Assembly (NCBI GenBank): GCA_964589215.1
Contig: CAZPUH010000492.1
Span: 10,221 to 74,220, forward strand
Source of the DNA: an uncultured Myxococcales bacterium
GTDB lineage: Bacteria; Myxococcota_A; Polyangia; Fen-1088
Length of the DNA: 64,000 nucleotides
Direction of reading: 5' to 3'
Translations under genes and position numbers: made by a program
The notes under the pieces: model-generated
What the model saw: only the letters and a program-made list of their open reading frames with translations
The model's database searches: none
What the model was told of the DNA's origin: nothing
Shown here: one piece after another, positions 1 to 64,000 of the stretch
How positions within the stretch are numbered: position 1 is the stretch's first letter
Layout: each line of letters begins with the position of its first letter

Positions 1-1049
1 AACCCGTGAGTGTTGCCGTCGATCGGATCGGGGTCGCAGGTGAAGACCGTGGGCGCCTCGTTGTTCCGGAAGAACACGCCCTGGCCGAAGTAGCCGAGCA
101 CCAGCGACTTGTAGTGCACGTAGTTCGGCAGCGACTGGTTGAGGCGCTGGAACTCGTTGTCGCCGAAGACCTGCATCTCGCTCTGCGGGTCGAGGTGCCA
201 GTGATACAGGCCGTCCTCGTGGGTCGGCACGTTGGTCGCGCGCAGCTGCGCGATCACGGTTCGGATGTCGCGCACCGAGAAGGTGTCGGTGGAGTCGATC
301 GAGTCGATGCCGTTGCCGCCGCCCGAGTAGACGATCTGGCTGCACTTGGCCGTCTGCACGACCGCGCGCGCGGCGACGTTGGAGGGCAGGGCCGGCGTGA
401 AGGTGATCACCCCGCCGTGGATCGGGTCACCCGCCACGTCGGGGGAGACCGCCGTGATCAATCCCGTGTAGCCGATCGACGGAATGCTGAACGGAATCGG
501 GTTCGAGGCCGAAACCGGCTGCTGGGAGCCGCCGAACAGGTTCGTGGTGAAGCCCGTGATGTTCACGAGGTGCAGGGTGGTGGCCGTGCTCGACCCGCCG
601 GTGTCCGTCACGGTGTTGCCGGCCACATAGGCGTTGTAGCCCTTGTCCCGGATCACGCGGTTCAGCGACTGGCCGGCCTGCAGGCCCAGCTGGTGGATGT
701 TCCGCATGAACTGCGAGGCGATCTGCAGGTAGCTCGTCGGCATGTTCGTGCTGATCGAGTCGTTCCACTTCTGAGCCGTGGCGCTCCACTGCTCGACGCC
801 CCAGGTCTTGCCCACCGGGTCGACGTTCGCCTGGGCGGGGCGCGTGCGCGGCTTCATGAGGCCGGGCCGCGAGAAGGTCGCCGTGCCGCCCAGGTGGATG
901 CCCCAGAGCTCGCGCATCGCCTCCATCCGGAACAGCAGGTTCGGGTAGAGCGCGTCGCGATACACGCGCTGGAGCGTGTTCTGCTGGATCGTCGCCGCGA
1001 TCGACGGGTTGAAAATTACTTGGAGCGAGCCGTCGGGGAAGTTCGCCAT
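1..1049 (-). CDS. major capsid protein (putative; C-terminus beyond window edge)
   Basis: Own minus-strand translation from ATG 1049: MANFPDGSLQVIFNPSIAATIQQNTLQRVYRDALYPNLLFRMEAMRELWG..., open to position 1 with high GC3. GAGGA lies 8 nt upstream. It directly follows the scaffold-like gene. It is absent from the ORF track because there is no stop in the window. The + ORF 6..1295 is its antisense shadow. Function is from position only. Confidence 0.55.
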   Translation of the reverse strand, partial: MANFPDGSLQVIFNPSIAATIQQNTLQRVYRDALYPNLLFRMEAMRELWGIHLGGTATFSRPGLMKPRTRPAQANVDPVGKTWGVEQWSATAQKWNDSISTNMPTSYLQIASQFMRNIHQLGLQAGQSLNRVIRDKGYNAYVAGNTVTDTGGSSTATTLHLVNITGFTTNLFGGSQQPVSASNPIPFSIPSIGYTGLITAVSPDVAGDPIHGGVITFTPALPSNVAARAVVQTAKCSQIVYSGGGNGIDSIDSTDTFSVRDIRTVIAQLRATNVPTHEDGLYHWHLDPQSEMQVFGDNEFQRLNQSLPNYVHYKSLVLGYFGQGVFFRNNEAPTVFTCDPDPIDGNTHG

Positions 1050-1107
1050 TGTGTCGTGTCCTCGTCGTTCAGCGTCTGGTGGGGCCCAGAATTCCTGGGT
1101 CCATTCG

Positions 1108-1137
1108 ACTGTCGGGCAGGTGACAGTCGCCCGTCAA
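1108..1137 (-). promoter_or_regulatory. class II promoter-like element TTGACG-N18-GACAGT
   Basis: CCCCTCTTGACGG (gene orientation) upstream of the capsid gene. The same TTGACG context recurs at 2625, 4205, 7638 and 51888. The transcript would be leadered, with a GAGGA SD. Confidence 0.35.
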
Positions 1138-1174
1138 GAGGGGCAGCCGGCGCTGAACGACGGGACACGAGCTG

Positions 1175-2026
1175 CTACGGCAGGCCGTTGGCCCGCTTGT
1201 ACTTCGCCCACTCCTCGTCGGAGAGTTCCATCGCGTTGAAGGGCTTCGGCTTGTCTCCGGGCTGCTTCACGGGCGGGGTGGTCTCGCCGGGCTGACGCGA
1301 GGCGGGCGGCGCGGTGGTGGGGCTGATCGGAACGACGGCCGGTGGCTGCTGGCCGATCATGGGGTGCTGGGCGCGGATGTAGGCAAAGACGGCCGCTCCG
1401 TCGACCTCCGGCTCACGCTGAAACGCCGCCTTCACCTCTGGCGCCACACCATCGGGGTTCGCGCTGAACGCCGCGAAGAGATTGCCGTACTCCGCCATCG
1501 CGAAGTCGACGTAGCGGTCGAGGACGCCGGCGGTCTTGGCCTCCATCCGCATCTCCATGCGGGTGGACTCGCGGACCTGGCGGCGCTTCAACTTCGTGAT
1601 CCGGCGGTTCTGCTTCGCGATCCGCGCGTCCCGCTCGGCGATTGCGGCATCTCGTGCGGCGATCTCGTCCAGCAGCTTCTTCTCCTTGCTGCCTGGCGCC
1701 TGGGGCTGGGTCGGCTGACCGGGGGCGGGCGCCGCGCCGGCGGCTGCCTTCTCGGCCAGGAGCTTCTTCACCTGCTCGAGGGTGACGTCCGCCCCGAGTT
1801 CCTTCCGGAGGATGCGTGACGCCTCCTGGCGGATCCGCTTCATCTCGGCGGGCCCGAAGGGCTTCGGCGTCGCCGCCTGCTGCTGGGCTGGCCTTCGCGC
1901 GGCCGGCGGCGTCGCCGGCGCCCCGGCGGGCGGCGCTCCCGCTGCGGGCGTTCCGCCCGTGCCGGGGTCCGTGTTGCCGCCCTCGCCCCCTGCCGGCGCG
2001 CCCGCGCCTGGATCTGCATCGCCCAT
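1175..2026 (-). CDS. scaffolding protein (putative)
   Basis: 283 aa. A/P/G-rich N-terminus, then a charged helical core (AARDAAIAERDARIAKQNRRITKLKRRQ). GGAG lies 8 nt upstream of ATG 2026. It sits immediately upstream of the capsid gene. Confidence 0.5.
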   Translation of the reverse strand: MGDADPGAGAPAGGEGGNTDPGTGGTPAAGAPPAGAPATPPAARRPAQQQAATPKPFGPAEMKRIRQEASRILRKELGADVTLEQVKKLLAEKAAAGAAPAPGQPTQPQAPGSKEKKLLDEIAARDAAIAERDARIAKQNRRITKLKRRQVRESTRMEMRMEAKTAGVLDRYVDFAMAEYGNLFAAFSANPDGVAPEVKAAFQREPEVDGAAVFAYIRAQHPMIGQQPPAVVPISPTTAPPASRQPGETTPPVKQPGDKPKPFNAMELSDEEWAKYKRANGLP

Positions 2027-2145
2027 GATCGATCTCCGTACCCGCCGCGTCTCAGCCCGGTGGTGCTGCCGCTCGCTCCGGATGTCGATTCGCGCGCCGG
2101 CCCCGGTGCGAGCGGGTCAGCCGGCCGGCGCGCGTCGAAGACCGC

Positions 2146-2565
2146 CTACGGCGCGCTGCGGATGCCGGGCGAGCGCTGAAGGACACCTGCCGTCGTGTCG
2201 GTGTCCTTCAGGTACAGGAAGCTCGCCGCCGTCACGGCGTCGGCGCTGTTGAACAGCACCTTCACGCCGCCGTCCCAGACACACACGCCCGCGGGCGGGA
2301 TGATGGCCTGGGCGCCGGTGATCGGCCCGATGATGACCTCCTTCTCGTGCACGGTGCCGGTTTCGGCCGTCGCCAGCGCGCGCAGCAGACCGAGCGAGCT
2401 CGGCTGGTTGGCCAACGTCGCCACGTTGGACGACGGAACCACGCCGGTCTCGGTGAAGGCCAGCCCCTTGATCAACGCGTTCAGGAGGCCCCCGAAGGGC
2501 ATCTCCCGCAGCAGGTCGAAAGTGCTGTTCGGGGGAACGGTGTCCAACTGGGTGCGGATGCTCAT
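2146..2565 (-). CDS. hypothetical head-module protein
   Basis: 139 aa, MSIRTQLDTVPPNSTF...; GGAG SD; high GC3. Confidence 0.6.
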   Translation of the reverse strand: MSIRTQLDTVPPNSTFDLLREMPFGGLLNALIKGLAFTETGVVPSSNVATLANQPSSLGLLRALATAETGTVHEKEVIIGPITGAQAIIPPAGVCVWDGGVKVLFNSADAVTAASFLYLKDTDTTAGVLQRSPGIRSAP

Positions 2566-2600
2566 CGCGATCTCCTGATCGGGTGGTGGTGCCCGAAACG

Positions 2601-2630
2601 ATTCAACGCGCCCGCGACCCCACCCGTCAA
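2601..2630 (-). promoter_or_regulatory. class II promoter-like element TTGACG-N18-TTGAAT
   Basis: GCCCTCTTGACGG context between 2644..3048 and 2146..2565. Leadered, with an SD downstream. Confidence 0.35.
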
Positions 2631-2643
2631 GAGGGCGGAGCGA

Positions 2644-3048
2644 TCAGGACACGTCGCCGAAGACCGCGTAGGCGATGTCGCACGCCTGGCTGCCCGTCGA
2701 GATCGACATCGACAGCACCTCGTCGCCGGGGTTGCGCACGCGCAGCAAGAACTGATCGGAGACCGGGATCGTGGCGGTGCCGAGCGCGGTCACGATGTTC
2801 AGCTTGAACGTGGCGCCAGCCAGCAACTTGAAGGCGATCACGCGCGCCTTGGTCACCGTGCCGAACGGCACCGCGTAGGGTGACACGTCGCTCGACACGA
2901 GGTTGGACAGCGTCCCGTCCTGCTGGCCCGTGTAGGTGTCGCAGAAGGCGATCGGCAGGACTTCGGTCAGCCCGCAGGAATAGAGCCCGGACGCGGCGGG
3001 ACCGCCGACCAGGACCCCCTGGAGCTGAACGCCGATCGCCTGAGACAC
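2644..3048 (-). CDS. hypothetical protein, paralog of 52119..52508
   Basis: 134 aa. The C-terminal IPVSDQFLLRVRNPGDEVLSMSI aligns with IPVSDLLLIRAQNAGDQLTAIKI of 52119..52508. Confidence 0.65.
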   Translation of the reverse strand: MSQAIGVQLQGVLVGGPAASGLYSCGLTEVLPIAFCDTYTGQQDGTLSNLVSSDVSPYAVPFGTVTKARVIAFKLLAGATFKLNIVTALGTATIPVSDQFLLRVRNPGDEVLSMSISTGSQACDIAYAVFGDVS

Positions 3049-3055
3049 CGCGGTG

Positions 3056-3226
3056 TCAGCCGGCGCCGGTGCCGCCGTCGTTCAGGTTCTTGAACGGCGT
3101 GGGTGTCTCGCGCACGGGATTCTGACCGGTTCCCCAGGCGTCCTCGTCGGACAGCTTCGGGGGAGCCGACCCCTTGGCGATCTCTTCGTCGTGCTTCGCG
3201 TTCGGGTTCTCGCCGTCGGTCGCCAT
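3056..3226 (-). CDS. small PxPFK-motif protein a
   Basis: Own translation, 56 aa: MATDGENPNAKHDEEIAKGSAPPKLSDEDAWGTGQNPVRETPTPFKNLNDGGTGAG. GGAGA SD. Below the track size cutoff. Confidence 0.5.
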   Translation of the reverse strand: MATDGENPNAKHDEEIAKGSAPPKLSDEDAWGTGQNPVRETPTPFKNLNDGGTGAG

Positions 3227-3235
3227 CTTGGTCTC

Positions 3236-3394
3236 CTACTCGCCGCTGCCGGTGTTCGTGATCTTGAAGGGCACCGGCTCCGCCTGATGCTCCTTGTCCG
3301 ACTTGATGTCCGCGAGCCGCGGATCCTCGCCGCGCGCGCGCTGCTGGTCATACGCCGCGTTCGGGTCTTGCCCCTTGCCGCCGTCGGTGTCCAC
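3236..3394 (-). CDS. small PxPFK-motif protein b
   Basis: Own translation, 52 aa, GTG start: VDTDGGKGQDPNAAYDQQRARGEDPRLADIKSDKEHQAEPVPFKITNTGSGE. GGGAGG SD. Confidence 0.5.
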   Translation of the reverse strand: MDTDGGKGQDPNAAYDQQRARGEDPRLADIKSDKEHQAEPVPFKITNTGSGE

Positions 3395-3395
3395 G

Positions 3396-3584
3396 TCAGC
3401 CTCCCTGGCTGCCGACCTTGAAGGGGGCAGGCCCCTCGCTGGTCGAGTTGGTGGGGTTCGCGCGGTAGTCCTGCTCCCGCGGCTGCTGGCACTGCGGCGG
3501 CAGTCCCTCGGGGACGCTGCGCGCCTCCCGGAACTTTCCGGCCTCGGTGCCGATGCTGATGGCCTGCTCTCGTGGACTGGGCAT
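3396..3584 (-). CDS. small PxPFK-motif protein c
   Basis: 62 aa, MPSPREQAISIGTEAGKF...EGPAPFKVGSQGG. AGGAGG SD. This is the 3' part of track ORF 3396..3734. Confidence 0.55.
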   Translation of the reverse strand: MPSPREQAISIGTEAGKFREARSVPEGLPPQCQQPREQDYRANPTNSTSEGPAPFKVGSQGG

Positions 3585-3597
3585 GCTGCGCCTCCTG

Positions 3598-3780
3598 TCA
3601 GGGCGTGGGCGTGATTCGAAAGGGCTCGTCGTCGCGGACGGGGTTCTCCTCCGAGCCGTCTTCCAACCCGCCCGAGTTCCGCCGCTGCTCCTCGAGCAGC
3701 CGCGAATTGCGCCCGAGGCCGGGGCTCGTCTCATCGAGCCAGGGCATCGGGTTTTCTCCGGGCGCGTTGTTGATCGGCAC
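3598..3780 (-). CDS. small PF[KR]-motif protein d
   Basis: 60-aa track ORF ending ...NPVRDDEPFRITPTP. GTG start, 6 nt after the upstream stop. Confidence 0.45.
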   Translation of the reverse strand: MPINNAPGENPMPWLDETSPGLGRNSRLLEEQRRNSGGLEDGSEENPVRDDEPFRITPTP

Positions 3781-3786
3781 GACGGT

Positions 3787-4173
3787 TCAGTCCTCGTCCT
3801 CTTCGTCGTCCTCTTCCTCGTCGTCCTCGTCCTCTTCCTCGGCCGCCTCTTCGTGATCTTCCTCGTGCTCGTCGAGAAGATCTTCGATCTCGTCGGCCGA
3901 CTTCTCGAGGCTGTCCTGGAGCTTCTCGAACTTCTTCGTGAAGCTCTTGTCCTCGTCGTCGGGCAGCGTCACGCCCTTGAGCCCCTCGATCGCATCCGCG
4001 GTCTTCTTCAGCGCCGCGCAGGACGCGCACCCGCCATCGCCACCCCCGCCCTCGTCCCCGTCGGGCTCCTCGTGTCCGCCGGTGCCGCCGCTGGTCTGGC
4101 TGCCGCCGTGCGCCTCGTCATCGGCGCCGCCGTCCTTGGTTGCGTTCCGCACGTCGTTGAGCGAGTAGCCCAT
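3787..4173 (-). CDS. extremely acidic protein with poly-D/E tail
   Basis: 128 aa from ATG 4173 (MGYSLNDVRNATKDGG...), ending EEEDEDDEEEDDEEDED. Alternative ATG at 4185. Confidence 0.6.
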   Translation of the reverse strand: MGYSLNDVRNATKDGGADDEAHGGSQTSGGTGGHEEPDGDEGGGGDGGCASCAALKKTADAIEGLKGVTLPDDEDKSFTKKFEKLQDSLEKSADEIEDLLDEHEEDHEEAAEEEDEDDEEEDDEEDED

Positions 4174-4180
4174 GCGCGCC

Positions 4181-4210
4181 AGCATGCGGCCCCGCCAGAG
4201 CACGCGTCAA
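4181..4210 (-). promoter_or_regulatory. class II promoter-like element TTGACG-N18-CATGCT, 7 nt before ATG 4173
   Basis: GCCCCCTTGACGC context. The spacing implies a leaderless start at 4173. Confidence 0.35.
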
Positions 4211-4378
4211 GGGGGCGAACTCCGCGCCGGTAATCCGCCGGCGCTCGGACCCCTGCACGGAACGCCACGCCAGGGTGGGCGGGGGATGTGTCCGGCGCTG
4301 ATCAGCCGAGCAGGAACCAGCGCCCCGCCTGCGGCTGGGTGACCGTGCATCCCAGGTCCGCCGACGGATGTCGTTTAC

Positions 4379-4389
4379 GATTCTACGCG
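4379..4389 (-). promoter_or_regulatory. class I motif variant (CGCGTAGAATC)
   Basis: One mismatch to the 11-mer. Its TAG is the stop codon of 4383..4607. No start codon lies within 10 nt downstream. Confidence 0.35.
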
Positions 4390-4607
4390 CCAGGAGATGC
4401 CGGCGACCACCACTCGACATCGTCTCTCGTCGCAACGAACCTGCAGCCGCGCGGCATCAGCGCCCGCGCGCCATCTGGTCCGGTGGTGAGCATTCGCGCG
4501 CGGCTCGGTCTCAGCGCGACATCGAAGCCCACGGTGCGCCACCCCCATGATCTGGTTTCCCAAAACCCATCTCGGCGGCGCCGGATGGTCCAGAACGACG
4601 GCGTCAT
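4383..4607 (-). CDS. hypothetical Trp/Arg-rich small protein
   Basis: 74 aa, MTPSFWTIRRRRDGFWETRSWGW... ATGA overlap with the upstream stop at 4604. GC3 is high. Confidence 0.45.
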   Translation of the reverse strand: MTPSFWTIRRRRDGFWETRSWGWRTVGFDVALRPSRARMLTTGPDGARALMPRGCRFVATRDDVEWWSPASPGA

Positions 4608-5239
4608 GCCGGCGCTGGATTGATCAGCGCCAGAATGGCGCCCGCGGCCTGAGCCCGTGTCGCGATCGCCGATGGCGACTGGTCGCCGCCGTTCGCCGCC
4701 CGGGCCAAGTCGACGCAATAGCGCACCAGGTCGACCATCGCGATCTCAATCAGATGCTGCGTTCCGCCCGCCGTGTAGGCGCGCGCGGAGAGCTCGCGCA
4801 GGAAGCGCGCGCGCGGACCCAGCGGACTGCCATTCCGCGCCTCTGCGCCGGGCCGAGCGAAATCCTCGACCTTCCAGGCGACCTGGATGCCGTACCGGGC
4901 ATAGATCACGGTCTTGATGGCCTCCAGCTTCCGTCCGTCGTACACCGCCGACGTGGACGCCATGGTGCTCTGCGACCCCTCCGGGCGCTTCACCTCCACC
5001 AGCTTGGTTTCGGCGTTGAACGACCAGACGATGTCGCGCGGCTCTGTCATCCAGCCCGCGTCGTAGGACAGCAGGCAAACGAAGGCCCGCAGATCAGGAT
5101 CGGCCTTCCAATCTTTCTCCGGCTCGGCGGGCGCCGCTGGGGTGGCACCCGGCTCGATCAGCGCGGCGGCGCGGCCCGTCGGCGCGGGCTCGTCGGTCAG
5201 CGGGGGTCGAAACTTGCCGCGTTTCTTCGGCACGGTCAC
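4604..5239 (-). CDS. hypothetical protein
   Basis: 211 aa from GTG 5239, with a GTGA overlap on the upstream stop at 5236. The 5' part of the track ORF overlaps the previous gene. Confidence 0.55.
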   Translation of the reverse strand: MTVPKKRGKFRPPLTDEPAPTGRAAALIEPGATPAAPAEPEKDWKADPDLRAFVCLLSYDAGWMTEPRDIVWSFNAETKLVEVKRPEGSQSTMASTSAVYDGRKLEAIKTVIYARYGIQVAWKVEDFARPGAEARNGSPLGPRARFLRELSARAYTAGGTQHLIEIAMVDLVRYCVDLARAANGGDQSPSAIATRAQAAGAILALINPAPA

Positions 5240-5577
5240 GAGGTGCCTCGAAAGCCTGCCCGGATGATTCGATTGATCGATTCGCCCGCTGCGTAGCCCA
5301 TCGCGCGCATGTGGGCTTTCGCCGCCTCGTTCGCATCGCGCGTCTTCGCTACCAGGTTGTTCACGACGAGAGGATCGGCACCATCGAGAATCGCCTGGGC
5401 CCGGAACGCCTCGAGCTCCGGCACGAAGTCCGCCGGCAACGGTCCCGGACCGATCCACGTCAGGGACGCGTGCCAGCGGTCGAGTCCTTTCAGATCTCGC
5501 CAGGCAACACAGGCCGCGGTGATGTCGTCGAAGACGCGCTCCTCCTGCGCGTAGCCGTAAATCAGCTTCCAGGCCAT
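5236..5577 (-). CDS. hypothetical protein
   Basis: 113 aa, MAWKLIYGYAQEE... The class I motif ends 7 nt upstream of the ATG. Confidence 0.65.
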   Translation of the reverse strand: MAWKLIYGYAQEERVFDDITAACVAWRDLKGLDRWHASLTWIGPGPLPADFVPELEAFRAQAILDGADPLVVNNLVAKTRDANEAAKAHMRAMGYAAGESINRIIRAGFRGTS

Positions 5578-5583
5578 GTCCGA

Positions 5584-5594
5584 GATACTACGCG
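5584..5594 (-). promoter_or_regulatory. class I promoter-like motif CGCGTAGTATC
   Basis: Exact 11-mer. TAGTAT ends 7 nt before ATG 5577. Its TAG is the stop codon of 5588..6529. Confidence 0.6.
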
Positions 5595-6529
5595 CCCAGC
5601 CCGGCCGTGGTCGGCTTGACCTCGCCGCCGCTCGCCACGGTCGCCGGCGCCCCCCATTCCGGCAGCCAGCTGACCATCACCTCGCGGTCGTGCGGACGGT
5701 TTGGCGGGTGCATGTACTCGACCGTTCGCACCACCTCGCCGGCGGCGTTCTTCACCTGCCAGATGAACGGCGCCAGGACGTCGACGGTCTGCCCGTCCAG
5801 ATCCTTCGAGTCGTCCCCCTCGCGCACGTCTCTGGTGGCGACCAGCCGTTTCATCAGCCGCGGCGTGGCGCGCCGTTTGAAATCGACCATCCCTCGCTGG
5901 GCGGCCGCGTTGGTGGCGTAGCTCATTTCGGTTCTGACGATGCGCTCCGCCCGCCAGCGCTGCCCCTCGAACAGGCCGTGCAGTGGGTTGGGATCGAGCA
6001 GGCGATCCACGGCCTCGTCCACGGTCTCGGCCTGCACCATCGACTGCGCGAGCCCGTTCCGGATCGCGTTCAGCGCCTGGGGCCCGTAGAGCTTGGAGCT
6101 GCGCCTGAAGCGATCGAGCAGGGTGGGCGCGATCTCCGGATAGACGCCGCGCACCACCGCCAGCTGGGTCGCCTGGATCACCGGCGTCATGCGGCCCATC
6201 GCACCCTCGACCTTGCCGATCATGTGCGCGACCTGGCGGGCGCCGGTGTTGGCGGCGAGCTCGCCCGTCTGTTCGATGTGCCGCCGGAGCGGTTCCTCCA
6301 TGTCCTTGATCGCGCTCGTCACCTGGGCCAGCACCGCCCGCAAATGCACCACGCTGAAGTTGTCGGCGCCCGCGGTCACCTGCAACAGGCGCAGGCGCTT
6401 GGCCAGCTCCTCGCGCGCCTGAACATAGATCGGCTTGAGCCGGCCCACCGCCCGGACGTCGGTCAGCCCAGCCAGTTGGGCGCGCTGCAAGTCAACAACC
6501 TGGCGGATGAGCGGGAGCGGAGACGGCAC
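5588..6529 (-). CDS. head morphogenesis protein, SPP1 gp7 / Mu F family
   Basis: 313 aa with the family-typical QRWRAERIVRTEMSYATNAA segment. Lies downstream of the portal. GTG start with AGGA upstream. Confidence 0.8.
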   Translation of the reverse strand: MPSPLPLIRQVVDLQRAQLAGLTDVRAVGRLKPIYVQAREELAKRLRLLQVTAGADNFSVVHLRAVLAQVTSAIKDMEEPLRRHIEQTGELAANTGARQVAHMIGKVEGAMGRMTPVIQATQLAVVRGVYPEIAPTLLDRFRRSSKLYGPQALNAIRNGLAQSMVQAETVDEAVDRLLDPNPLHGLFEGQRWRAERIVRTEMSYATNAAAQRGMVDFKRRATPRLMKRLVATRDVREGDDSKDLDGQTVDVLAPFIWQVKNAAGEVVRTVEYMHPPNRPHDREVMVSWLPEWGAPATVASGGEVKPTTAGLGA

Positions 6530-6538
6530 GCGCCGATC

Positions 6539-6685
6539 CTACATCGGAAGAAGTGCCAGCAGCCGCCGGCCCCTTTCCGTGACTTGGGCTCCGGAGATGC
6601 ACGGGCCTCCTGGAGGGGACGGAGCGCGGCGTCCCGCGCTCACGATGGCCTTTCGGCTCCACCCAATCCGGCTGGCTGCTGGCAC
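6539..6685 (-). CDS. possible 48-aa leaderless ORF, or the 5' UTR of the Mu-F-like gene
   Basis: GTG 6685 lies 7 nt after the TAGTAT of motif 6692..6702. The ORF is open to TAG 6539. Its composition is not convincing. Confidence 0.25.
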   Translation of the reverse strand: MPAASRIGWSRKAIVSAGRRAPSPPGGPCISGAQVTERGRRLLALLPM

Positions 6686-6691
6686 GCCGGA

Positions 6692-6702
6692 GATACTACG
6701 CG
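6692..6702 (-). promoter_or_regulatory. class I promoter-like motif CGCGTAGTATC
   Basis: Exact 11-mer, 7 nt before GTG 6685 and about 160 nt upstream of the Mu-F-like gene. Confidence 0.55.
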
Positions 6703-6712
6703 GCGGCGTTCG

Positions 6713-7606
6713 TTACTGCGCGCGCGGCGTGAATACCGCCCACTTATCCAGGTGGATCTCCTGGTTCGTGCTGCCCGCCGTGATCTCGGCGACCATGCGA
6801 GCCGACGCCGGCCCGTTGTTGAAGTTCGTCAGCGTCGTCATGGTCGGGCCAACCAGCGCACCGTCATAGATCAGCTGCAGCGCCGTGCCGTTGAAGTACA
6901 CGCCGACGTCGTGATACGCGCTGTCGAACGAGACCCCGGTGTCAACGACCGTCGTCGATCCTGCTGCCGCCTCGAGCAGGATGTGCGTCGTGGAGCGCAC
7001 GCCATCGATCATTGCGCCGACGTTCGCCGTCCCGCCCGTGAGCGCGGCGAGCTGGAAGAAGGTGTTGGCGTCCGGGGTAGTGGCGACCTTGACCCGGCTG
7101 ACGATTGCCCAGTGGGTCGTGGTGTCGTTCGCGACGAGAGCGTTCCCGTTGCTGTTGTTCAGGATGGCGACCGCAACGGAGGTAGCGCCGGTCTTGATCT
7201 GCAGCACCCCCCCCGTCTCGGAGGTCAGTACGTTGACCGCGCCCGTCGAGACGATCGTTCCAACCGTTGACGCCAGGGTCTTGGTCGCCAGCTCGTCCTG
7301 AAATGGAATCGAGTCGATAACGGAGTCGGTTCTGTTCAGGAAGGCCAGATACCGGCCGAACCAATCCGCGTATCTCGGCGTCTGCTGCCATTGATTGTTC
7401 CCGGCGCCGTACTTCTCCCACGCCTGCGTGCCAGCTCCATTGAGCACAACGAAGCCAAGCGGCGCAGCCAGACCGCCATCGGCGGTGCTCGGATCGAAAC
7501 TGACGTACTTTTCCGGCGGCGTGACGATGCCGACGCGTGCGTTGTTGCCGCTGCAGGCCGCGATCAGGGCCAGCGAGGCGAGAGTGGCCAGCAGGAGCTT
7601 TTTCAT
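6713..7606 (-). CDS. lipoprotein, beta-rich
   Basis: MKKLLLATLASLALIAAC lipobox. 297 aa from ATG 7606 (track start is 7618). Confidence 0.7.
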   Translation of the reverse strand: MKKLLLATLASLALIAACSGNNARVGIVTPPEKYVSFDPSTADGGLAAPLGFVVLNGAGTQAWEKYGAGNNQWQQTPRYADWFGRYLAFLNRTDSVIDSIPFQDELATKTLASTVGTIVSTGAVNVLTSETGGVLQIKTGATSVAVAILNNSNGNALVANDTTTHWAIVSRVKVATTPDANTFFQLAALTGGTANVGAMIDGVRSTTHILLEAAAGSTTVVDTGVSFDSAYHDVGVYFNGTALQLIYDGALVGPTMTTLTNFNNGPASARMVAEITAGSTNQEIHLDKWAVFTPRAQ

Positions 7607-7613
7607 ACGCAGA

Positions 7614-7643
7614 AGCATCCGCCTGAGCTGGCCCTGCCGTCAA
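7614..7643 (-). promoter_or_regulatory. class II promoter-like element TTGACG-N18-GATGCT, 7 nt before ATG 7606
   Basis: The spacing supports a leaderless MKKLLL start. Confidence 0.4.
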
Positions 7644-7649
7644 CCGGGC

Positions 7650-8114
7650 CTACGCGGCGCCGCGCATCGGTGACGGTTTCTTTCCGTCTTCGATCTGGTT
7701 CTCTCGCGCGTGCACGCCGCCCTTGCCCGTATGGCACTCCTCGCAGAGAACGTGGAGCGCGTCCACCTCGTTCACGTGCCCCAGTTCGACGCCCTTTTTC
7801 AGGTCGCCTCGCTTCCGGGCCTCTGGATCCTCTGCGATTTCCTTGGGATGGCCCGAGATGTGGTCGAGGGTGATGTCCTTCTTTGGGGTCGGGCAGTGGC
7901 TGTTGGTGCAGCGCCACTTGTCGCGGCGGAACACCTCGAGCGCGATCGCCGGGTCAACGCCCCCCTTTCCGTCCTGCGCCAGCGTGGCGCCGTGCTTCTT
8001 CGCCTCGCGTTGGATCTGCCGGACGATACGAGCGTTGCGGCGCGCCTTCAGCGCCTTGCGTCGGTCGCGCTCGCCCTTCTTCACGACTGAGGCGACAGCC
8101 TCGCGCGTCGCCAC
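7650..8114 (-). CDS. HNH endonuclease
   Basis: CTNSHCPTP...LTLDHISGHP...HVLCEECH metal-binding pattern. AGGAGG SD. Confidence 0.75.
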   Translation of the reverse strand: MATREAVASVVKKGERDRRKALKARRNARIVRQIQREAKKHGATLAQDGKGGVDPAIALEVFRRDKWRCTNSHCPTPKKDITLDHISGHPKEIAEDPEARKRGDLKKGVELGHVNEVDALHVLCEECHTGKGGVHARENQIEDGKKPSPMRGAA

Positions 8115-8117
8115 CGG

Positions 8118-8672
8118 CTATTCCTCCTTGGTCAGCGGCACGCTTCGCAGAGCAGGGGCGCCGCCGCGCCAGTGCGCGGCCTGGACCGGATCATGCGGGC
8201 TGACGCCCACCTGGGCGGCCGCCTCGGCGTCCGGCACCAGCGCATTGAAGAACTCCGGCGGCACGCGGTTGTCCTCCGGCATGATGTCGGCCAATCCGTC
8301 GAGCATGGTCTGGTAGGGATCGGCCAGGCTGCCATTCGCGTCCAGCCCCGGCCGCAGGAGCTGGGAGGAGCCGCGGCGGAGCGGCGCCAGCGCGTGTCCT
8401 GGCGGCAGGATGCCGGCCGGCACACCGGACGGAGCCGCGGGCAATCCGTGTGCGGGCCGGCCGCTGGCATCAACCAGCCGCGACGAGGGGGCCGGCGGTG
8501 CCGCGACCTGCACCATCCGGAACCCGTGAACGGAGTCCGGCACCCAGGCGTAGCCGTCAGGTGGCGCCGGGAGGCCCTGCTGCGGCTGTCGCGCTGGCTG
8601 CGTCGGCGCTGGGGACTGGCGCTGCGGCGGCCCCGACTTGAACATCCGCTGCAGGTCGGCTCGGCTCGGCAT
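8118..8672 (-). CDS. hypothetical Pro-rich protein
   Basis: 184 aa from ATG 8672 (MPSRADLQRMF...). The start is uncertain because it overlaps 8557..9129 by 116 nt. Confidence 0.45.
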   Translation of the reverse strand: MPSRADLQRMFKSGPPQRQSPAPTQPARQPQQGLPAPPDGYAWVPDSVHGFRMVQVAAPPAPSSRLVDASGRPAHGLPAAPSGVPAGILPPGHALAPLRRGSSQLLRPGLDANGSLADPYQTMLDGLADIMPEDNRVPPEFFNALVPDAEAAAQVGVSPHDPVQAAHWRGGAPALRSVPLTKEE

Positions 8673-9129
8673 GCACCGAGGATACACCCGGGCTTGGGTA
8701 GGCGGGAGCCAGGTGGATACCGAGTTCCGCTGCTAACCGCGTGAAATTAGGCTGCTCACTTTCATCGTCAATTATTGCGTCGACCAGTGGTTTGCCGGGC
8801 AGCGTCCAGGGCGTCATCAGGCTCCAGACCCCCTCCGCCTCAAGGAACGCGCGCATCTCCTCGAACAGCCGCCAGGCGAGCTCGGCGGCCTCCGGCGCGC
8901 GGCCGGTCTCCCAGAAATCCTCCGCCTCCCAGCCGCCCGGTCCTTCGGCGTTGGCCAGATGGCAGGCTGGCGCGCAGCGGCACGAGAACAGCCAAATCCG
9001 AACGCCGGCCGCTGCGCAGCCCAGCACGAACTCCTTGGCGCGCGGCCGCCAGCGCATGGGCGCGCCGCGCTCGACCATGGTGGCGTCGAAATCCAGCGCG
9101 ACGACGCGCGCGCCGTCAGCAGCCGGCAC
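8557..9129 (-). CDS. HAD-superfamily phosphatase-like protein
   Basis: VVALDFDATMV (DxDxT motif) and GKPLVDAIIDDES (C-terminal HAD motifs). The low-complexity tail may be over-extended. Confidence 0.55.
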   Translation of the reverse strand: MPAADGARVVALDFDATMVERGAPMRWRPRAKEFVLGCAAAGVRIWLFSCRCAPACHLANAEGPGGWEAEDFWETGRAPEAAELAWRLFEEMRAFLEAEGVWSLMTPWTLPGKPLVDAIIDDESEQPNFTRLAAELGIHLAPAYPSPGVSSVHAEPSRPAADVQVGAAAAPVPSADAASATAAAGPPGAT

Positions 9130-9222
9130 GACCCACCCTGGCGCAGGTGGCGTCGCAGGCGCTGCATCGCCACCAGGACGTCCTGGCCCGCCGCCACATC
9201 GGCGGCGTCAACCACTTCCGCT

Positions 9223-10944
9223 TCACGGCCGCCCGCCGACCGCGGCCGCCCGCTCCAACTCGCTTTCGTAGGTCCCCAGCTGGTCGGCTGCGGCCTGCTT
9301 CGCCTCGGCCTCCGCCTTCGCCACCTCACCCTCGACGTCCTGCACGCCGTAGAACGGCGCCACCCGGCGTGCCGCCGTCGCCCGGGTGATGAACAGCGCC
9401 GCCTGGGCCTTCGCCGCGTTCTGGATCACCTGGCCCTTGTCGGCCTCGGTCGGCGGGAACCATGGGCCCCACAGGATGCTGACGTAGCCCCCCTCGCCCA
9501 GCGTGTACGGCTCCAGAGATTCATCGCCGGTGTCGGGGTCCTTCTTGCGCCGGAGCGGCAGATCGAACTGGACCACACCGATCCGTGGGTTGCCGTCCTC
9601 GTCCGGCGGCAGCTGACGTGGCGGCTGGCTCAGGAACTTTTGCGCCATGAAGACCACGATCTCCATCAGCGCCTCGATCGCCTCGCCGTACTGCTCGCGC
9701 AGGTCACCGGCCTTGGCCAGCATCGGCGCAAACCGGAGCTCGAGCGCCTCCGCGCTCTGCGCGGCCGCCATTGTTTCGTCGTTCGGAATCACCACCCCCG
9801 TAATCGTGTCCGTGTTCGCCTGCAGCTTGGTCGACAGCTCCAGCCCGGTGGTGACGCCGGCGCCTGACATCTCCATGTACTTGGCGCTCCCCTGCAGGCC
9901 GGTCTCGATGCCGTAGCGGGAACCTTTCTGCAAACCCTGTTGCTGCGCGACCTGGTTCACCGCGTGCGGATCGGTCGACGTCACGACGGTGGGGTCCATG
10001 TTTCCGAGCGTCGAATAAGCCGCCTGCGACAGGATGCGGTCGTCGGTGTCGATCGACTGGTAGGCGCCGTCGCAATCCGACTGCCCGTCCTCGGTCCCCT
10101 CCTCTTCGACAGCAGTGTTCAGGATCCATACGCCAGGGAAGCGGCCGAGATTGTGTTGAACCGCCAGCCCTTCTTCCGGAACCCACGACGCTGCTGGGTT
10201 CGCGATCGCGTCGTCGAACGCGACCTCCTTGTAAATGATGTCGCTCTTCTCGGTGATGATCCGCCGACACAGGTAATCGACCATCTCCGTCCCGATGATC
10301 TCGCCCTTGTCGTTGACCTTGTTCCGCTCGCGCACCGTCCGATACATGATCAGCAGGCCCGCCAACGAGCGATCCCGCGGGTCCTTCCAGACGGGCGTGC
10401 AGAACTTCGAGTTGTGCACCTCAAACGACCAGCGCCCCTCCCGCAGGTGAACGGTCATCGCCACCGATCCGATGCCGCCACCCAGGTTCCGTGCCGCACG
10501 CATCTTCGACCAGAACTTCGCCTTCTTGCGCACCGCCTCGAGGAAGGACGTCGTGTCCTCGTCGCCGTCGACCACGATCTGCGGCTTGCTCCGTTCGTTG
10601 AAGAGCAGGTTGGTGAACCGCTCGGTGGTCACCTTCGCCCGCCGCGTCGGCGCCGTCGGCCGCTTGTCCCTGACGTCGAGTTCTGGCCCGCCGCCGGTGG
10701 GAACCGTGCCACTCGGGTAGACGGCTTCGGCGGAGATCGTCTCCTTCGCCCGGGCCGGCATGTCGAACCAGTCGGTCTCTTGGTGGTCGTACTCCCGGCA
10801 GGTCAGAAACGCGTGCTTCCGATCGAGCGCTTTGAATCGCTCGGTCTCGTGGAAGACCGCCGTCCTCTGCAGGTGCTGGATGACCTGGTCGTCGGTGGGC
10901 TTGAAGGGTGCCGGCGCCGGCCGGCCATCAACGGTGGTGCTCAC
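9223..10944 (-). CDS. portal protein (putative)
   Basis: 573 aa, upstream of the Mu-F-like, scaffold and capsid genes. GTG start lies 7 nt after a TAGGCT hexamer. The N-terminus carries RPAPAPFK. Confidence 0.6.
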   Translation of the reverse strand: MSTTVDGRPAPAPFKPTDDQVIQHLQRTAVFHETERFKALDRKHAFLTCREYDHQETDWFDMPARAKETISAEAVYPSGTVPTGGGPELDVRDKRPTAPTRRAKVTTERFTNLLFNERSKPQIVVDGDEDTTSFLEAVRKKAKFWSKMRAARNLGGGIGSVAMTVHLREGRWSFEVHNSKFCTPVWKDPRDRSLAGLLIMYRTVRERNKVNDKGEIIGTEMVDYLCRRIITEKSDIIYKEVAFDDAIANPAASWVPEEGLAVQHNLGRFPGVWILNTAVEEEGTEDGQSDCDGAYQSIDTDDRILSQAAYSTLGNMDPTVVTSTDPHAVNQVAQQQGLQKGSRYGIETGLQGSAKYMEMSGAGVTTGLELSTKLQANTDTITGVVIPNDETMAAAQSAEALELRFAPMLAKAGDLREQYGEAIEALMEIVVFMAQKFLSQPPRQLPPDEDGNPRIGVVQFDLPLRRKKDPDTGDESLEPYTLGEGGYVSILWGPWFPPTEADKGQVIQNAAKAQAALFITRATAARRVAPFYGVQDVEGEVAKAEAEAKQAAADQLGTYESELERAAAVGGRP

Positions 10945-11109
10945 GCGCTCCAGCCTACGCCGGGCGGCCCATGTACCTCAACACGACCCGTCCGAGCCAG
11001 CGCAGCGCGCGCCGCCAAGCCCGCGGCCGAACCGGTGGCGCCGCCTGCCCGGCGACCCATCGCTCCAGCGGCGTGGGCAGGGTCGGCGCCGTCGATGGGT
11101 AGATCGGGA

Positions 11110-11568
11110 CTACTTGCGCTCGCGGGACCGGATTAGATCCTGCTTCGAGATCTTGCCCGCGCGCAGCTTTGCCTGCAGCTTGTAGTCCCGCAAGTACCGG
11201 TCCAACGACTCGGGCCCCTCCGGAAAGCCCGTGGCCAGATCGCGCGGCGTGAACGCCAGCAGGGGTGTCGGATTCGGCCATCGCCACTCGCCCTCCGTCT
11301 TGAGCTCGACGCCCGGCAGCTGCAACGCCTGCAGCCGCGCCAGCGGCCACCACTGGAACCCGTGGTACTCCAGGCACTGCCGATAGGGCTCGTCAGTGCG
11401 GCCCTGGGCGTTGTCGTCCTGCCACTCCCTCGCCTGCTTCGGGTCGAAGATGGGCTTGGTGACCGTGTTCGTCGCGTCCTCGCCACGCCGGATGCGGTCG
11501 AGCGTCTCCGCGAACTCCTTGTCGCCACTTCGCGCGGCGTCGACCGCCGCCTGCTCGAGAAAGCCCAT
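11110..11568 (-). CDS. hypothetical protein
   Basis: 152 aa from ATG 11568 (MGFLEQAAVDAARSGDKEF...). Confidence 0.55.
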   Translation of the reverse strand: MGFLEQAAVDAARSGDKEFAETLDRIRRGEDATNTVTKPIFDPKQAREWQDDNAQGRTDEPYRQCLEYHGFQWWPLARLQALQLPGVELKTEGEWRWPNPTPLLAFTPRDLATGFPEGPESLDRYLRDYKLQAKLRAGKISKQDLIRSRERK

Positions 11569-11573
11569 CGCAG

Positions 11574-11864
11574 CTACTGGCCCCGCGTCACGAGCTTGTT
11601 GATCGCGTCGCGGATGTCCGTCCGCCCCATGTCGTGGGCGGTCATGGCGGCGTTGTCGATGGCCGCGTCGCGACCCTCGATGAAGGCCCGGCAGCGTCCG
11701 AACGCGCCCGCCCACCAATTCTTCAGCCAGACGGCTGCGCGCGCGGCAAGTGGCGGATGGTAGACCGGACCGTCCTTCTGTGGCCGCGCCAGCCCCCGCA
11801 GGCGCCGCGCGAACCGGTCCGGCGCTTCGTTGTCGAGCTGCTCACGGATGTCGTCGCCACGCAT
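11574..11864 (-). CDS. hypothetical protein
   Basis: 96-aa track ORF with GGAG upstream. Confidence 0.55.
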   Translation of the reverse strand: MRGDDIREQLDNEAPDRFARRLRGLARPQKDGPVYHPPLAARAAVWLKNWWAGAFGRCRAFIEGRDAAIDNAAMTAHDMGRTDIRDAINKLVTRGQ

Positions 11865-11867
11865 GGC

Positions 11868-12149
11868 TCAGGGGCTCCGGCGCGCGTTCCGAGCCGCGAT
11901 CTGCTCCTCTTCCGACGTCAGCCCCGGATTCGTCGCGAAGAGCGGCTCCAGGCCGTCGGTCTTGCAGCGCTCCAGCACCGTCTCGGCGGCCTGCGCCGCC
12001 TGCGTGCTCGACGCCCTGACCTCCAGCCTGACGTAGTCCTCCGGCTTGGCCTGCCAGGTCTCCACGCCCGCCTTCCGGCAAACGACGTGGAAGTCCTGCA
12101 TGTGCTCCACCCGAAACTCGGCGTTCTTGTCCTTGGGCTGCTCCGACAT
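11868..12149 (-). CDS. hypothetical protein
   Basis: 93 aa from ATG 12149 (MSEQPKDKNAEF...). A TAGCCT hexamer lies 7 nt upstream. Confidence 0.55.
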   Translation of the reverse strand: MSEQPKDKNAEFRVEHMQDFHVVCRKAGVETWQAKPEDYVRLEVRASSTQAAQAAETVLERCKTDGLEPLFATNPGLTSEEEQIAARNARRSP

Positions 12150-12192
12150 GCCGACAAGGCTACGCCGGCCGACCCAGGCGGGGAAGCGCGAT

Positions 12193-12717
12193 TTACGTCG
12201 GCTGCTGACAGACCTGCGAAGCCGGACAGTGCCCCGGCCGGCAACCGCCCAGACATTCGCGGCAGGAACAGTGAACGCCGTCGCCCGGCGGGCAGCGCTC
12301 GTCGTGACACGCCTGACCAGCATGCCAGTGCAGGTTGTCGCCGGTATCGATCTCGTCGTCCGGCAGCGTCCACAGACTCAACTTCCCCCGCACCGGCTTC
12401 GAGCTCGCCGGCCTGACGTCCGCCAGCTGCCATCCGAACGGACCGACAAAGTGGATGTTGTTCGCATCGGTCACGACCCCCACGACGCGAACGGTGCAGA
12501 CGATGACGCCGCGCGGGAAGTCCTTTCGGTCGAACTTCTGACCGGTCAGCTTCTCGACGCGCGCGGCTCCTTCAGCGTCCCAGCCCTGTCCAGCGTGAAT
12601 CGCGAAGCGCGTGCCGTCCGCAATGGCCCGCGGCGGAGGATAGCTCCGGTTCTCGAACGCCTTCACGCCGCGCGCGATGAGCGTCGCCCAGGGCTGTTTG
12701 ACTGTCAGAACTCTCAC
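12193..12717 (-). CDS. ASCH domain protein with Cys-rich C-terminus
   Basis: VRVLTVKQPWATLIARGVKAFENR. GTGA overlap with the upstream stop. Confidence 0.6.
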   Translation of the reverse strand: MRVLTVKQPWATLIARGVKAFENRSYPPPRAIADGTRFAIHAGQGWDAEGAARVEKLTGQKFDRKDFPRGVIVCTVRVVGVVTDANNIHFVGPFGWQLADVRPASSKPVRGKLSLWTLPDDEIDTGDNLHWHAGQACHDERCPPGDGVHCSCRECLGGCRPGHCPASQVCQQPT

Positions 12718-13040
12718 TGGCGCACCGCCCAGCGCACGAATGATGAGAACGACGCGCGCCGCTCGGCTTCCGGAGTCTTCTCGGGGAACCAAGCGGCCAC
12801 TTCGATCTCGCGTCCGAACGGGGCGCAGATCGCGACCGCTCGCACCTCGCCAGTCGGTCGGTAGAACGGCCCGACCGCGTGCGGCCCCCGCCTGACCTCG
12901 GCCTCAGCCTCGTCAAGCGCCTGCTCGCGCGTCGCGTTTCCGGGCACGTGCAGGATGCGCGTGCCGCCCACCCATGCCTCGCCGATCCAACTGGCCGCCG
13001 ACCGGTACGCGCGCAGATCGAATCCGCCAGACCACTTCAT
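12714..13040 (-). CDS. hypothetical protein
   Basis: 108 aa, MKWSGGFDLRAYRS... ATGA overlap. Confidence 0.55.
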   Translation of the reverse strand: MKWSGGFDLRAYRSAASWIGEAWVGGTRILHVPGNATREQALDEAEAEVRRGPHAVGPFYRPTGEVRAVAICAPFGREIEVAAWFPEKTPEAERRASFSSFVRWAVRQ

Positions 13041-13228
13041 CGTGCACCTCCGGACGTTCTGACGTTGGCGAGAATGCTGACCGGCCGCGACAGCAGCCGC
13101 GCGAAGTCGCGTTCCGGCCGCGCCTCCGGCCGGATGATCGCGAGCTCGAACGGCCTGGCCAGCAGCGCAGCAAAGACGCTGCTGGCTTCGGCCGCGCCGG
13201 CCGGCCGAGTCTGCACCGCGGCGTTCAC
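13037..13228 (-). CDS. hypothetical protein
   Basis: 63 aa. GTGA overlap. Confidence 0.45.
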   Translation of the reverse strand: MNAAVQTRPAGAAEASSVFAALLARPFELAIIRPEARPERDFARLLSRPVSILANVRTSGGAR

Positions 13229-13746
13229 GCTGCACCCCCGACCGATTCACGGGTGTCGCACGGCGCGCTGGCGGCGTTGCCGCGCGCATGACCGGCGCAG
13301 AGACAGCCCATCGACGCGGCGCACGGCGGGATCGCGCGCTCCGGCACGCGCGCGACGTACTTCGATCGCGACCGGAACGACACGATCGCGGTCAGCGACG
13401 GCCGCGCGGACGGGGCTGCAACGGGCGCAGCCTGCGCCGGTTTGACGATCGCCGGCGGCGGAGACAGCCGGCGCGCCGGACCGGCCTTGAGTCCGAACAT
13501 GATGGCCAGGTCGTCGTACGTCACGATCTCCGAGCCGGTTCGGTGCACGACGCGGAAACTGGCCCCCTTGAACAGCTTCTGGTCCGACCACTTCCGGACG
13601 ATGCGCGTGGCCTTCGCGGTATCGTTCGCGTCGGCGTTCACCGACATCTCGAACGTTCCGAGCTTGCAGACAACGCGCGTGACGGTCTCTGGGATGTTCA
13701 GCACGGGACGGCGTTCCTTGGCCGGTCTCCAATTCAGTCGCGACAT
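13225..13746 (-). CDS. hypothetical protein
   Basis: ATG 13746 has AGAGG 7 nt upstream (track start is GTG 13752). Confidence 0.55.
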   Translation of the reverse strand: MSRLNWRPAKERRPVLNIPETVTRVVCKLGTFEMSVNADANDTAKATRIVRKWSDQKLFKGASFRVVHRTGSEIVTYDDLAIMFGLKAGPARRLSPPPAIVKPAQAAPVAAPSARPSLTAIVSFRSRSKYVARVPERAIPPCAASMGCLCAGHARGNAASAPCDTRESVGGAA

Positions 13747-13862
13747 GGACACACCTCTGACGTTGAAGTTGCCGCGCGCGTCGTGCGCGCGGCTGGAGTC
13801 GAGCTACATGGCTTCGTGGGCTCCGTGCGGGCCCCGACCGGAGTCAGGGCCCGAGGCGGAAA

Positions 13863-14906
13863 CTACGAAGCGAGGAACGTCTGGGCGGCCGCCGCCAGCG
13901 TCCGGTCGCTGACGTCGCCGAACCACGCGTTGCTGAGGCGCGTGTCGTTGTCGTTGCCGCGCTGCCAGGTCAGATACTCCGTCGCCGCGTTGTAGGCGGC
14001 CCAGGCCGTGCCGCGAACGCCGGGGGCATCGTTGCCGCGACCGGACTCGAACAGCTGGGAGACCGTCTCGAACACGCGCGATTCGCGCTCCTTGGTCGTC
14101 GTGAGCGTCGAGCCGGCCGAGACGAAGTCACGCGACATGAGCGCGTCGAAGCTGTCGCCCTCGACGGCCGACTGAGCGGCCGCGATCGCCGCGTCGCGCT
14201 TCGCCTTGACGCGCCGGAACACGCGGTCGACGAAGGTCCGGAGCGAAGCCTCGGTGACGTTGACACTGGCCAGTGCGCGGAACACCTCGGCCGCTTTCTC
14301 GAAGTCGTGGTCAACGCGATCGATCGTCTCTTGCACGAGCTTCAGTGCGTCGCCGCTCTTCGCGGTGTGCCGGATCTTGATCGTCGCGGTGCGACGGTCG
14401 GCGATCGACGCGCTCAGCGTGTTCTGGCAGACGACGCGAATCGGAGTCAGACCGACGTGCAGGGCAAGCGAGCCGTCGTGACCGTTCGCGACCAGCAGGT
14501 ACTTGGCGACGCGGTCACCAGCCTTCGGAACGATGACGGAGTCCTCGCGAGCGATCTTCGCGAGCATCCAGACGCGCGCGCCCTTGCGAAGAGAACCGGC
14601 CGTCTCGATGCTCACGGCGCGTTGCTCGACGAACGGCGCGAAGAACTGAAACGCGTCGGCGTTCTGGACCGGACGGTAACCGCAACCGACCGTGCCGAGC
14701 ACGCGGTTATCCGAGCTCCGGATCGTCGCGTAGCGGTCGACCGCGGTGCCGTCCGCCAGCTGCAGCTGTTCGAGCCGGACCGACCAGTCGAGACCGGCGA
14801 GCTTGAGCGCCTCGGCGATCGACTCCGGCGCGGTCTGCAAAGCAGTGCCGAGACCGTGCCAGGGGGTCTCGCCGACAAACATCATGTTCTCGATCTCGTG
14901 TGCCAT
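13863..14906 (-). CDS. DUF932 / phage-plasmid TIGR03299-like protein
   Basis: The N-terminus MAHEIENMMFVGETPWHGLG is characteristic of the family. 347 aa. GAGGAG SD. Confidence 0.75.
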   Translation of the reverse strand: MAHEIENMMFVGETPWHGLGTALQTAPESIAEALKLAGLDWSVRLEQLQLADGTAVDRYATIRSSDNRVLGTVGCGYRPVQNADAFQFFAPFVEQRAVSIETAGSLRKGARVWMLAKIAREDSVIVPKAGDRVAKYLLVANGHDGSLALHVGLTPIRVVCQNTLSASIADRRTATIKIRHTAKSGDALKLVQETIDRVDHDFEKAAEVFRALASVNVTEASLRTFVDRVFRRVKAKRDAAIAAAQSAVEGDSFDALMSRDFVSAGSTLTTTKERESRVFETVSQLFESGRGNDAPGVRGTAWAAYNAATEYLTWQRGNDNDTRLSNAWFGDVSDRTLAAAAQTFLAS

Positions 14907-14972
14907 TTGACGTCTCCTCGGTTCGGTGGCGGTGGGGTTCCGGCTCTTCGTTTCGTGCCGGCTACACGAGAC

Positions 14973-15000
14973 AGTCTAGCTTCTCCGTAATTGTTGTAAA
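14973..15000 (-). promoter_or_regulatory. class III sigma70-like promoter TTTACA-N16-TAGACT
   Basis: AT-rich island. Shares ATTTACAACAaTTACGGA with the copies at 24027 and 49710. An approximately 65-nt leader runs to the SD of the DUF932 gene. Confidence 0.6.
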
Positions 15001-15040
15001 TGTCTTTTCCCCGTCAGCCAGGGAATGGTGACGCCGGGCG

Positions 15041-15415
15041 CTACCAGCTGGCTAAGTCCGCAATACGCGCGGGGATAGCCACCGTCAATCCGGCTGGCTG
15101 CGGCCGGCATTCGCGCATCTGCAGCATTTCAATGAGCTCGGCCAGCGGCACGTTCCGGACGCCGAGCGGCCGGTTACCGTGGTAGAGAACCGCTTCCGGT
15201 CGCCGCAGCGCCGCGATCCCGTTTTCGATTGCTTTCGGTGACGTGACCGTCCACCAGCCGACGATGACCAACAGGTCGCAGCCGTCGACCAGCCGCAGGA
15301 AAAATTCCTTTTCGCGGTCGCCGAGACCGACGGCATCGAAGTCGACGCACCAGCGCAGGCACGGTGCCTGATCCATCAGCGACAGCATCAGCCCCGTCCC
15401 GCAAGCGACCAGCAC
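15041..15415 (-). CDS. hypothetical protein
   Basis: GTG 15415 is the first in-frame start after the upstream stop. Alternative ATGs at 15388 and 15376. Confidence 0.5.
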   Translation of the reverse strand: MLVACGTGLMLSLMDQAPCLRWCVDFDAVGLGDREKEFFLRLVDGCDLLVIVGWWTVTSPKAIENGIAALRRPEAVLYHGNRPLGVRNVPLAELIEMLQMRECRPQPAGLTVAIPARIADLASW

Positions 15416-15495
15416 GCCGGAGCTTCCGCGGCGCCCGTAGTCGACGATCGGGACGTCCGCGATCCGCGCTGCGGTGCCCGGATCGATCCAACGAC

Positions 15496-16647
15496 CTACG
15501 TGGCCGGCATCTCGGCGCAGGTCTCGAGTAGCTCCTGCGCCGCCAGCGCGGGCATCGCCGGACCCACGTACTCGAAGCTGGCCGTCATCCGGAGCGCGGC
15601 CCGCGTGCCCTTCATGCGCTGCCGCAGATCCGCCGTTCCGCCACCCGTCGGGTTCAGGGACGGCGCGCGCCGCAGGACGTAGTTCTTGTTCTTGAGATTC
15701 GCCGCGATCTCCGCCGGGTGGGCCGTGTTGCAAAACGCCCTGTATCCTAACCCGACCCACATCGCCGACGTGAACTCCCGCAGCGCGGCGCCGATGCCGA
15801 CGCCCTGAAAGTCGGGCAGGCACACCGTGCGGTGCCCGCGCCGGATCTTCCGCTCGTCACGCGTGCGTCCGACGAACGGCAGCCACGAGTGCCAGGCGAC
15901 CGGCTGACCGCGCCAGAAGGCGACGAAGCACACCGCCGCGGCGCTGTGGGCGCCGGTCAGATAGTGATGCGGCTTGAAGAGCCCCCACGCGGAATGATGG
16001 ACGCGGTTGATCGTGAGCTCGATGGGCGGTCGCCGTCGAACCGACCTCCATGTGAAGCGCCGCTCAGCCGGACGGTAAACCCAATCCGGTTGAAGCCAGC
16101 GTTCCACGTCGTCGTGACAGGTCACGGCGACCAGCTTCTGGTTGCGGCGGCGCACGGTCTTCGCCAGAGCGGCGCTCCCGATCTGCGCCACCGTGCGGTC
16201 GACCACCGAGGTGAACTCGTCGATCACGGCCAGCTCCGGAAGCTCCGCCAGAAGGCGCGCCAGCGACACACGGAACTGCTCACCGTTCGACAGAACGTGA
16301 AAGGGACGCACCCACGCCGGCGGCGAGCTGAAACCCACCGAAGACATCAGCGCGGTCACGTCCTTGATCGACATCGCGGCGGGGAAGGCGTCGAGGACGC
16401 TGCGGTCCTTCGGCCAGCGCATCTCGCGTCCCACCAGCTTTGGCCAAAAGTGGCGCGCCACGCTCGACTTGCCGCAGCCGCTCGGCCCCGTGATCAGCCC
16501 GATGTTCCAGGACTTCTTTTCGATCGGCAGGTCGGCCTCTAGCACCACCTCCGAGCGCTCCGCCGCGGGCACGTCGAAGATCCCTGACATCTGCTGGACC
16601 CGCGGCGACACGATGATCGGCGCGCTCAGCTTGATCGTCGCCTTCAT
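15496..16647 (-). CDS. ABC-type ATPase fused to a GNAT-like domain
   Basis: Walker A GPSGCGKSS, signature LSNGEQFR, Walker B LAVIDEFTS. The C-terminal half has HHYL... and LPDFQGVGIG (acyl-CoA-binding-type motif). Confidence 0.65.
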   Translation of the reverse strand: MKATIKLSAPIIVSPRVQQMSGIFDVPAAERSEVVLEADLPIEKKSWNIGLITGPSGCGKSSVARHFWPKLVGREMRWPKDRSVLDAFPAAMSIKDVTALMSSVGFSSPPAWVRPFHVLSNGEQFRVSLARLLAELPELAVIDEFTSVVDRTVAQIGSAALAKTVRRRNQKLVAVTCHDDVERWLQPDWVYRPAERRFTWRSVRRRPPIELTINRVHHSAWGLFKPHHYLTGAHSAAAVCFVAFWRGQPVAWHSWLPFVGRTRDERKIRRGHRTVCLPDFQGVGIGAALREFTSAMWVGLGYRAFCNTAHPAEIAANLKNKNYVLRRAPSLNPTGGGTADLRQRMKGTRAALRMTASFEYVGPAMPALAAQELLETCAEMPAT

Positions 16648-17261
16648 CAGGTCACGATCGCCCGGGTCTTCAGCCCCATCGCCTGGAACCGCTTGAGCAG
16701 CTGCACCTGCTGCTTTTCTCCCTTGCACTCGACCACGATCGAGTAGGTCGACTTGATCTCCGGGATCGCCGGCTCTCCCACCTTTGCCAGGAAGCTGACC
16801 AGCTCCTTCTCGCGCACGCCTGTGCCCACCAGATCGCCGTCCAGCTCGGCTAAAATCTTCCCCATCGCGGCGTTGTCGTACCCGCCGATCTCGCCGATCC
16901 GCTGGGTCAGGACGTACTTCTTCAGCTGGCGCAGGTTCTTGAACGACATCCCGCGCATCGTCCAGACGAACCACTCGCCATCCTTGTCCAGCACGCGCGC
17001 TGGCGGTGGCTCGCCTGCCTCCTTCATCGCCGCCAGCTCCTCGACCCGCCCGTGCCCGGCGAACAGGAAGCCGCTTTTTTCGTCGATGCCAGGCGTCTCC
17101 ACGGCGCCGTGTTCGCGGTAGCTGTCGCCGATCAGATCCAGCGCGTGCTTCTTCGGATTCCACGGCGCGCGCCGCTTGAGGAGCTCGGTCAGCGCCACGC
17201 GCTCGAGGCGAGGTTCGCCAACCGGTTCGATCTTCGCCGCCTTCTTCTTCGCGGCCGCCAT
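16647..17261 (-). CDS. ParB-like nuclease domain protein
   Basis: LTELLKRRAPWNPKKH...FAGHGRVEE resembles ParB/Srx N-terminal motifs. Confidence 0.5.
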   Translation of the reverse strand: MAAAKKKAAKIEPVGEPRLERVALTELLKRRAPWNPKKHALDLIGDSYREHGAVETPGIDEKSGFLFAGHGRVEELAAMKEAGEPPPARVLDKDGEWFVWTMRGMSFKNLRQLKKYVLTQRIGEIGGYDNAAMGKILAELDGDLVGTGVREKELVSFLAKVGEPAIPEIKSTYSIVVECKGEKQQVQLLKRFQAMGLKTRAIVT

Positions 17262-17674
17262 CAGGCTTCGCCGATTTCGTACGCGTGCAGCTCCTCGCCG
17301 TCCGGCAGCACCACCAGGGTGGCCGGGTGGGGGTGCACGAGGTTGCCCAGGATCTGGCCGACCTGCTGCAGCCAGCCCTTTTCGGCCGCGTCGACCGACT
17401 TGCGGTGGATCGTGAAGATGACCCCCTTGCGGTCGCCGCCCAGGTTCACATCGATCCGCTTGACCGGCAGCGCGTCGCCGGCGATCGCCTCGACATCGAC
17501 CGGCGCCACTTCGACCACCCGCACGTGCTTGGTCGGCCGGTCGGCGTCCTTCGCGCGCTGTTCACAGACTGTGCAGCCATTCTTCACGGTGCGCGTGGGC
17601 TTGCCCAGGGTGGGGCAGCGACATTGGGCGATCACGCGCCCGCAGGAACAAATGACCGTCGCGTGTTCGTGCAT
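17261..17674 (-). CDS. hypothetical Cys-rich protein
   Basis: 137 aa, MHEHATVICSCGRVIAQCRC... A class I motif lies upstream. Confidence 0.6.
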   Translation of the reverse strand: MHEHATVICSCGRVIAQCRCPTLGKPTRTVKNGCTVCEQRAKDADRPTKHVRVVEVAPVDVEAIAGDALPVKRIDVNLGGDRKGVIFTIHRKSVDAAEKGWLQQVGQILGNLVHPHPATLVVLPDGEELHAYEIGEA

Positions 17675-17682
17675 CTGCCCCG

Positions 17683-17693
17683 GATACTACGCG
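17683..17693 (-). promoter_or_regulatory. class I promoter-like motif CGCGTAGTATC
   Basis: Exact 11-mer. TAGTAT ends 9 nt before ATG 17674. Confidence 0.6.
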
Positions 17694-17700
17694 CGGTCGC

Positions 17701-18453
17701 CTACCGGCGGGTGAAGTTCCGGCGCAGCGGCACCCCGCCCCCCTTAGGTGACCACTTCGCCAGCGCATCGCGACTAAACCACCACGCCATCACGCCGTCG
17801 CTCGTGGCGAAGACGGGGTAGTTCTTCACCTCCTCCTTGAACCGGCACCAGTGGCACGGGCAGGTCGACTCGTGCCCCTCCCATTCGCCGCCCGGAAAGA
17901 TCCAGGCGCCGTTGTTCATTTCGACCTCGAGCACCGGCAGGCCGACGTCCGGATCCGCCTTGTTCGAACCGGTCGTGAAGGACTCGACCTTCGGCCAGTA
18001 GGGCAGGTCGGCCTCCTTCACCCAATCGACCAGCGCCTCCTGGTATCCGTTGTTCTCGACCTGAATCCACTGCGGACCCAGCTCCTGATCGACGATGCCG
18101 ATCTGGCGTGCGGTCTCGGGCGAGCTCCAGGCGCCGAACCGGACATCCAGCAGCCCGCGCCGGTTGTTCGCCATCAGCCCCACGGTGACGATCGCCACGC
18201 CGGGCCGGCGCTTGCCGGACAGGTCGACCCCCGTGTAACAGAGCGGCTTGCGGGCCCGGAGCTCGCCGGCCGTCAGGCCGTGCTGGATGCATTTCTCGAA
18301 GCTGGGGAACTTCAGGTCGCCCGGCGCGACCGCCTGCATCAGGTAGCCCTTTTGGAAGGTCGCCATGTCGATCATGGCGTCCTGGAGCTTCTGCTTTCCG
18401 TGCTTCAACTCCCAGATCGGAAGAGACGGCAGCCGGATCGAGTGGTTCGGCAC
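17701..18453 (-). CDS. terL: terminase large subunit, nuclease (C-terminal) half
   Basis: RNase-H-like terminase nuclease pattern: YTGVDLSGKRRPGVAIVTV, IQVENNGYQEALVDWV, FTTGSNKADPDVGLPVLEVEM, TSDGVMAWWFSRDA. There is no ATPase domain in this ORF. Confidence 0.7.
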   Translation of the reverse strand: MPNHSIRLPSLPIWELKHGKQKLQDAMIDMATFQKGYLMQAVAPGDLKFPSFEKCIQHGLTAGELRARKPLCYTGVDLSGKRRPGVAIVTVGLMANNRRGLLDVRFGAWSSPETARQIGIVDQELGPQWIQVENNGYQEALVDWVKEADLPYWPKVESFTTGSNKADPDVGLPVLEVEMNNGAWIFPGGEWEGHESTCPCHWCRFKEEVKNYPVFATSDGVMAWWFSRDALAKWSPKGGGVPLRRNFTRR

Positions 18454-18456
18454 CGG

Positions 18457-19956
18457 CTACCCCGTCGTGAACGCGGGCGGCATCGGTGCCAAGGAATCGG
18501 CCAGCGCAATCGGCGGCACCACCGCGCCCGCCACGCCCGCGGGGACCGCCAGCGGCGAGACCGGCAGCAGCAATGGCGGGACCCGCGCCTCCACGACGCC
18601 CCACGCCACGTTGCGCCACCACGCGGCAACGTAGGCATCCTTTCTGAGCCCGTAGTCGGGCATCCAGGCGTGCTCGGCAGCGTCCAGGGCGACGATTACA
18701 GGCGCGTTCGCCGGCGCCCCGCTGTCATCCCCCTCGAGGACCATGTTCCGCAGCCTGCCGCCCCGGCCATCGCGAACCGCGAGCACCCAGCTGGCGGCCG
18801 CGCGCGCCGCCTGGCGGAAGTCCGCCGCCCAGGCGTCGACCGACCCGAAGGCTTCGACCGCCGCGGCCGTGAACGCCGGGCCAGGTCCGGCGGCGCCCGC
18901 GCCGCGCGCCAGCCCCTCGAAGTAGAGTTCGTGCAGGACGACCGCGTTGTGGACGGCCGGCAGGCGCCGGCGGGCGGCATCCGCGGGGCTGGGCCCCGCC
19001 TCCCGGCCCAGGAATTCGCCCACGGTGAAGTCCAGCGCAGTGAACGGCACTCGGCGGCCCACCCGTTTGATCGGCGCGGGTCCGTAGGCCATCCCCTGGC
19101 CCACCAGCATGTCCTCAACCGCCAGGAGCTTGGCCAGCGCGGCGGGCCGGTCGGCGTAGGTCTCCCGCCACCGCGAGCCGGGGTCCAGCCAGCAGGCGAA
19201 CGTCTCCGCCCAGTCCTCGTCGGGGTGCTTCTGGCCGTAGTGCGCCAACGGCGCGCTGGCGTTCTGCGCGATGTAGGACACGTAGGCATCGCTGGCGGCC
19301 GGGTCGGGCGTGAAGTCGTCCTGGTAGGGCGCCGCGAAGTTCCCGAAGGTCTCCCCCCACTTGATCCGCTGGTACAGCAGGTAGGCGTAGCCCAGGGCGT
19401 GTCCGAGCTCGTGACGCAGGATGCGCAGGACGTCGTCGACCGAGTACCGCAGGAAGTTGTCGTTCACCAGCGCCCAAAGGGCGTCGCTCGCCAGGTACCA
19501 GGGCAGGTTGATCGAGACCGCCTGATCGGCCGTCCAGAAGTCGGAGTCGCCCACGTACCAGGACGGCCGCCAGGTGATGCCGCGATCCTGCAGCTCCCCC
19601 TCCACCTGGGCGATGGCTTCGGCCAGCTTTCCGGTCGGCTCGAGCAACGGCAGGTCCCGCACCGGGGTGACCAGCAGCTGGTGGGCTTCCGCCGCTGGCA
19701 GCCCGCCGGTTGACCGCGCGCTGGCGCCAGCCACCGCGTCGAGCTCGGCCATCTCAACGACGTAGCGCCGATAGAGCTCCAGATGGTCGGCTAGCACCCG
19801 GTCGGAGATCCCGACCAGACCGCCCGTCAGGAGCGCCGTGAAATCACGCGGCGCGGCCGGTGCCGGCGCCTGCTTTTCCTCGGCGGCCCAGCGGCGCGCC
19901 ATCGCGGGGTGTGTCGCCCACATCCATCTTCGTTGCTTGGCGCTCTGCCATGGCAT
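18457..19956 (-). CDS. zinc metallopeptidase-like (HELGH) domain fused to a Fe/Mn-SOD-like domain
   Basis: RHELGHALGY. C-terminal FGSVDAWAADF...ASWVLAV...LDAAEHAWMPDYGLRKDAYVAAWWRNVAWGVV parallels the SOD pattern FGS.D..F..GSGW.WL..D.WEHAYY..R..Y...W.vvNW. Confidence 0.6.
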   Translation of the reverse strand: MPWQSAKQRRWMWATHPAMARRWAAEEKQAPAPAAPRDFTALLTGGLVGISDRVLADHLELYRRYVVEMAELDAVAGASARSTGGLPAAEAHQLLVTPVRDLPLLEPTGKLAEAIAQVEGELQDRGITWRPSWYVGDSDFWTADQAVSINLPWYLASDALWALVNDNFLRYSVDDVLRILRHELGHALGYAYLLYQRIKWGETFGNFAAPYQDDFTPDPAASDAYVSYIAQNASAPLAHYGQKHPDEDWAETFACWLDPGSRWRETYADRPAALAKLLAVEDMLVGQGMAYGPAPIKRVGRRVPFTALDFTVGEFLGREAGPSPADAARRRLPAVHNAVVLHELYFEGLARGAGAAGPGPAFTAAAVEAFGSVDAWAADFRQAARAAASWVLAVRDGRGGRLRNMVLEGDDSGAPANAPVIVALDAAEHAWMPDYGLRKDAYVAAWWRNVAWGVVEARVPPLLLPVSPLAVPAGVAGAVVPPIALADSLAPMPPAFTTG

Positions 19957-19965
19957 GCGCCCCAG

Positions 19966-19976
19966 GATACTACCGT
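19966..19976 (-). promoter_or_regulatory. class I motif variant (ACGGTAGTATC)
   Basis: Two mismatches in the GC-rich extension. TAGTAT ends 10 nt before ATG 19956. Confidence 0.45.
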
Positions 19977-20194
19977 CGTGTCGCCCGCCGTTGAAGCCGG
20001 TCGCGCTGGCCGATGACCAGACACTCCGGACAGGTCACCATCGACAGCTCCACCGTCAACGGCGCGGCCGGAGACCAATCCGCACCGCACCGCGCCCGGA
20101 AGTTCGGCCCCAGCAGGTGCATCACGCGCGCTGGCCTGTGGTCCGGCTTTTCCCTGCGGCCGAACAGGCGCCGCGCCCAGCTGAACAAGCCCAT
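19970..20194 (-). CDS. hypothetical protein
   Basis: 74 aa. A class I motif lies 6 nt upstream. Confidence 0.5.
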   Translation of the reverse strand: MGLFSWARRLFGRREKPDHRPARVMHLLGPNFRARCGADWSPAAPLTVELSMVTCPECLVIGQRDRLQRRATRR

Positions 20195-20199
20195 GCCCA

Positions 20200-20210
20200 G
20201 ATACTACGCG
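20200..20210 (-). promoter_or_regulatory. class I promoter-like motif CGCGTAGTATC
   Basis: Exact 11-mer. TAGTAT ends 6 nt before ATG 20194. Confidence 0.6.
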
Positions 20211-20237
20211 CTCACAGGAGCGTCAGCTGCGGCGGCA

Positions 20238-20735
20238 TCACGACGACCTCGTGACCGCGGTCAAGCCGACGCTCCTCGAGCGGCGTCTGCCGCAGCAGAC
20301 GGATCCGCCCTTCGGTCCGCTCCCAGTCTGCCGGCCACAGCATCCACGCGTAATCGGCGCTGTCGCCGCCGGACGCTTCGATTGACGCAGGAACTCGAAC
20401 GCCCACGTGTACGGCGGGTTGCTCAGCACCACCGCGACGTCAGGATCGGGCGCGTCGGTGACGTGCAGGAAATTCTCGATCCGCGCGTTGGCGCCGCACA
20501 GCCTGACTAACTCCGACCGTTCCTCCTCCCGAATCTCGAACGCGCGCCACTCCGGTGGCCGGTTGCCGGGCGACGCGTCCACGGTACGGATGATCGCGCC
20601 ATTGCCCGCGGCCGGCTCGACCCACGGGCCATGACGCGTCGGTCGCCATGCCTCGAGCAGACGTCGCACGCACCAGCTGGGCGTCGTGTAGAAGTCCTCT
20701 GGCTCTCGCGGGCCACCGCGGCCGGCGGCGCTCAC
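20238..20735 (-). CDS. DNA methyltransferase (NPPY class), apparently frame-disrupted after motif IV
   Basis: DFYTTP, VEPAAGNGAI (motif I), LSNPPY (motif IV). After AFEFLRQS this frame becomes R/C/G-rich nonsense, while the -1 frame (track ORF 20212..20406) reads protein-like. GTGA overlap at 20735. Confidence 0.55.
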   Translation of the reverse strand: MSAAGRGGPREPEDFYTTPSWCVRRLLEAWRPTRHGPWVEPAAGNGAIIRTVDASPGNRPPEWRAFEIREEERSELVRLCGANARIENFLHVTDAPDPDVAVVLSNPPYTWAFEFLRQSKRPAATAPITRGCCGRQTGSGPKGGSVCCGRRRSRSVGLTAVTRSS

Positions 20736-21457
20736 GAGTTGGCGACCTCGATCAGGACGCGTGCGTGGCAGACATCCGGCTCTCCCGGCGCCGGCAACGG
20801 GCACCAGCAGGCAAGGCTCCGACCCCTGAGCTCGCGCCGCGCCTGCGCGACCAGGTCCGGCATCCCTTCGAGCAATGCCCGGAACGCCTCCACGGCCGCC
20901 TCGCGCGTCGGATACCGCTCACAGACCCGGAACGGGTTGCCCCAGCGTCCCGGCCGGCTGACCACAATCGTGCCTTCAGGCTTCCGCCAGCCCTTCGCGC
21001 GCGAGAGCTGGATGCGCTTCGGCGGCGGCAACTGTGGGATCTCGACGGTCGCCCACGCCAGCATCCGCTTCCAGTAGGCGCCGTTCAGCGCGGGCGGGTC
21101 GAGCACCTGCGACCGACCGATCCACTTGTACCAGCGCACGCGCACCGGCGGACCGCCGCCGAGCAACTGCGGCTTGATCTCGAACTGCCAGCCGGTCTCG
21201 TTGCCGTCGTCGTCGACGTTGCAGTGCGGACAGCCGCCGTCACTGTCGTAGCAGTAGACGTGCATTCGAAAGCGGTCATTCTCAAAGTCGACGCCGTAGC
21301 CGTACCTCCCGCCAAGCGCACCGCCGCCCAGCTCGCCCAGACCAGCGCGCGCGAGTCGTTCCGTCAGGTCGCGCAGGTCGCGGGCGACGACGCCTTCCAG
21401 ATCTTCGCCCAGATCATCCGCGGTTGGCGCCGTGATGATGCGCAGGTCGTCCGGCAT
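20732..21457 (-). CDS. DUF4326 domain protein with N-terminal extension
   Basis: SRPGRWGNPF...LRGRSLACWCP...CHARVL is the DUF4326 pattern. Confidence 0.7.
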   Translation of the reverse strand: MPDDLRIITAPTADDLGEDLEGVVARDLRDLTERLARAGLGELGGGALGGRYGYGVDFENDRFRMHVYCYDSDGGCPHCNVDDDGNETGWQFEIKPQLLGGGPPVRVRWYKWIGRSQVLDPPALNGAYWKRMLAWATVEIPQLPPPKRIQLSRAKGWRKPEGTIVVSRPGRWGNPFRVCERYPTREAAVEAFRALLEGMPDLVAQARRELRGRSLACWCPLPAPGEPDVCHARVLIEVANS

Positions 21458-21463
21458 TCCGGA

Positions 21464-21474
21464 GATACTACGCG
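21464..21474 (-). promoter_or_regulatory. class I promoter-like motif CGCGTAGTATC
   Basis: Exact 11-mer. TAGTAT ends 7 nt before ATG 21457. Its TAG is the stop codon of 21468..22223. Confidence 0.6.
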
Positions 21475-22223
21475 GCGAGCTTCGGGTACGGCAGGCTCTT
21501 CGGCAGACAGCGGCGCAAGCTGCGGTCGAGAGCCCAGGCGTATTTGAGGTTTCCCGGGTGGCGCACCGGTCGCGTCAGGCGGTCGATGTCGCCGAGTTCG
21601 CCAGTCCCCCCGTAGCCGCGCAGCAGGCGAGAGACGTACTCGTGCCCGCGCTGCCGGTGCACCAGCTTCTGAATCGCCCGCCTCGGCAACACGCGCCCGT
21701 CCGGCAGCAAGCGCACGATCTCAGCCTTGCTCCGGCCGAGATAGACGCCATTCGTGGCCTGGTACACCGTGCCGACGTGGCCCGGGTGCACGAGCTCGCC
21801 CACGGCTGTCAGACGCGGCATGGGGTCCGAGAACGACACGATCCCCGCGACCTCGCGCCGGAGTTCTTCGAAGCATCGCGCGATAAACCAGGACTCCCCG
21901 TTTGCCGGCACATCGTCGAGCAACACGAGCCGGCCGAGTTCGGTGGCCTCGGTCGCCTTGACCGGAAAGACCTTCGTCAGCGTGACGTCATTCACCGGAT
22001 GAGAGAACACCGCCACACCCACCAGCTGTCCCGCGCGATAGAGCCCGAACCGGAACCGCGCGGCCGGAAAGCTACCAGAGTAGTGATGCCGGATGACGAA
22101 CGCCTTGGGCGTGTCGTCGTCTTCGATGCGGCCCACCTCATAGCGCCGCGTTTCGATCGGCTCACCGGCCGGACGGTACGACCCGCGCCGATCGCGCCAG
22201 CGCTGATTTACCGGTGTAATCAC
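21468..22223 (-). CDS. GNAT-fold, Mom-like protein (putative base-modification enzyme)
   Basis: FVIRHHYSGSFP, LVGVAVFSHP, ELGRLVLLDDVPANGESWF, SFSDP...GHVGTVYQATNGVYLG. This recalls the Mom-family/GNAT pattern from memory and is not verified. GTGA overlap start at 22223. Confidence 0.45.
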   Translation of the reverse strand: MITPVNQRWRDRRGSYRPAGEPIETRRYEVGRIEDDDTPKAFVIRHHYSGSFPAARFRFGLYRAGQLVGVAVFSHPVNDVTLTKVFPVKATEATELGRLVLLDDVPANGESWFIARCFEELRREVAGIVSFSDPMPRLTAVGELVHPGHVGTVYQATNGVYLGRSKAEIVRLLPDGRVLPRRAIQKLVHRQRGHEYVSRLLRGYGGTGELGDIDRLTRPVRHPGNLKYAWALDRSLRRCLPKSLPYPKLAA

Positions 22224-22426
22224 GGCGGCGCGGCGGTCTCCGTACCGCACTCGCCGCAGATGAATACGATCCGGATCAGATCGAGCGCCATCGGCTTGCG
22301 GCAACGTGGACACGGGCGCGGCGCTGGCGCCTTCGGACGTCCAACCCAGCCGGAGGGCAGAACCGGCGGCACATCATCGAGCTCACGCAGCCCTTCGCAA
22401 TCGCTGCATTCTCCCGTCGCGCACAT
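22220..22426 (-). CDS. zinc-ribbon small protein
   Basis: CSDC...CPRC...CGEC Cys pairs. 68 aa. Confidence 0.55.
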   Translation of the reverse strand: MCATGECSDCEGLRELDDVPPVLPSGWVGRPKAPAPRPCPRCRKPMALDLIRIVFICGECGTETAAPP

Positions 22427-22710
22427 CAGATGTTCCTCCGGCGGTAGGCTGCGCGCGCGAAATCCTCGGGACAGACGGTTGCCGTGTAGTCGGTCGGGAT
22501 CGCTCGCAGCCAGGCATCAGCGAAGCTCTCGAACCGTTCCGGCGCTGATTGCTCCAGCTCCCCCGTCTCGGTCTTGAACCAGCGGAACACCAGAATGCGG
22601 CCGGTCAGCAGGTCATCGTGGATGGTGATCAGCTCCGGCAGGATCGGCAGCGCTCCGGGCGTGACGTAGCCGGGGAAGCGGGAGACCAGGACGCGGGCGA
22701 TGGCGGTCAT
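22426..22710 (-). CDS. hypothetical protein
   Basis: 94 aa, MTAIARVLVSRFPGYV... ATGA overlap. Confidence 0.55.
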   Translation of the reverse strand: MTAIARVLVSRFPGYVTPGALPILPELITIHDDLLTGRILVFRWFKTETGELEQSAPERFESFADAWLRAIPTDYTATVCPEDFARAAYRRRNI

Positions 22711-22937
22711 CGCGGACCCCCGGAGTCCTGATCTGTCGTCTTCGGGATGGCTGTCGGAAGACGATCGGCGAGTTCCTGAAGCACGTGATACGCGCAGCGC
22801 GGCTGCTGCGGACACGGTTCATAGAGAGGTCGCCTACACATGCCTGATGCGACTCCAAATGCGCGCAGGACGAAACCTGCGGCTACGCTGGCCTCCCGCA
22901 ATAATTCGGCGTCGGCGCCGCTCGTTTCAGAATCCAT
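22707..22937 (-). CDS. hypothetical protein
   Basis: 76 aa from ATG 22937. Confidence 0.45.
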   Translation of the reverse strand: MDSETSGADAELLREASVAAGFVLRAFGVASGMCRRPLYEPCPQQPRCAYHVLQELADRLPTAIPKTTDQDSGGPR

Positions 22938-23097
22938 GGGCCGCCTTTTCCGCGCCGTCCGGCGTTCCCGCATTCCGAGCGACTCGGCGGCTTCCGTTCA
23001 CGCAGGCCGCGCACAGCTGACCGACGTCGGGCCCTACGATGACCACGCGCCCGGTGACGCCGCACGCGGTGCAGAATCCGCTGTTCGTCGTCTTCAT
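22927..23097 (-). CDS. zinc-ribbon small protein
   Basis: 56 aa, MKTTNSGFCTACGVTGR...CAAC. ATGA overlap. Confidence 0.5.
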   Translation of the reverse strand: MKTTNSGFCTACGVTGRVVIVGPDVGQLCAACVNGSRRVARNAGTPDGAEKAAHGF

Positions 23098-23384
23098 CGG
23101 GCGCCTCCATCCGGAGATCGCCACAGGATCGTGTTGGTACCGGAGAACACGAACGCCCTTTCGCCCAACCTGACGACCAGGTAACCCCGCAAGAAGCCAT
23201 CGCCGCGCGACGCATTCTCGATTCGCGTCGCCTGCCCGGCGGCCACGCGATGGTCCGTGTACGTCTTGTCGTGCAGCCAGGTCCGCCCCTTGCCGTCCAT
23301 GATGACGATCGCGAATTCGCGCTCTGCGGCGACCTTGGTCAGCCCAAGCGTCGCGATATCCCCGAGCCAATTCTCAGAAGCCAT
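23094..23384 (-). CDS. hypothetical protein
   Basis: 96 aa, MASENWLGDIATLGLTK... GAGGAG SD. Confidence 0.55.
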   Translation of the reverse strand: MASENWLGDIATLGLTKVAAEREFAIVIMDGKGRTWLHDKTYTDHRVAAGQATRIENASRGDGFLRGYLVVRLGERAFVFSGTNTILWRSPDGGAR

Positions 23385-23658
23385 GGGCGTTCTTCTCCTC
23401 AATGGCGGGCGCCGCGTCCGGCCCCGCGTCCGCCGCCGTGACAACCGGCGCCGCGTCGTCGTCGTCCGCCGAGCCGGCGATCTCGAAGCTGGGCGGCGGG
23501 GTCGTCTCGTGCACCGGCGCCGTCCAGATCGACGACCCAGCGCTGAGCGTTCCGACCGTCTCGACTGGCACCGGTGCATGCGCCGCACAGCCGGCCAGCC
23601 CCAGAAAGATTCCGAGCGCCAGCGCGAGCCGCATCACTCCGTGTTCCTGCCGGTTCAC
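23374..23658 (-). CDS. lipoprotein
   Basis: MRLALALGIFLGLAGC lipobox. Start is GTG 23658 (GTGA overlap) or ATG 23634. Confidence 0.6.
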   Translation of the reverse strand: MNRQEHGVMRLALALGIFLGLAGCAAHAPVPVETVGTLSAGSSIWTAPVHETTPPPSFEIAGSADDDDAAPVVTAADAGPDAAPAIEEKNAHGF

Positions 23659-24020
23659 AGCGCACCGTCCTGCTGTCGCTGCGCGCGATACTTCCGCATG
23701 AGCTCCTCGCCGGTCTCATGCTCGATCGGCGTCGTCTCCTCTTCGTCCGTCGCGACCGGAACGGCTTCGACCTCGGCGATCGGTGTACGTGCGCGGACGG
23801 CCGACAGCACCAGATCCCATGTCTCTTTACTCGGGGCGTTAACCTTCGCCTTCTTCGCAAAGATCGCTCGCTCCGGCACCGATAACGCGGCAAGAAACTC
23901 CGCGATGATCCGGTTTTGCTCGCTGGTCTCGCCGGTCGGAACGACCGACAAAATGGCCAGCACCTTGCGGCTGCGGGCCGCCTCTTCGTGCGGATTGCGT
24001 TTGCTGTTCGTCATCATCAT
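23655..24020 (-). CDS. hypothetical protein (candidate early gene)
   Basis: 121 aa, MMMTNSKRNPHEE... ATG lies 6 nt after the class III -10. Confidence 0.65.
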   Translation of the reverse strand: MMMTNSKRNPHEEAARSRKVLAILSVVPTGETSEQNRIIAEFLAALSVPERAIFAKKAKVNAPSKETWDLVLSAVRARTPIAEVEAVPVATDEEETTPIEHETGEELMRKYRAQRQQDGAL

Positions 24021-24026
24021 GAGACG

Positions 24027-24055
24027 AGCTTAGCGCCGTCCGTAAGTGTTGTAAA
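24027..24055 (-). promoter_or_regulatory. class III sigma70-like promoter TTTACA-N17-TAAGCT, leaderless
   Basis: The -10 ends 6 nt before ATG 24020. Shares a 19-nt block with the other two copies. Confidence 0.65.
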
Positions 24056-24074
24056 TGTTTTTTCGGGCGGCCGG

Positions 24075-24281
24075 TCAGGAAAGCTGGTTCCTTGCGATTT
24101 CTCGCTGCTTTCCAGCGACAGACGCCTGACACTTGCTGCAATTGGGACTGACATTGAATACGTGCTGACCGAGTTCGTGCGCGTCCTCGGCGATAGCTTC
24201 CGCGATCCGTCGTTCGAGCGCCACACGGTCTTCCTCCGCGCGGATCCGCTTGTCCATGCTGCGGCGCCAGCGGCGACTCAC
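24075..24281 (-). CDS. hypothetical protein
   Basis: 68 aa. GTGA overlap. Confidence 0.5.
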   Translation of the reverse strand: MSRRWRRSMDKRIRAEEDRVALERRIAEAIAEDAHELGQHVFNVSPNCSKCQASVAGKQREIARNQLS

Positions 24282-24454
24282 TCGTCCGGCTCCGGTTCAG
24301 ACGGCGCGATCTCGGCACTGCCGTACACGCGCGCGCCGTCCGGAGCCTGATGAAGAACGACCGTCACAGGCACCCCGTGTTTGGGGATCACGATGTCGTG
24401 CGCGTGCTGGACATCGTCGGCCGCGAAGTGAACGAAGAACCTCGGCGCGCTCAT
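24278..24454 (-). CDS. hypothetical small protein
   Basis: Own translation, 58 aa: MSAPRFFVHFAADDVQHAHDIVIPKHGVPVTVVLHQ... ATGA overlap. Below the track cutoff. Confidence 0.45.
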   Translation of the reverse strand: MSAPRFFVHFAADDVQHAHDIVIPKHGVPVTVVLHQAPDGARVYGSAEIAPSEPEPDE

Positions 24455-24978
24455 GTATGCGCGGCCTCCTGCTGTTCGCCCGCGTGCAGATCAGACCACG
24501 ACTTCCACCCGGCGGCCGTGAAGTCGCGCGAGTACACCTCGCTGCGCGGGAGCAGCGGCGTCTTGAAATCTGGCGCCGTAAAGACGCGGTAGTGCCACAC
24601 GTCGAAACGCTTTCCGTCCGGAGAGAACGGAGGCTCTGCCCAAATGAGCCGAGTCATTCCGTCGAAGAAGATCTCACACCAACGTTTCGCTTTAGCGTGG
24701 TCGTGCGGCGCCGACTGCATCGTCTCCCTGTCGAAGAACGACAGCGACAGATGAAGGCACTGATTGTAGTCGGGGTTTTTCCACCATCCCATCGCATGCA
24801 TGCCGGCGTCGCGCGTGTAGAGCAGCGTGCATCCGAACGCTGGCTCGACGCGGCGGCACCGATCGATGTACCTCGCCATGCGCCGGTCGCGATGGGCCAT
24901 CCCGTCGTAATAACCGTACTGCGCCACCCGTCGCATGTCGGAGGCAATCTCCTCCATCGTCTGGACGGGTCCGCTCAT
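24451..24978 (-). CDS. hypothetical protein
   Basis: 175-aa track ORF. ATGA overlap. Confidence 0.6.
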   Translation of the reverse strand: MSGPVQTMEEIASDMRRVAQYGYYDGMAHRDRRMARYIDRCRRVEPAFGCTLLYTRDAGMHAMGWWKNPDYNQCLHLSLSFFDRETMQSAPHDHAKAKRWCEIFFDGMTRLIWAEPPFSPDGKRFDVWHYRVFTAPDFKTPLLPRSEVYSRDFTAAGWKSWSDLHAGEQQEAAHT

Positions 24979-25247
24979 GTTCCACTGTACGGGCCCGCGA
25001 CCCGTCCCTTTCGCTCGGCGAAGAACTGCAGGATCTTCTCCGCTCGGTCAGCTGCGCGTCGTTCCGGATCTGCCTGCGCGATTTTCAGGATGCCGAGCAC
25101 CGCGTGGAACAGCGCCTCGCCCAGATTCTCCGGCGACGGCTCGGTCAGCAGCGCGGACGCGCGCGCGAAGCTGTGCTGGGCGGTTTCTAGCGCGTGCCGG
25201 AGTCGCTCGCCTGCTCGCCTGGTGTCGGCCGCCTTCGTTCCGTTCAC
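24975..25247 (-). CDS. hypothetical protein
   Basis: 90 aa. GTGA overlap with the Gp37/Gp68 stop. Confidence 0.5.
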   Translation of the reverse strand: MNGTKAADTRRAGERLRHALETAQHSFARASALLTEPSPENLGEALFHAVLGILKIAQADPERRAADRAEKILQFFAERKGRVAGPYSGT

Positions 25248-26386
25248 GGCGTCCTCGGCGTCGGAAACTCGCGCACGCGGAGTCCGCGAGGCCACTCGCG
25301 CAGATCGCCACCGTGACTGTCCATGAGTCTGATGCGCACCGGCGCACCCTGATGCTCCTCGCGAAAGCCGTTGATGTTCTCGTCGATCTGGTACATCTGT
25401 CCGTCCGGGCGTTCCGGTGGCCAGCCGTTCTCCTCGCCGTCCTCGAAGGCGCACGGCGCCAGCCGCCCGTCGTTCGGCACGACCACGTTGGCGCCCATCT
25501 GCTTCACGAACACCGCCACGCCGGCCGCCTTGCACTGCGCGACCAGCAGCTCCGCCCACGCTGGCTCGAAGCGGCGCGCGCGCTGACCGCTCTCGCCGCC
25601 CACGACCACCCAGTCGAGTTCGGGAGCGAAGCCCGAGCGAATCCACTTCGGGTTACCGCGCTCGCGGTCAATCTCAAGCCAGCTTCGCAGGTCCAGCTTG
25701 CCCAGCAGAGGTTCGGCGCTCACCCAGCGCACTGCCGCCGGCGTCGCCAGCAGGGCGGGGATGCGATCGTTTGCGGTCTCCTGGTTCTCGGCGGAGACGC
25801 CTAGGTGCACGTTCGGGAGCGGCCACTCCGGCGGATCCTCGATGAGAGGGTCCCCTCTTCCGGGCTCGAACCCGTCCTTGCTGTCGTGCTTCGTCAGGAA
25901 GGCGTTGACCTCGGGAACGCCGAACATCTCGGTTACGCAGGCGTGAATGCCGTCTCCGACCATGTCCACGCGCGACGCCCACTCGAACCACTTCCGCATC
26001 CGCTCCGCCCGCTTCGTCAGGATCTGATGCGTGTGCTGCTGCGTCGCCGCCATCACTCCGAAGCAGGCCGCGATCCATTCGTTCGACACCCAGTCGCCGA
26101 ACAGGTCCGTCATGTCGCACCAGAAGATTTTCGCTGGCCGCTTGCGTGCGAGCACTGACACCAGCTTCTTCGGATTCAGCGATAGGACAGGCATGTGCTC
26201 GCCTCGCTGCTCCTGGAACTGCGGCAGCCCGAAGCGAGGTTGCATGCGCGACGCGTAGCAGTTCTTGCAGCCGGGCGAGATCTTCTCGCAGTAGTGCCCC
26301 GATCGCGCAGCGCCCGGCGCGCTCGCGGGTCTCGCCTCGATGGGGTTGACGGTGAAATTGGTCCACTCGATGAGGGTGCGATTCAT
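25244..26386 (-). CDS. phage Gp37/Gp68 family protein
   Basis: MNRTLIEWTNFTVNP...CEKISPGCKNCYA is the family N-terminal signature. 380 aa. Confidence 0.75.
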   Translation of the reverse strand: MNRTLIEWTNFTVNPIEARPASAPGAARSGHYCEKISPGCKNCYASRMQPRFGLPQFQEQRGEHMPVLSLNPKKLVSVLARKRPAKIFWCDMTDLFGDWVSNEWIAACFGVMAATQQHTHQILTKRAERMRKWFEWASRVDMVGDGIHACVTEMFGVPEVNAFLTKHDSKDGFEPGRGDPLIEDPPEWPLPNVHLGVSAENQETANDRIPALLATPAAVRWVSAEPLLGKLDLRSWLEIDRERGNPKWIRSGFAPELDWVVVGGESGQRARRFEPAWAELLVAQCKAAGVAVFVKQMGANVVVPNDGRLAPCAFEDGEENGWPPERPDGQMYQIDENINGFREEHQGAPVRIRLMDSHGGDLREWPRGLRVREFPTPRTP

Positions 26387-26617
26387 TCAGGCTGGCCTCA
26401 GGTCAAGGAACGGGCATTCCGGTCCGCACGGTGTTGGATCTCCGGCCGAGGTGAACACCAGTCCGGTCTCGTCGCAGGTCTCGCAGCCCTCAGGCTGCAG
26501 ATTCAGGCACTCCGGGCAAAGATCGACCTCCAGCCCATGTCGCTCGTGCGCGTGCGAAAGCCGCGCGAGCTGCTGCGCCTCCGTTCCGATCCCCAGTCGG
26601 TCACCGCTCGTTTTCAC
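26387..26617 (-). CDS. Cys-rich small protein
   Basis: 76 aa with CPEC and CETC pairs. GTGA overlap. Confidence 0.5.
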   Translation of the reverse strand: MKTSGDRLGIGTEAQQLARLSHAHERHGLEVDLCPECLNLQPEGCETCDETGLVFTSAGDPTPCGPECPFLDLRPA

Positions 26618-26898
26618 GGCCCAATCGCTCCCTCCGCCCGCTGCCGCTGCGCGGGTCCAAACTGCGCTTCGATCGCCGCCAGCACCTGCTCGACATCGCC
26701 AAACGGCGCCCCCCAGGTCGTGCCCAGCCGCGGCACCTCGACCACCACCTGGCCGGTCTCCTCGACCACGCCCCAGGTCGACTGGTTGATCGGCCAGCCG
26801 GACCGGATCGCCAGCCAGCAGGCGTAGGCGCGCTGGACACGGTCCATCCGCGCGTGACCGGCGCGTCGCTGTTCGTCTGGCGGATTCAGATCGAGCAT
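26614..26898 (-). CDS. hypothetical protein
   Basis: 94 aa from ATG 26898 (MLDLNPPDEQ...). Confidence 0.5.
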   Translation of the reverse strand: MLDLNPPDEQRRAGHARMDRVQRAYACWLAIRSGWPINQSTWGVVEETGQVVVEVPRLGTTWGAPFGDVEQVLAAIEAQFGPAQRQRAEGAIGP

Positions 26899-27089
26899 CA
26901 ACGCCTGACCTTTTTGCACCGCTTGCAGGTGGCGCATCGCGGATCGAGCGTCCAGAGCAGCCCCCGCCGGCCGCCCGCCAAGCGCTTGGTCCAGTCGCCG
27001 ATCGGGCGCGCGCGGCGCTCGTGCCGGATGTAGTCCCGGCAGATGGTGCAGCCGCGTGGGCTGTGCTTCGTGGCGCCGGCGGGAATCAT
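26898..27089 (-). CDS. zinc-ribbon small protein
   Basis: MIPAGATKHSPRGCTICRD...CATCKRC. A class I motif lies upstream. Confidence 0.5.
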   Translation of the reverse strand: MIPAGATKHSPRGCTICRDYIRHERRARPIGDWTKRLAGGRRGLLWTLDPRCATCKRCKKVRR

Positions 27090-27100
27090 TTGACCCACCG

Positions 27101-27111
27101 GATACTACGCG
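27101..27111 (-). promoter_or_regulatory. class I promoter-like motif CGCGTAGTATC
   Basis: Exact 11-mer. ATG 27089 is 12 nt downstream (GTG 27098 is 3 nt downstream). Confidence 0.55.
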
Positions 27112-27129
27112 CGCTGGCGCGCGGCGCGC

Positions 27130-27381
27130 TCAGGTCCGGATCGGTTCGAGCCGCAGCCGAGCCACCGCGATTTCGTTCGTGGGCTTCACGTGCTGGATCG
27201 GCACCAGCGTCACCCGTCCGACCGGCACGTCCTCGTCCCCCGCCGTCACCTCGAGCTCGACCAGCTTGGGCTCGCCCAACACCTTCGTCGGGTAGCCCAG
27301 CATGATCGCCTGCACCGTAACGTCCCGCCCGCGGTGCTGGACGGTGGCGCGGACCTCAGCTCTCCGGTCGATCAGCGTCAT
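27130..27381 (-). CDS. hypothetical protein
   Basis: 83 aa, MTLIDRRAEVRATVQH... ATGA overlap. Confidence 0.5.
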   Translation of the reverse strand: MTLIDRRAEVRATVQHRGRDVTVQAIMLGYPTKVLGEPKLVELEVTAGDEDVPVGRVTLVPIQHVKPTNEIAVARLRLEPIRT

Positions 27382-27491
27382 CGCCCGTGCGATGCCGGAT
27401 GCGCGCCGCCCGCGTGCGCCAGGCCGATGACCGTCAGGCCGGCGAACGCCAGTGCGCCGGCCAGGATGATGGCGGACCAGACGCGCGACAT
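27378..27491 (-). CDS. small single-pass membrane peptide
   Basis: 37 aa, MSRVWSAIILAGALAFAGLTVIGLAHAGG... 1-nt TGATG junction. Confidence 0.45.
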   Translation of the reverse strand: MSRVWSAIILAGALAFAGLTVIGLAHAGGAHPASHGR

Positions 27492-27784
27492 CAGCGGCAC
27501 GCGTCGATCGCCGCGCAGCTGGATGCGGCGCTGCGGCAGCCAAGATCCCAGGTGGCGATCCCGGTGCCCTGCACGTTGGAGCACACCTCTTCGCATGACG
27601 CGCCCTGCGGCGTCGGCTGCGCGAAGGGGCAGCCGAGACGGCGCCCGTTCTGGCAGACGGCGGCGCAGGTGCCGGGCGCGGCGGCGGCATCGCTCGCATC
27701 TGGCGTCACCGGCGGGGGCGCGGGCGGGCAGCCGGGGCAGCTGGCCAGCACGAGGAATGCCAGCAAACCGATCGCGCGGATCAC
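27491..27784 (-). CDS. Pro/Cys-rich lipoprotein
   Basis: VIRAIGLLAFLVLASCPGCPPAPPPV lipobox. GTGA overlap with the peptidase stop. Confidence 0.6.
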   Translation of the reverse strand: MIRAIGLLAFLVLASCPGCPPAPPPVTPDASDAAAAPGTCAAVCQNGRRLGCPFAQPTPQGASCEEVCSNVQGTGIATWDLGCRSAASSCAAIDACR

Positions 27785-28647
27785 GGCGTCACCCCCTGGT
27801 AGTCGGCGAACCACAGATCGTTGGTCGACTCGTCCATCAGGTACTTCGGTGTCATCCAGAACATCCCCCGGTCGCCCCAGCCCTCGGACCAGGAATTGAC
27901 GACCCTGAATTTCACGCCGCCCACCACACCCGGGTCGAAGACGGCGCGGACGATCCGCATGCAGTGCCCCCCGTCGATGTCACCCGGATCGGGCGCGTCG
28001 ACCAGGAACCCCGGCGGGAGCCGGTTCGACGCGAAGGCGTTGGTGACGTTCGTTCCGAAGACGACCGGGCAGGGCTTTCCGCCTTTGCCTGCGGCCGAGA
28101 GGGCGCGCAGCACATCGTCTACCCGCCTCGTTCCCGTGCTCATGATCCGCCCGTAGTCGATTGGCGCGCGCTGGTCGTACGCCAACCGAAAGACGTCCGC
28201 CGGCGGCTTGCTCATCGCCGGGCTCGGGTTCGCGTCGGTGTATGGCAGCGCGCTCTCGGGAGGCAGTCCAAGGCGCTCCAACACCTCCGCCCCATCGCCG
28301 ACGTAGGCCCCTTCAAACCGGCTGATGTCGCCCTCGATGGCATGCATCAGGTACATCAGCCAGAGCCGCGACCCGAGCGTCGGGGACGGGTTCCCGTTGC
28401 GCTGAACGCAGTCACGGACCGCGCCGGCCCAGCCGTGGGATACGCAGTAGGGCGCTCCGCCCTGGTCGAGGATCCCGGCGGCCCGGATCGCGTCTTCATC
28501 GAGGCCGCAGTCGGTCGTCGGCACGGGGATGCCGGCCAGCGTCGTCGCCGCGTCCCGTCGCGGCGGCACGCCGAGAAGATGCCGCAGGTCGGGCTTGTAG
28601 CCGTGGCCCGCCTCGGGATGGCCGCGCTTCTGAAAGTCCTCGACCAT
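27781..28647 (-). CDS. papain-like (C1 family) cysteine peptidase
   Basis: QGGAPYC (Q-x5-C as in papain Q19/C25), DGGHCMRIV (His), VVNSWSEGWGDRGMFWM (NSWG..WG..G). Confidence 0.65.
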   Translation of the reverse strand: MVEDFQKRGHPEAGHGYKPDLRHLLGVPPRRDAATTLAGIPVPTTDCGLDEDAIRAAGILDQGGAPYCVSHGWAGAVRDCVQRNGNPSPTLGSRLWLMYLMHAIEGDISRFEGAYVGDGAEVLERLGLPPESALPYTDANPSPAMSKPPADVFRLAYDQRAPIDYGRIMSTGTRRVDDVLRALSAAGKGGKPCPVVFGTNVTNAFASNRLPPGFLVDAPDPGDIDGGHCMRIVRAVFDPGVVGGVKFRVVNSWSEGWGDRGMFWMTPKYLMDESTNDLWFADYQGVTP

Positions 28648-28649
28648 GA

Positions 28650-29186
28650 TCAGGTGCTCTTCTTCATGCCGAAGCTGAACACCCAGTGCAGCTCGCTCGG
28701 CAGTGACGAGACGCCAATGAACTCCTCGGCGCCGAACCCGACGCTCACCCAGTCGATGATCGTCAGGATCGGCAGCGCCTCGATCGCGAAGTATTTCGCG
28801 CCAGGGACGGAGCTCGAATTGTCTATCAGGCTCGCCTGGACGAAGACGTCGAAGGCGATCACGGCGTTGGTCATCGTCCAGCCCGCGGGCTTGTACTTCA
28901 GCCCATAGCCGATGCCCGGCACGATCCCCGTCACGTACTGGCGGCTCTTCAGGTCGATCTGGAAGACGTCGAAGCCGACGGACGGACCGAGCCAGAGGTC
29001 TCCCGTTGCACCGACCTTGACGTCCCCCGTTGCCCCGTCTGTCGGCAGCGGCTGGACGGGCTCCGCGTGCGGTCCGCTCAGGTAGGTGCGGCCAAATTCA
29101 GCGCGCGCCGGCGGCGCGCCACACAAGATCAATAGGGCCGCAATGGCCGGGAGCAAAAGGCGGGCGGCGTTCTTCATGCCGTCCAT
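28650..29186 (-). CDS. secreted beta-rich protein (possible outer-membrane protein)
   Basis: Signal peptide MKNAARLLLPAIAALLILCGAPPARA/EF, then alternating aromatic/Gly beta-like segments. Confidence 0.55.
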   Translation of the reverse strand: MDGMKNAARLLLPAIAALLILCGAPPARAEFGRTYLSGPHAEPVQPLPTDGATGDVKVGATGDLWLGPSVGFDVFQIDLKSRQYVTGIVPGIGYGLKYKPAGWTMTNAVIAFDVFVQASLIDNSSSVPGAKYFAIEALPILTIIDWVSVGFGAEEFIGVSSLPSELHWVFSFGMKKST

Positions 29187-29222
29187 CGTGCTCCCGGCCA
29201 GGATCGGGTGTCAACGCGTGGT

Positions 29223-29636
29223 TCAGTTCGGCTCTTCCTCGTCGTCGCCCTTGGGGCCCCGCTCCAAACCGGTGACGGGCATGAACTCCTGCAGCTCCTC
29301 GGCCGTCATCGCGCGCTCCTCGACCACCTCGTCGTTATCGTCGCGCCGGACCAGCACCTTCTTGTTTGCGAAGTGGAACTCATTGACCACGTACATGGTC
29401 CGGTTCTCCTTCTCCTCCTCGCAGTCGATCCGAAGCTGGGCGTTCTCCGCCTTCAGCGTCTTCACCTTGTCCTTGAGGGGGCGCATGTCCTCCTCGAGAT
29501 TCACGATCTTGGTGAGGTTCTTTCGGATCTGTGTCTGCTTTTCGGCGACCTCCTCCGGCGTGATGTCGACCTGAATCTCTTTCTTAAACCGCTTGCTTCG
29601 CTCGACGTCTCCGCTGCTGCTGCTCTTCTTCCCCAT
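29223..29636 (-). CDS. hypothetical coiled-coil protein
   Basis: 137 aa, K/E-rich, in a locally lower-GC region. Confidence 0.6.
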   Translation of the reverse strand: MGKKSSSSGDVERSKRFKKEIQVDITPEEVAEKQTQIRKNLTKIVNLEEDMRPLKDKVKTLKAENAQLRIDCEEEKENRTMYVVNEFHFANKKVLVRRDDNDEVVEERAMTAEELQEFMPVTGLERGPKGDDEEEPN

Positions 29637-29639
29637 CGG

Positions 29640-29999
29640 TCAGTTTCCCTTTCCGCTCTTTTTCTCGAGCTTGTCCCTCACCATCTCGCCGTACTTTGCG
29701 GCGAGCATCTTGCCGAGTTCGCGGCCGGCCGCCACGAGCTCGCGCCGATCGTCGGTGATCGGCAAGTCCTCGACGATGGCCACGATCGCCCCGTAGTGCA
29801 TGAAGACGGTCGCAACGTCGCCCGGGATCAGGCCGGCCTCTTCGATCCGGTCCTCGATCGCCTTGTTCGTGGTCAGGGTCTCGGTGACCACCTTCGAAAC
29901 CAGGGCCTCGACCATCTTGGGTTGCATGCCCCGGATGCCGCGGCACACCTTCTTGACGTCTTCCATTGCCTTCTCGACGTCTTCGGGGCTGAAGTTCAT
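29640..29999 (-). CDS. hypothetical protein
   Basis: 119 aa from ATG 29999 (MNFSPEDVEKAM...). The class I motif ends 7 nt upstream. Confidence 0.6.
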   Translation of the reverse strand: MNFSPEDVEKAMEDVKKVCRGIRGMQPKMVEALVSKVVTETLTTNKAIEDRIEEAGLIPGDVATVFMHYGAIVAIVEDLPITDDRRELVAAGRELGKMLAAKYGEMVRDKLEKKSGKGN

Positions 30000-30005
30000 C
30001 CCCGG

Positions 30006-30016
30006 GATACTACGCG
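30006..30016 (-). promoter_or_regulatory. class I promoter-like motif CGCGTAGTATC
   Basis: Exact 11-mer. TAGTAT ends 7 nt before ATG 29999. Confidence 0.6.
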
Positions 30017-30029
30017 GCAACGGACGATT

Positions 30030-32036
30030 TCAGACCGGAGAACCGACCGGATAGTCTTCGAGCTCGGTCCCAAAGACCTCCTGGTCGTAAAAATCCAGGC
30101 TCGGCATCTGAATTCGCTGGATCAGGGTCAACCAACGGCGATCATTCTTGATGTCGTTCGAGTAGTCGTCGGATGACCATGCCGTGGCGAACGCCAGCGC
30201 ACGGGCCTCGGGGCCATCGAGCCGCGACATCCAGGTGCCGGTCGCCATCTTCTTGATCTTCGCCCGGACGGCTGCCTCTTCGCTGTTCTTCTGAGTGCAG
30301 ACGTCGTCCATGAACAGATAGTCCGCCTTTGACCCGATGCCCTCGGTCAGCACCCCGCGCGCCTGGATCGTCGGATCGGTGCCGTGCCCCTGGCGCTCGA
30401 CGAAGGCGTCTTGGGTGTCCCACTTTTGGCCGCGCCGGATGTGAGGGAACACCCGGCGGTATTCGTAGCTCTCGATCAGGCTCTTGATGGACGCCACGCG
30501 CAGCTTGGCCATGTCGTCGTTCGCGCAGACGACTTTGATGCGGACCTGTGGGTTCCGGCCCACGAGATAGGCGGCCAGCGGCACCAGAAAGCCGGTGTTG
30601 TGCACGATCACGTCGCTGGTCAGATACGTGTGATGCCCGTCGACTTCCATCCCAAAGGTCGGTTGGACCCCCATGTCACGGATGGTGACGATTTCGTCCC
30701 AGAAGATCTCAGGAGCCGTCAGCTTCAAGAGATAGGCGTTGCCCTCTGCTTCCGCCGCCAAGCGGACAACGCCGCGCGCCGTGCCCATCTGACGGTGGTT
30801 TTTCGTTTTGGCCTGATCGAGCGATACGCCCGTGTTGACCTTGTGCCAATGCGCCGTCCGCTTCAGGTATTTGCGGTACCCCAGCGGGATGATGTCGTTG
30901 TTCGTCAGGCGTCCGGTAGTTCGCGGCCCGAAGGTGGCCAGCTTCTGTCCCTTTTCTCCAGGCACGGGAACACGTTCGCGGAACAGGTCGAGCCACGGCC
31001 GACGTACTCGAAGTCGCCACGACGCGTGATGTCGCCCCAGGTACTTTCCGTTCTTCGGGAAAACGACGGAAACAATGCCCAGCCGCAACAGCAGCGACTG
31101 GACATCATCGAGGAGACCACGATTCACCGAATAGAGTTCGACGTTCCCCTTTGCGTCCACGTGCCCATCGCAGGCCACGTACGCGCCGATGTATCTGGCG
31201 ATCTGGTCAACGGGGGCAGAGAAGATTTTCGGGGGCGTTACCTTCGTCCAGGCGGTGCAGTGTTCGTGGGCTTGTTGCTCCATGAACCAGCTCCTGCATC
31301 CGCCGAGAACTCTCACGCCAGGCGTTCTCGGAGGATAGTTGAAGCGGGTGCTTCTGAAGCCTGCTCTCTCTGCCGCCGCTGCAATCGCATCGAGGAGATG
31401 GGGATCGCCATTCGCGACTTCGATTCCGGTTTGCTTTACCGATCCATCTCCGACGATGAATCCGAACAACTCCGGCTCGCCATCTCGTAGGCGATGCGTC
31501 CCCATATTCGGCAGGTTGTTGGCTACCGCGACGCTTCTTCCAATGGCGAGATCGGCTGCCTTCACCCAGCCGTTCACCGTCAGGAATGGATGCTCTTCCG
31601 TGACGTCTATCTCGCGCCCGCTGCGCAGCCCGATGCGGATGACCCGTCTATCTCCGTTGCCGAATACGCGCGCCCAGGCCGGCGCAAATCGGCCGGTCTC
31701 AGCGTCATAGGCGACGACGCTGACCATCAGCCCACATAGGTTGCCGATCGCGGCCGTCGTTCCGTCAGAAAGTTGGACCTTCGAGTGCGCGGGCTGGCAT
31801 TTACCGGAACTGAACGGCGCCATGATCATCGCGTGCTTTCCGCGGTTCCAGGCGTGGTTGACGTGCACGATCCAGGCGCGGTGCAGGTAGTGCAGTTCGA
31901 CGGGCCCACCGTCCTCGTCCTTGGCGCAAAACTCGATGAAGGCAGCGAGATTCACCCGCGCCTTCCGGATCTGTTCTTGGACCAGGCGCTTGGCGACGAT
32001 CAGGTCTTCGATGTTCGCGACGGCGGTAGTGGCCAT
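30030..32036 (-). CDS. terL: terminase large subunit, ATPase (N-terminal) half, interrupted by an intein
   Basis: From ATG 32036. Extein: Walker A MAPFSSGK|T (split by the intein), Walker B ADYLFMDDV, then ATAWSS. Extein total is 267 aa with no nuclease domain. Confidence 0.75.
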   Translation of the reverse strand: MATTAVANIEDLIVAKRLVQEQIRKARVNLAAFIEFCAKDEDGGPVELHYLHRAWIVHVNHAWNRGKHAMIMAPFSSGKCQPAHSKVQLSDGTTAAIGNLCGLMVSVVAYDAETGRFAPAWARVFGNGDRRVIRIGLRSGREIDVTEEHPFLTVNGWVKAADLAIGRSVAVANNLPNMGTHRLRDGEPELFGFIVGDGSVKQTGIEVANGDPHLLDAIAAAAERAGFRSTRFNYPPRTPGVRVLGGCRSWFMEQQAHEHCTAWTKVTPPKIFSAPVDQIARYIGAYVACDGHVDAKGNVELYSVNRGLLDDVQSLLLRLGIVSVVFPKNGKYLGRHHASWRLRVRRPWLDLFRERVPVPGEKGQKLATFGPRTTGRLTNNDIIPLGYRKYLKRTAHWHKVNTGVSLDQAKTKNHRQMGTARGVVRLAAEAEGNAYLLKLTAPEIFWDEIVTIRDMGVQPTFGMEVDGHHTYLTSDVIVHNTGFLVPLAAYLVGRNPQVRIKVVCANDDMAKLRVASIKSLIESYEYRRVFPHIRRGQKWDTQDAFVERQGHGTDPTIQARGVLTEGIGSKADYLFMDDVCTQKNSEEAAVRAKIKKMATGTWMSRLDGPEARALAFATAWSSDDYSNDIKNDRRWLTLIQRIQMPSLDFYDQEVFGTELEDYPVGSPV
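30597..31799 (-). mobile_element. intein with LAGLIDADG homing endonuclease in the TerL P-loop
   Basis: 401 aa. Starts at Cys (codon 31799..31797) right after GK and ends HN, followed by Thr (30596..30594). Block B is VTEEHPF. LAGLIDADG motifs are LFGFIVGDGSV and IGAYVACDGHV. C-terminal end is SDVIVHN. Confidence 0.8.
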
Positions 32037-32058
32037 CTCGGCCCATGGTAGACGATCC

Positions 32059-32069
32059 CGCGTAGTATC
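32059..32069 (+). promoter_or_regulatory. class I promoter-like motif CGCGTAGTATC (only + strand copy)
   Basis: Exact 11-mer on the top strand. TAGTAT ends 7 nt before ATG 32076. Confidence 0.6.
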
Positions 32070-32075
32070 GAGCAC

Positions 32076-32441
32076 ATGACGTATGTGACCCTGACGCCGA
32101 AGACCAACCGGATCACGGTCCGCACGACGCTCCGCCCCAGCGCCGCCTACGCCCACCGCGACTTCGCCGTCAGCATCCAACCGGTGCACGCCGGCCTGAC
32201 GTTCACCGTGTGGGGTCGGACCGAGCCTGGACGGGCGAAGTTCAGGCCATGCACCGAGCTCGGCGACGACTTCCTCAGCCGGGTCGAGGAGGTCGTGGTT
32301 GGCGCGGGACTGGATGAACTATCCAAGCTGGCGCTCGGTCGGACCCAGGACGACGCCACCGTGAAGCGGATCATTGACGTGGTCCGCGATCTGCTCGAGT
32401 GCACGGCGGCGCCCGAGCAGAAGCTGGCGGACGCCGCCTAG
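32076..32441 (+). CDS. hypothetical protein (plus strand)
   Basis: 121 aa with very high GC3. Divergent from TerL across a 39-bp gap. Confidence 0.65.
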   Translation: MTYVTLTPKTNRITVRTTLRPSAAYAHRDFAVSIQPVHAGLTFTVWGRTEPGRAKFRPCTELGDDFLSRVEEVVVGAGLDELSKLALGRTQDDATVKRIIDVVRDLLECTAAPEQKLADAA

Positions 32442-32995
32442 GCCACCAGCGGCGGGCGAGCCGCCACCAGCGGCGGTGCGCCCGGCATCACGATCCCGCT
32501 GACCGTCTTCGGCGCCCGGCCCCAGGCCACGATCGCAGCCTCGATGTTCTCCTCCCAGCTGTCGTCGCCACCAGACGGATACGGCACCGCGCCAGAGAGA
32601 ATGTCGCGCGCGCTGATGCCCTGGAGCTGGATGTGCGGCTGTTCGAAGTTGAGATAGGTCAGCCCCACCTGGGCGGCCAACAGATGGAACTCGTCCCAGC
32701 TGTGGCCCGCCGGCGGCGTCCAGGACCACGCTCCGTTGAAGTACCAGACCCAGTCGCAGGCCAGGCCGTACTGGTGCAGCGACTGCCAGGCCATCTCGTA
32801 GGTGACCTTTCGACCGGGCGTCCCGACGCCCTCCACGCGCCCCTCGGTGTAAAGCAGCGCCTGCCGATCGGGCGAGCGCCACATCTCGAACGGCTCGATC
32901 GGAAGCCCCTTGCCCTGCACCAGCGCCAGAAGATCGGCGTTGAGCTTTCGGAAGGTCGGGTGCAGGTGGCTCGGGTCGACGTCGCGCGCGCTCAT
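32438..32995 (-). CDS. endolysin, peptidase M15 (VanY / L-Ala-D-Glu peptidase-like)
   Basis: RSPDRQ, SLHQYGLACD (SxHxxGxAxD), EQPH motifs. Confidence 0.75.
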   Translation of the reverse strand: MSARDVDPSHLHPTFRKLNADLLALVQGKGLPIEPFEMWRSPDRQALLYTEGRVEGVGTPGRKVTYEMAWQSLHQYGLACDWVWYFNGAWSWTPPAGHSWDEFHLLAAQVGLTYLNFEQPHIQLQGISARDILSGAVPYPSGGDDSWEENIEAAIVAWGRAPKTVSGIVMPGAPPLVAARPPLVA

Positions 32996-33005
32996 GCGCC
33001 GAATG

Positions 33006-33335
33006 CTACCCGAGCTTCGGCGTCACCTGGTAGCGGAAGAAGTCGCCAGGCGGATAGGTCACCATGCCGTCGTTGAACGTGACCAGCAGCAGGCCCGGGC
33101 GCGCGGTCTCGGTCGCCAGCCAACGATGCTGCACGTAGGCCCCTTTCCGATCGATGTAGTCCTGGGCGGGGTCCAGGGTCGTTTTGCTGGCGCCGCCGCA
33201 GCCATCGGCCGGCCGGACCGTGCAGGTGACTGTCTTGCCGGTCAGGTCGGGCGCCGTGCCGTCAGCGCCCAGCAGCTGGACCTGCGCCGGCGGCGCCGTG
33301 TCGCCCTGCCTGACCTCGCCGTCCGGGACCCGCAT
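33006..33335 (-). CDS. beta-sandwich (BppU_N/Ig-like?) small protein
   Basis: 109 aa, MRVPDGEVRQGDTAPP...DLTGKTVTCTVRP... The fold call is tentative. Confidence 0.5.
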   Translation of the reverse strand: MRVPDGEVRQGDTAPPAQVQLLGADGTAPDLTGKTVTCTVRPADGCGGASKTTLDPAQDYIDRKGAYVQHRWLATETARPGLLLVTFNDGMVTYPPGDFFRYQVTPKLG

Positions 33336-33679
33336 CACAAGTCCTCGGCGCCAACGGCGTCCCGGGCCTTGCGCTCCTGGATCACTCGCTGCTTTCGCGC
33401 CTGCTCGGCGTCTCCGGTCACGTGGATCGGCATCGGGATCACGGCCACGCTCATCACCACCAGGCCGCGCGGCAGCTCCCAATCTGGTCCGCGCACGATG
33501 TGGGAGACGCGGAGCATCACCTCGTCACCGGTATAGCACTGCTCGACGGGGTCCCACTCCTGCAGGAGCAGGCGGTGACCGTCCATGAACCCCCGGTCGT
33601 CCCGGCGGATTTCGCAGCGCTTGTCACCGCGCTTGACCGCCCGGAAAGCCCCTGGGTGCGCCTTCAGGCGGTGGGTCAC
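33335..33679 (-). CDS. DUF3850 (ASCH-like) protein
   Basis: VTHRLKAHPGAFRAVKRGDKRCEIRRDDRGFMDGHRLLLQEW matches the DUF3850 pattern. GTGA overlap start. Confidence 0.65.
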   Translation of the reverse strand: MTHRLKAHPGAFRAVKRGDKRCEIRRDDRGFMDGHRLLLQEWDPVEQCYTGDEVMLRVSHIVRGPDWELPRGLVVMSVAVIPMPIHVTGDAEQARKQRVIQERKARDAVGAEDL

Positions 33680-33900
33680 CGGCGAGCGGTCTGACGCTGA
33701 TGCGGGGGACAGTTCACCGTCTTCCCGTTGCCCGCGCACCTCCGACACAGCCTCCGCCCGCAGAGCTCGCCCGCTTTTCTTCCGCTGAGCGGGTACCTGC
33801 AGGTCGTGGTTGCCGGGTTCTGGCATCCGGGTTCACTGCATGATGCCTCACTTGCTCGAGGCGGGCAAAAGAAGATCGACGCCTGGTCAGCCTTGTTCAT
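33676..33900 (-). CDS. Cys-rich small protein
   Basis: 74 aa from ATG 33900, with multiple Cys pairs. Confidence 0.45.
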   Translation of the reverse strand: MNKADQASIFFCPPRASEASCSEPGCQNPATTTCRYPLSGRKAGELCGRRLCRRCAGNGKTVNCPPHQRQTARR

Positions 33901-34183
33901 GTTGCGGCCCCTCCTGCTGTCGCTTCGCACTCAACGCCTGCTGGGCGAGCGACGCGACATACCGCTTCGCCGCCTGGTCCCAGTAGAGCGCCATCGACTG
34001 AATGAACGCGTCGCGCCTCTGGCCCATTTGCAGCGACCGAACCGCCATCGCGCAGGCGGCCGCGTCGAATTCCAGCGCCGCCAACGCCTGGGCCTGCGGA
34101 TCTGCGTTCCAACTGGCGGCGCGCGCGGCCGCCCCCGGCAGCTCCTGGCCTTCCCCCTGTGATCCGTCGTCGTCTAAAAACAT
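33887..34183 (-). CDS. hypothetical protein
   Basis: 98 aa. A TAGGAT hexamer lies 8 nt upstream of the ATG. Confidence 0.55.
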   Translation of the reverse strand: MFLDDDGSQGEGQELPGAAARAASWNADPQAQALAALEFDAAACAMAVRSLQMGQRRDAFIQSMALYWDQAAKRYVASLAQQALSAKRQQEGPQHEQG

Positions 34184-34203
34184 CGGTGACTATCCTACAC
34201 CGC

Positions 34204-34659
34204 TCACCCGCGGCGCCGAATGAACGTCATGATCTCCTCGGCGCGCTGGCCGAAGGCGGCTCGAACGGCCATGACGGAATCATCCGCGGTGCGTGGCACA
34301 GGTCGAGTAGCGACCTTCCGGTTGGCGTCTTTGACGTACGGGTCCTCCCGAATCACGAAGACGATCCGCGCCCGCCGGTCGTAGCGCATGTGTTCCGGTC
34401 CGACCATGGACCGCAGACGATCTGGATCGTCGTCGCCTGCCCGCCTGTCCCGAACCTTCTCGGGGATGAATCTCCATCCCGCAAAGATCGCCGCCGCGGC
34501 CGCCGCCGCCCGCGCCTCCGGCGGCATGTCGAGCCAGCCCACGAGCTCCGGCGCGTCGACATCAAATGGACCCACTGAGGTGCGGCGCCGCATCTCCTCC
34601 AACTTGCGGGCCCTGGCAGCCGCGTCGGTCTCGACAGGCTCAGGCAGGGGTTTCGGCAT
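34204..34659 (-). CDS. hypothetical protein
   Basis: 151-aa track ORF. Confidence 0.55.
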   Translation of the reverse strand: MPKPLPEPVETDAAARARKLEEMRRRTSVGPFDVDAPELVGWLDMPPEARAAAAAAAIFAGWRFIPEKVRDRRAGDDDPDRLRSMVGPEHMRYDRRARIVFVIREDPYVKDANRKVATRPVPRTADDSVMAVRAAFGQRAEEIMTFIRRRG

Positions 34660-35038
34660 CTGACGCTGGCGCCTCCATCACCTCGACGTGATCGGCCGGC
34701 CACCACGCGCGCCCCTCTCGATCGATGATCACTTTCTTACCGTGCCGCTTGAAGAACCTGCTGGTGGCGCATTTGCACGGCTCGACGCCCTGAGCTTCTC
34801 CGGCTAGGCGCAGCCCCACGATCCCCTTGCCCCGGCAGGTGCCGCACTTCGGCCGGGCGAAAGGCGTGATGTCGGACGCCGTGACGATCCGGCCCCGTTC
34901 GACATGCAGGTTGCGGCTAGGATCAAGCGCGGCCGCTTCCTTCTCGGCGCGGCGAGTTCGGCGAGCGGTGACCTTGGCGCGTGCGCGGGCGCTGCGGGCC
35001 GCTTTCTTCGCGAGCTTTCGTTTCGAGGGCTTGCTCAT
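34640..35038 (-). CDS. hypothetical basic protein
   Basis: 132 aa, MSKPSKRKLAKKAARSARARAK... ATGA overlap. Confidence 0.55.
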   Translation of the reverse strand: MSKPSKRKLAKKAARSARARAKVTARRTRRAEKEAAALDPSRNLHVERGRIVTASDITPFARPKCGTCRGKGIVGLRLAGEAQGVEPCKCATSRFFKRHGKKVIIDREGRAWWPADHVEVMEAPASDAETPA

Positions 35039-35310
35039 CGTCCCTGGTCCCAGGTTTTGGTCGCCGGATTCCAACGTCGACCGCACCGTCGTGCGTTGCG
35101 CAGAACGATGTCGGCGATCTCACCCAGCAGCACACCACCCGGTTCATCCCAGCGTATGCGGACCATGTCGATGGCCTGCTGGCTCCGCTCGTCGAAGATC
35201 GGCCGGGCCGCTCGGTTCAATTTCACCAGCAGGGCCAGCAGCTTCTGGGTGTCCGTGAAGAAGTCCTGATCCTCGCGATGGCTTGTCGCGACCGTGATGG
35301 GATTCGGCAT
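35035..35310 (-). CDS. hypothetical protein
   Basis: 91 aa from ATG 35310 (MPNPITVATSHRE...). The class I motif ends 8 nt upstream. Confidence 0.6.
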   Translation of the reverse strand: MPNPITVATSHREDQDFFTDTQKLLALLVKLNRAARPIFDERSQQAIDMVRIRWDEPGGVLLGEIADIVLRNARRCGRRWNPATKTWDQGR

Positions 35311-35317
35311 GCCCGCT

Positions 35318-35328
35318 GATACTACGCG
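35318..35328 (-). promoter_or_regulatory. class I promoter-like motif CGCGTAGTATC
   Basis: Exact 11-mer. TAGTAT ends 8 nt before ATG 35310. Confidence 0.6.
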
Positions 35329-35348
35329 CGCCACGTCGTTCCCGGATT

Positions 35349-35897
35349 TCAGGTCACGTGTTCGAGCTCTTCCAACGTGCGCCCCGGCGGGAGCTTGCCC
35401 GGGTTTTGGCGCATGTAGGCGAGTTCGTCGTCGGTCAAGCTGTCCCAGCCACGCTTCGTCAGGGTTTCGACCTGAATGGGCGCAAAGTTGCCTTCGATCT
35501 GGGCGACCAGACGTTCGAACTGGGCCGTGTCCGCGTGCTTTCCCTTGGCGATGAGCGACCGTATCGTTCGGTGCAGGCGCGACAACTGTCGGGCCTTCAG
35601 AAATAGGCGCTCCGACGAATACTCCTCCTCGAGCTGCTTTCGGGCTCGAGCCATGTAGTCGTCGATGGTCCGGAGCGGAATCTCCCCGTAGCCCATCTCC
35701 TTGAGCGCCTCTTGGATCTGTGCACGGGCAGCGCCCGACACCACGGACGCGTAGACGGCGTTGCTGATTTGCATCCGCTCGGCCTCGGTCCCTTTCGTTC
35801 CCCAGGGGAGGCCGGTCTTGCCGATGCCGCTACGTTTTGCTGCCGCTTTGGCTTGTCGCGTCTTTGCTGCTACGACCACGGCGACCGATGCTACCAC
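35349..35897 (-). CDS. hypothetical protein (helical, possibly DNA-binding)
   Basis: 182-aa track ORF with an uncertain start. A small-terminase-like role is only a guess. Confidence 0.5.
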   Translation of the reverse strand: MVASVAVVVAAKTRQAKAAAKRSGIGKTGLPWGTKGTEAERMQISNAVYASVVSGAARAQIQEALKEMGYGEIPLRTIDDYMARARKQLEEEYSSERLFLKARQLSRLHRTIRSLIAKGKHADTAQFERLVAQIEGNFAPIQVETLTKRGWDSLTDDELAYMRQNPGKLPPGRTLEELEHVT

Positions 35898-35913
35898 CGA
35901 CGGCCGACGCTGC

Positions 35914-36225
35914 TCAAACCGGCGTCAGTCTCGATCGCACCCTGGCCACCGTGTGGCGCAGAACTGGGTCGTACCCGAAATGCTCGGTGATGACCGCAAT
36001 CAGGGCATCCATCGCGTCCTTTTGGCCAGCCACGAACCCGTCGTGATATCCCTGGCGCCGCCCGTTCTCAAATGCCGCCGCGACGTCCCCTGCGATGGGA
36101 TGGGGCGCGGTCACGGGATCGCGCGTCGTTACCGGGACCGGTAGCCGGGGGGCGTCGGTCTCCGTCGGCGCGGCGAACCACTCGGGGGACGCATCTTCGT
36201 CGTCGTCTGGTGGCAGACCGGGCAC
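35914..36225 (-). CDS. hypothetical protein
   Basis: 103 aa, GTG start. Confidence 0.5.
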   Translation of the reverse strand: MPGLPPDDDEDASPEWFAAPTETDAPRLPVPVTTRDPVTAPHPIAGDVAAAFENGRRQGYHDGFVAGQKDAMDALIAVITEHFGYDPVLRHTVARVRSRLTPV

Positions 36226-36336
36226 GTGCCCAGCGTACGCTCGCCGGCGCCGCCCGTCAGCGGGCCAGGCGCGCGCGCCCCATCTCGTCCCATCGAGCGC
36301 GCTCCTTCCAGCGCTTCCAGGCGAGGCGCAGCCAGG

Positions 36337-36534
36337 TCATGGGCGGACCCATCTTCGACATCGCTTGCAGCGTCGCCAGCAATCCCGGTAACACGCCTCG
36401 TTGCCACAGAAGGGCTCGCCGGGGATGTGCCCGCGATACCAGCAGGTCAGTGACAGAGCCGAAAGGCGAACGATCGCAGACGCCACGAGCGCCAACCAGG
36501 AATAGAGAACGACACGAACCGCGCACCAGATCAC
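36337..36534 (-). CDS. small membrane protein with Cys-rich tail
   Basis: 65 aa from GTG 36534 (GTGA overlap): VIWCAVRVVLYSWLALVASAIV... Confidence 0.45.
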   Translation of the reverse strand: MIWCAVRVVLYSWLALVASAIVRLSALSLTCWYRGHIPGEPFCGNEACYRDCWRRCKRCRRWVRP

Positions 36535-36752
36535 GGGCGGGCTCCATATACCGATGCCCGCCAGATCAGTCGAGCGCACCGAGCCACAAGCGGATCAATC
36601 GTCCTGTCGGGATGCCCTTCGCACCTGCCGAGTACCCGAGCGGCCCTAGGATGCGTAATGCGCTTGGCCGCTGGCTCGCGAAGGTCGAAAAGAAAGGCGC
36701 CGCAACCGTCATTCACGCAATCCCAGTATCGGCTTCCGTTGCGCTGGCGCAT
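36531..36752 (-). CDS. hypothetical small protein
   Basis: 73 aa from ATG 36752, with lower GC3 than its neighbours. Confidence 0.35.
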   Translation of the reverse strand: MRQRNGSRYWDCVNDGCGAFLFDLREPAAKRITHPRAARVLGRCEGHPDRTIDPLVARCARLIWRASVYGARP

Positions 36753-36768
36753 CCGATGCCGTCCCTGG

Positions 36769-37785
36769 TCAGCCCCCACGCTTCACCTCCCCTTCGCCGA
36801 GCAGCTCGACGGCAGCGGCGTCCATGGCGGCGTCAAGCCCGTAAGGCACGTAGGGTTCGACGTGGCGCCTGACGCAGGCGATGGCTTCGCGGGCGACGGC
36901 GTTGGCGAGGACGACCGCGTCGTCGGTCGTGACGAATCCGGCTGGCTCCCGCGTCGGCTCCTTCATCCACGCGTCCACGATTTGTTCCAGCTTCCCCGGC
37001 TTGGGGGCGGGCGGCGCTGGCTTGAGGCGATAGCGGGCCACCGACCAGCCGTCGCGCACGACGTGCCACGAACACGCAACGTCGCCGCTCCGGGGCATCC
37101 ACTCACCCCACGAGGACCAGTTGCCATCCTTGAGCCGCGAGGAAATTTCCACCGTGCGGCCCTTGCGATGAACCGCACACGCCTCCGCGAACGTCAGCTC
37201 TCCCGGCTCTCGTACGGGCGCCGCGGGGGCGGCGTGCATCTTCGCCAAGCAGTCAGGGCACGTGACGTCGTCTCGATCGTCCGTCCACGAACAGCGATTG
37301 GACGCCGACCACTTAACCCCGCACGGAGCGGTGGCACTCGGCGGCGGCCCCTCGGGGCAATACAACTCCAGGCCGGGAATGAAGTGGACCGGCTCGGGCG
37401 GCGGCTCTCTTACTGGGGCGGCGGCAAGCGCGCACTCCACGGAGCACAGCGTTGCGTCCGGGTTGGCCTGGGGATTAAACGCCTTGCCGCACTGACTGCA
37501 CGTCCGCATCCAAACGACATTCGCCTTCGCGGGCTCTCTTACTGGGGAGGCGGCGGGGGCGGGACCGACGTAGACCGCACCGCCAATATCGTCGGCGAAC
37601 CATTCCCTTTCCCGGTCCGCAGGGTCCTTCTCGCAGTGGACAATCACCATGTCTCGCCGGCTTCGCCGCAGGACCGTGAACTGCTCCCCGTCGGCCAATC
37701 GCCACACGTGACCAGGTTCAAACTGCGTCGGTCGCGCCCCTTCTACGGGAGCGGCTGGGGTGGGGCGGTTCGGGTGGTCGGTCAT
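36769..37785 (-). CDS. hypothetical multi-zinc-ribbon protein with AAPVREP linkers
   Basis: 338 aa from ATG 37785, with a class I motif 7 nt upstream. A(A/S)PVREP occurs three times. Confidence 0.6.
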   Translation of the reverse strand: MTDHPNRPTPAAPVEGARPTQFEPGHVWRLADGEQFTVLRRSRRDMVIVHCEKDPADREREWFADDIGGAVYVGPAPAASPVREPAKANVVWMRTCSQCGKAFNPQANPDATLCSVECALAAAPVREPPPEPVHFIPGLELYCPEGPPPSATAPCGVKWSASNRCSWTDDRDDVTCPDCLAKMHAAPAAPVREPGELTFAEACAVHRKGRTVEISSRLKDGNWSSWGEWMPRSGDVACSWHVVRDGWSVARYRLKPAPPAPKPGKLEQIVDAWMKEPTREPAGFVTTDDAVVLANAVAREAIACVRRHVEPYVPYGLDAAMDAAAVELLGEGEVKRGG

Positions 37786-38336
37786 GCCTCCGATACTACG
37801 CGGCGCCCGCGCCAGGATACCCTCTCGGCGGCAGCACGTTCCTCCCAGCCAGCGCGCTCCTCCGGCGACAGTGCATCCCAGGCGGCCCGCGCCCGGTTCG
37901 CGAGCCGCATCCTGACCATGTTCTGGCCGGTCCAATCGAGCTCCACGTACCACCAGCTCTTGCCTCCCTCCCGGCCGTCGATCCCCTTGTGGATTTGCTC
38001 GCACAGGCAGGCACCAACGTCGCCCACGTCGTAGCGCTTTCGGTCCGACAGGTGGGCGAACTCCCGTCGCCCGCGGCATCGCCGGTGTTCAATCCCCAGG
38101 AGCCGCTGCAGGTCGGCGTCCAGCTTCATCTCGCATCCGCGCGCGTGGCAGAACGCCATGAACCCCGCCTCCCGCGGGCGGCGTTCGTGCTTCGTTTTCT
38201 TTTCGCGAACGGGCTTGGGGTGGGCGAAGTCAGCCGTCAGTGCGGCCGACTTCTTCAGTTGGCGCCGCTGAACGCCCCACTCCTTTCGCCGGAGCGGCTT
38301 CGGCTCCTTCTTCCGTCGCTCCGGCTTCTGGATCAC
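37782..38336 (-). CDS. hypothetical Cys/His-rich basic protein (NinG/DUF968-like?)
   Basis: 184 aa with FMAFCHARGC...C.GRREFAHL. The family call is tentative. Confidence 0.5.
   Translation of the reverse strand: MIQKPERRKKEPKPLRRKEWGVQRRQLKKSAALTADFAHPKPVREKKTKHERRPREAGFMAFCHARGCEMKLDADLQRLLGIEHRRCRGRREFAHLSDRKRYDVGDVGACLCEQIHKGIDGREGGKSWWYVELDWTGQNMVRMRLANRARAAWDALSPEERAGWEERAAAERVSWRGRRVVSEA
37792..37802 (-). promoter_or_regulatory. class I promoter-like motif CGCGTAGTATC
   Basis: Exact 11-mer inside the 3' end of 37782..38336 (coding RRVVSEA). TAGTAT ends 7 nt before ATG 37785. Confidence 0.6.
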
Positions 38337-39142
38337 AGGATTAGACTGCCAAGTTGGAAGCCGGCCGCTTGGGCGTGCCCCCCTCCTCCGTACTTCTTTG
38401 CGATCGCCGAGACGTCGACATCGCCACGCGACCGCAATCCGTAACTGATAAGACCATCAGCGCGCCGCCACCAGCCGATCGAAATCGGGGCCGCCATGGC
38501 CAAATGCTCGAGCAGTTCAGAGATGTCGACCTGGGGCGCGTTGACAACCAGTGCCTGGTGCCCCTCAAACTCCGTGCGGTACGCGTTCTTCGCCACCTCC
38601 CGCACGTACTGCCCCGTCTTCGACTCGACCACTGCGCCGAGCCGGGTGGCAGTGTCGATGTCTCCGTCTCTGGCCTCGACGTCCCAGACGGTGAAGTCGA
38701 ACGCGAGCACGGACAGGTAAGCGTTCACCGATCGACTGTCCGGAAGCCGGTAGCGCCACAGGTCGCGGTCCTCTACGTAATCGACCATCCACGGCCGGCT
38801 GCGCCCGGGGAAGAAAAAGTCCCAGGCCATGCCAGCGCCGCTGCGGTTCATGTCGAACGTCGCGTACGGCGCACCGCGCAGCGCCTCCTCGGCCGTCTTG
38901 TGATGATCGATCACGGTCAGAGAGTTCGCTTCCTCGGCCATCCGATCCATCGTCGACCGCGGATAGCTGAAGTCGAGCACGTAGACCTCGCGGCCAGCTA
39001 CATCTGGCGGCGTCTGGCCGTGGGCGGCCGGGTAGAACTCCGCCTCGGCCAGCGCGCGCCGCGCCACCCATGCGGCGCAAAATCCGTCGCGGCACTGTCC
39101 GTGGTAGATGACCAGCGGGATCGGATTCGTCTGTTCGGTCAT
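38333..39142 (-). CDS. DHH-family phosphoesterase
   Basis: YHGQCRDGFCAAW, VLDFS, VIDHHKT (DHH), GGGHAQAAGF (DHHA1 GGGH). AGGAGGAG SD. Confidence 0.75.
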   Translation of the reverse strand: MTEQTNPIPLVIYHGQCRDGFCAAWVARRALAEAEFYPAAHGQTPPDVAGREVYVLDFSYPRSTMDRMAEEANSLTVIDHHKTAEEALRGAPYATFDMNRSGAGMAWDFFFPGRSRPWMVDYVEDRDLWRYRLPDSRSVNAYLSVLAFDFTVWDVEARDGDIDTATRLGAVVESKTGQYVREVAKNAYRTEFEGHQALVVNAPQVDISELLEHLAMAAPISIGWWRRADGLISYGLRSRGDVDVSAIAKKYGGGGHAQAAGFQLGSLIL

Positions 39143-39157
39143 GATCTTCTTCTCCTC

Positions 39158-39358
39158 CTAGTTCCAGATGTTGTGGCGCGCTCCGAACCAGATCGCGAGC
39201 GCGCCTGGAACCGACAGCAGAAGCGAGAACACAGCCGCCTTTGCCAGGCGCTGCCACTTTTCCTGTTCCCAGCCGGCCCTGCGCCAAGTGAACCAGTCGA
39301 GCCCGGCAACGATGACGAACCAGATCGTGATGTTGATGACCAGCACCTGGAGCAGCAC
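39158..39358 (-). CDS. small two-TM membrane protein
   Basis: 66 aa, VLVINITIWFVIVAGLDWF...AAVFSLLLSVPGALAIWF. Confidence 0.55.
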   Translation of the reverse strand: MLLQVLVINITIWFVIVAGLDWFTWRRAGWEQEKWQRLAKAAVFSLLLSVPGALAIWFGARHNIWN

Positions 39359-39361
39359 GGC

Positions 39362-39598
39362 CTACTCCTCCCCTCGAACGATGCGCCCGATCTTTACCTG
39401 CCAGGGCTCGACCGGCGGCATCGGCAGATCATCCTCGAGCACACGCTGCAGTTGCTGCCAGCGGACTCCCATGCCTTCCGGCGGCGTGAATTGCGCCGAC
39501 TCGGTGATGGCGGCGAGCCTGTGACGCATTTCCTCGTGCTTGCCGGCCGGAATCTCGGCCACAATTCGTTCGATAACCTTGCTGATGTCGCGTCCCAT
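39362..39598 (-). CDS. hypothetical protein
   Basis: 78 aa. The class I motif ends 6 nt upstream. Confidence 0.6.
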   Translation of the reverse strand: MGRDISKVIERIVAEIPAGKHEEMRHRLAAITESAQFTPPEGMGVRWQQLQRVLEDDLPMPPVEPWQVKIGRIVRGEE

Positions 39599-39603
39599 GG
39601 TCG

Positions 39604-39614
39604 GATACTACGCG
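39604..39614 (-). promoter_or_regulatory. class I promoter-like motif CGCGTAGTATC
   Basis: Exact 11-mer. TAGTAT ends 6 nt before ATG 39598. Confidence 0.6.
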
Positions 39615-39621
39615 GGCGCCA

Positions 39622-41208
39622 TCAGCGTTCGACGACGACCTTTACGTCCGGCTGGGCGCTGTAGGCGTTGTCCTCGACGAAGAACAGCCCCAGCGTGGCC
39701 ATCTCCTTCATCGCCTCCCACACACGCGGGTTCGCGGTCTTGTGACCCAGACGGGTGAGCTCCTTGAACACGTCGCCTGCCTTCCGTGGCTCTTTGAACC
39801 AGCCGCGCATGTACAGCGCCGCGATCTTGGCCTTCAGCGACCCGTCCTCGAAGCTGACCTCGCGACGTTCCTCGCGCACGTGTAGCTCTGGCTTGGTCGT
39901 GACGAGTTTGATCAATGTCGGCGCCTCCTTCATCAAGCGGGCGCGAACTTCGCGGTAGATTGCGTCCATATCGACGTTGCCCGCTGGCGCGTCAACGCGC
40001 GCGGTGGGCGGCGTGCTGACCGTTCCCTGGCGTTCGAGAATCTGCTCCATCCCGTCTAGCAGCCGGTCGAGCTTGTCTTCCTGTTCCTGCGTCATGTCGT
40101 CGTCCTTTGGTTCTGACCGCCGGAGCTCCGGCAGCTGTTCGGTTTGTTCCGTGGCGAGCATCGGGCGCGGGTCGAGATCTTCGAATCGTCCGGCGGCGGG
40201 CAGGCTCCGGCCGTAGTCGCCGCGGCTCGCGCCGTCGGCATCGCCACGCCCCAGCGCGATCTCTCGCGCCACATGCGCGTCCAACCAAGACGGCCGCACG
40301 TAGACCAGCCGCGCGCCGGCGGACGTGCATGCGAAGAACTGGCCCCGGCGAAGGCCGGCAACATCGTCCGGTTTCGGTTTCCGCACGCCGCCCGGGATCT
40401 GTTCGATCGCCCGCTTGACCTCGTTGCGCTCGCGCTGCGCGCCCAGCAGCCATACGGTCGCCGAGCGGAGCAAGGTCTTATCCACGCCGGCGATGTCCTG
40501 CGAATCAAACCAGACGAAGTTGCGCAGGTTGGCGCCCTTGCGCACCAGCGCCTCGGCGGCCGCCCGGACCGGCGTGCTCCTGCCCTGTGGCACAAATTCC
40601 CACGCCTCCGGGATCACCGTGATCACCCCGCTCTCCTTCTCGTAAATCTGCTCCAGCACGGTCCGGATGATCAGCGACTGAACCTCGGTCGAATACTTCT
40701 CCAGATCCATCACCCGCAGCCCCACCGCGCCCTTGAAATCGAACTGCTGTCGCGTCGGCAGTTTCGACAGCTGCGGAAGCACCCGATCCAGATACTCGCC
40801 CAGCAGCATGAAAATGTCGGCGTCCATCGAGCGCCGGGATCGGTCCTGCAGCTCCCGCGCGTTGCGCCGCACGTCAGCCAACGTCTTGGCGTTCTTCGCC
40901 GCCTTGATCAGCCAGGCGCGTTCGAACTTCATGCGCTGCCGCTGGGATGCCTCGAGCAGCGCCTCGACGAACGGCCAGTCAGCCTGGTCCTTGAAGTACG
41001 GCAGCACGCGGCGCGCGCTGGCGAACGACGCCTCACCGCGCTTGGTGACGAAGGCGATCGCCGGGGCCCCGGAGCGCTCGACCAGCGCCTCCAGCGTGGT
41101 GGTCTTTCCGGCCAGCTGGCTCTGTCCGGTGACGACCATGTGTCCGAGCGGGATCGAAACCTCCTCGCCGGTTCCAACCTCGAAGCCCAGGTGGACGCTC
41201 TTCTTCAT
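39622..41208 (-). CDS. HerA/FtsK-like P-loop ATPase with C-terminal winged-helix-like region
   Basis: Walker A GQSQLAGKTTT, Walker-B-like ITVIPEAWEF. 528 aa. Confidence 0.55.
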   Translation of the reverse strand: MKKSVHLGFEVGTGEEVSIPLGHMVVTGQSQLAGKTTTLEALVERSGAPAIAFVTKRGEASFASARRVLPYFKDQADWPFVEALLEASQRQRMKFERAWLIKAAKNAKTLADVRRNARELQDRSRRSMDADIFMLLGEYLDRVLPQLSKLPTRQQFDFKGAVGLRVMDLEKYSTEVQSLIIRTVLEQIYEKESGVITVIPEAWEFVPQGRSTPVRAAAEALVRKGANLRNFVWFDSQDIAGVDKTLLRSATVWLLGAQRERNEVKRAIEQIPGGVRKPKPDDVAGLRRGQFFACTSAGARLVYVRPSWLDAHVAREIALGRGDADGASRGDYGRSLPAAGRFEDLDPRPMLATEQTEQLPELRRSEPKDDDMTQEQEDKLDRLLDGMEQILERQGTVSTPPTARVDAPAGNVDMDAIYREVRARLMKEAPTLIKLVTTKPELHVREERREVSFEDGSLKAKIAALYMRGWFKEPRKAGDVFKELTRLGHKTANPRVWEAMKEMATLGLFFVEDNAYSAQPDVKVVVER

Positions 41209-41217
41209 CGCGAACCG

Positions 41218-41228
41218 GATACTACGCG
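41218..41228 (-). promoter_or_regulatory. class I promoter-like motif CGCGTAGTATC
   Basis: Exact 11-mer. TAGTAT ends 10 nt before ATG 41208. Confidence 0.55.
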
Positions 41229-41243
41229 CGCCCGGCTCGTGCG

Positions 41244-41444
41244 ATGCTGGAGCCCATGCGGATCATCCTGTCCCTGCTGGGCGGCCTGCTGACCATCGGC
41301 ACCGGGTGCTATGCCGGTCACGACTGCAAGCCCGGGCAGGCGTGCTGGACTAACTGCGCGACCGATCCGAACGGGCCCGGGTGTGCTGACCCCTGGCAGC
41401 CGGTCCCGATCGGCGCGCGGCCCGACGGCGGCGCCCGAGACTGA
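41244..41444 (+). CDS. small secreted/lipoprotein-like Cys-rich protein (plus strand)
   Basis: MLEPMRIILSLLGGLLTIGTGC... 66 aa with very high GC3. Convergent with dnaB. Confidence 0.5.
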   Translation: MLEPMRIILSLLGGLLTIGTGCYAGHDCKPGQACWTNCATDPNGPGCADPWQPVPIGARPDGGARD

Positions 41445-42866
41445 TCACCAGCGCAGGTCTTCCTGGGGATCTGGCTCGTGATCCTCGCGCTCCTCGAAGA
41501 CCGTGTATTCGGGCAGCCAGTCGACCTGGATCGTTCCAGGGTGACCGCCGCGGTACTTGCCGAAGATCAGCTTGGCGGGGTGCCGCCCCACCGCAGGCGG
41601 CGCGCTGTCCCACCAAGGAAAGACCACGACGTCCGCGTCCTGCTCGACGGCGCCTGACTCGCGCAGGTCGGTCAGGTTTGGCGCCCGCATCTTGCCGTCC
41701 TTGCCCACCATGTTCCGATTGAGCTGGCTGCAGAGCACCACTGGGCAGCCGAGTTGTTTGGCCAGCTTCTTCATCGCGCGCGTGATCTTGGCGACCTCGC
41801 GCTCGCGCGTGCGCTCGTCCTTGTCGGCCTCCACCAACCCCAGGTAGTCGACGATCACCAGCGCGCGCCCCTCCGGTGCGTGCCGCGCGCGCCAGCGCCG
41901 CGCCTCAGCGCAGATCTGCTGGGTGCGCAGGACGCGTTCGTCGACCCACAACGGGATTTCGTACAGCTTGCCCATCGCGCCCGTGAGGCGCACCCATTCG
42001 GGTCCGGTGAGCCGCCCGAGTCCGATCGCGTGACCGTTCACCTTGGCCGCGTTGGCCATGGCGCGCTCGATCAGTTCGTCTCGGCTCATCTCCAGCGAAA
42101 ACACCAGCGTGGGCACGCCCGCTCGAGCAGCCGCCACCGCCACCGTGTTGACCGCCCAGGCGGTCTTCCCGCCGCCCGGACGCGCGGCGACGATGATCAG
42201 GTGCTTGGCCCGAAGGCCGCCCACTTTGCGATCCACCGACGCGATCCCGGTCGGCACCAGGAAGTCCTCCGGCGCGCTGGCCCGTCGTTCGATCCGCTCG
42301 GTGACGTCGACCAGCACCTCGCCGATTCGCCGCGGGCCATCGTCGCCGCGCAGCTCGAGTCCCGCCACCGATCCCCGTAGGTCGTTCAGGAACGCCTCGA
42401 CGTCGGTTGGCCCCCCGTAGGCCACCGACACCGCCTCCAGGCATGTCGCGATCGCCCGCCGCAACGTTGCCTTGGCCGCGATCACCCTGGCGTAGTGCCG
42501 AACGTTCTCCGCCGTCGGCGTGTCATTCGCCAGCGAGACCAAGAACGCCTCGCCCCCGTCCAGCCGCTGCAGCCGCCCGCGAGCGCGGAGTTCGTCGGCA
42601 ACCGCCAAAATCTCCACCGGCCGACCCGCTGCGGCGACGTCCCGCATCACCTCGAAGATCTCCCGGTGCACGGGGAAGAAGAAATCGTCCACCCCGAGAT
42701 CGGTCAGGTCGTCGAGCGACGCAGGCCGGATGAACACCGACCCCAGCGCCCCCCGCTCCGCCCGTTCGCTGTGCGGCGGCACCTTCCCAACCAGGTCGAG
42801 CGTGGCATTTTTCCCCACGCCGTCAGACCGCCTGGCTTCGCTTCTGCTGCGCGCGTTCTCGTCCAA
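41445..42866 (-). CDS. dnaB: replicative DNA helicase DnaB
   Basis: PPHSERAERGALGSVF N-terminal motif, Walker A ARPGGGKT, FSLEMS, IVDYLGL. The start (TTG 42866) is uncertain. Confidence 0.85.
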   Translation of the reverse strand: MDENARSRSEARRSDGVGKNATLDLVGKVPPHSERAERGALGSVFIRPASLDDLTDLGVDDFFFPVHREIFEVMRDVAAAGRPVEILAVADELRARGRLQRLDGGEAFLVSLANDTPTAENVRHYARVIAAKATLRRAIATCLEAVSVAYGGPTDVEAFLNDLRGSVAGLELRGDDGPRRIGEVLVDVTERIERRASAPEDFLVPTGIASVDRKVGGLRAKHLIIVAARPGGGKTAWAVNTVAVAAARAGVPTLVFSLEMSRDELIERAMANAAKVNGHAIGLGRLTGPEWVRLTGAMGKLYEIPLWVDERVLRTQQICAEARRWRARHAPEGRALVIVDYLGLVEADKDERTREREVAKITRAMKKLAKQLGCPVVLCSQLNRNMVGKDGKMRAPNLTDLRESGAVEQDADVVVFPWWDSAPPAVGRHPAKLIFGKYRGGHPGTIQVDWLPEYTVFEEREDHEPDPQEDLRW

Positions 42867-42874
42867 GCCGTTCC

Positions 42875-42885
42875 GATACTACGCG
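42875..42885 (-). promoter_or_regulatory. class I promoter-like motif CGCGTAGTATC
   Basis: Exact 11-mer. TAGTAT ends 9 nt before TTG 42866. Confidence 0.55.
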
Positions 42886-42889
42886 CGCC

Positions 42890-43582
42890 CTAGGAACGCT
42901 TCGCAGGGCCAGGCTGGGCGGCGCCACGCATGCTGGCTCCGGCGATCGAGATGAACCGCCCGCTTTCACGGATGCGATCGGAGATCCGCTCCCGGTAGCG
43001 GTCCTTGAACTCGATCGCGCTCAGACCGGTGGTCATGACTGTCGGCAGCGCCCGGTCGTACCGGGTGTCCAGCACCTCGGTCAGCACCGACAGGAACCTC
43101 CCCTTCTGGTCGGCGTACTCGACGCCCAGGTCGTCGATCACCATGCGCGGCGCGTCCAGCAGCAGGTCCATCTGCTCCCGGTCGTAGCAGTCCCAGCGCG
43201 ACAGTGTGGCCGCCTTCACGAACAGGCAGCCCGGCTGCCAGCCGCCGATCAGCCAGAGCGCGGCGGCCGTCGTCTTGCCCACGCCGGGGTTTCCAGACAG
43301 CACCACCAGCGCGGCGCCGTCCTGCTGGGCCAGCAGCCTGGTCGCGTTCGTCTCGATTTTGCCGCCGCGCGCCAGCCGCACGTCTTTGGGCGGCACGCCG
43401 GCCAGCGCCATCTCGCGGTCCCGATCGTCGGCTGATGCCGTGGCGTCTTCGGCCGCCGCCCGCGCGCGCTCGGCCAAGATCCGCTCCTCCTGTTCCTTCC
43501 CCTCCGGCGTGCGCAACCAATCGGCCATCGCCGCCGCGAATGCCTCGGGCGTCGTGAACTCCCAGATTCGAGGCTTTTTCAC
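42890..43582 (-). CDS. DnaC/IstB-like AAA+ helicase loader
   Basis: LSGNPGVGKT, MVIDDLG, TVMTTG. GTGA overlap. Confidence 0.75.
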   Translation of the reverse strand: MKKPRIWEFTTPEAFAAAMADWLRTPEGKEQEERILAERARAAAEDATASADDRDREMALAGVPPKDVRLARGGKIETNATRLLAQQDGAALVVLSGNPGVGKTTAAALWLIGGWQPGCLFVKAATLSRWDCYDREQMDLLLDAPRMVIDDLGVEYADQKGRFLSVLTEVLDTRYDRALPTVMTTGLSAIEFKDRYRERISDRIRESGRFISIAGASMRGAAQPGPAKRS

Positions 43583-44475
43583 AGCGGCACGACCCCATTC
43601 GGCCGGTCGTAGACCCGTTGGTCGACGTGCCCGACCCGCTCACCCGCCGCAGCCGGCGCCGCCGGCTCCTTGGCCGGCACCAGCAGGCCGTTGAAGGCGG
43701 TGACGAACCAGGCCCATGGGTGTCTGGCCTTGACCATCCGCGGTGACCGGTCAGCCAGAAACTCCGCGAACATCACGGGAGCTCGGTCCTGCGCCGCCAG
43801 CCGCTGGCCGGGGGTCATGTGCCCCAGCAGGTCGCCGAGGGCGGCCGTGGCCTTCGTCGCCGCCTCCCCCCCACCAGGAAGCGTCAGCGTCTGATAGGCC
43901 GCCGACCATGCCGTGCCGAACTTTCGTTGCCAGACGAACTCGTTCCAGATTCTGGCATCCGGTGTGCTACGCGCGCCCGCCGGAGCCCCAGATCCAAGAG
44001 AAAGAGGATCAGATCCTGATCGCAGATCTGCTTCTGCTTGGGCAGACAGAGCGGGACTTTCGGGACTTGTCCCGGACTGTCCCGGACAAGGTGGGACATC
44101 CGCCGACGCACGCGCACGTTGGTCTCTCTTCCGCAACCGCTCGTATTCACGCCTGACCTCTTCGTCTCTGGCCTCACGGAAGCGTTGGTAGTTCAGGAGC
44201 AGCCAGCCCCGTTCAACCTCGCGAATCCGGCGCCCCTCGTGTTCTTTGCTGCGCGAGAACGGGTCAGGTGACGACAGCTTCTGAAGAGCCGCGAGCGTCT
44301 CCTCGATCGAGATCCTTGCGCGACCGGCCAGACCAGGAACGCTGGCTCCCACATAGCCGTGCTGATCGGCCATGGCCAACATTGTCACCCACACGATTCG
44401 GGTGGCGTTGTCCTCCGTCCAAATGCTGGAGTCCACGATCGACGAAAACAGTTTCGTAAAGCTTCGTTCGTTCAT
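43579..44475 (-). CDS. replication initiation protein (winged-helix N-terminus)
   Basis: From ATG 44475: MNERSFTKLFSSIVDSSIWTEDNATRIVWVTMLAMADQHGYV... Lies upstream of the loader and helicase. Confidence 0.55.
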   Translation of the reverse strand: MNERSFTKLFSSIVDSSIWTEDNATRIVWVTMLAMADQHGYVGASVPGLAGRARISIEETLAALQKLSSPDPFSRSKEHEGRRIREVERGWLLLNYQRFREARDEEVRREYERLRKRDQRARASADVPPCPGQSGTSPESPALSAQAEADLRSGSDPLSLGSGAPAGARSTPDARIWNEFVWQRKFGTAWSAAYQTLTLPGGGEAATKATAALGDLLGHMTPGQRLAAQDRAPVMFAEFLADRSPRMVKARHPWAWFVTAFNGLLVPAKEPAAPAAAGERVGHVDQRVYDRPNGVVPL

Positions 44476-44479
44476 TGCA

Positions 44480-44620
44480 TCAGCTCCCGCATGACGCGAT
44501 GGGCCTCGCGGTGACATCGCCGTCGGCGAGCAGAAGCAGCGTCAACCACACCCAGCGTGTAACCACTGGTCGACTGGGCAAGCTCGAGTCGAGTACAGCT
44601 TTCTGAACGCGAACATCCAT
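44480..44620 (-). CDS. 46-aa fragment paralogous to the initiator N-terminus
   Basis: MDVRVQKAVLDSSLPSRPVVTRWVWLTLLLLADGDV aligns with IVDSSIWTEDNATRIVWVTMLAMADQHGYV. Confidence 0.35.
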   Translation of the reverse strand: MDVRVQKAVLDSSLPSRPVVTRWVWLTLLLLADGDVTARPIASCGS

Positions 44621-44854
44621 TCCGATGCCTCTCGTGCTGCCCGGCCCCTGCGCCAACCTGCCCTTTTCTTCGATGTTTGCGCGCACCTCCGTCAGAGCGT
44701 GACTGGTGCAGGGACCGGGCAATACGAAAACACCGGAGGGCGCGCCTCGACCATATGCGTGGATCTGGGACAGCGGATCCAGATCTTTTTTTCGACTTCG
44801 TGACTTGCGTTTCGAACGCGTGGACTTACGCGCTGGCGTCCACAGCCTGTGGAT

Positions 44855-45568
44855 TCAGAACGTCGGATCGTCGTCGGCTGGCGTCGGTGGCTCCGGCGCG
44901 GGCGCCTGCTGATCCAGATCCTCCCACTCCGGCGCGCGTGGGTCGACCTCGCGCACCAGAGCGGCGATCCCATCGTTCGTCGCCTGGTCGCCGCCCGCCG
45001 CACCGACCAGCGCCTGCACGACCTTGGTCACCTGGAACGCGCTCGCGCGGTAGCCGCGCGCCGCGAACTTCTGCAGGCGCAGCAACGTCCCGCCGGCGGT
45101 GTTGTCGACCGGATCCATGTAGACCAGACGTCGGGCGGCCAGGTCGACGTAGAACCGCGGATCGCAGACCGACGCCCAGCCAACACCGTTCCGGCGCCAC
45201 CAGACCGCCGCCCGCGCCACGGAGAAGTCGAACGAACGGATCAGCTGCTCCGGCGTGCTGTATGACCAGCGGGTGATGAACTGCACGGTCCGCCGGTCGC
45301 GCGCGACGACCGTGATGGCGTTGGAGCTGTCGACCTGGCGGGCGGAGCAGAACGGCGGCAGCTTGGACTTGTAGGCGGCCGCTGCCTCCCGACATGCCGC
45401 CTCGTCGGCGCCGAAGACATCGATGTCGGAAATCTTCTCCCCCGTCACCGCCGCACGCACGACGCCGCCCGCCACCACGACGTCGTGCGTCTTTGCGATC
45501 TCGACGAGTTCGCCCGGCAGCTTCCGAACCACCCGCGCGACATCCCGATCGTCGAGCGTTGTCGTCAT
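44855..45568 (-). CDS. Pol-beta-fold nucleotidyltransferase (CCA-adding / poly(A) polymerase head-like)
   Basis: VVAGGVVRAAVTGEKISDIDVF resembles GGxVRDxxLGxxxxDxD. ATGA overlap start at 45568. Confidence 0.5.
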   Translation of the reverse strand: MTTTLDDRDVARVVRKLPGELVEIAKTHDVVVAGGVVRAAVTGEKISDIDVFGADEAACREAAAAYKSKLPPFCSARQVDSSNAITVVARDRRTVQFITRWSYSTPEQLIRSFDFSVARAAVWWRRNGVGWASVCDPRFYVDLAARRLVYMDPVDNTAGGTLLRLQKFAARGYRASAFQVTKVVQALVGAAGGDQATNDGIAALVREVDPRAPEWEDLDQQAPAPEPPTPADDDPTF

Positions 45569-46437
45569 GGCTTGAACGCTTCGATCTGGTCCGCCAACTT
45601 GCGCAGACGCCCCTGCGCCCATTCGATGGCGTCAGCGCACGGCTCCGCGAGCGCGGGCGCTGCCTCGGCCAGGGCGCGGATCCGGCCCGCGTAGACCCTG
45701 ACCTTCTCGACGTCCGGCGCCAGCGCCGCAAGGCGCGCCTCCTCCGCGCGGGCCCGCTCCTCGGCTTCAGCCGCCTCGCGCCGCGCGCGCTCAGCCGCCT
45801 CGCGCTGCTCCTGTTCCAGCCGTGCGGCCGCCTCCCGCTCCCGCAGCTCGCGCTCCCGCGCCTCCTGCTCGCGCCGCTGGGCCGCCAGTCGGTCACGTTC
45901 GGCCTGGGCGGCCGCCTCTTCCTGGCGGCGCCGCTCGGCGAGCTTGGCCTCCTCTTCGGCCAGCCTCCGGCGTTCTTCGGCGAGCCGCGCCTCTTCCTCC
46001 GCGCGCTTCTTCTTCGCCTCGGCCTCGTCGGCCTCGCGCTTGACCCGGAGCTCCTCCTCGAGCTTGATCAGCTCCGCTCGCTCCTCGTCCCGCTTGCGCT
46101 TGGCCTCGGCCTCGTCGACCGCGTCCTTGGCCGCCTGCAGCGGATCTTCGATGTCGGAGATGAGCTTCGTCAGCTCCTTCGCCGCGGCGTCGACCCGCCT
46201 GCCGTACTCCAGCGAATCGGCCTTGAGCTCCTTGCGCCGCTTCTCGACCTTGCCCCGCAGATCCCGCAGCGTCCCGATCGCCTTTCGGCCGACCTCATAG
46301 TTCGCTGGCGTGTCGAACGTGACGCCCTGAAATCGAGCTCGCAGCTCTGCGATCGCCTCTCCGGACACCCCGTACCTGGCGACCAGCTGGGTCGCCGTCG
46401 GGATGTCCGTGTTCGTCGTCGTCACTTCTTCAGCCAC
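45565..46437 (-). CDS. E/R/A-rich coiled-coil protein
   Basis: 290 aa with a long charged helical repeat region. Alternative GTGA-coupled start at 46425. Confidence 0.6.
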   Translation of the reverse strand: MAEEVTTTNTDIPTATQLVARYGVSGEAIAELRARFQGVTFDTPANYEVGRKAIGTLRDLRGKVEKRRKELKADSLEYGRRVDAAAKELTKLISDIEDPLQAAKDAVDEAEAKRKRDEERAELIKLEEELRVKREADEAEAKKKRAEEEARLAEERRRLAEEEAKLAERRRQEEAAAQAERDRLAAQRREQEARERELREREAAARLEQEQREAAERARREAAEAEERARAEEARLAALAPDVEKVRVYAGRIRALAEAAPALAEPCADAIEWAQGRLRKLADQIEAFKP

Positions 46438-47483
46438 GGCGGCGTCTCCTCGTCCGTCTGCGGGTTGCCCTTGGCCGGCTTGCGCGTCTTCTTCTCGCGC
46501 TCCAGCGCTTCGATCTCCTCCTGCGTCGGCGCCGCCGCCGCGCGGTCAGCCGCGTCGGGGTCGTCACCTGCGGGCTGGCTTTTGACCTCCGGCTTGGGGG
46601 CCGGCTCCTTGGTCTCCGGCTTCGCGTTCGCCGCGGACTCCGGGCGCTTGATCGGCTCGCGCTTGCCGACCTCTCCGGGGATCGGGGTGGCCGTCATGAT
46701 CTGGGGGAACACCTCGTCGACCGGCTCGCCGTCCTTCACGCGCGTGCCAAGACCGATCAGCACCTCGATGTCCTCGATCGTGACGTCGTCCAGATGCTCA
46801 CGCTCGACCACCGCCAACATACGCTCGACCGACACACCCATCCGCTGGCAGGCCGCGGCGATGTCCTTCCGCTTCTCCGGCATCGATTTGCCCTCGCCGG
46901 CGGCCATCTGTCGGACGCGCACGAAGATCTGATCCACCAGGGCCCGCGGCACGACTCGGAAGATCGCGTTTCGGAGCGCGATCGAGCTGGCCGCATTCTG
47001 GGTGAGGATGATCATGTCCTCGCTGTAGCGGTGACCTTCGGATGTCGTGATCCGGCGCTTCACCTCGGAGATCATGCGGACGTTCCGCTGGACGTCCCAG
47101 CAGATGCCCTGGCACGTCACCGTCGTTTCATCGACGTCCACCGGGCGCGCGGCGGCATGCAGGTTGGTGTACGTCGACGCCACGATTTCGGCCAGACGGA
47201 TCGACGGTCCGATGATGTACTTGATCTTGCCCTTCTCCCGCCGCTTGAGCGTGTACATGCAGCTCTTCGCGACCTCCTGACTGGTGATCGCGATCGAAGT
47301 GGCTTCGCGCACGAACGTGCCGACGCTACGCGGATACCGATGGGCCGCGTCCAGCTGGGCGTCGACCTCGCTCCGATTGAGGGCTGACAGCGTCTGGGTG
47401 TCTGGTCGGATCAGCTGCGCCTCCTCGTCCATCCGCATCAAGTCCGTGTTCACGTCGTCTTCATCGTTCGTCGCCATCGTCAC
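46422..47483 (-). CDS. putative single-strand annealing recombinase
   Basis: 353 aa, immediately downstream of the Cas4-like exonuclease, the classic exo/annealase pairing. I did not recognise a family. Confidence 0.4.
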   Translation of the reverse strand: MTMATNDEDDVNTDLMRMDEEAQLIRPDTQTLSALNRSEVDAQLDAAHRYPRSVGTFVREATSIAITSQEVAKSCMYTLKRREKGKIKYIIGPSIRLAEIVASTYTNLHAAARPVDVDETTVTCQGICWDVQRNVRMISEVKRRITTSEGHRYSEDMIILTQNAASSIALRNAIFRVVPRALVDQIFVRVRQMAAGEGKSMPEKRKDIAAACQRMGVSVERMLAVVEREHLDDVTIEDIEVLIGLGTRVKDGEPVDEVFPQIMTATPIPGEVGKREPIKRPESAANAKPETKEPAPKPEVKSQPAGDDPDAADRAAAAPTQEEIEALEREKKTRKPAKGNPQTDEETPPWLKK

Positions 47484-48640
47484 TCCTTGACCCGCAGGTC
47501 CATCAGCTTTTCGTTGGTCTCGGTCGTCACCGCTCCGGCCGCCTCAAGGGCCTCGGCAACAGCTTCGATCGCTTTCTTCTTCCCACCCTTTGGCGTCTTC
47601 GCCGCCACCGCGTCGTCGACCGCCGACATCCCGATCTTCATGCAGCCCAGGATTTCGTCTTCTGTCAGGTGCTCGCGAAGCACTGGCAGCCCCAGCTTCG
47701 GTGATACTACGCGCCGGGGGCTGTCAATGAAGCGCAGCTCCCGGCCGTCACCGTCCGGCAGCGCGCCGCCGGCCGCGCGCACCCGCTTCTGGACGGCCTC
47801 GTGCAGGCTCTTGCCCAGCCGCTCGACCGACTTCCAGCGCCGCCAGATAGAGACCACCTCGCTGTCCGACAGGTCGCCCAAGCCAGCCTCGACCTTCGCC
47901 GCCATGGCCTCGCCGCCGAACACCAGGACGTCCCGCCGCGCGGTCGTCGCGAGCGCCGGGCAGGCCGCCGCGCGCGGGCAGATCGAGCAGTGGCCCCCCG
48001 GGTGGTAGACGCCGTCCCACTGCACGACGCGCTCCCGAACCTCGTCCAGCCACTGCCAAAGATTCTCTCGCGTCATCCGCTCTACGCGCTCGGTCTGGCC
48101 GGACCGCATCCAGCCGACGAACCCGTCCACCTTCTCGACTGACGGGTAGTTTCCCAGCACCAGCGCCGAGTACGCGTGCACTTGATGCTGGTAGTCCCGG
48201 TCCATCCGGCCGAACTTCCAGTCACCGTGGGCCGCCATCAGCCGCGCCACCGCCAGCGCGTCGATGTGCCCGCTCAGCTCCAGGACGACTCCGGGCGCGA
48301 TCTCGAAGCTCGCCTCCAGGTAGACCTCGCTCTGGGCCGGCCGCAGCCACTCGCGCACGGACTTCCAGACCTTCAGCCCGATGAATGCCGTGATCTTTAG
48401 GTCATCGACATCCACCGACCAGCGACGCGCGATCGGTTCCAGATCGACCTCGTAGAGCGTGGTGGCGTCGGCGTCCACCAGCGCCGCCATGACAGCGTGC
48501 CCGGCTGACCCGCCGTCGCCGGCGTCGCTCACCGGGTCGACCAGAACGCCGCCCTCTTGCACCGGACGAGCCGAGCCGGGGCAGGTAAAGGCCGCCGGCA
48601 TCGAGCTCGCCCGAATCCGGAAAACGACGCGCTCGCTCAC
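47480..48640 (-). CDS. PD-(D/E)XK (Cas4/RecB-like) nuclease with 4-Cys cluster
   Basis: GHIDAL...DWKFG, QHQVHAY (QxxxY). Cys pattern is C(19)...C-x2-C-x5-C (HCSICPRAAAC). Confidence 0.65.
   Translation of the reverse strand: MSERVVFRIRASSMPAAFTCPGSARPVQEGGVLVDPVSDAGDGGSAGHAVMAALVDADATTLYEVDLEPIARRWSVDVDDLKITAFIGLKVWKSVREWLRPAQSEVYLEASFEIAPGVVLELSGHIDALAVARLMAAHGDWKFGRMDRDYQHQVHAYSALVLGNYPSVEKVDGFVGWMRSGQTERVERMTRENLWQWLDEVRERVVQWDGVYHPGGHCSICPRAAACPALATTARRDVLVFGGEAMAAKVEAGLGDLSDSEVVSIWRRWKSVERLGKSLHEAVQKRVRAAGGALPDGDGRELRFIDSPRRVVSPKLGLPVLREHLTEDEILGCMKIGMSAVDDAVAAKTPKGGKKKAIEAVAEALEAAGAVTTETNEKLMDLRVKE
47703..47713 (-). promoter_or_regulatory. class I motif copy internal to the nuclease gene
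   Basis: Exact 11-mer (coding SPRRVVSP), 220 nt upstream of recombinase start 47483. No start codon lies within 10 nt. Confidence 0.4.
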
Positions 48641-48957
48641 GACGCCGCCGGGATCTCGAACGCCTTCTGGAGAGTCGCCAGGTGGATCCAGACGTTGCCG
48701 CTGGGTCCCTTCTTTACGGGCGCGGGCCCGCCAACCAACTGCGGAATCGCCACCGTGTCGCCGTCCAGGTGCCGGCGCACGCGGTCATAGATGCTGGTGG
48801 CAGCTCGATTGACGGCGCGGGCGGCGGCGGCCACAGACACGTAACCGTCGCCGTCCATCTTGGCCGCCTCCGCCGCGTCGGGCTTTCGCCCGCGTGGGTT
48901 ACCGCCGCCGTGCTTCTTCTTCCTGATCTTCTTCGGTTTCTTCTGGGGCTTCGCCAT
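48637..48957 (-). CDS. HTH DNA-binding protein with Lys-rich N-terminus
   Basis: MAKPQKKPKKIRKKKHGG...YVSVAAAARAVNRAATSIYDRVRR. The class I motif ends 7 nt upstream. Confidence 0.6.
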   Translation of the reverse strand: MAKPQKKPKKIRKKKHGGGNPRGRKPDAAEAAKMDGDGYVSVAAAARAVNRAATSIYDRVRRHLDGDTVAIPQLVGGPAPVKKGPSGNVWIHLATLQKAFEIPAAS

Positions 48958-48963
48958 GCGGCA

Positions 48964-48974
48964 GATACTACGCG
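48964..48974 (-). promoter_or_regulatory. class I promoter-like motif CGCGTAGTATC
   Basis: Exact 11-mer. TAGTAT ends 7 nt before ATG 48957. Its TAG is the stop codon of 48968..49630. Confidence 0.6.
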
Positions 48975-49630
48975 CGCCGCCCCTCCGAGCCCTCGCCGAG
49001 CATGATGCGGATGTGCGAGACCACCGGATCGCGGCCGACAGCCTCCACGAACTGCCGCAGGATCGAGCGAGCCGTGAGCGGTGGCAGCTTGGCGCGGCGG
49101 GCCAGCGCGGACAAATCGGCGTTCCGCGCCGGGCCCATCGCCGCGCGCACCAGCTTCTGCCCGCGAGGCTCGAGCTTCTTCAGCAGCATGGCCGTGCGGA
49201 TCACGCGCTCTCGCTCGCCGCGCATCCCGATCTCTGGCGCGTCATCAGCGGACGCCGCGAACCGCTCCTCGCTCCGCTCGCCCTCCCCGCCCGTCCACGT
49301 CAGGGACTTCGTCCGGAACAGGTTGCTCGTGTCCTCCTTCGTCCTGCCACCGATCGCTCCGTCTGAAATCGTCAGCACCGTCGCCTGACGACGAAGCGCA
49401 AGCTTCGTCCGGCGGAACGCCGCCGTGCAGGCGACGCTGAACGGCTTGTCGAACGTCCGGTGACCGTACCGCTCCCGCCAATCTGCAGCCACCACGTACG
49501 CGACCTGCAGCGCCTCCTCGCGGTGTTCCCGGCGATATTTGGAGCTCACGTACCTGGCCACCTCGAGCGGCTCGACGGTGATGCCCCTCTTTACGGCCGA
49601 CTTCGAATCGACGACAGTTTCTGACTGCAT
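48968..49630 (-). CDS. sigma-70-family-like (ECF-sized) factor, putative
   Basis: Region-2-like EEALQVAYVVAADWRERYG...FSVACTAAFRRTKLALRRQ. Region-4-like LEPRGQKLVRAAMGPARNADLSALARRAKLPPLTARSILRQ. GAGGAGG SD. Confidence 0.45.
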   Translation of the reverse strand: MQSETVVDSKSAVKRGITVEPLEVARYVSSKYRREHREEALQVAYVVAADWRERYGHRTFDKPFSVACTAAFRRTKLALRRQATVLTISDGAIGGRTKEDTSNLFRTKSLTWTGGEGERSEERFAASADDAPEIGMRGERERVIRTAMLLKKLEPRGQKLVRAAMGPARNADLSALARRAKLPPLTARSILRQFVEAVGRDPVVSHIRIMLGEGSEGRRA

Positions 49631-49659
49631 GCGGACCTCCTCTTGGCGGTGGGGGTTCT

Positions 49660-49701
49660 GAAGAGGAGCGGGGTCGGATTCGTCCGGCCCCGCTCCTCTT
49701 C
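49660..49701 (-). promoter_or_regulatory. 19-bp stem-loop at the predicted 5' end of the sigma-like mRNA
   Basis: GAAGAGGAGCGGGGTCGGA-TTCG-TCCGGCCCCGCTCCTCTTC on the top strand. There is one non-Watson-Crick position. It starts about 8 nt after the class III -10. Confidence 0.5.
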
Positions 49702-49709
49702 TCTCCCGG

Positions 49710-49738
49710 AGCCTAGCGGCGTCCGTAAGTGTTGTAAA
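49710..49738 (-). promoter_or_regulatory. class III sigma70-like promoter TTTACA-N17-TAGGCT
   Basis: AT-rich island upstream of the sigma-like gene. Shares a 19-nt block with 14973 and 24027. Confidence 0.6.
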
Positions 49739-49744
49739 TAAAAT

Positions 49745-50275
49745 TCAACCGGGGGCCGCGATTCTCGCGTAATGCGCGAGCAACAGAGCGTCGGCCCTGC
49801 CCAGCAGCAGCGCGCCGCGCGGTGTTCGCAGCTGGCCAGCCACAGAAGGATAAAGCTCAGTGGCGCGCACCAAGGCGGACTCGTCTCTCTTCGGCAGATC
49901 GCGTAGCAGCGCGCGCGTCCAGGTGACCGGGCTGACGAGTCGATGAGTCACCATCTTCGCCTCCAGAATCCCCAGCCACACGCCGTAATCGCGCCCGAAG
50001 CCGAAGGCGCCGGATATTCCCTGCTTCGGCATGGCATGCACGTCCTCGATCACGGCATCCAGGCCGCCCTCGCCGAGGACGATGGCCGCGGAGATGATGC
50101 TCACCATGCCGGCTCGATTGCAGCGGCGTCTGATCTTTGGGTTGCCGCCCTTCGTCTTGGCGCCCTTGCGGTCGACCGTCGTCGTGAACGGCGTGTCCCA
50201 AAACGTCACCCTGTCGCCTGGACGAATCAGCGCCACCGCCCCCGTCAGCCCAGGGTCGATCCCCAGCCAGCTCAC
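49745..50275 (-). CDS. RuvC-like Holliday junction resolvase
   Basis: VSWLGIDPGLTGAVALI... and VIEDVHAMPKQG...FGFGRDYG. GTGA overlap start at 50275. Confidence 0.65.
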   Translation of the reverse strand: MSWLGIDPGLTGAVALIRPGDRVTFWDTPFTTTVDRKGAKTKGGNPKIRRRCNRAGMVSIISAAIVLGEGGLDAVIEDVHAMPKQGISGAFGFGRDYGVWLGILEAKMVTHRLVSPVTWTRALLRDLPKRDESALVRATELYPSVAGQLRTPRGALLLGRADALLLAHYARIAAPG

Positions 50276-50583
50276 AGAGGCCACCAGCGCGGCGTGAGTT
50301 CCCGGCGCTCTTCGACCAGCCCGAGGATCGTGCCGTCCAGGAACGACGCCGCTACGTTCGCGATGATGCTGTCGCCGGCCGTCCAGATCCCGGTCAGCTC
50401 TCGATGCCTCAGCATCATGTCGAGCGAGACCGCCATCTCGTGCCGGCGCAGCTTTCGCACGTAGTCGTTCCAAAGCCAGACCGCCTCGTCCCACTGCTGA
50501 CGCGCGCTTGCCTCGACCGGAGGCGTTGCTTGTGGCTGTGGCGGCTGCGCGCCGGGATGATGGTTCCGTGCTGCCCAGGTCAT
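50272..50583 (-). CDS. hypothetical protein
   Basis: 103 aa. The class I motif ends 7 nt upstream. Confidence 0.6.
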   Translation of the reverse strand: MTWAARNHHPGAQPPQPQATPPVEASARQQWDEAVWLWNDYVRKLRRHEMAVSLDMMLRHRELTGIWTAGDSIIANVAASFLDGTILGLVEERRELTPRWWPL

Positions 50584-50589
50584 GCCCGG

Positions 50590-50600
50590 GATACTACGCG
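50590..50600 (-). promoter_or_regulatory. class I promoter-like motif CGCGTAGTATC
   Basis: Exact 11-mer. TAGTAT ends 7 nt before ATG 50583. It is preceded by the hairpin GCCGGGC-AGT-GCCCGGC. Confidence 0.6.
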
Positions 50601-50652
50601 CCGGGCACTGCCCGGCCTCAAGCGTTACGGCTCGTCGGCCATCGCCAGAGCA

Positions 50653-50970
50653 TCAACCTCGATCGGTCTCTGCCTGACGACGCCGCGCGAAGTCCTCGAG
50701 CTGACGAGCGAGTTCGTGGGCCGTGTCGCCGAAGTCCCTGAAAGCGGCCGCGGCACCGAAGACGTACGAGGCCCGACGCTCCTGGTCAAGCGACTCCCAT
50801 TCTCTTCGAACCGCGCGGACGCGATCGAGAGTGCGCAGAACAGTCCGCTCAAGCCCTCCCCAGGCTGATCCAACAGGGGAGTCAGGACGTCGTGCATCGA
50901 GGTCGATGGGGGTTGAGGTGTCATCGGCAGCATCTCCGCCAGGGGGCCGCGTTGTTTGATTCGTCGCCAT
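50653..50970 (-). CDS. hypothetical protein
   Basis: 105 aa. I chose this over the overlapping frame 50625..51071 because its sequence is protein-like, although its GC3 is lower. Confidence 0.4.
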   Translation of the reverse strand: MATNQTTRPPGGDAADDTSTPIDLDARRPDSPVGSAWGGLERTVLRTLDRVRAVRREWESLDQERRASYVFGAAAAFRDFGDTAHELARQLEDFARRRQAETDRG

Positions 50971-50973
50971 GGA

Positions 50974-51414
50974 TCAGCGAAGTGGCAAGCGCGACCGTTC
51001 GACTCGATCTGGCGCGAGTCGTTCCCCATCGCGTGCAGGCGAAGCTGGAGCTTCCACGCCGCGGTCCGCATAAAACGACCACGCGCGCCGCACGGTGTGC
51101 CAGATGGCTCCTGCGTTTTGCACGGCCTTCACCGTGCCGGTCACAATCACGCCGACGCTGCCCGCCACGGTGGCCGCGGTCTTCAGCTCGCTCGCGCGCC
51201 GTTCCCACCAGGCTGTCCAGCGCGGCCAGGCCGCCTGCCGACGCTCCCGGCGCGCGGCGGCCAGTATCGCCTTCTGCTGGGCCCTCTCCTCGCGCTCGCG
51301 CCGGCGGATGTCCGCCTGCTCGAGACGCTTCAGGTCCAGGAAGTCTTTCACCAGATGCCCGACCGGCGCCAGCGCGGACCACGGTCCGAGGGGGGCCGAA
51401 GCTGCGAGCGCCAT
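50974..51414 (-). CDS. hypothetical protein
   Basis: 146 aa. GC3 is high over the first ~110 codons. Confidence 0.5.
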   Translation of the reverse strand: MALAASAPLGPWSALAPVGHLVKDFLDLKRLEQADIRRREREERAQQKAILAAARRERRQAAWPRWTAWWERRASELKTAATVAGSVGVIVTGTVKAVQNAGAIWHTVRRAWSFYADRGVEAPASPARDGERLAPDRVERSRLPLR

Positions 51415-51446
51415 ACGCCATCATGCGTTCCGTTCTGGATCGCTGT

Positions 51447-51857
51447 CTAGACCTGCGGGGCCGCCTGACGGTCGAGCTTCGCCTGGAACTTCTCGTTTGA
51501 AGGCACGGGGTTGCGCGCCAGGAAGCCCATGACGATGCCCGCCAGGCCGACCAGATGGAACAGCACCGTCACGTGCGGGTGGGACAGCATCAGGGCGTTG
51601 AGCCAGACGCCGTGCACGGTCTGGGTGGCCGCGATCAGGAGTGACAGGTAACCGAGCTTCTGGGCGGTCGCGACCGATACCACGACGGGCTGGAACCCGA
51701 ACGTCATCAGCACGCCCCCAAGGGCCTCCAAGCACGAAATCCCGCCGGGAGACATCGCCAGCTGACCCGCCATCGCGGCGCCCGCGACGGCGCCGACCAG
51801 CAGCGCGACCAGCGACATGAAGACCTTGAACACCTTGGCCAGGAGCGTGAGGTTCAT
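51447..51857 (-). CDS. multi-pass membrane protein (holin candidate)
   Basis: 136 aa from ATG 51857, with 3-4 hydrophobic spans (VFMSLVALLVGAVAGAAMAG, GVLMTFGFQPVVV, LGYLSLLIAA, LFHLVGLAGIVMGFLA). Confidence 0.5.
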   Translation of the reverse strand: MNLTLLAKVFKVFMSLVALLVGAVAGAAMAGQLAMSPGGISCLEALGGVLMTFGFQPVVVSVATAQKLGYLSLLIAATQTVHGVWLNALMLSHPHVTVLFHLVGLAGIVMGFLARNPVPSNEKFQAKLDRQAAPQV

Positions 51858-51863
51858 GACGTC

Positions 51864-51893
51864 ATCGTGGCAGGCAAAAAAAGACTTCGTCAA
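51864..51893 (-). promoter_or_regulatory. class II promoter-like element TTGACG-N18-CACGAT, 6 nt before ATG 51857
   Basis: Lies in a 260-nt non-coding gap. The spacing implies a leaderless start. Confidence 0.35.
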
Positions 51894-52118
51894 GATGCCT
51901 GCGCCTTGCGTTTTGTTTCGGCGTGCTTATGGGGGCCGCCGCGCCTTGACGATGTCGGAGCGAGGCCCACGTTGGCGGAACGATGGAAACCGCGGCGTTC
52001 GACAGCATTCCGGATGAGCATCCCACCGTCCTGGAGCCGGACGAATTCGAGTGGGTCGGCTGCGGGCCAGCCCGCGGCGCCTACGAAGAGGCGGTCCGCG
52101 ACCGCCAGGTCGAGCTCC

Positions 52119-52508
52119 TCAGGTCAGATTGCCGGCCAGCAGGTACTCGATTCGCCCCTGGCCGATGATCTTGATGGCGGTCAGCTGATCGCCGGCGTTT
52201 TGCGCGCGAATCAGCAGGAGATCGGAGACGGGGATCACTTGGTCGGTGCCTGCGCCGGAGGTGAGCTTCACCACCAGGCTCTGCCCATCGACCGCGCGAA
52301 CCGCGAACACGCGGATCGCGGTGATCTGCTGACCTAGGTTCGGCAGGAAAGGTGAGCCGGTCGTGCCGTTGATGCTGGCCGCGCCCGCGTAGGCGGCGTC
52401 GTAGGTGCCCCGGAACGCCAGGTCCAGGGTCTGCATGAGCGCGGCGGCGTCCGTCGGCGGCGCGGGCGTCGAGTTGACGGTCCCGCTCATCGACACGTCA
52501 TACGACAT
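52119..52508 (-). CDS. hypothetical protein, paralog of 2644..3048
   Basis: 129 aa, MSYDVSMSGTVNSTPAPP...IPVSDLLLIRAQNAGDQLTAIKIIGQGRIEYLLAGNLT. Confidence 0.6.
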   Translation of the reverse strand: MSYDVSMSGTVNSTPAPPTDAAALMQTLDLAFRGTYDAAYAGAASINGTTGSPFLPNLGQQITAIRVFAVRAVDGQSLVVKLTSGAGTDQVIPVSDLLLIRAQNAGDQLTAIKIIGQGRIEYLLAGNLT

Positions 52509-52960
52509 CAGGACGGGCCCTTGGCCTGCAGGACGATCGTCGCGACTCCCGTGCCACCGGAGCCCGTGAACTTGATGCGAATGTACTTGAATTCGTAGAA
52601 GTCGATCGGGATCGGGAATGTCTGCGGCGAACCGGAGGCCGCCGGGGGGCTGGTCCCCAAGGTGTAGGTGCCCCACTTCGCATCCGAAGTCGGATCGTCT
52701 ACCCCCGGCGAGTAGTCGTTGCTGTACTGGATCGACCACGTCCCGCTTGCCGTTCCGGTGGTGCGGACGGCGTACCCGATGACGGTGAGCGTATCGACGC
52801 GGTAGGCGGTGCTCCTGACCGTCCCTCCGATCGTGATCTGCTCTTTGGCGTTGACGCTCGAGACATCGCCGGACCCGACCAGATGGGAAGCATGACCACC
52901 ACCGGTCGCGCACCCGAGCGCTGCGGCCAGACACCACGTGAGAACGGCGACACGGTTCAT
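52508..52960 (-). CDS. lipoprotein-like secreted beta-rich protein
   Basis: MNRVAVLTWCLAAALGCATGG. ATGA overlap with the Skp-like stop. Confidence 0.6.
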   Translation of the reverse strand: MNRVAVLTWCLAAALGCATGGGHASHLVGSGDVSSVNAKEQITIGGTVRSTAYRVDTLTVIGYAVRTTGTASGTWSIQYSNDYSPGVDDPTSDAKWGTYTLGTSPPAASGSPQTFPIPIDFYEFKYIRIKFTGSGGTGVATIVLQAKGPS

Positions 52961-53580
52961 TTCTTCGTCCCTTCCTTGGTGCCCATCTTCGCCGCATCCA
53001 GAGCGGCCTTCAACCTGGCCTCCGCCTCACCCTTTTCCTTCTGCAGCTTGGCGTTTTCCGCACGCAGCTGCTCCTCGTCTTTGCCTTCTCCTGCGTCGAG
53101 TCGGCGAACGATGTCCGCCGTGACGTCCAGCGCAGGAGATACGAACGCCGCCGCCCCACCGACAGGAACGATGGCGGACAGATGTCGCGCTCGTGCAATC
53201 ACCGGGAGGATGCGTTTTACACGGGCGTCGATTTGCTGGTAGTTCGCGTTCGCTCGCTGCTGATCCAGTTGCTGGTACTGCGCCAGAATCTGCTGCTGGT
53301 AGCGCTCCTTTGCCTCAGCTTCCTGGCACGCCTGAGTCTTACCTGCGATCGGCTGTCCCGCTGTCTTGGCGCATGCATCAGCGGCTTTCTTCGCGTCGTC
53401 CGCAGCGCGCCCGATCTCGCCGTTCCATTTGGCCTCGTCAGTCTTCAAAGCATCGGCAGCGGCCTTGCTGTCGGCGCAGTCTGCATGGACCTTCGCGAGA
53501 TCGTAGTAGACGCCCTCCGCTCGAGCGGCAACGGGCAGCAACAGCATGGCGGTGATGAGGAACACGACGATGCGCGGCAT
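52957..53580 (-). CDS. Skp/OmpH-like periplasmic chaperone
   Basis: Signal peptide MPRIVVFLITAMLLLPVAARA/EG, a Q-rich coiled-coil arm, and C-terminal ILPVIARARHLSAIVPVGG...DVTADIVRRLD typical of OmpH. GGAGA SD. Confidence 0.5.
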   Translation of the reverse strand: MPRIVVFLITAMLLLPVAARAEGVYYDLAKVHADCADSKAAADALKTDEAKWNGEIGRAADDAKKAADACAKTAGQPIAGKTQACQEAEAKERYQQQILAQYQQLDQQRANANYQQIDARVKRILPVIARARHLSAIVPVGGAAAFVSPALDVTADIVRRLDAGEGKDEEQLRAENAKLQKEKGEAEARLKAALDAAKMGTKEGTKK

Positions 53581-53593
53581 TGATGGTCTCCGT

Positions 53594-56500
53594 TCAGGGT
53601 ACGAGCAGGATAGAACACATCATATCCGGACAGTTCGACGTCGAGGGGTCGCAGTTGTTGGCGCTTCCGAGCCCAGTCAGATCCAGCCCCCACGTGTCAG
53701 AAGTAGATGAACCAGCGACTGAGACCGTTGAGAAATACGTCCCGTCCGGAGTACCGGACGCGAACGACAGATTCGCGCCCGTGTCGACACCGTTCCTCGC
53801 GGCCTTGAAGGTGTAGTTGCCACCCGTGATCGTGGCGTGCTCGTATTTGCACGACAGCGTGACCTTCGACGCCGCGACGCCAGTCGGATACTCGACCTGT
53901 GTGAAGCTGATGGAACCGAGGGGATTTAGAGAGTAGCCGCCCTGAACCAGCTCGCCGGCGTTCAGCAGCGTATAGAGCCGCGTCGTGTAGTACAGGCTCG
54001 CGACGAGAGCCGGAGAGACGCGAAGGAATCCTGTACCTGTCGCAGCCGTCACCACGCCACCCGCCGCCAGGTCGCCGAACGCGACCCCACCGCTGGCTAT
54101 GTGCAGGGCGTAGAGACCGAGCCCGTGAACGTTAGACGATGTCGGCGCACCGTCGATGTACAGGGTCGTCGCTTCGGTCAGTGCCGGAAGGCTGACGCCT
54201 GTGTAGAGCGGCGCGCCGATGCGCAGCGTTGACCAGATGCCGGAGGTCCGGCCAGCCGGGACGGTCGTGTTCGCAGGGCTGATCAAGAACAGCGTGTTGT
54301 CCGGTCCGTCCTCGAGACCACCACCACCGACAAAGAACTGCGCGTGGTCGAAGTTCGCGTTGTTCGTGTGGCCGACGACAAACGCTGCGTTCGTCGGCAG
54401 ACCGACGCCATTGATCCCTACCTGGTTCGCCAACGCGAGCTGGTTCGACCCGTTCACGGTGTGGTTCGCGTCGATCAGCAACGATGCGTTGGTCCGGAAT
54501 GGGCCGCCGCCGCTGTCGGCCGCGTGGAGCGGCGCCTGGAAGTTCAGCGTCGCCTCGTTCGTGACCGGTACGCCGTCGGACTCGACGACCTGGATCGTGT
54601 TCGTAAACGACGCCGCCGTGACACGTCCGTAGATGTCGACGGTTATGGTTGGCGTGACGTAGGTCCCGGCGGTGACACCGGAAGTGACCAGGCTCAGAAG
54701 CGGGTCCGCTGTCGTTCCGATGTTCACGATGCCGTTCGTTGCCGAGACCGAATGCACGTAGTCTGTCCCTGCCGAGGCAGGCACCAGGACGTGGCTGCCA
54801 TTGGTCTTGACGATGCTGTTCACCGCCACGCCGTCGTCTTCGATGTTCGTCGTGGCGAAGGTGGAACCGTCGTAGATCAGACCAGCGGATTCAGTGAACC
54901 CGCCGTTCGAGCCGCTGCCACGCGGGATTCGGTTGATCGACGCTGAGAAGATCCCCGGCGTAGATTGCCCACCGGATACGACGTTCATGAGTACGCCGTT
55001 CCCGATCAGACCGAGGTTGAACGCGCTGGTGCTGGTGCTACCGGTGACGATAGCTCCCTGGATCGTGATGTTGGGCGCCGTGCCGCCGGAAGAAAATATC
55101 GGCGCCGTCGCCGTCACGGCGGTTACCGTTCCGCCGCCCCCGCCCGATCCGTTTGTCGCTACGGTGATTCGACCGTGAGCGTCCCAAGTGATGTTGCAAT
55201 TCGTGCAGCTGCCGACGCCGATGATGTTGGAGAGCCGGGCATCTGGCAGGGTACCGGTTCCGAGATCAGATGCCGATCCGGACTGGGCCACGGCTGCCAG
55301 CGCCGCCCATCCATCCTCGCGCAGGAAGCGCGTGGTGCCGGCTATCGAACCAGGATCTGGCACCGCGCCGCGGGCATGCGATGGTCCGCTGGCGACGAAA
55401 TCGCTGATCCCCAGCGTGCGGTCGGCGGAAAGATCTCCGCCGCCGGTCAAAGGCGGAGCCGTCGCGATCGTCCTCGTGGCGGGGACCTTGCTGGCCAGAT
55501 CGCTAACGAGATTCTGGACGACGCTTTCGGTGATGGTGCCGAATCCCAGCGACGATCCGGACTCACGCAGGACGCCGCCAGAACCGGCCGCGACGGGGAT
55601 GTCCGCCCAGTTCCCCGTGCTGTTGCTTGAGCGACCCGGGATGGACAGGGGTCCGCCCTGCTGAAGGAACGGATAGGTGACGCCGTTGGCGTCCAAAGCC
55701 CATGTGCGGTTCGCAGACAGGTCATGGGGCGCGTGGTCACCGCCGATGCTGATGGGTGCCGTACCCTGCACCGTGCGCGAGCTCGGCGTGAGCCCCGTCG
55801 TGTTGATGATGGGGTTTCCGGCAACGCCATCGGGATTCGTGATCGTGATGGTGCCATCGGTGTTGGTCAGGGTGCGGTTGGTTGTGGTGCCGACACCGGT
55901 TCGGATCACGAAGCCGTTCCCCCCTGTGTCCGGGAGATAGGTCGTTGTGTCGACCACCAGGCGGTCGCTGGTCGCGTTCACGTGTCCGGTTCCGAGCCCC
56001 GTAATCGACGTCCCCGCGGTGGAGACCGTCAGGGGCGCCCACGTCGAGCTGCCGACCTTGTTACCGCAGGCGTCGACGATGCCGGCCGATGCCTGCGCCC
56101 ACGTCACGATCGTCCCCGTGCAGAGGCGGAGGTCACCAAGGGTGCCGGTGACGGTCGGCTGCGTGACCAGCACGATCGTCGTGCTGAACGCCCCCGTGAG
56201 GTCGACGCCGACGTCGGTGTTTCCGGCGCTGCCGCTGACGAGGTTCAGCATCGTGACCCAGGACTGCCCGGAGATCTTGATCGCCGGATGCGCGCCGGCC
56301 TGGGTCGCGACGATCGCGCCGAGCGTGCCGTTCATGGAGTTCATTGACAGGGCGGCCGGCTGTGCCCCATCGCTGATGATGCGCAACGGCCGCTCGCCGA
56401 TCGCGGATGCGCCGCCGAGGGTCACGCCTGCAAAGCTGCCAGCTTGTTTGCCGCCGATCGCGAGCCTAGGGTAAACGACCGCGCCGTCGCCAACGTAGAA

Positions 56501-58429
56501 CGATTGCGAGTCGCTGACGGCAACCGGGGGCGAGCTCGTCCCGTTCAGCACGTATGCCGGCAGAGAGATAGCGTTGTCGCCGAAGTCGAAGTTGATGAAG
56601 CCATCGATCCGCCCCGCACCGCCCACGCGCGGAAACGACACGCCGTCGACATAGACGTAAAGGCCCTGGGTGTGCCCGGTCGAGTCGATCGAGAGGGGGA
56701 CGCCGTTGCCGGCGGACAGCCCACCGAGGTTCGAGAAGGCGAGGAACATGTCCCCCTGCGGGTACAGGAGGCCGGTCATGTTGATGCCGACGAAGAAGTT
56801 CGACATGAACCCCGTCAGTCCGTTGCCGGTGATCCTGAACCCCTGCGGAGACGTCGGCACCGGCGTCACGACCCCCGGCGCCTCGATGTAGAACACGTCG
56901 CCCGTTCCCGGCGTGGCCGGCAGGGCGGTGTTGTTGCTCAGCGTGAGCGTCGCGCCGGACGCTCCGACAATCGCCGCGGTCACATTGCGAAGTGCCGCAG
57001 TCGCCGTGCTCGAGGAGAACCGGATCCGGTACCCGACCGGGCTGCCCGGCTCGGCGGGGAAGGTGACCGTCCCGCCGCCGTTGATGCGGCACGGGATCAC
57101 CGTTGTCGTCGCGCCGGCAGTGGGGTTGTACCCGCCCGCGTTCATGCTCGGCGCCGTCACCGCACCGACGTAGATCAGGTCGGCCGCCGACCCGTCGAAC
57201 GCCGTCACGCCCGCGGTGGCGTTGGTTCCGGTGCCGCGCGCGACGAACTGCGCGTACCCCTGCATGCCGTTGATTGCGGCGAGGAGCGAGTCCGAATAGG
57301 TCCCCTGGTTCGAAACGACGGCCGCCCTCCGGCCCGCGCCCTGCAGCGGGAAGATGCTGCCGAACCCCGTGTACGTCTTCTTTGCGACGAGCCCGGCTGC
57401 CTGCGTCGCCGCCGCGACGTCGGCCGCCGAGGACGAGACCGGATCGGCGTACCCCTTGTTTGCGTCGTTGCCGTTCACGGTGTCCACCGCGTAGATGCGG
57501 GGAATGCCGATCGGCCAGTTGGCGACGATGCCGGAAGTCGCAGCCGGGCCGATGGGGCGGAACGCCACGGTGGTTCCATCGAAGGTTGCCGCGGTGTTGG
57601 CGGTGAGCGCCAGGATCGGTCCCGGGATGGCGGTGCCCGCGGCGGCGACGCCGAACAGCGAGGGACCGGTCTGCGTTCCGAATGCCGTGACGTTGCTTCC
57701 CGCGGCGGCCGTGACGGCGCCGCTCAGCGCGTTCCGCTGCAGGAGGCCACCAGCCACAGCGAGGGTGGCATCGAAGTTGAGCTGCAGGTTTGTGCCGGAG
57801 AGGGAGAGCGGCGCGGAAACTCCGATCTCCGACGGTGGCGCAGGGCTGCCCGTGGGGTTGCCGAGCAGCTTGTTCGCCCCCACGTTCTGGATCTTCTGGT
57901 AGGTGACCGCGCCGTCGGCGACCTTCACTGTCGTGACAGCACCGTCGGCCAACTTGGCGGTCGTGATGCCGCCGGTAGCGATCGACAACGTCCCCGTGTT
58001 CAGCGCGAATTCTGGCGCGAGCGTCAGGCTGTTGAGCAGGCCGGAGCCGTTGAAGTAGGCCGCGGTGTTCGGTGTTCCAGACACGCTGGTGCCCGGCACG
58101 ACGCCGACCTTGATAGTGCTCGGGGTCGGCATGACGATCGATCCATCAGCTGGCGCCAGCGGCGCCTGGACGTCTGCCCCGCTGGCCGCGTTCCCCAGAA
58201 CGCCGCAGCGGAACAGCGGCGATCCCCCAGTGAACCAGATGCCGCATGGCAGTCCCGATCCTGGCATGTCTCCCAGGCGGATCGAGTTGCCGCTCGTCGT
58301 CGGGACACCCTGGTTCTTCGCCACGTGCCCCTGATAGTCCTGGTCCGTGTACAGAAGTTGGTCGGCGTGAGCGGCGCCGCCCACGACCACGCACACCAGA
58401 ATGGCGACGATGATCTTGATGTTCTTCAT
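53594..58429 (-). CDS. giant fibre-like protein with N-terminal signal peptide
   Basis: 1611 aa from ATG 58429 (ATGA overlap with the upstream stop). N-terminus is MKNIKIIVAILVCVVVGGAAHA/DQ. Tail-fibre-type repeat ITTAKLADGAVTTVKVADGAVTYQKIQN. G/T/S/A/N-rich throughout. The track extension to 58615 overlaps the previous gene. Confidence 0.7.
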   Translation of the reverse strand: MKNIKIIVAILVCVVVGGAAHADQLLYTDQDYQGHVAKNQGVPTTSGNSIRLGDMPGSGLPCGIWFTGGSPLFRCGVLGNAASGADVQAPLAPADGSIVMPTPSTIKVGVVPGTSVSGTPNTAAYFNGSGLLNSLTLAPEFALNTGTLSIATGGITTAKLADGAVTTVKVADGAVTYQKIQNVGANKLLGNPTGSPAPPSEIGVSAPLSLSGTNLQLNFDATLAVAGGLLQRNALSGAVTAAAGSNVTAFGTQTGPSLFGVAAAGTAIPGPILALTANTAATFDGTTVAFRPIGPAATSGIVANWPIGIPRIYAVDTVNGNDANKGYADPVSSSAADVAAATQAAGLVAKKTYTGFGSIFPLQGAGRRAAVVSNQGTYSDSLLAAINGMQGYAQFVARGTGTNATAGVTAFDGSAADLIYVGAVTAPSMNAGGYNPTAGATTTVIPCRINGGGTVTFPAEPGSPVGYRIRFSSSTATAALRNVTAAIVGASGATLTLSNNTALPATPGTGDVFYIEAPGVVTPVPTSPQGFRITGNGLTGFMSNFFVGINMTGLLYPQGDMFLAFSNLGGLSAGNGVPLSIDSTGHTQGLYVYVDGVSFPRVGGAGRIDGFINFDFGDNAISLPAYVLNGTSSPPVAVSDSQSFYVGDGAVVYPRLAIGGKQAGSFAGVTLGGASAIGERPLRIISDGAQPAALSMNSMNGTLGAIVATQAGAHPAIKISGQSWVTMLNLVSGSAGNTDVGVDLTGAFSTTIVLVTQPTVTGTLGDLRLCTGTIVTWAQASAGIVDACGNKVGSSTWAPLTVSTAGTSITGLGTGHVNATSDRLVVDTTTYLPDTGGNGFVIRTGVGTTTNRTLTNTDGTITITNPDGVAGNPIINTTGLTPSSRTVQGTAPISIGGDHAPHDLSANRTWALDANGVTYPFLQQGGPLSIPGRSSNSTGNWADIPVAAGSGGVLRESGSSLGFGTITESVVQNLVSDLASKVPATRTIATAPPLTGGGDLSADRTLGISDFVASGPSHARGAVPDPGSIAGTTRFLREDGWAALAAVAQSGSASDLGTGTLPDARLSNIIGVGSCTNCNITWDAHGRITVATNGSGGGGGTVTAVTATAPIFSSGGTAPNITIQGAIVTGSTSTSAFNLGLIGNGVLMNVVSGGQSTPGIFSASINRIPRGSGSNGGFTESAGLIYDGSTFATTNIEDDGVAVNSIVKTNGSHVLVPASAGTDYVHSVSATNGIVNIGTTADPLLSLVTSGVTAGTYVTPTITVDIYGRVTAASFTNTIQVVESDGVPVTNEATLNFQAPLHAADSGGGPFRTNASLLIDANHTVNGSNQLALANQVGINGVGLPTNAAFVVGHTNNANFDHAQFFVGGGGLEDGPDNTLFLISPANTTVPAGRTSGIWSTLRIGAPLYTGVSLPALTEATTLYIDGAPTSSNVHGLGLYALHIASGGVAFGDLAAGGVVTAATGTGFLRVSPALVASLYYTTRLYTLLNAGELVQGGYSLNPLGSISFTQVEYPTGVAASKVTLSCKYEHATITGGNYTFKAARNGVDTGANLSFASGTPDGTYFSTVSVAGSSTSDTWGLDLTGLGSANNCDPSTSNCPDMMCSILLVP

Positions 58430-59316
58430 GGGGTGATGGTTCCGTTGCATTCGCGCGCGTAAGCCGTCTGCCCTACCGGGGACTTCATCGTGATCTGGAT
58501 GGGCACTGCCGTTCCGGGGTTCGTGAACGAAGCCGTGAATCCAGTCTTCGCGTAGGTCGCTGACGAGGTGACCGCAGGCGATCCGACTGCTGTTCCGCCC
58601 CCCGGCGCCGTCCACCGGTCGACAAAGTTTCCGCCCACGTACAGCTTGAAGGTCGTGGCGCCACTGGGGCTCTTGGCTTGGAAAGCGAAGTTCGCGGTCA
58701 GGATGCCAGCTGGACGAACGGCACCGTCGAAAGTGAACTGCCAGATCACGACCTCGTTGCCGCTGGCGTCATCGGGAGAATCGTTCGCGCTGAATGACTC
58801 GCCCCCCGTACCCCCACCGCCACCACCGCCCGCTACGAGCCCCCGCACGGCCTCGAGCCAGCGATTCAGCTGGGTCGCCCAGCCGAGCAGAATGGTGATG
58901 ACGCTGGTGTCCTCGAGCTGCTCGAAGCCTCCCAGCTTGCGCAGCGTGCGCACCCCTCCACCTGGTCCCGGGATGGCGATGCCGGCCAACCGGCAGAGGA
59001 TGACCCGGACCCTGGTCTCGCCCGGCGATCCGGGGTTGATGGTCGCCTGGACGACGTAGGTGCCGTCCGTCTTGAAGCTGCCAGCGTCGCTGTCGACCGT
59101 GAAGCTGGCCGTCGTGGCCACGGACAGCAGGACGGGCTCCGGTCCGGCGCCGCCCGCCGCGCTGCCCTCCGGGCGTCCGACGAGCTCCCAGCGCACGTTG
59201 GTGACCCCGACCAGGCTGGACAGAGAGAGGGCCACGAGGTCCCCGCTGACCAGATCCTCGCGGTAGCCGGAGGTAGAGCCGGTTCCGTTGCGGGTTGAAA
59301 CAATCGCGAGCGGCAC
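58426..59316 (-). CDS. tail/baseplate-associated structural protein (putative)
   Basis: 296 aa with a poly-Gly linker GGGGGGGTGG. GTG start lies 6 nt after a TAACAT hexamer. Confidence 0.55.
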   Translation of the reverse strand: MPLAIVSTRNGTGSTSGYREDLVSGDLVALSLSSLVGVTNVRWELVGRPEGSAAGGAGPEPVLLSVATTASFTVDSDAGSFKTDGTYVVQATINPGSPGETRVRVILCRLAGIAIPGPGGGVRTLRKLGGFEQLEDTSVITILLGWATQLNRWLEAVRGLVAGGGGGGGTGGESFSANDSPDDASGNEVVIWQFTFDGAVRPAGILTANFAFQAKSPSGATTFKLYVGGNFVDRWTAPGGGTAVGSPAVTSSATYAKTGFTASFTNPGTAVPIQITMKSPVGQTAYARECNGTITP

Positions 59317-59360
59317 CCCGCCATGTTAGGCGGGGGCCCGACGAGCCCGCCAGAGGGGGG

Positions 59361-60917
59361 CTACGTCAGGGTGGTCATCCCGATCATCCGAACCCGATGG
59401 GCGTAGCCCTTGACGCTGATGTTCACGGTGTCCCCCGTTGTGCCACCCTTGAGCCACAGCGCCCCCTGCCCCGGAGCCGGCCATGGAAGGCGGCCGTTCG
59501 TCAGGCCGCCGACCGCGACCGCGGGAATTGATGCCACGAGCTCCATCGGCCCATAGCCGCTGCTGAACTGCGGCGAGATCCCGCCAGCCGTGGTGTCCGG
59601 ATGGACGTTGTAGTAGCCGGGGGTGGAGCCGACCAGCGCCGCACTGAGGGACACCGAGGCCGTCGTGGGAAAGCCGATCTGGGCCGCCGACGGCGGCGTG
59701 CTGAACGGATCGGCTGCGGCACCCGTGCGGACGACGAAAATGCTGTTTCCGCCCGCGACCGCTGATCCGAAGTAGGTGACGTCGTCCTCCATGATGAGAC
59801 CGGCCCGACGCGTGGTGTTGGCGACGACCATGCCGAAGCCGATGTAGACGGCGCCGGCGGGCGCGACCGTCTGACCGTTCACGGTCATGTTGGCCGTCGG
59901 TTTCCCGGTCGAGAGATTCGGCGGCGTCAGGCTCTCGACGATCGTGATCGGAGACAGAATGCCCGACGTGGAGTTCAAGCTCGGCAGCCTGTTGTGGCGA
60001 CCGCCGACCGCGTAGACGTAATAGATCTTGTTCCACTGGGCAGGTGCCGCCACGGTGAACGGATTCGCTGCGGTGTCTTGAACAACGCCTCCGTTGACGG
60101 AATCCAAGACGCCGTAGAACTCGTGCAGCTCGCCGTCGATCAGCACTCGGTGGAGGCCCGATACTGACATCGTCGAGCTGGCCGAGGCGGGATTCGCGGC
60201 CAGGTCCCACTTGAGTCCGAGTCCCGACACGACGCCGCTCATCGCGGCGAACGGGTACTCCACGCGCCGCCAGGATGCACGCGCCTGCGCGAACGAAGCG
60301 GCGGAGCCGGCCCCCGGTGGCACCCACACGTAGAACAGCGCCAAGGCGCCGACAGGAATCGCCGGCACCACCGGATTCCCCGAAGGTGTGCCCGCGATGA
60401 CCGACAGCGTGGCGGTCGGGGCTGACGTCTTGAAAACGTTCTGCGGCGTGATCGTGCGCGCCACGGGATCGACGAGAATGTTGCGGCTCTGCAGGTCGGT
60501 GTCGACCATCGCGGCCGTCGCCACAATGACGTCGATCCGAGGATTGGTTCCGTCCGGATTCGTGTGGGTGACCGTGCCCACCGGCCAGCGAACCTGCAGA
60601 TATCCGCTGTCGTCAGCGGTCAGCGTGGAATATCCGGGGTACCAAAGCAGGCCGGATCCGGCGCCGATCGTCACCGAGAATCCAGAGGCGCCGGTCAGCG
60701 TGGGTGCCTCTTCGATGCCTGAGATCGGCGTCCCGTTGAACTGAAGCAGATCCGCCGGCCCGCCAGGATTCGGAACATCGGAGTCGAACGATCTCGCCCG
60801 AGACGCTTCCAGGTCCTGACGAGCCTTTGCGGCAAGGTACTGGGCGCGCATCAGGTCGCTCGAGGCCAAGACCTCTCGGGCGTTCCACTTCTCGATTCTC
60901 TCGGTCACTCCGGCCAT
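59361..60917 (-). CDS. tail fibre / receptor-binding-type structural protein (putative)
   Basis: 518 aa, within the baseplate module. A TAGCAT hexamer lies 6 nt upstream of the ATG. Confidence 0.55.
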   Translation of the reverse strand: MAGVTERIEKWNAREVLASSDLMRAQYLAAKARQDLEASRARSFDSDVPNPGGPADLLQFNGTPISGIEEAPTLTGASGFSVTIGAGSGLLWYPGYSTLTADDSGYLQVRWPVGTVTHTNPDGTNPRIDVIVATAAMVDTDLQSRNILVDPVARTITPQNVFKTSAPTATLSVIAGTPSGNPVVPAIPVGALALFYVWVPPGAGSAASFAQARASWRRVEYPFAAMSGVVSGLGLKWDLAANPASASSTMSVSGLHRVLIDGELHEFYGVLDSVNGGVVQDTAANPFTVAAPAQWNKIYYVYAVGGRHNRLPSLNSTSGILSPITIVESLTPPNLSTGKPTANMTVNGQTVAPAGAVYIGFGMVVANTTRRAGLIMEDDVTYFGSAVAGGNSIFVVRTGAAADPFSTPPSAAQIGFPTTASVSLSAALVGSTPGYYNVHPDTTAGGISPQFSSGYGPMELVASIPAVAVGGLTNGRLPWPAPGQGALWLKGGTTGDTVNISVKGYAHRVRMIGMTTLT

Positions 60918-60950
60918 GGGCCGATGCTACAGTGACCCCGCCGCGCGCGT

Positions 60951-61382
60951 CTATCTGGCGGCGCCCGCCACGTTCCCCGTGCCGGAGCCGCCGCATGTCG
61001 TGACCGGAATGCACACCGGGTCGAAGACGTTCCCATCCGGGTTGGGCGCGATGCGACATGGACACCCGGCCGCCTCTCCGCCACGGCCTCCCTCGCCACC
61101 GCTTCCAGCTGCCTGGGCGCCACCGGCGCCGGCATCCATGCCCGACGGCGCGCTCCCGCTGCTCCCGGCACCGCCAGCGCTGAGACTCAGCCCGCGACGT
61201 CCACCGGCAGCTTCGGCGCCCGCTCCGCCGGCCGCCGAGCGACCGGCATCCGAGGAGGACGCGCTAACGTCTCCGCAGCCAGCCGCGCTCAGCGCCAAGA
61301 CCGCCAGGGCCGCCAGAAGCACCACCAGCGCCACCCCCGTACGATTCGGGTTCTTTCGGATCAAATGGTCGATGTCGAGCAT
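60951..61382 (-). CDS. Gly/Ala-rich lipoprotein
   Basis: From ATG 61382: MLDIDHLIRKNPNRTGVALVVLLAALAVLALSAAGC. The class I motif ends 7 nt upstream. Confidence 0.6.
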   Translation of the reverse strand: MLDIDHLIRKNPNRTGVALVVLLAALAVLALSAAGCGDVSASSSDAGRSAAGGAGAEAAGGRRGLSLSAGGAGSSGSAPSGMDAGAGGAQAAGSGGEGGRGGEAAGCPCRIAPNPDGNVFDPVCIPVTTCGGSGTGNVAGAAR

Positions 61383-61388
61383 GGTCGA

Positions 61389-61399
61389 GATACTACGCG
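61389..61399 (-). promoter_or_regulatory. class I promoter-like motif CGCGTAGTATC
   Basis: Exact 11-mer. TAGTAT ends 7 nt before ATG 61382. It lies inside the tail module. Confidence 0.6.
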
Positions 61400-61418
61400 T
61401 CCCCGCCAATGCCTGAAG

Positions 61419-63056
61419 TCACAGCGCCATTTCGACCACCTCGACAGCAACGACGAGGTGCACAAGGTGCGTGCCGTCGCTGGTGATGTAGCCGCGAATT
61501 TGCGTGACGCGCTGGCTCGGTGGCGGAATGGACTGGGTGTCAGTGCCGCCGTATGGGCTCGTAATCAGCTGATGCCCGTCCTCGAGATCGGCATGCACCT
61601 CGTGAGTGGCACCTGCCACAGGCGACGCCGAGTCGTGACCAGCCCAGATTGCGTTCACGTACCAGATCTTTCCCGCCGGCGGAGTCAACGTGATGACGAG
61701 CGTGGTGCTGGCGGAGCTGCTGGACCCGGAGCCGATCTCAAGTTGATTCGGCTCCAGGAAGACGTCGAAGTTCACGCCTCCCGCGTGTTTGACGGTGACG
61801 TCCTGGATCATCGCCATCAGCGCCGCCGTGGTCTGCGGAGGGAAGACGTCGGTCGCTTCGACATACCCAAGGACGGGATCGTCACAGAACGCGTCGTCGT
61901 CCAGGAACATCGCGAACTGACCCGGATCGCCGACGAGCCCCTGCGCCTGAATCAGGAGGTAGGCGGTCATCGTTCGCCGATCGAGGATCGTGACGCCGGA
62001 CGCCGGGTCGTCGAGGAAGTCCACGTCGACCGCCATGCCGTCGAAGCTGCCGAGACCGTAGAAGCTTTTCAGGGCCGGCGTGGCCTGATCGCGGAATGGC
62101 TCCAGAACCATGAACGGCGGCAGCCCGTACTTTTGAACGGCCTGCTGAACAGTCAACGCGATCGCGATGGGGCTGACCGCGTCCGGGATGTTGCGGATGC
62201 GCGCGCGGTAGGCGTCGGTCTGCTCGCCCGGCTGGCGCAGCACGCCGCGCTCCTTGCCGTGCACCGACAGGTAATCGGCCGCCCCGCCTAGAATCTGGGT
62301 GCTCGACGCCACCTCAAACGTCGTGCCATCCACCCCCGCGGTCTGCGTCATAACCCCGCTGCCGTTGACCGCCGCCGTCACGGTGCCGTCGGCGTTGACC
62401 GTCCAGGTGTCGCCGACATCGTAAGTGCCGGACGCGAAGGTCAGGACGATCAGCGTCCCTGGGACGGGGAATGCGTAGCTGACGACGTTTGGGGTCAACA
62501 CCGGCGCGGAAGGGGGGCCGTTGTTGATGGCCCAGGTGAAGGACATGAAGCCGAGGTTCGCCCCCGCCGTCACGACGATCGTCACGACTGCCACCGGAGC
62601 CATCAGGACGCCGCCGGCGCCGCTCGATGCGATCGGCGGGCTGCTGGGGTCGACCGCGAACCCCGGGTCGTCCTCGGTGTTGACGAGCTCGGTCTGGCGG
62701 AGCGTCTGGACCGGAAGAACCAGGGTCGTCTGGGTGGTGACCGCCACCGCCAGCTGCAGGATCGCCTGGCAACCGCGCGCATCGCGAAATACGTAGCCCT
62801 GGGGGATGGTCCCAGTGGTGCTGCCGGAACTCCGCTTGATGGTGATCGAGGCCGTGCCCGGCGAGCCGCCGGACGCCTGTGATAGCGTCCCCTGGGCGAT
62901 GTTGTGGGGGATCGAGATCCCAAGCCGGGCGAATATCTGGACGTAGGCGCCCAGCACGGCGGCGCTGTCCGGATCGGCGAGCAGCGGCTGGAGCCAGCCG
63001 TCGTTGTCGGTGGTTCGCCGGAGCAGCGCCAGGAGGCTGTTGAAGTCCTCGGCCAC
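61419..63056 (-). CDS. baseplate protein (J-like / wedge, putative)
   Basis: 545 aa. GTG lies 4 nt after the upstream stop. Follows the baseplate J-like gene. Confidence 0.5.
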   Translation of the reverse strand: MAEDFNSLLALLRRTTDNDGWLQPLLADPDSAAVLGAYVQIFARLGISIPHNIAQGTLSQASGGSPGTASITIKRSSGSTTGTIPQGYVFRDARGCQAILQLAVAVTTQTTLVLPVQTLRQTELVNTEDDPGFAVDPSSPPIASSGAGGVLMAPVAVVTIVVTAGANLGFMSFTWAINNGPPSAPVLTPNVVSYAFPVPGTLIVLTFASGTYDVGDTWTVNADGTVTAAVNGSGVMTQTAGVDGTTFEVASSTQILGGAADYLSVHGKERGVLRQPGEQTDAYRARIRNIPDAVSPIAIALTVQQAVQKYGLPPFMVLEPFRDQATPALKSFYGLGSFDGMAVDVDFLDDPASGVTILDRRTMTAYLLIQAQGLVGDPGQFAMFLDDDAFCDDPVLGYVEATDVFPPQTTAALMAMIQDVTVKHAGGVNFDVFLEPNQLEIGSGSSSSASTTLVITLTPPAGKIWYVNAIWAGHDSASPVAGATHEVHADLEDGHQLITSPYGGTDTQSIPPPSQRVTQIRGYITSDGTHLVHLVVAVEVVEMAL

Positions 63057-63060
63057 CGGG

Positions 63061-64000
63061 CTACCCGAAGCTGATGTCCTGCAGCCGCAGTCGGATGATC
63101 GTGCTGTTGGTGGCGGGCACGATGTCGCCGACCGGAACGGGCAGGCTCGCGTCGGTCACGATAACGCCGGGCACCGCGCGCGCGGCCGCGATCAGGTCGG
63201 AGCGGCGCAGCGGCTGGCCCGGCTGATTGAACTGACTCATGGCCACGGCGGTCGCGGCCACCGCGGCGCTGGCGGCCTTGGTGTCGATCCCGGACTCGAA
63301 GTCGAGATCGTACTGAACCGCCTCGAACACCACCGTCCCGCCCGACACGAAGACCGGGATACCGGCCGAGCGATACCAGAGCAGGTTGTCCTTCACTGCC
63401 TGAATCATCAGCGAGGACGCGTTGCCGTTGGCGTCGCCGATCACGAGCTCGACCGCGCCAGCCGGCAGCGCGGTGCCGGGATTCACGATCTCGAACGCTG
63501 TCGCCACCGCCACCCCGGACAGGTACTGCTTTGTCTGGCTGGTGTTGGCGGGGTCCGACGTCTGGGCCGCCAGCTGGATCGCCGCCAGGATGCCGCGCCG
63601 GATGGACAGGAAGAAGACCAGCGCGCGCCCCCGGAACTGCGCGTCGCTCTCGGCCAGCGTGCCGCCAGCGGCGGGCGCGGGGTTGGTGACCGTGATCGTC
63701 GGGTCGAAGGTGCTGTCCACGAAGGCGGTCAGCGTGTTCACCTGGATGTTCTGGTCCGGGCCCACGACGGCCGCGAAGGCGGAGATCGGCGTGGTCACAC
63801 CCTTCACCAGGTCGGTGGGCCCGAACGGCACGTCGGTCTGGAGGGAGAAGATCGAGCCGCTGGCCGTGCTCATCCGCGTGCCCGCCGCGATCGTGCCACC
63901 GCCCGCGCCGAATGTCGGGCGCCGCAGGACGACATCCACCGTGGCGGCCGCGGCCGGGTTCCTTGTGATCCCAAAGTTGTCGTACACCTTCCGGTCGAGC
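63061..64000 (-). CDS. baseplate J-like protein (N-terminus beyond window edge)
   Basis: The frame stays open to position 64000 (..LDRKVYDNFGITRNPAAAATVDVVLRR...AESDAQFRGRALVFFLSIRRG). The architecture resembles gpJ/gp47-family proteins. Confidence 0.55.
   Translation of the reverse strand, partial: LDRKVYDNFGITRNPAAAATVDVVLRRPTFGAGGGTIAAGTRMSTASGSIFSLQTDVPFGPTDLVKGVTTPISAFAAVVGPDQNIQVNTLTAFVDSTFDPTITVTNPAPAAGGTLAESDAQFRGRALVFFLSIRRGILAAIQLAAQTSDPANTSQTKQYLSGVAVATAFEIVNPGTALPAGAVELVIGDANGNASSLMIQAVKDNLLWYRSAGIPVFVSGGTVVFEAVQYDLDFESGIDTKAASAAVAATAVAMSQFNQPGQPLRRSDLIAAARAVPGVIVTDASLPVPVGDIVPATNSTIIRLRLQDISFG

Follow-up and report, generated by a model that had tools for sequence, protein, structure and literature searches.

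The 64-kb window (the whole stretch of DNA that was analysed) contains a phage locus in which a ParB-like gene is followed directly by a gene encoding a fusion of an ABC ATPase and a GNAT domain (ABC::GNAT). Every gene of the region is carried by the minus strand. The genes and features considered here are the following.

12193..12792, minus strand: ASCH-domain protein, four genes downstream of ABC::GNAT (Pfam ASCH 1.1e-4, phrog_3193 2e-34)
15041..15448, minus strand: conserved ORF of ~135 aa, directly downstream of ABC::GNAT
15496..16647, minus strand: ABC-ATPase::GNAT fusion gene, 383 aa, ABC ATPase domain followed by GNAT domain
15499..16041, minus strand: GNAT acyltransferase domain, residues 203-383, with CoA-pyrophosphate motif Q281-G-V-G284-I-G286
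16042..16647, minus strand: ABC ATPase domain, residues 1-202 (Pfam ABC_tran 7.3e-8)
16647..17261, minus strand: ParB-like partner gene, 204 aa, stop-free translation
16650..16748, minus strand: C-terminal beta-alpha-beta-like mini-domain of the ParB-like protein (YSIVVECKGEKQQVQLLKRFQAMGLKTRAIVT)
17261..17674, minus strand: 137-aa ORF, Cys-rich (zinc-ribbon-like) at its N-terminus, heading the coupled run
17701..18453, minus strand: TerL nuclease-half-like gene (phrog_38 positions 486-697), immediately upstream
21468..22313: Mom-like gene, separate and apparently intact

The ParB-like gene and the fusion gene meet at gtgaccTGATGaag, where one base is common to the TGA stop and the ATG start. 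The same TGATG overlap joins the stop of the 137-aa ORF to the start of the ParB-like gene. For the fusion gene, the correct start is the ATG at 16647, because the family consensus starts at the same residue. Since the 137-aa ORF, the ParB-like gene and ABC::GNAT are co-directional and overlap by one base each, their products are made together. A reading of the letters without database searches (the sequence-only reading) had proposed the coupling of the pair via TGATG; the overlap was indeed found at the junction, and overlaps of the ATGA/GTGA type recur at the ParB-like/ABC::GNAT junction in many related loci. Scanning for promoters and terminators revealed nothing above shuffled expectation except one promoter-like site before the DUF932 gene.

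On one side of the pair lies the TerL nuclease-half gene, on the other the portal gene. The position of the nuclease half just upstream (17701..18453) agrees with the sequence-only reading; this adjacency is absent from all 160 related loci and was seen only in the present phage. A conserved tie of the pair to the nuclease half or to the 137-aa ORF was therefore rejected, as neither has homologues in these 160 loci. The 137-aa ORF matched no Pfam and no PHROG family, and since its homologues are absent from the related loci we regard it as lineage-specific and outside the conserved module. A single phage here combines the ABC::GNAT module, a Mom-like gene and a methyltransferase-type gene.

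The ABC domain of the fusion protein displays the motifs GPSGCGKS (Walker A, residues 54-61), LSNGEQ (signature, 119-124) and IDEFTS (142-147), in which IDEF provides Walker B and the catalytic glutamate. The remaining elements, the D-loop SVVD and the H-loop CHD, are present as well. G54, S56, G57, G59, K60, S120, G122, D143, E144, D150 and H178 are invariant across 48 homologues. The full-length AF2 model has a pLDDT of 90 and is matched by Foldseek with probability 1.00 to MalK, SufC, LptB and similar proteins. Invariant catalytic motifs, the ABC_tran match and the Foldseek matches to ABC nucleotide-binding domains together bear out the earlier call of a complete nucleotide-binding domain. 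The domain is closest to nucleotide-binding domains of the transporter type, not to the DNA-clamping Rad50, MutS and UvrA. A role as ABC transporter was considered and discarded, as no permease was present among the neighbours examined in the window and in annotated phage loci; the neighbours seen there were ParB-like, DUF932, ASCH, terminase and portal genes. Database labels such as ABC transporter or partition protein are misleading.

The GNAT domain contains the motifs HHYL (227-230) and DFQGVGIG (279-286). H228, Y229 and R273 are invariant in the family alignment, as are Q281, G282 and G284, and G286 is conserved in at least 90% of the members of the 48-homologue alignment. For the fusion protein alone, GNAT Pfam matches remain sub-threshold (E 0.015-0.049), and the GNAT profile finds marginal GNAT matches among PDB sequences (best E 0.029), with NAT10 among the weak profile matches. 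At the level of the family, Acetyltransf_7 is matched by 44/46 members and Acetyltransf_1 by 41/46. The separate model of the domain reaches a pLDDT of 90.9, and all of its top 50 Foldseek matches in the PDB are GNATs (50/50), with TmcA (2zpa) at ranks 13 and 19. The GNAT-like domain read from the letters is thus well founded in family and structure searches.

The relation in motif between this domain and the Mom-like protein, which had also been proposed, is weakly supported. An HHY motif and a beta4 arginine are shared with Mom, as is the fold, and no significant profile match connects the two. A specific kinship with Mom was rejected and kept as a parallel in motifs, the profile-profile comparison with the Mom-like protein of the window having given a probability of 1.4%. 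Membership in the Mom family (PF25680) was likewise rejected: 1/46 members matched at E 0.055, and hhalign to a 26-sequence Mom alignment gave a probability of 0.5% (E 0.12).

The fusion protein belongs to phrog_11143 (E 5.4e-101; residues 5-364 aligned to positions 3-352 of the 357 profile positions), a family annotated as "unknown function". At least 6260 homologues are found in public data at E<=1e-10. They are carried by phages of Actinomycetota, Bacillota, Pseudomonadota, Bacteroidota, Spirochaetota and Planctomycetota, and the closest relatives of the present copy, which comes from an uncultured phage, are prophages of Planctomycetota. In SEA-PHAGES annotations the family is labelled 'ATP binding cassette-like protein'. 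Iyer et al. (Viruses 2021, PMC7824862), citing Iyer, Zhang, Burroughs and Aravind (NAR 2013), predict that a phage family with ABC ATPase and GNAT domains acylates a DNA nucleobase. The Tenacibaculum phage pT24 protein, the example named by Iyer et al., is homologous to our fusion protein. This earlier prediction is computational, and we found no experimental test of it in the searchable literature. Architecture and family are identical to those of the predicted system, with no essential difference. The placement is unusual here: the pair follows a TerL nuclease gene that is split off, and the same genome carries a Mom-like gene too. The copy is an ordinary member of a widespread family and adds little beyond another member.

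The ParB-like protein consists of an N-terminal ParB/Srx-type domain with the motifs WNPKKH (residues 34-39) and AGHGR (67-71), a variable middle part and the C-terminal mini-domain. Alone, the 204-aa protein has no Pfam match; it matches phrog_620 (2.3e-10) and phrog_498 (2e-10). Pfam ParB_N is matched by 21/45 partner proteins, and the partner-family profile aligns to the N-terminal domains of Spo0J (5.8e-13) and Noc (1.3e-11). N35 and G69 are invariant across the partner family. The ParB/Srx-like assignment is thereby substantiated, and with it all three domain calls (ABC, GNAT, ParB) of the sequence-only reading are supported by domain searches. The canonical GERRxR arginine patch is not kept: GHGR, or G(H/N)G(R/T) in the family, aligns to Spo0J GERRYR with one arginine retained. 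Because of this reduction we do not class the partner as a chromosome-segregation ParB CTPase. An HTH family was detected in 0/45 partner proteins, and the alignment to the Noc profile, which spans 185 positions, carries low information past position ~100.

The most conserved block of the partner is the mini-domain, in which C179, E182, Q185, L189, G196 and A201 are each present in at least 90% of members. In two phage lineages the mini-domain (~35 residues) is all that is kept of the partner: phiE255 gp28 is a stand-alone mini-domain (CTD-HMM E 4e-7), and so is a 42-aa protein of Porphyromonas phages (BLASTP to gp28 7e-10). In a further contig (L052), a 613-aa protein unites ParB, ABC and GNAT domains, with the mini-domain joined directly to the ABC N-terminus. 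We infer from this pattern that the mini-domain is a docking element for the ABC-GNAT enzyme. The pairing itself is nearly constant. When the co-occurrence of the two genes was checked, a ParB-like gene was present upstream of ABC-GNAT in 80/80 IMG/VR loci and in 70/72 genomic loci that have upstream sequence. A recognisable partner is missing in four divergent ABC-GNAT lineages (pT24, Nonlabens P12024S, Vibrio VmeM-32 and Aeromonas PX29).

ParB-type proteins are known as partners of DNA-modifying enzymes. The phage 5mYOX thymine dioxygenases, which modify DNA post-replicatively, require an adjacently encoded ParB activator on dsDNA (O'Toole et al., PNAS 2026, PMC13229309). This activator combines an N-domain of nucleotide-binding type with a C-terminal domain, and no DNA-binding domain is obvious in it (PMC13229309). 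The partner described here has the same domain layout and may by analogy act as an activator. The catalytic partner is an Fe/2OG dioxygenase in the 5mYOX system and an ABC-ATPase::GNAT protein here, and the two ParB sets are compared by layout. DpdB is another ParB-type partner, that of DpdA (PMC12839542). In phrog_498, a family of phage ParB_N-DNA methyltransferase fusions whose N-terminal 150 residues are matched by our ParB-like domain as well as the stand-alone ParB PHROGs are (2e-10), a ParB domain is likewise coupled to a catalytic domain that modifies DNA bases. There, a SAM methyltransferase is part of the same chain, whereas in the present case a predicted ATP-driven acyltransferase is a separate, translationally coupled polypeptide.

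Two known kinds of enzyme are comparable on the catalytic side. The RNA cytidine acetyltransferases TmcA/NAT10 are P-loop ATPases fused to a GNAT domain, and they acetylate the exocyclic amine of a nucleobase with acetyl-CoA under ATP hydrolysis. TmcA is a top structural match of both the full-length and the GNAT model, as a structural analogue only. Membership of ABC::GNAT in the TmcA/NAT10 family was rejected, as its ATPase is of the ABC type and not helicase-like and GNAT_acetyltr_2 is matched by 1/46 members at E 0.1. In contrast to TmcA/NAT10, ABC::GNAT has neither DUF1726 nor a tRNA-binding domain, and its partner and context suggest DNA. The second, Mu Mom, has the GNAT fold and uses Gly-tRNA to place glycine on adenine N6 in dsDNA (PMC13219725). 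Its residues H58, Y59 and R111 are required for activity (PMC13219725), and the invariant HHY and beta4 arginine of ABC::GNAT occupy the equivalent positions within the same fold. Unlike Mom, which is devoid of this loop, ABC::GNAT has a CoA-binding Q-x-x-G-x-G loop; it is furthermore joined to an ATPase and accompanied by a ParB-type partner.

The genes around the cassette give additional information. Homologues of the ORF 15041..15448 follow ABC-GNAT directly in ~10 of the closest viral loci, often with an ATGA-type overlap. The ORF has no ATG, GTG or TTG near the expected start, belongs to no Pfam or PHROG family and shows weak similarity to JAB/MPN domains in the PDB (E 0.2-1.3). Its product is possibly a third component in the sub-clade of the window. 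ASCH-like genes recur among the related loci (25/84). Proteins with this domain act as N4-acylcytosine amidohydrolases (PMC6972931; bioRxiv 10.64898/2026.02.27.708502) and were shown to erase tRNA ac4C (same sources); the ASCH protein of the window is a candidate for reading or erasing an N-acyl base. A Formyl_trans_N gene follows the cassette in Gordonia, Burkholderia and Porphyromonas phages; the BiggityBass protein labelled 'tRNA methyltransferase' has in fact a formyltransferase domain. In phage Jace, the cassette is followed by an aspartate decarboxylase (PanD) and a family-III CoA-transferase-like protein. Formyltransferase or PanD plus CoA-transferase as neighbours suggests acyl-donor chemistry. 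In the Mu-like phage phiE255 the cassette comes behind the tail-fibre genes, at the place that com-mom has in Mu. Most related loci have the pair directly upstream of terS/terL, as in LE4, Pmp13, P335 and phiNIH1.1, and a TerL gene follows the pair in 33 viral loci at a median distance of 567 bp downstream. In Nonlabens P12024S the cassette lies between primase and helicase, and in T4-like jumbo phages it is far from the terminase.

Among the three functions that had been offered for the pair (DNA-end recognition for packaging, a modification machine or an anti-defence module), a modification machine, which would itself be anti-defence, is best supported. We propose that the pair uses ATP and acyl-CoA to acylate bases of the phage DNA as a means of anti-restriction, with the ParB-like protein as adaptor, and assign to this reading a probability of about 0.5. 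On the enzyme's side it is supported by the invariant ABC motifs, the GNAT fold and the intact CoA loop, by H228/Y229/R273 lining up with Mom H58/Y59/R111, by TmcA as an ATPase plus GNAT among the top structural matches, and by the phrog_11143 identity together with the homology to the pT24 example of Iyer et al. The near-constant ParB-like partner, the three-domain fusion, the partners that consist of the C-terminal domain only, the match to the ParB domain that phrog_498 fuses to phage DNA methyltransferases and the 5mYOX and DpdB precedents support it from the partner's side. The donor-chemistry genes beside the cassette in other lineages and the com-mom-equivalent position in phiE255 add contextual support. 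Against DNA acylation speak the four divergent lineages without recognisable partner, the transporter type of the ABC domain, the action of the characterised TmcA and ASCH enzymes on RNA and the non-significant profile similarity to Mom. The partner, moreover, is without most of the GERRxR patch and has no detectable HTH family, so its DNA binding is putative. DNA as the predicted target is based on context and on the earlier computational prediction.

In the proposed mechanism, the module would most likely modify double-stranded DNA of the phage itself, once this has been replicated and before it is packaged. The mini-domain of the partner would dock onto ABC::GNAT, and its ParB/Srx domain may aid in engaging or opening the DNA. 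Binding of ATP would close the ABC domains into a dimer, arranged head to tail, which would hold the nucleic acid and present one of its bases; the GNAT domain would then pass the acyl group of acyl-CoA on to an exocyclic amine. Host restriction would be blunted by this acyl mark, which the ASCH protein encoded nearby may read or trim. Because donor-synthesis genes are absent from this phage, the donor is here probably acetyl-CoA. Only tentatively, at somewhat less than even odds, do we extend this to a novel ATP-dependent N-acylation of exocyclic amines in dsDNA bases (for example to N4-acetylcytosine or N6-acyladenine) from acyl-CoA donors, with the mini-domain as universal adaptor and linked ASCH proteins as readers or erasers. 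The acyl group would then vary by lineage, with acetyl in the present phage, beta-alanyl in phages with PanD and a CoA-transferase, and formylated derivatives in those whose cassette is followed by a formyltransferase.

The same enzyme could instead have RNA as its substrate, tRNA being the most plausible one, and work as TmcA/NAT10 do, with the ATPase remodelling the RNA and the GNAT domain acetylating a base; translation would be tuned, or tRNAs would be shielded from host anticodon nucleases. Several findings are consistent with this, namely TmcA (2zpa) among the best structural matches of full-length and GNAT models, NAT10 in the weak profile matches, a GNAT of classical acetyl-CoA type and ASCH proteins of the type erasing tRNA ac4C in 25/84 related loci and in the window. 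We nevertheless consider it unlikely, given a constant partner of the ParB/Srx type, with relatives that either form fusions with DNA methyltransferases or serve as activators of DNA-modifying enzymes, and given module positions at sites of phage DNA-modifying genes, including that of Mom in the Mu-like phage. The ABC-type ATPase differs from the helicase-like one of TmcA, with GNAT_acetyltr_2 in 1/46 members (E 0.1), and the BiggityBass 'tRNA methyltransferase' is really a formyltransferase domain. Acylation of a protein or small molecule, by which the pair would be an anti-defence or host-takeover factor and not a nucleic-acid modifier, is quite unlikely in our view. Possible targets are a defence or transcription factor of the host, a nucleoid protein bound to DNA that is being packaged, or a defence signalling nucleotide. 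The nearest GNAT structures are acetyltransferases for protein N-termini and small molecules, among them Naa60, RimI and phosphinothricin acetyltransferase, phage GNATs such as Rac acetylate host RNA polymerase (PMC7824862), and the ABC domain is transporter-like and not a DNA clamp. Foldseek likeness among GNATs does not, however, report the substrate, and an obligatory ParB-like partner with its fusion, the formyltransferase or PanD and CoA-transferase neighbours and the Mom-equivalent position would all be left unexplained.

DNA packaging, the least supported of the functions offered, is highly improbable. Here the pair would cooperate with the terminase in recognising or processing the ends of the genome, with a non-catalytic or regulatory GNAT domain. 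This reading would account for the position directly upstream of terS/terL in most related loci and between the nuclease-half gene and the portal gene in the window. The cassettes of phiE255, Nonlabens P12024S and T4-like jumbo phages, however, occupy the other positions given above, the adjacency to a split TerL nuclease half is unique to this phage, and most tailed phages package without the pair. Both enzymatic domains, moreover, have invariant catalytic motifs, and acyl-donor enzymes were recruited beside the cassette.

DNA-base acylation remains our preferred reading, for a family that is very large (at least 6260 homologues) and mislabelled in databases, and whose function is so far a prediction. 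In the present phage the module coexists with a Mom-like gene and a gene of methyltransferase type. Should the predicted activity prove real, N-acylation from acyl-CoA would extend the chemistries known from phage DNA hypermodification, and activation of a DNA-modifying enzyme by a ParB-type protein would have its second example. Restriction evasion as well as tools for sequencing and biotechnology could then be affected.

The ParB-like protein P0002 and the ABC-ATPase::GNAT fusion P0001 form a pair that belongs to a known, widely distributed, experimentally uncharacterised family. In an ORF map of this part of the window, the minus strand carries all genes around the pair:

12193..12792, minus strand: ASCH gene
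15041..15448, minus strand: conserved ORF of about 135 aa directly downstream of the ABC-GNAT gene, with homologues in about 10 closest relatives
15496..16647, minus strand: ABC::GNAT protein P0001, 383 aa (translation)
16647..17261, minus strand: ParB-like protein P0002, 204 aa (translation)
17261..17674, minus strand: 137-aa ORF, Cys-rich near its N-terminus (CSCG...CRC...CTVC)
17701..18453, minus strand: TerL nuclease-half-like gene (phrog_38 positions 486-697), upstream of the 137-aa ORF

The sequence-only reading had described a translationally coupled gene pair next to the TerL nuclease half. Translation confirms both ORFs, the motifs it quoted are all present at their positions, and the phrog_38-like gene precedes the 137-aa ORF upstream of P0002. 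The P0002/P0001 junction reads ...gtgaccTGATGaag..., in which stop (TGA) and start (ATG) overlap by one base. The ATG at 16647 is taken as the true start of P0001 because the family consensus begins at the same methionine. A TGATG overlap also joins the 137-aa ORF to the ParB-like gene; coupled in this way, the three genes are produced together. The 137-aa ORF gave no family match and no homologue among 160 related loci, and neither this ORF nor the TerL nuclease half was found beside the pair in the related loci examined. Relatives of the ORF at 15041..15448 often overlap the enzyme stop codon. Here, ATG, GTG and TTG are absent near its expected start, and ACGTAGG stands where relatives have an ATGA-type overlap. 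This ORF has no family match, and its JAB/MPN-like similarity is weak and without the catalytic His motif (GW[FY]..T.P). The sole sigma-70-like promoter match in 13500-20200, at 14973-15000 on the minus strand, is not above shuffled expectation; placed shortly ahead of the DUF932 gene (13863-14906), it suggests that the ParB/ABC-GNAT run stops short of that gene.

Both domains ascribed to P0001 hold. The match to PHROG 11143 ("unknown function") spans the whole protein (E 5.4e-101), and in Pfam the protein matches ABC_tran (7.3e-8) and, below threshold, GNAT (0.049). In an alignment of 48 homologues with 54-79% identity the ABC motif set is complete, with invariant Walker A residues G54, S56, G57, G59 and K60, signature residues S120 and G122, Walker B D143 and E144, D-loop D150 and H-loop H178. 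For the AlphaFold2 model of the whole protein (pLDDT 90.3, pTM 0.83) the fold matches include MalK, SufC, LptB and other ABC nucleotide-binding domains, with TmcA (2zpa) at rank 13. Residues 203-383 were modelled separately (pLDDT 90.9), and the top 50 PDB matches of this model are all GNAT acetyltransferases, including TmcA at ranks 13 and 19. Acetyltransf_7 is matched by 44 of 46 family members and Acetyltransf_1 by 41 of 46. The loop D279-F-Q281-G-V-G284-I-G286 is the classical GNAT motif for binding the acyl-CoA pyrophosphate, Q/R-x-x-G-x-G/A; D279, Q281, G282 and G284 do not vary among the 48 homologues, and at least 90% of them keep G286.

P0002 alone has no match in Pfam. The ParB-like call is nevertheless sustained by PHROG matches to ParB (phrog_620, 2.3e-10) and to the N-terminal, ParB-like part of DNA methyltransferases from phages (phrog_498, 2e-10). 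Moreover, a profile of 45 partner proteins matches Spo0J (5.8e-13), Noc and further ParB N-terminal domains in the PDB. Pfam ParB_N is found in 21 of these 45 proteins and an HTH family in none. We do not class P0002 as a segregation-type ParB CTPase, the GERRxR arginine patch of canonical ParB being shrunk to GHGR in its family. Conservation in the partner is highest in a mini-domain at its C-terminus, about 35 residues long (F.V.IEC..E..Q..LL.RL..EGL.CRAL; in P0002, YSIVVECKGEKQQVQLLKRFQAMGLKTRAIVT).

Co-occurrence was assessed in 80 viral and 80 genomic loci encoding P0001 relatives, using an HMM built from partner proteins. A same-strand ParB-like gene lies directly upstream in all 80 viral loci having upstream sequence (77 IMG/VR and 3 annotated phages); the 3 IMG/VR loci without a partner match start at the enzyme gene itself. 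Genomic loci likewise have the partner upstream (70 of 72, both exceptions being truncated copies), so that an absence of co-occurrence is decisively refuted within the clade. ATGA- or GTGA-type stop/start overlaps are frequent at this junction. In one locus (IMGVR_UViG_3300047160_019600, L052:763-2604) a single 613-aa ORF comprises ParB-like, ABC and GNAT domains, with about 25 residues joining the mini-domain to the ABC N-terminus. This ORF is Rosetta-stone evidence for the partnership. Seven annotated phages of distant hosts encode a full partner ahead of the enzyme: Gordonia/Rhodococcus Jace, Gordonia BiggityBass, Arthrobacter EastWest, Streptococcus phiNIH1.1, Lactococcus P335, Pasteurella Pmp13 and Leptospira LE4. 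Bacillota phages have the two halves of the enzyme, ABC and GNAT, in separate reading frames or ORFs (P335 orf24/orf25, L087:2953-4007; phiNIH1.1, L003). In Burkholderia phage phiE255 (gp28, L002:4840-5004) and Porphyromonas gingivalis phages (phage007a_Bg4, L084:2876-3004) the partner upstream of ABC-GNAT is the mini-domain alone, 42-55 aa long. gp28 matches the mini-domain HMM (E 4e-7) and, by BLASTP, the Porphyromonas mini-protein (7e-10), whose annotation as 'acr candidate' is doubtful because of its homology to the mini-domain. Near the ABC-GNAT of Tenacibaculum pT24, Nonlabens P12024S, Vibrio vB_VmeM-32 and Aeromonas PX29, all divergent lineages, no partner was seen.

The GNAT domain had also been likened to the Mom-like protein at 21468..22313 (minus strand). 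The latter genuinely belongs to the Mom family (PF25680, 2.1e-26). Mom, itself of GNAT fold, uses Gly-tRNA to modify adenine in dsDNA (PMC13219725). Aligned with phage Mu Mom, the window protein keeps H58, Y59, R111, S124 and D149, reported to be needed for momylation (PMC13219725), and is probably an active Mom; the phage would then hold two different GNAT-fold candidate DNA modifiers. Family kinship of P0001 with Mom was rejected: the Mom model is touched by 1 of 46 relatives (E 0.055), and the profile-profile probability is 0.5-1.4%. What stands is the match in motif positions. In a non-significant, topologically consistent alignment, invariant H228-Y229 and R273 lie opposite Mom H58-Y59 and R111, whose mutation cripples Mom (PMC13219725). 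We read the parallel as slight support for a nucleobase as acceptor. The CoA-binding loop, which Mom lacks, is retained in P0001, and the expected donor is therefore an acyl-CoA rather than an aminoacyl-tRNA.

A passage of Iyer et al. 2021 (PMC7824862), which refers back to a 2013 paper of theirs, predicts that an ABC ATPase + GNAT family acylates a DNA nucleobase and gives Tenacibaculum phage pT24 as an example. Since the pT24 protein is homologous to P0001, the P0001 family corresponds to the one predicted there; our literature search found no experimental study of the ParB/ABC-GNAT family. Phage ParB homologues without a DNA-binding domain activate thymine dioxygenases on dsDNA (PMC13229309), and the ParB-like ATPase DpdB is required for DpdA (PMC12839542). 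We give a probability of roughly one half to the reading that the pair acylates a base of phage DNA, using ATP and acyl-CoA, as an anti-restriction measure. The mini-domain would dock onto ABC::GNAT, as supported by the fusion, the mini-domain-only partners and translational coupling, and the ParB/Srx domain would assist engagement of dsDNA. ATP would shut the ABC head-to-tail dimer, gripping the nucleic acid and exposing the base, whose exocyclic amine the GNAT domain would acylate from acyl-CoA. The mark would shield phage DNA from restriction ahead of packaging.

Gene neighbours bear on donor and target. BiggityBass, phiE255 and Porphyromonas phages encode a Formyl_trans_N protein after the enzyme; BiggityBass gp3 (L086:1823-2473) is annotated 'tRNA methyltransferase', yet its Pfam match is Formyl_trans_N (7e-10). 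In Jace, gp87-gp88 (L001:6110-7221), directly after the enzyme, are a PanD-type aspartate decarboxylase (2e-33) and a family-III CoA-transferase-like protein (2.2e-8), which could supply beta-alanyl-CoA as acyl donor. In the window phage the donor is probably acetyl-CoA, since a donor-synthesis gene is absent. An ASCH-like gene is present at 25 of 84 loci and in the window; ASCH proteins are N4-acylcytosine amidohydrolases (PMC6972931) and tRNA ac4C erasers (bioRxiv 10.64898/2026.02.27.708502). TmcA-like acetylation of RNA or tRNA appears unlikely, and acylation of a protein or small molecule slightly more so. A packaging role, among the candidates named earlier with modification and anti-defence, is very improbable. 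The pair does lie just upstream of terS/terL in most viral loci (TerL follows in 33, median 567 bp downstream). This position is not universal: the phiE255 cassette is placed after tail-fibre genes, the com-mom site in phage Mu, ABC-GNAT lies between primase and helicase in Nonlabens P12024S, and T4-like phages carry it at other genome positions.

The closest genomic relatives of the enzyme (L098-L177) come overwhelmingly from MAGs of Planctomycetota (Gemmataceae, Planctomycetaceae), and several lie on contigs of megabase size. To judge by these relatives, the host of the phage, which has 67% G+C, is probably a planctomycete. Overall, the initial interpretation is supported, as the domain calls hold and the genes co-occur. 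Beyond the published prediction, our analysis adds a minimal C-terminal adaptor domain and a three-domain ParB-ABC-GNAT fusion. It also adds neighbours (PanD plus CoA-transferase, and formyltransferase) that we count as evidence of varying acyl donors, the HHY/Arg motif parallel to that of Mom, and a likely Planctomycetota host.

Follow-up and report, generated by a model that had tools for sequence, protein, structure and literature searches.

The large terminase (TerL) of this phage is probably made as two separately encoded polypeptides, a 267-aa packaging ATPase and a 250-aa linker and nuclease subunit. The corresponding genes are separate ORFs on the same strand, each with its own start and stop codon, 11,576 bp (11.6 kb) apart (Table 1). 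Tailed phages have TerL as their hallmark gene, which is used universally as a marker for phylogeny and detection and is described as a fusion of ATPase and nuclease; it is usually encoded in the head/packaging module beside the small terminase and the portal. In the phage analysed here, the 267-aa half has the N-terminal ASCE P-loop ATPase of TerL with Walker A, Walker B and C motif, and the 250-aa half has the RNase-H-like nuclease domain with its conserved acidic triad. The two are not joined in one polypeptide, either in this phage or in the rest of the split clade described below. We infer a two-polypeptide large terminase from the sequences because the halves are orthologues of the ATPase and nuclease domains of fused TerLs, keep their motifs and are inherited together, and because neither a route for rejoining them nor, in ~93% of the genome, another TerL was found.

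Table 1. Terminase genes and associated features in the window (the whole 64-kb stretch of DNA analysed).
Feature	Position	Strand	Basis or remark
TerL ATPase-half gene	30030..32036	(-)	668-aa precursor, spliced product of 267 aa, own stop codon
N-extein, 79 aa	31800..32036	(-)	C-terminal end is Walker A 'APFSSGK'
Intein, 401 aa, with LAGLIDADG homing-endonuclease domain	30597..31799	(-)	Splits Walker A between K and T
C-extein, 188 aa and stop	30030..30596	(-)	Walker B, coupling motif, terminal ATPase beta-hairpin, short variable tail
TerL nuclease-half gene, 250 aa (linker region and RNase-H-like nuclease)	17701..18453	(-)	PHROG, AF2/Foldseek, alignment
HExxH metallopeptidase-like and Sod_Fe_C-domain protein	18457..19902	(-)	Pfam matches, HELGH motif
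Portal protein (SPP1_portal)	9223..10944	(-)	6.8 kb downstream of nuclease half; anchor of head module
Candidate small terminase (weak), 182 aa	35349..35897	(-)	C-terminal motif shared with HTH proteins

The ATPase half was characterized by its motifs, profile matches and predicted fold. Walker A (APFSSGK|T, the bar marking the intein), Walker B (YLFMDD) and the coupling (C) motif (TAW) were all invariant in the family alignment, and the invariant residues among homologues include K79, D176 and D177. The extein matched positions 327–479 of the 760 of the TerL model phrog_38, with further PHROG matches to phrog_4758 and phrog_17672, and its profile matched that of the T7 gp19 ATPase among PDB profiles (E 3e-12). 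Foldseek searches with an AF2 model (pLDDT 83) returned the TerL ATPases of PhiV-1, T4, HK97, T7 and P74-26 as best PDB matches, and the N-terminal domain of phi29 gp16 was also matched. The chain ends ~20 variable residues past the last ATPase strand. The reading of this ORF in a preliminary description made from the sequence, as an ATPase domain only with a 267-aa extein, is thereby confirmed. The intein carries the expected hallmarks (C1, a TEEH block B of the form TxxH, a terminal HN and a +1 Thr) and matched the Pfam families LAGLIDADG_3 (E 3e-17) and Intein_splicing (E 1e-11). Its removal leaves a contiguous Walker A, and intein-less homologues read APF(N/S)SGKTS without interruption; the intein was lacking in 20 of the 20 ATPase-half homologues found.

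The nuclease half begins at a GTG codon 4 nt past the stop codon of the upstream gene, with ~10 residues ahead of its conserved start. It matched phrog_38 at positions 486–697 of 760 (E 2e-7), and all 15 of the 15 best PDB matches of its AF2 model were nuclease domains of TerL, pUL15 or pUL89. Three invariant acidic residues, D77 (GVDL), E133 (VENN) and D219 (SDGVM), occupy the RNase-H catalytic positions in the model, which are where beta1 ends, past beta4 and where the C-terminal helix starts; a conserved H/C cluster is formed by H194, C200 and C203. Fused TerLs of the same family are 36–38% identical to this half. The 250-aa protein had been described beforehand as an RNase-H-like nuclease domain only, and the phrog_38 and fold matches agree; HMM searches, which were proposed at that time, gave terminase matches for both halves, including the 250-aa protein against the TerL nuclease.

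Comparison with fused relatives located the break. These proteins align colinearly with the ATPase half and then the nuclease half, with nothing lost or duplicated, and the more distant fused TerLs of ~500–560 aa show that the break falls exactly within the interdomain linker. On the single model phrog_38 the PHROG matches of the halves complement each other, and the summed halves (267 + 250 = 517 aa) compare with 504–536 aa in fused relatives. Both a break in the linker and a combined length of about 517 aa, the size of a normal TerL, had been proposed earlier, and both stand. These data show that each half is an orthologue of one domain of the fused TerLs of the same family.

A further proposal of the preliminary description, that a similar short segment kept by both halves at the break is a footprint of fission or duplication, was not upheld. 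The segments RIQMPSLDFYDQE in the ATPase half and SIRLPSLPIWELK in the nuclease half correspond to consecutive, different segments in fused homologues, 'QRVSEDFTHIVCEV' and then 'FTVPLSKRY', and their likeness is therefore ascribed to chance. The PSL match between them was found in this phage only, the family consensus being 'PDLEHYEQEV' versus 'LPxIPxW'. At the DNA level the two segments are unrelated: the longest shared word was 11 nt direct and 9 nt inverted (for random pairs of windows, the 95th percentile was 13 nt), and no direct or inverted repeat at the junctions exceeded chance. With dissimilar DNA, an unconserved motif and successive positions in fused TerLs, a duplication or att-like footprint at the break is rejected.

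Close homologues of either half were all stand-alone proteins (55 cluster representatives, 35 nuclease and 20 ATPase). The nuclease-half homologues all measured 208–263 aa (35/35), while 18 of the 20 ATPase-half homologues measured 262–306 aa and the other two (179 and 240 aa) look truncated; the lowest identity was 35% for the nuclease half and 44% for the ATPase half. Invariant columns, catalytic residues included, number 21 and 47 in the two ORFs, across sequences down to 33–42% identity. The nuclease profile's 150 best cluster representatives included 62 complete stand-alone proteins and 64 fused TerLs. The comparison of synteny with related genomes, which the preliminary description had suggested, thus revealed stand-alone halves in close relatives and an intact fused TerL only in more distant ones. 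In four divergent genomes both halves share a contig and a strand, at distances of 11.6, 15.4, 15.7 and 15.8 kb, and the divergence of the ATPase and nuclease halves runs parallel across these genomes. The nuclease half was kept in every genome with an ATPase half found on the same contig.

In an NJ tree, a quick distance tree without support values, the far-separated forms all fell in one all-split clade, which also contains adjacent forms with a GTGA stop/start overlap and one form with reversed order. Across this clade the spacing of the halves ranges from a 4-nt overlap up to ~16 kb, and L038 has the nuclease gene first, then another gene, then the ATPase gene. Variable spacing and reversed order indicate that the two genes behave independently and have shifted position with respect to each other. 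The halves are inherited together while their spacing and order change, with the catalytic residues kept across a deep clade that has diverged to ~35–45% identity.

The stretch between the halves holds ~22 genes, including those for the HExxH peptidase-like protein, a Mom-like protein, a methyltransferase and a lipobox protein. About 40 accessory genes had been claimed for this interval; the count was too high, but the description of the genes (peptidase-like, modification, lipobox) was roughly right. The metallopeptidase-like gene is the conserved upstream neighbour of the nuclease half, a position kept in 20 loci of the split clade. The nuclease half itself sits in the head module, 3–7 kb upstream of the portal in nearly all loci and 6.8 kb upstream in this one; here the ATPase half is 21 kb upstream of the portal. 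A promoter and terminator scan of 15–33.5 kb found nothing exceeding shuffled expectation. The candidate small terminase has a C-terminal motif in common with HTH proteins that related phages encode immediately upstream of the ATPase gene; a PHROG search with the 182-aa protein gave no match, and the assignment is accordingly tentative.

Previously described interrupted terL genes have all been restored to one polypeptide, and the halves of this phage might likewise be rejoined by a split intein, trans-splicing introns, ribosomal bypassing or DNA excision of the intervening block. We regard this as very improbable. Split-intein fragments comprise 88–105 aa for the N-fragment and 33–54 aa for the C-fragment (PMC2677866), whereas the tails of the two halves are ~20 and ~10 residues, variable and without intein matches, and a Pfam intein search of the nuclease half gave no match; a split intein is thus rejected. 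An Rfam scan of the whole 64-kb window at gathering score gave 0 matches, and a group I or II intron or other structured RNA was accordingly rejected. Moreover, the halves abut their neighbouring genes, with gaps of 9 nt (ATPase half) and 3 nt (nuclease half), leaving no space for intron halves. Excision of the block is opposed by the lack of above-chance junction repeats, and the reversed order in L038, with a gene in between, excludes read-through or bypassing in that case.

It is likewise very improbable that the arrangement is an artefact of assembly, or that the halves are remnants of a dead terL, pseudogenes, with a working TerL elsewhere. The sequence is a metagenome assembly, and the screen for a second TerL covered the window plus 18 kb of flank; the other ~6 kb (7%) of the ~88-kb genome lies between the head and tail-tape-measure genes. 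The local arrangement, however, was the same in independent assemblies from four sequencing runs and recurs in divergent relatives, which argues against the misassembly of contiguous halves that the preliminary description had raised as a concern, and both ORFs are intact, with their invariant catalytic residues. The full-length TerL elsewhere, its other concern, was not found in ~82 of 88 kb (~93%), in which ORFs of at least 350 aa, other than the portal and a 1,611-aa tail-fibre-like protein, gave no TerL PHROG match. The PHROG matches of ORFs in this size class in the window and 18-kb flank were to head, portal, tail, baseplate, DnaB and exonuclease. HMMs of both halves, run across the window and the compared loci, found neither half a second time; in the window they matched only the two known loci. 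A 528-aa protein (41208..39622) with a weak match to phrog_2666 (E 9e-4, no significant stretch) was rejected as a TerL; it is a P-loop protein with HerA/FtsK-like motifs.

It is also possible, although unlikely, that only the ATPase half still packages DNA and that the separate nuclease now serves another purpose, acting for example as a junction resolvase or in host DNA degradation, with another nuclease such as an HNH enzyme cutting concatemers. An HNH endonuclease gene does lie in the head-gene region just beyond the window (L008 16312-16953), and the independent position of the nuclease gene shows that its tie to the ATPase gene has been lost. The resolvases RuvC and Ydc2 are among the fold matches of the nuclease half but rank below TerL nucleases, and every one of its top matches, by sequence and by fold, is a TerL nuclease domain. 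The protein retains the TerL linker segment together with its identity to same-family fused TerLs, and its gene stays near the portal, and alongside an ATPase half, in the manner described above; all of these points argue against a change of function.

The canonical single-chain TerL (Pfam type Terminase_6N plus Terminase_6C, as in T7 gp19/PhiV-1, T4 gp17, HK97, P74-26/G20c and SPP1 G2P) is built from these two catalytic modules too: its packaging ATPase is of the ASCE P-loop kind, and its nuclease is RNase-H-like with a D-E-D triad. The fused relatives of the family share domain order and total size with the summed halves; unlike all of these, the domains here are on two polypeptides from distant genes. 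Herpesvirus UL15 has coding parts several kilobases apart with unrelated genes between them, and these are joined by mRNA splicing into one terminase protein. The nuclease half of this phage matches the fold of pUL15 and HCMV pUL89; in contrast to UL15, in which the break is not at a domain boundary, the halves have separate start and stop codons and no intron. phi29 gp16 is likewise a small packaging ATPase that works without an active nuclease of its own. phi29 packages protein-primed genomes of unit length, for which no cutting is needed, and the gp16 chain still includes a vestigial C-domain of nuclease fold, whereas an apparently active nuclease is kept here as a separate protein.

The nuclease domain associated with TerL has been called 'a universal feature across Caudovirales' (PMC7824862). 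Interrupted terL genes have been reported with inteins in phiCbK and Mic1 (PMC7156551) and with group I introns among the Jug phages (PMC12880540); split-intein 'fractured genes' restore one protein (PMC2677866), and terL of the Streptomyces phage phiHau3 is restored by recoding (PMC10732093). The present case resembles these in that the coding sequence is in pieces, and its classical Walker A intein is an insertion of the known kind. In the interrupted genes, however, the pieces neighbour one another and are reunited, whether through splicing of RNA or protein or through the ribosome, whereas here the break is at a domain boundary, without a splicing element and with many genes between the pieces. 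Our search of the literature found no prior description of a domain-level, non-rejoined split of TerL.

The preliminary description had left a choice between a two-polypeptide TerL and a large insertion into an ancestral terL. The former is favoured; a single inserted block is too simple an account of relatives in which the spacing runs from an overlap to 16 kb and the order can be reversed. Under the two-polypeptide reading, the ATPase subunit would be matured by protein splicing of its P-loop intein and would assemble on the portal as the translocating ring. The nuclease subunit would join the ATPase non-covalently or act in trans, and may cut concatemeric DNA as packaging starts and ends. 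Fission of TerL appears to be ancient in the split clade, and the ATPase gene would have moved, often in company with an HTH gene upstream of it (possibly the small terminase), relative to a stable module that comprises the peptidase-like gene, the nuclease, a ParB-like gene and the portal. Kanamaru et al. reportedly found in 2004 that the separate domains of T4 gp17 keep ATPase and nuclease activity but, when mixed, do not package DNA; if this is right, the covalent link can matter, which counts against the two-polypeptide reading.

Models disagree on which TerL domain binds the portal and on whether interdomain motion drives translocation, and a split TerL is a natural experiment on whether the motor needs its nuclease domain in cis. 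If the two-polypeptide reading is true, the covalent tether between motor and nuclease is dispensable for translocation and for headful or end cutting, the nuclease subunit is recruited in trans, possibly as a portal-binding adaptor, and these phages offer a natural test system for competing models of TerL domain cooperation. An essential two-domain enzyme could then undergo fission, its genes drifting up to 16 kb apart and even swapping order. In practical terms, split-TerL phages will be overlooked or mis-scored by marker-based pipelines in which TerL is expected to have at least ~400 aa. We speculate that a split TerL may also bear on escape from defence systems that recognize TerL (Avs-type sensors).

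A large uncultured clade of tailed phages with genomes of ~55–93 kb may well use separate TerL ATPase and nuclease proteins from independently mobile genes, a claim that we hold with somewhat better than even confidence. The split clade would account for some, possibly many, of the 62 complete stand-alone representatives among the best 150 matches. A search for cultured relatives, in which 50,697 phage records were queried by tblastn with three stand-alone nuclease halves, gave no matches, and a fused relative reaches no more than ~23% identity to Streptomyces phage terminases. A scan of GTDB genomes for the host matched only four MAG contigs, which came from unrelated phyla.

The window has a G+C content of ~67% and nearly all of its genes on the minus strand, and represents 64 kb of a metagenome-assembled tailed-phage genome of ~88 kb; the same proteins were found in independent assemblies of 87,962, 87,871 and 79,802 bp. 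Assemblies of relatives (87.7–87.9 kb) begin at differing points, a pattern that fits DNA which is circularly permuted or terminally redundant and requires cutting. The 15–33.5 kb region of the window yielded no sigma-70-like promoter consensus.

Features of the phage in minus-strand order, followed by loci on other contigs (window coordinates unless a locus is named)
Feature	Coordinates	Strand	Remarks
Tail and baseplate genes	64–53 kb	-	first in reading order
Exonuclease gene	48640..47480	-	replication, after tail/baseplate
DnaB gene	42866..41445	-	replication
528-aa protein gene	41208..39622	-	adjoins DnaB gene
182-aa protein gene	35349-35897	-	3.3 kb upstream of ATPase gene
Endolysin-like gene	32995..32438	-	directly before ATPase gene in listed order
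TerL ATPase gene	32036..30030	-	668 aa
Small genes (~22)			between ATPase and nuclease genes
Modification-type genes	25244-26386; 20238-22223	-	between the halves
HExxH + Sod_Fe_C gene	18457-19902	-	just upstream of nuclease gene
TerL nuclease gene	18453..17701	-	250 aa
ParB-like (204 aa) and ABC-type ATPase-like (383 aa) genes	15496-17261	-	directly downstream of nuclease gene, before portal
Portal gene	10944..9223	-	identified by Pfam
MuF-like head-morphogenesis gene		-	past portal
Major head protein gene			just outside window start, past MuF-like gene
HNH endonuclease gene (213 aa)	L008 16312-16953		same phage, ~4–5 kb outside window start, among head-module genes
Nuclease half, HTH protein, ATPase half	L038 9977-12425		81.9-kb IMG/VR phage contig
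HTH protein genes	L038 10849-11619; L029 2477-3040; L095 756-1457		directly upstream of ATPase gene

The ATPase gene of the terminase large subunit (TerL) encodes a 79-aa N-extein whose last residues are APFSSGK, a 401-aa intein (Cys1, a TEEH block and a terminal HN; Pfam matches to LAGLIDADG_3 at E 3e-17 and to Intein_splicing at E 1e-11) and a 188-aa C-extein whose first residue is Thr. Homologues lacking the intein read APF(N/S)SGKTS uninterrupted at the insertion site; removal of the intein by splicing would thus make Walker A whole again. The 267-aa extein consists solely of a TerL ATPase domain: it matched positions 327–479 of 760 in phrog_38 ('terminase large subunit', E 3e-19), in the PDB a profile of its family found T7 gp19 and the terminase of PhiV-1 (E ~3e-12), and its AF2 model (pLDDT 83) was closest to the TerL ATPase domains of PhiV-1, T4, HK97, T7 and P74-26. 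All 20 homologues (identity down to 44%) were short, ATPase-only and without intein; 18 were 262–306 aa long, and the remaining two, of 179 and 240 aa, appear to be truncated.

The nuclease half picks up in phrog_38 directly where the ATPase half ends (positions 486–697, E 2e-7), bearing out the nuclease identity initially given to it. Neither Pfam nor a sequence-level PDB search gave a match to this protein. The top 15 PDB matches to its AF2 model (pLDDT 79) were TerL nuclease domains, among them those of G20c, SPP1, HK97, HSV pUL15, T4 gp17, PhiV-1, HCMV pUL89 and P22, with RuvC-type resolvases ranked below all 15. Of three invariant acidic residues, the model puts D77 (GVDL) where beta1 ends, E133 (VENN) directly behind beta4 and D219 (SDGVM) where the C-terminal helix begins; judging from the fold, these would be the RNase-H-fold catalytic positions. 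The 35 homologues in a collection of 5.8 billion proteins (identity down to 35%) were all 208–263 aa long, and the gene's surroundings were repeated in assemblies from four sequencing runs. Both halves are under strong constraint, with 21 invariant columns in the nuclease alignment and 47 in the ATPase alignment. The complementary phrog_38 matches, the fold matches and the 11,576 bp between the genes confirm the preliminary description of TerL as two separate genes; the genes between them number about 22 rather than about 40.

To locate the break, a search of 1.84 billion cluster representatives with the nuclease-half profile was run and yielded 2,227 relatives. The best 150 comprised 62 stand-alone complete proteins (~240–310 aa), 64 fused proteins with the domain starting at residue 225 at the earliest, and 24 that were truncated or hard to classify; fused relatives are typically 500–560 aa, more if intein-bearing. 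Four fused proteins (P0067, P0072, P0085 and P0092) aligned colinearly, ATPase half then nuclease half, and one fused relative reads ...CTLIQRVSEDFTHIVCEVVNSPDPSY up to the break and QNFTVPLSKRYQTE... after it. Fission therefore falls immediately past the ATPase domain's final beta-hairpin, in the interdomain linker as originally proposed, and the linker was kept on the nuclease side. No sequence was lost or duplicated: together the halves total 517 aa (267 + 250), a normal TerL size (504–536 aa in fused forms). The similar segment said to flank the break as a footprint of fission or duplication did not hold up: RIQMPSLDFYDQE and SIRLPSLPIWELK are different, consecutive segments of fused TerLs, their DNA is unrelated with no junction repeat beyond chance, and the shared 'PSL' is peculiar to the present phage (family consensus 'PDLEHYEQEV' versus 'LPxIPxW').

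The synteny comparison advised at the outset revealed both halves on one contig, in the same orientation and order, in four divergent genomes: 11.6 kb apart in the present phage, 15.4 kb in an 87.7-kb relative (60%/56% identity), 15.8 kb in a 59.6-kb contig and 15.7 kb in a 92.8-kb contig. The halves diverge in parallel across these genomes; the split TerL is conserved and no artefact. When HMMs of both halves were run on 80 IMG/VR loci, relatives below ~38% identity were mostly fused. Some loci were split yet adjacent (in L029 the stop and start codons overlap as GTGA and the reading frames differ), others had 0.5, 1.5, 5.3 and 8.0 kb between the halves, and many had no ATPase gene within ~10 kb upstream. 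L038 has the halves in the order opposite to that of fused TerL. In a neighbour-joining tree of nuclease domains, a distance tree without support values, every far-separated form fell in one all-split clade, with adjacent L028 and L029 and reversed L038 nested within it; a few isolated splits lay amid fused lineages. Across the split clade the HExxH/SOD-like, nuclease, ParB-like and portal genes form a stable block from which the ATPase gene lies at varying distance, preceded in L038, L029 and L095 by an HTH protein.

HMMs of both halves matched only the two known loci across the window, and a PHROG scan of ORFs of at least 350 aa, covering the window and 8.8 + 9.1 kb of flanks supplied by further assemblies of this phage, found no other terminase; its matches included the major head protein, a head-morphogenesis protein, the tape measure, the baseplate wedge, DnaB and the exonuclease. 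The scan excluded the portal and a 1,611-aa tail-fibre-like protein; window and flanks together amount to all of the genome but ~6 kb (7%) separating the head genes from the tape measure, the main remaining gap. The 528-aa protein beside DnaB was rejected as a TerL: its sole PHROG match, to a TerL family, was weak, with no significant stretch. It had no Pfam or PDB sequence match, and its Walker A (GQSQLAGKTT) and Walker-B-like (VIPEAWEF) motifs look HerA/FtsK-like by eye.

Two intact, conserved, co-inherited genes jointly make exactly one TerL, and rejoining of their products was considered. Split-intein fragments are 88–105 and 33–54 aa long (PMC2677866); only ~20 and ~10 variable residues lie outside the conserved cores, far too few. 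An intron is opposed by an Rfam scan of the whole 64-kb window, with zero families at gathering score, and by both genes abutting their neighbours; DNA rearrangement would have to proceed without junction repeats beyond chance. Frameshifting or bypass is impossible across 11.6 kb, and the reversed order in L038 precludes an N-to-C fused product by read-through there. Of the two alternatives offered in the preliminary description, a two-polypeptide TerL and one large insertion into terL, the architectures lead us to set the second aside for an ancient fission, after which the ATPase gene may have relocated as an independent unit.

We therefore favour a two-polypeptide large terminase as the probable arrangement. 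In it the spliced ATPase subunit would provide the ring for translocation, and concatemers would be cut by the nuclease subunit, either recruited non-covalently or acting in trans. Separately expressed T4 gp17 domains reportedly keep partial activities and do not package on mixing, so the natural split form probably has a compensating interface. Known cases of interrupted terL, which involve inteins (PMC7156551), group I introns whose splicing was demonstrated (PMC12880540), split inteins (PMC2677866) or recoding (PMC10732093), differ in that one polypeptide is restored in all. A full-text literature search turned up no account of a TerL divided at domain level and left unjoined, and the stand-alone nuclease had no match among 50,697 cultured-phage records. 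A comparative review holds the TerL-associated nuclease domain to be universal in Caudovirales (PMC7824862). The present form is orthologous to canonical TerL and predicted to work like it, but departs from the single-polypeptide feature; it is a surprising, conserved and directly testable exception in a hallmark enzyme.

Several neighbouring genes were also noted. One protein joins a metallopeptidase-like region bearing HExxH (HELGH) to a Sod_Fe_C domain (E 3.5e-15); it is conserved (39–60% identity) immediately upstream of the nuclease half across 20 split-clade loci, and in the window the two genes appear translationally coupled. In 19 loci a ParB-like gene is conserved in the vicinity of the nuclease half; the ABC-type protein matched phrog_11143 (E 5e-101). 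Genes for a Mom-like DNA-modification protein, a DUF4326 protein, a methyltransferase-like fragment and a DUF5131 (Gp37/Gp68-type) protein look like a DNA-modification and anti-restriction cluster. The HNH endonuclease could be a homing endonuclease or packaging-associated. A C-terminal motif, L[ST]xxEL.Y...GKLPPG.T.E, is common to the HTH proteins of relatives and the 182-aa window protein, the latter a tentative small-terminase candidate for which PHROG gave no support. Lastly, P0061 (544 aa), a stand-alone nuclease half, carries its own intein at the third catalytic-Asp helix (DHVMA/C...GN/CWFAREG), and inteins thus invade both halves independently.
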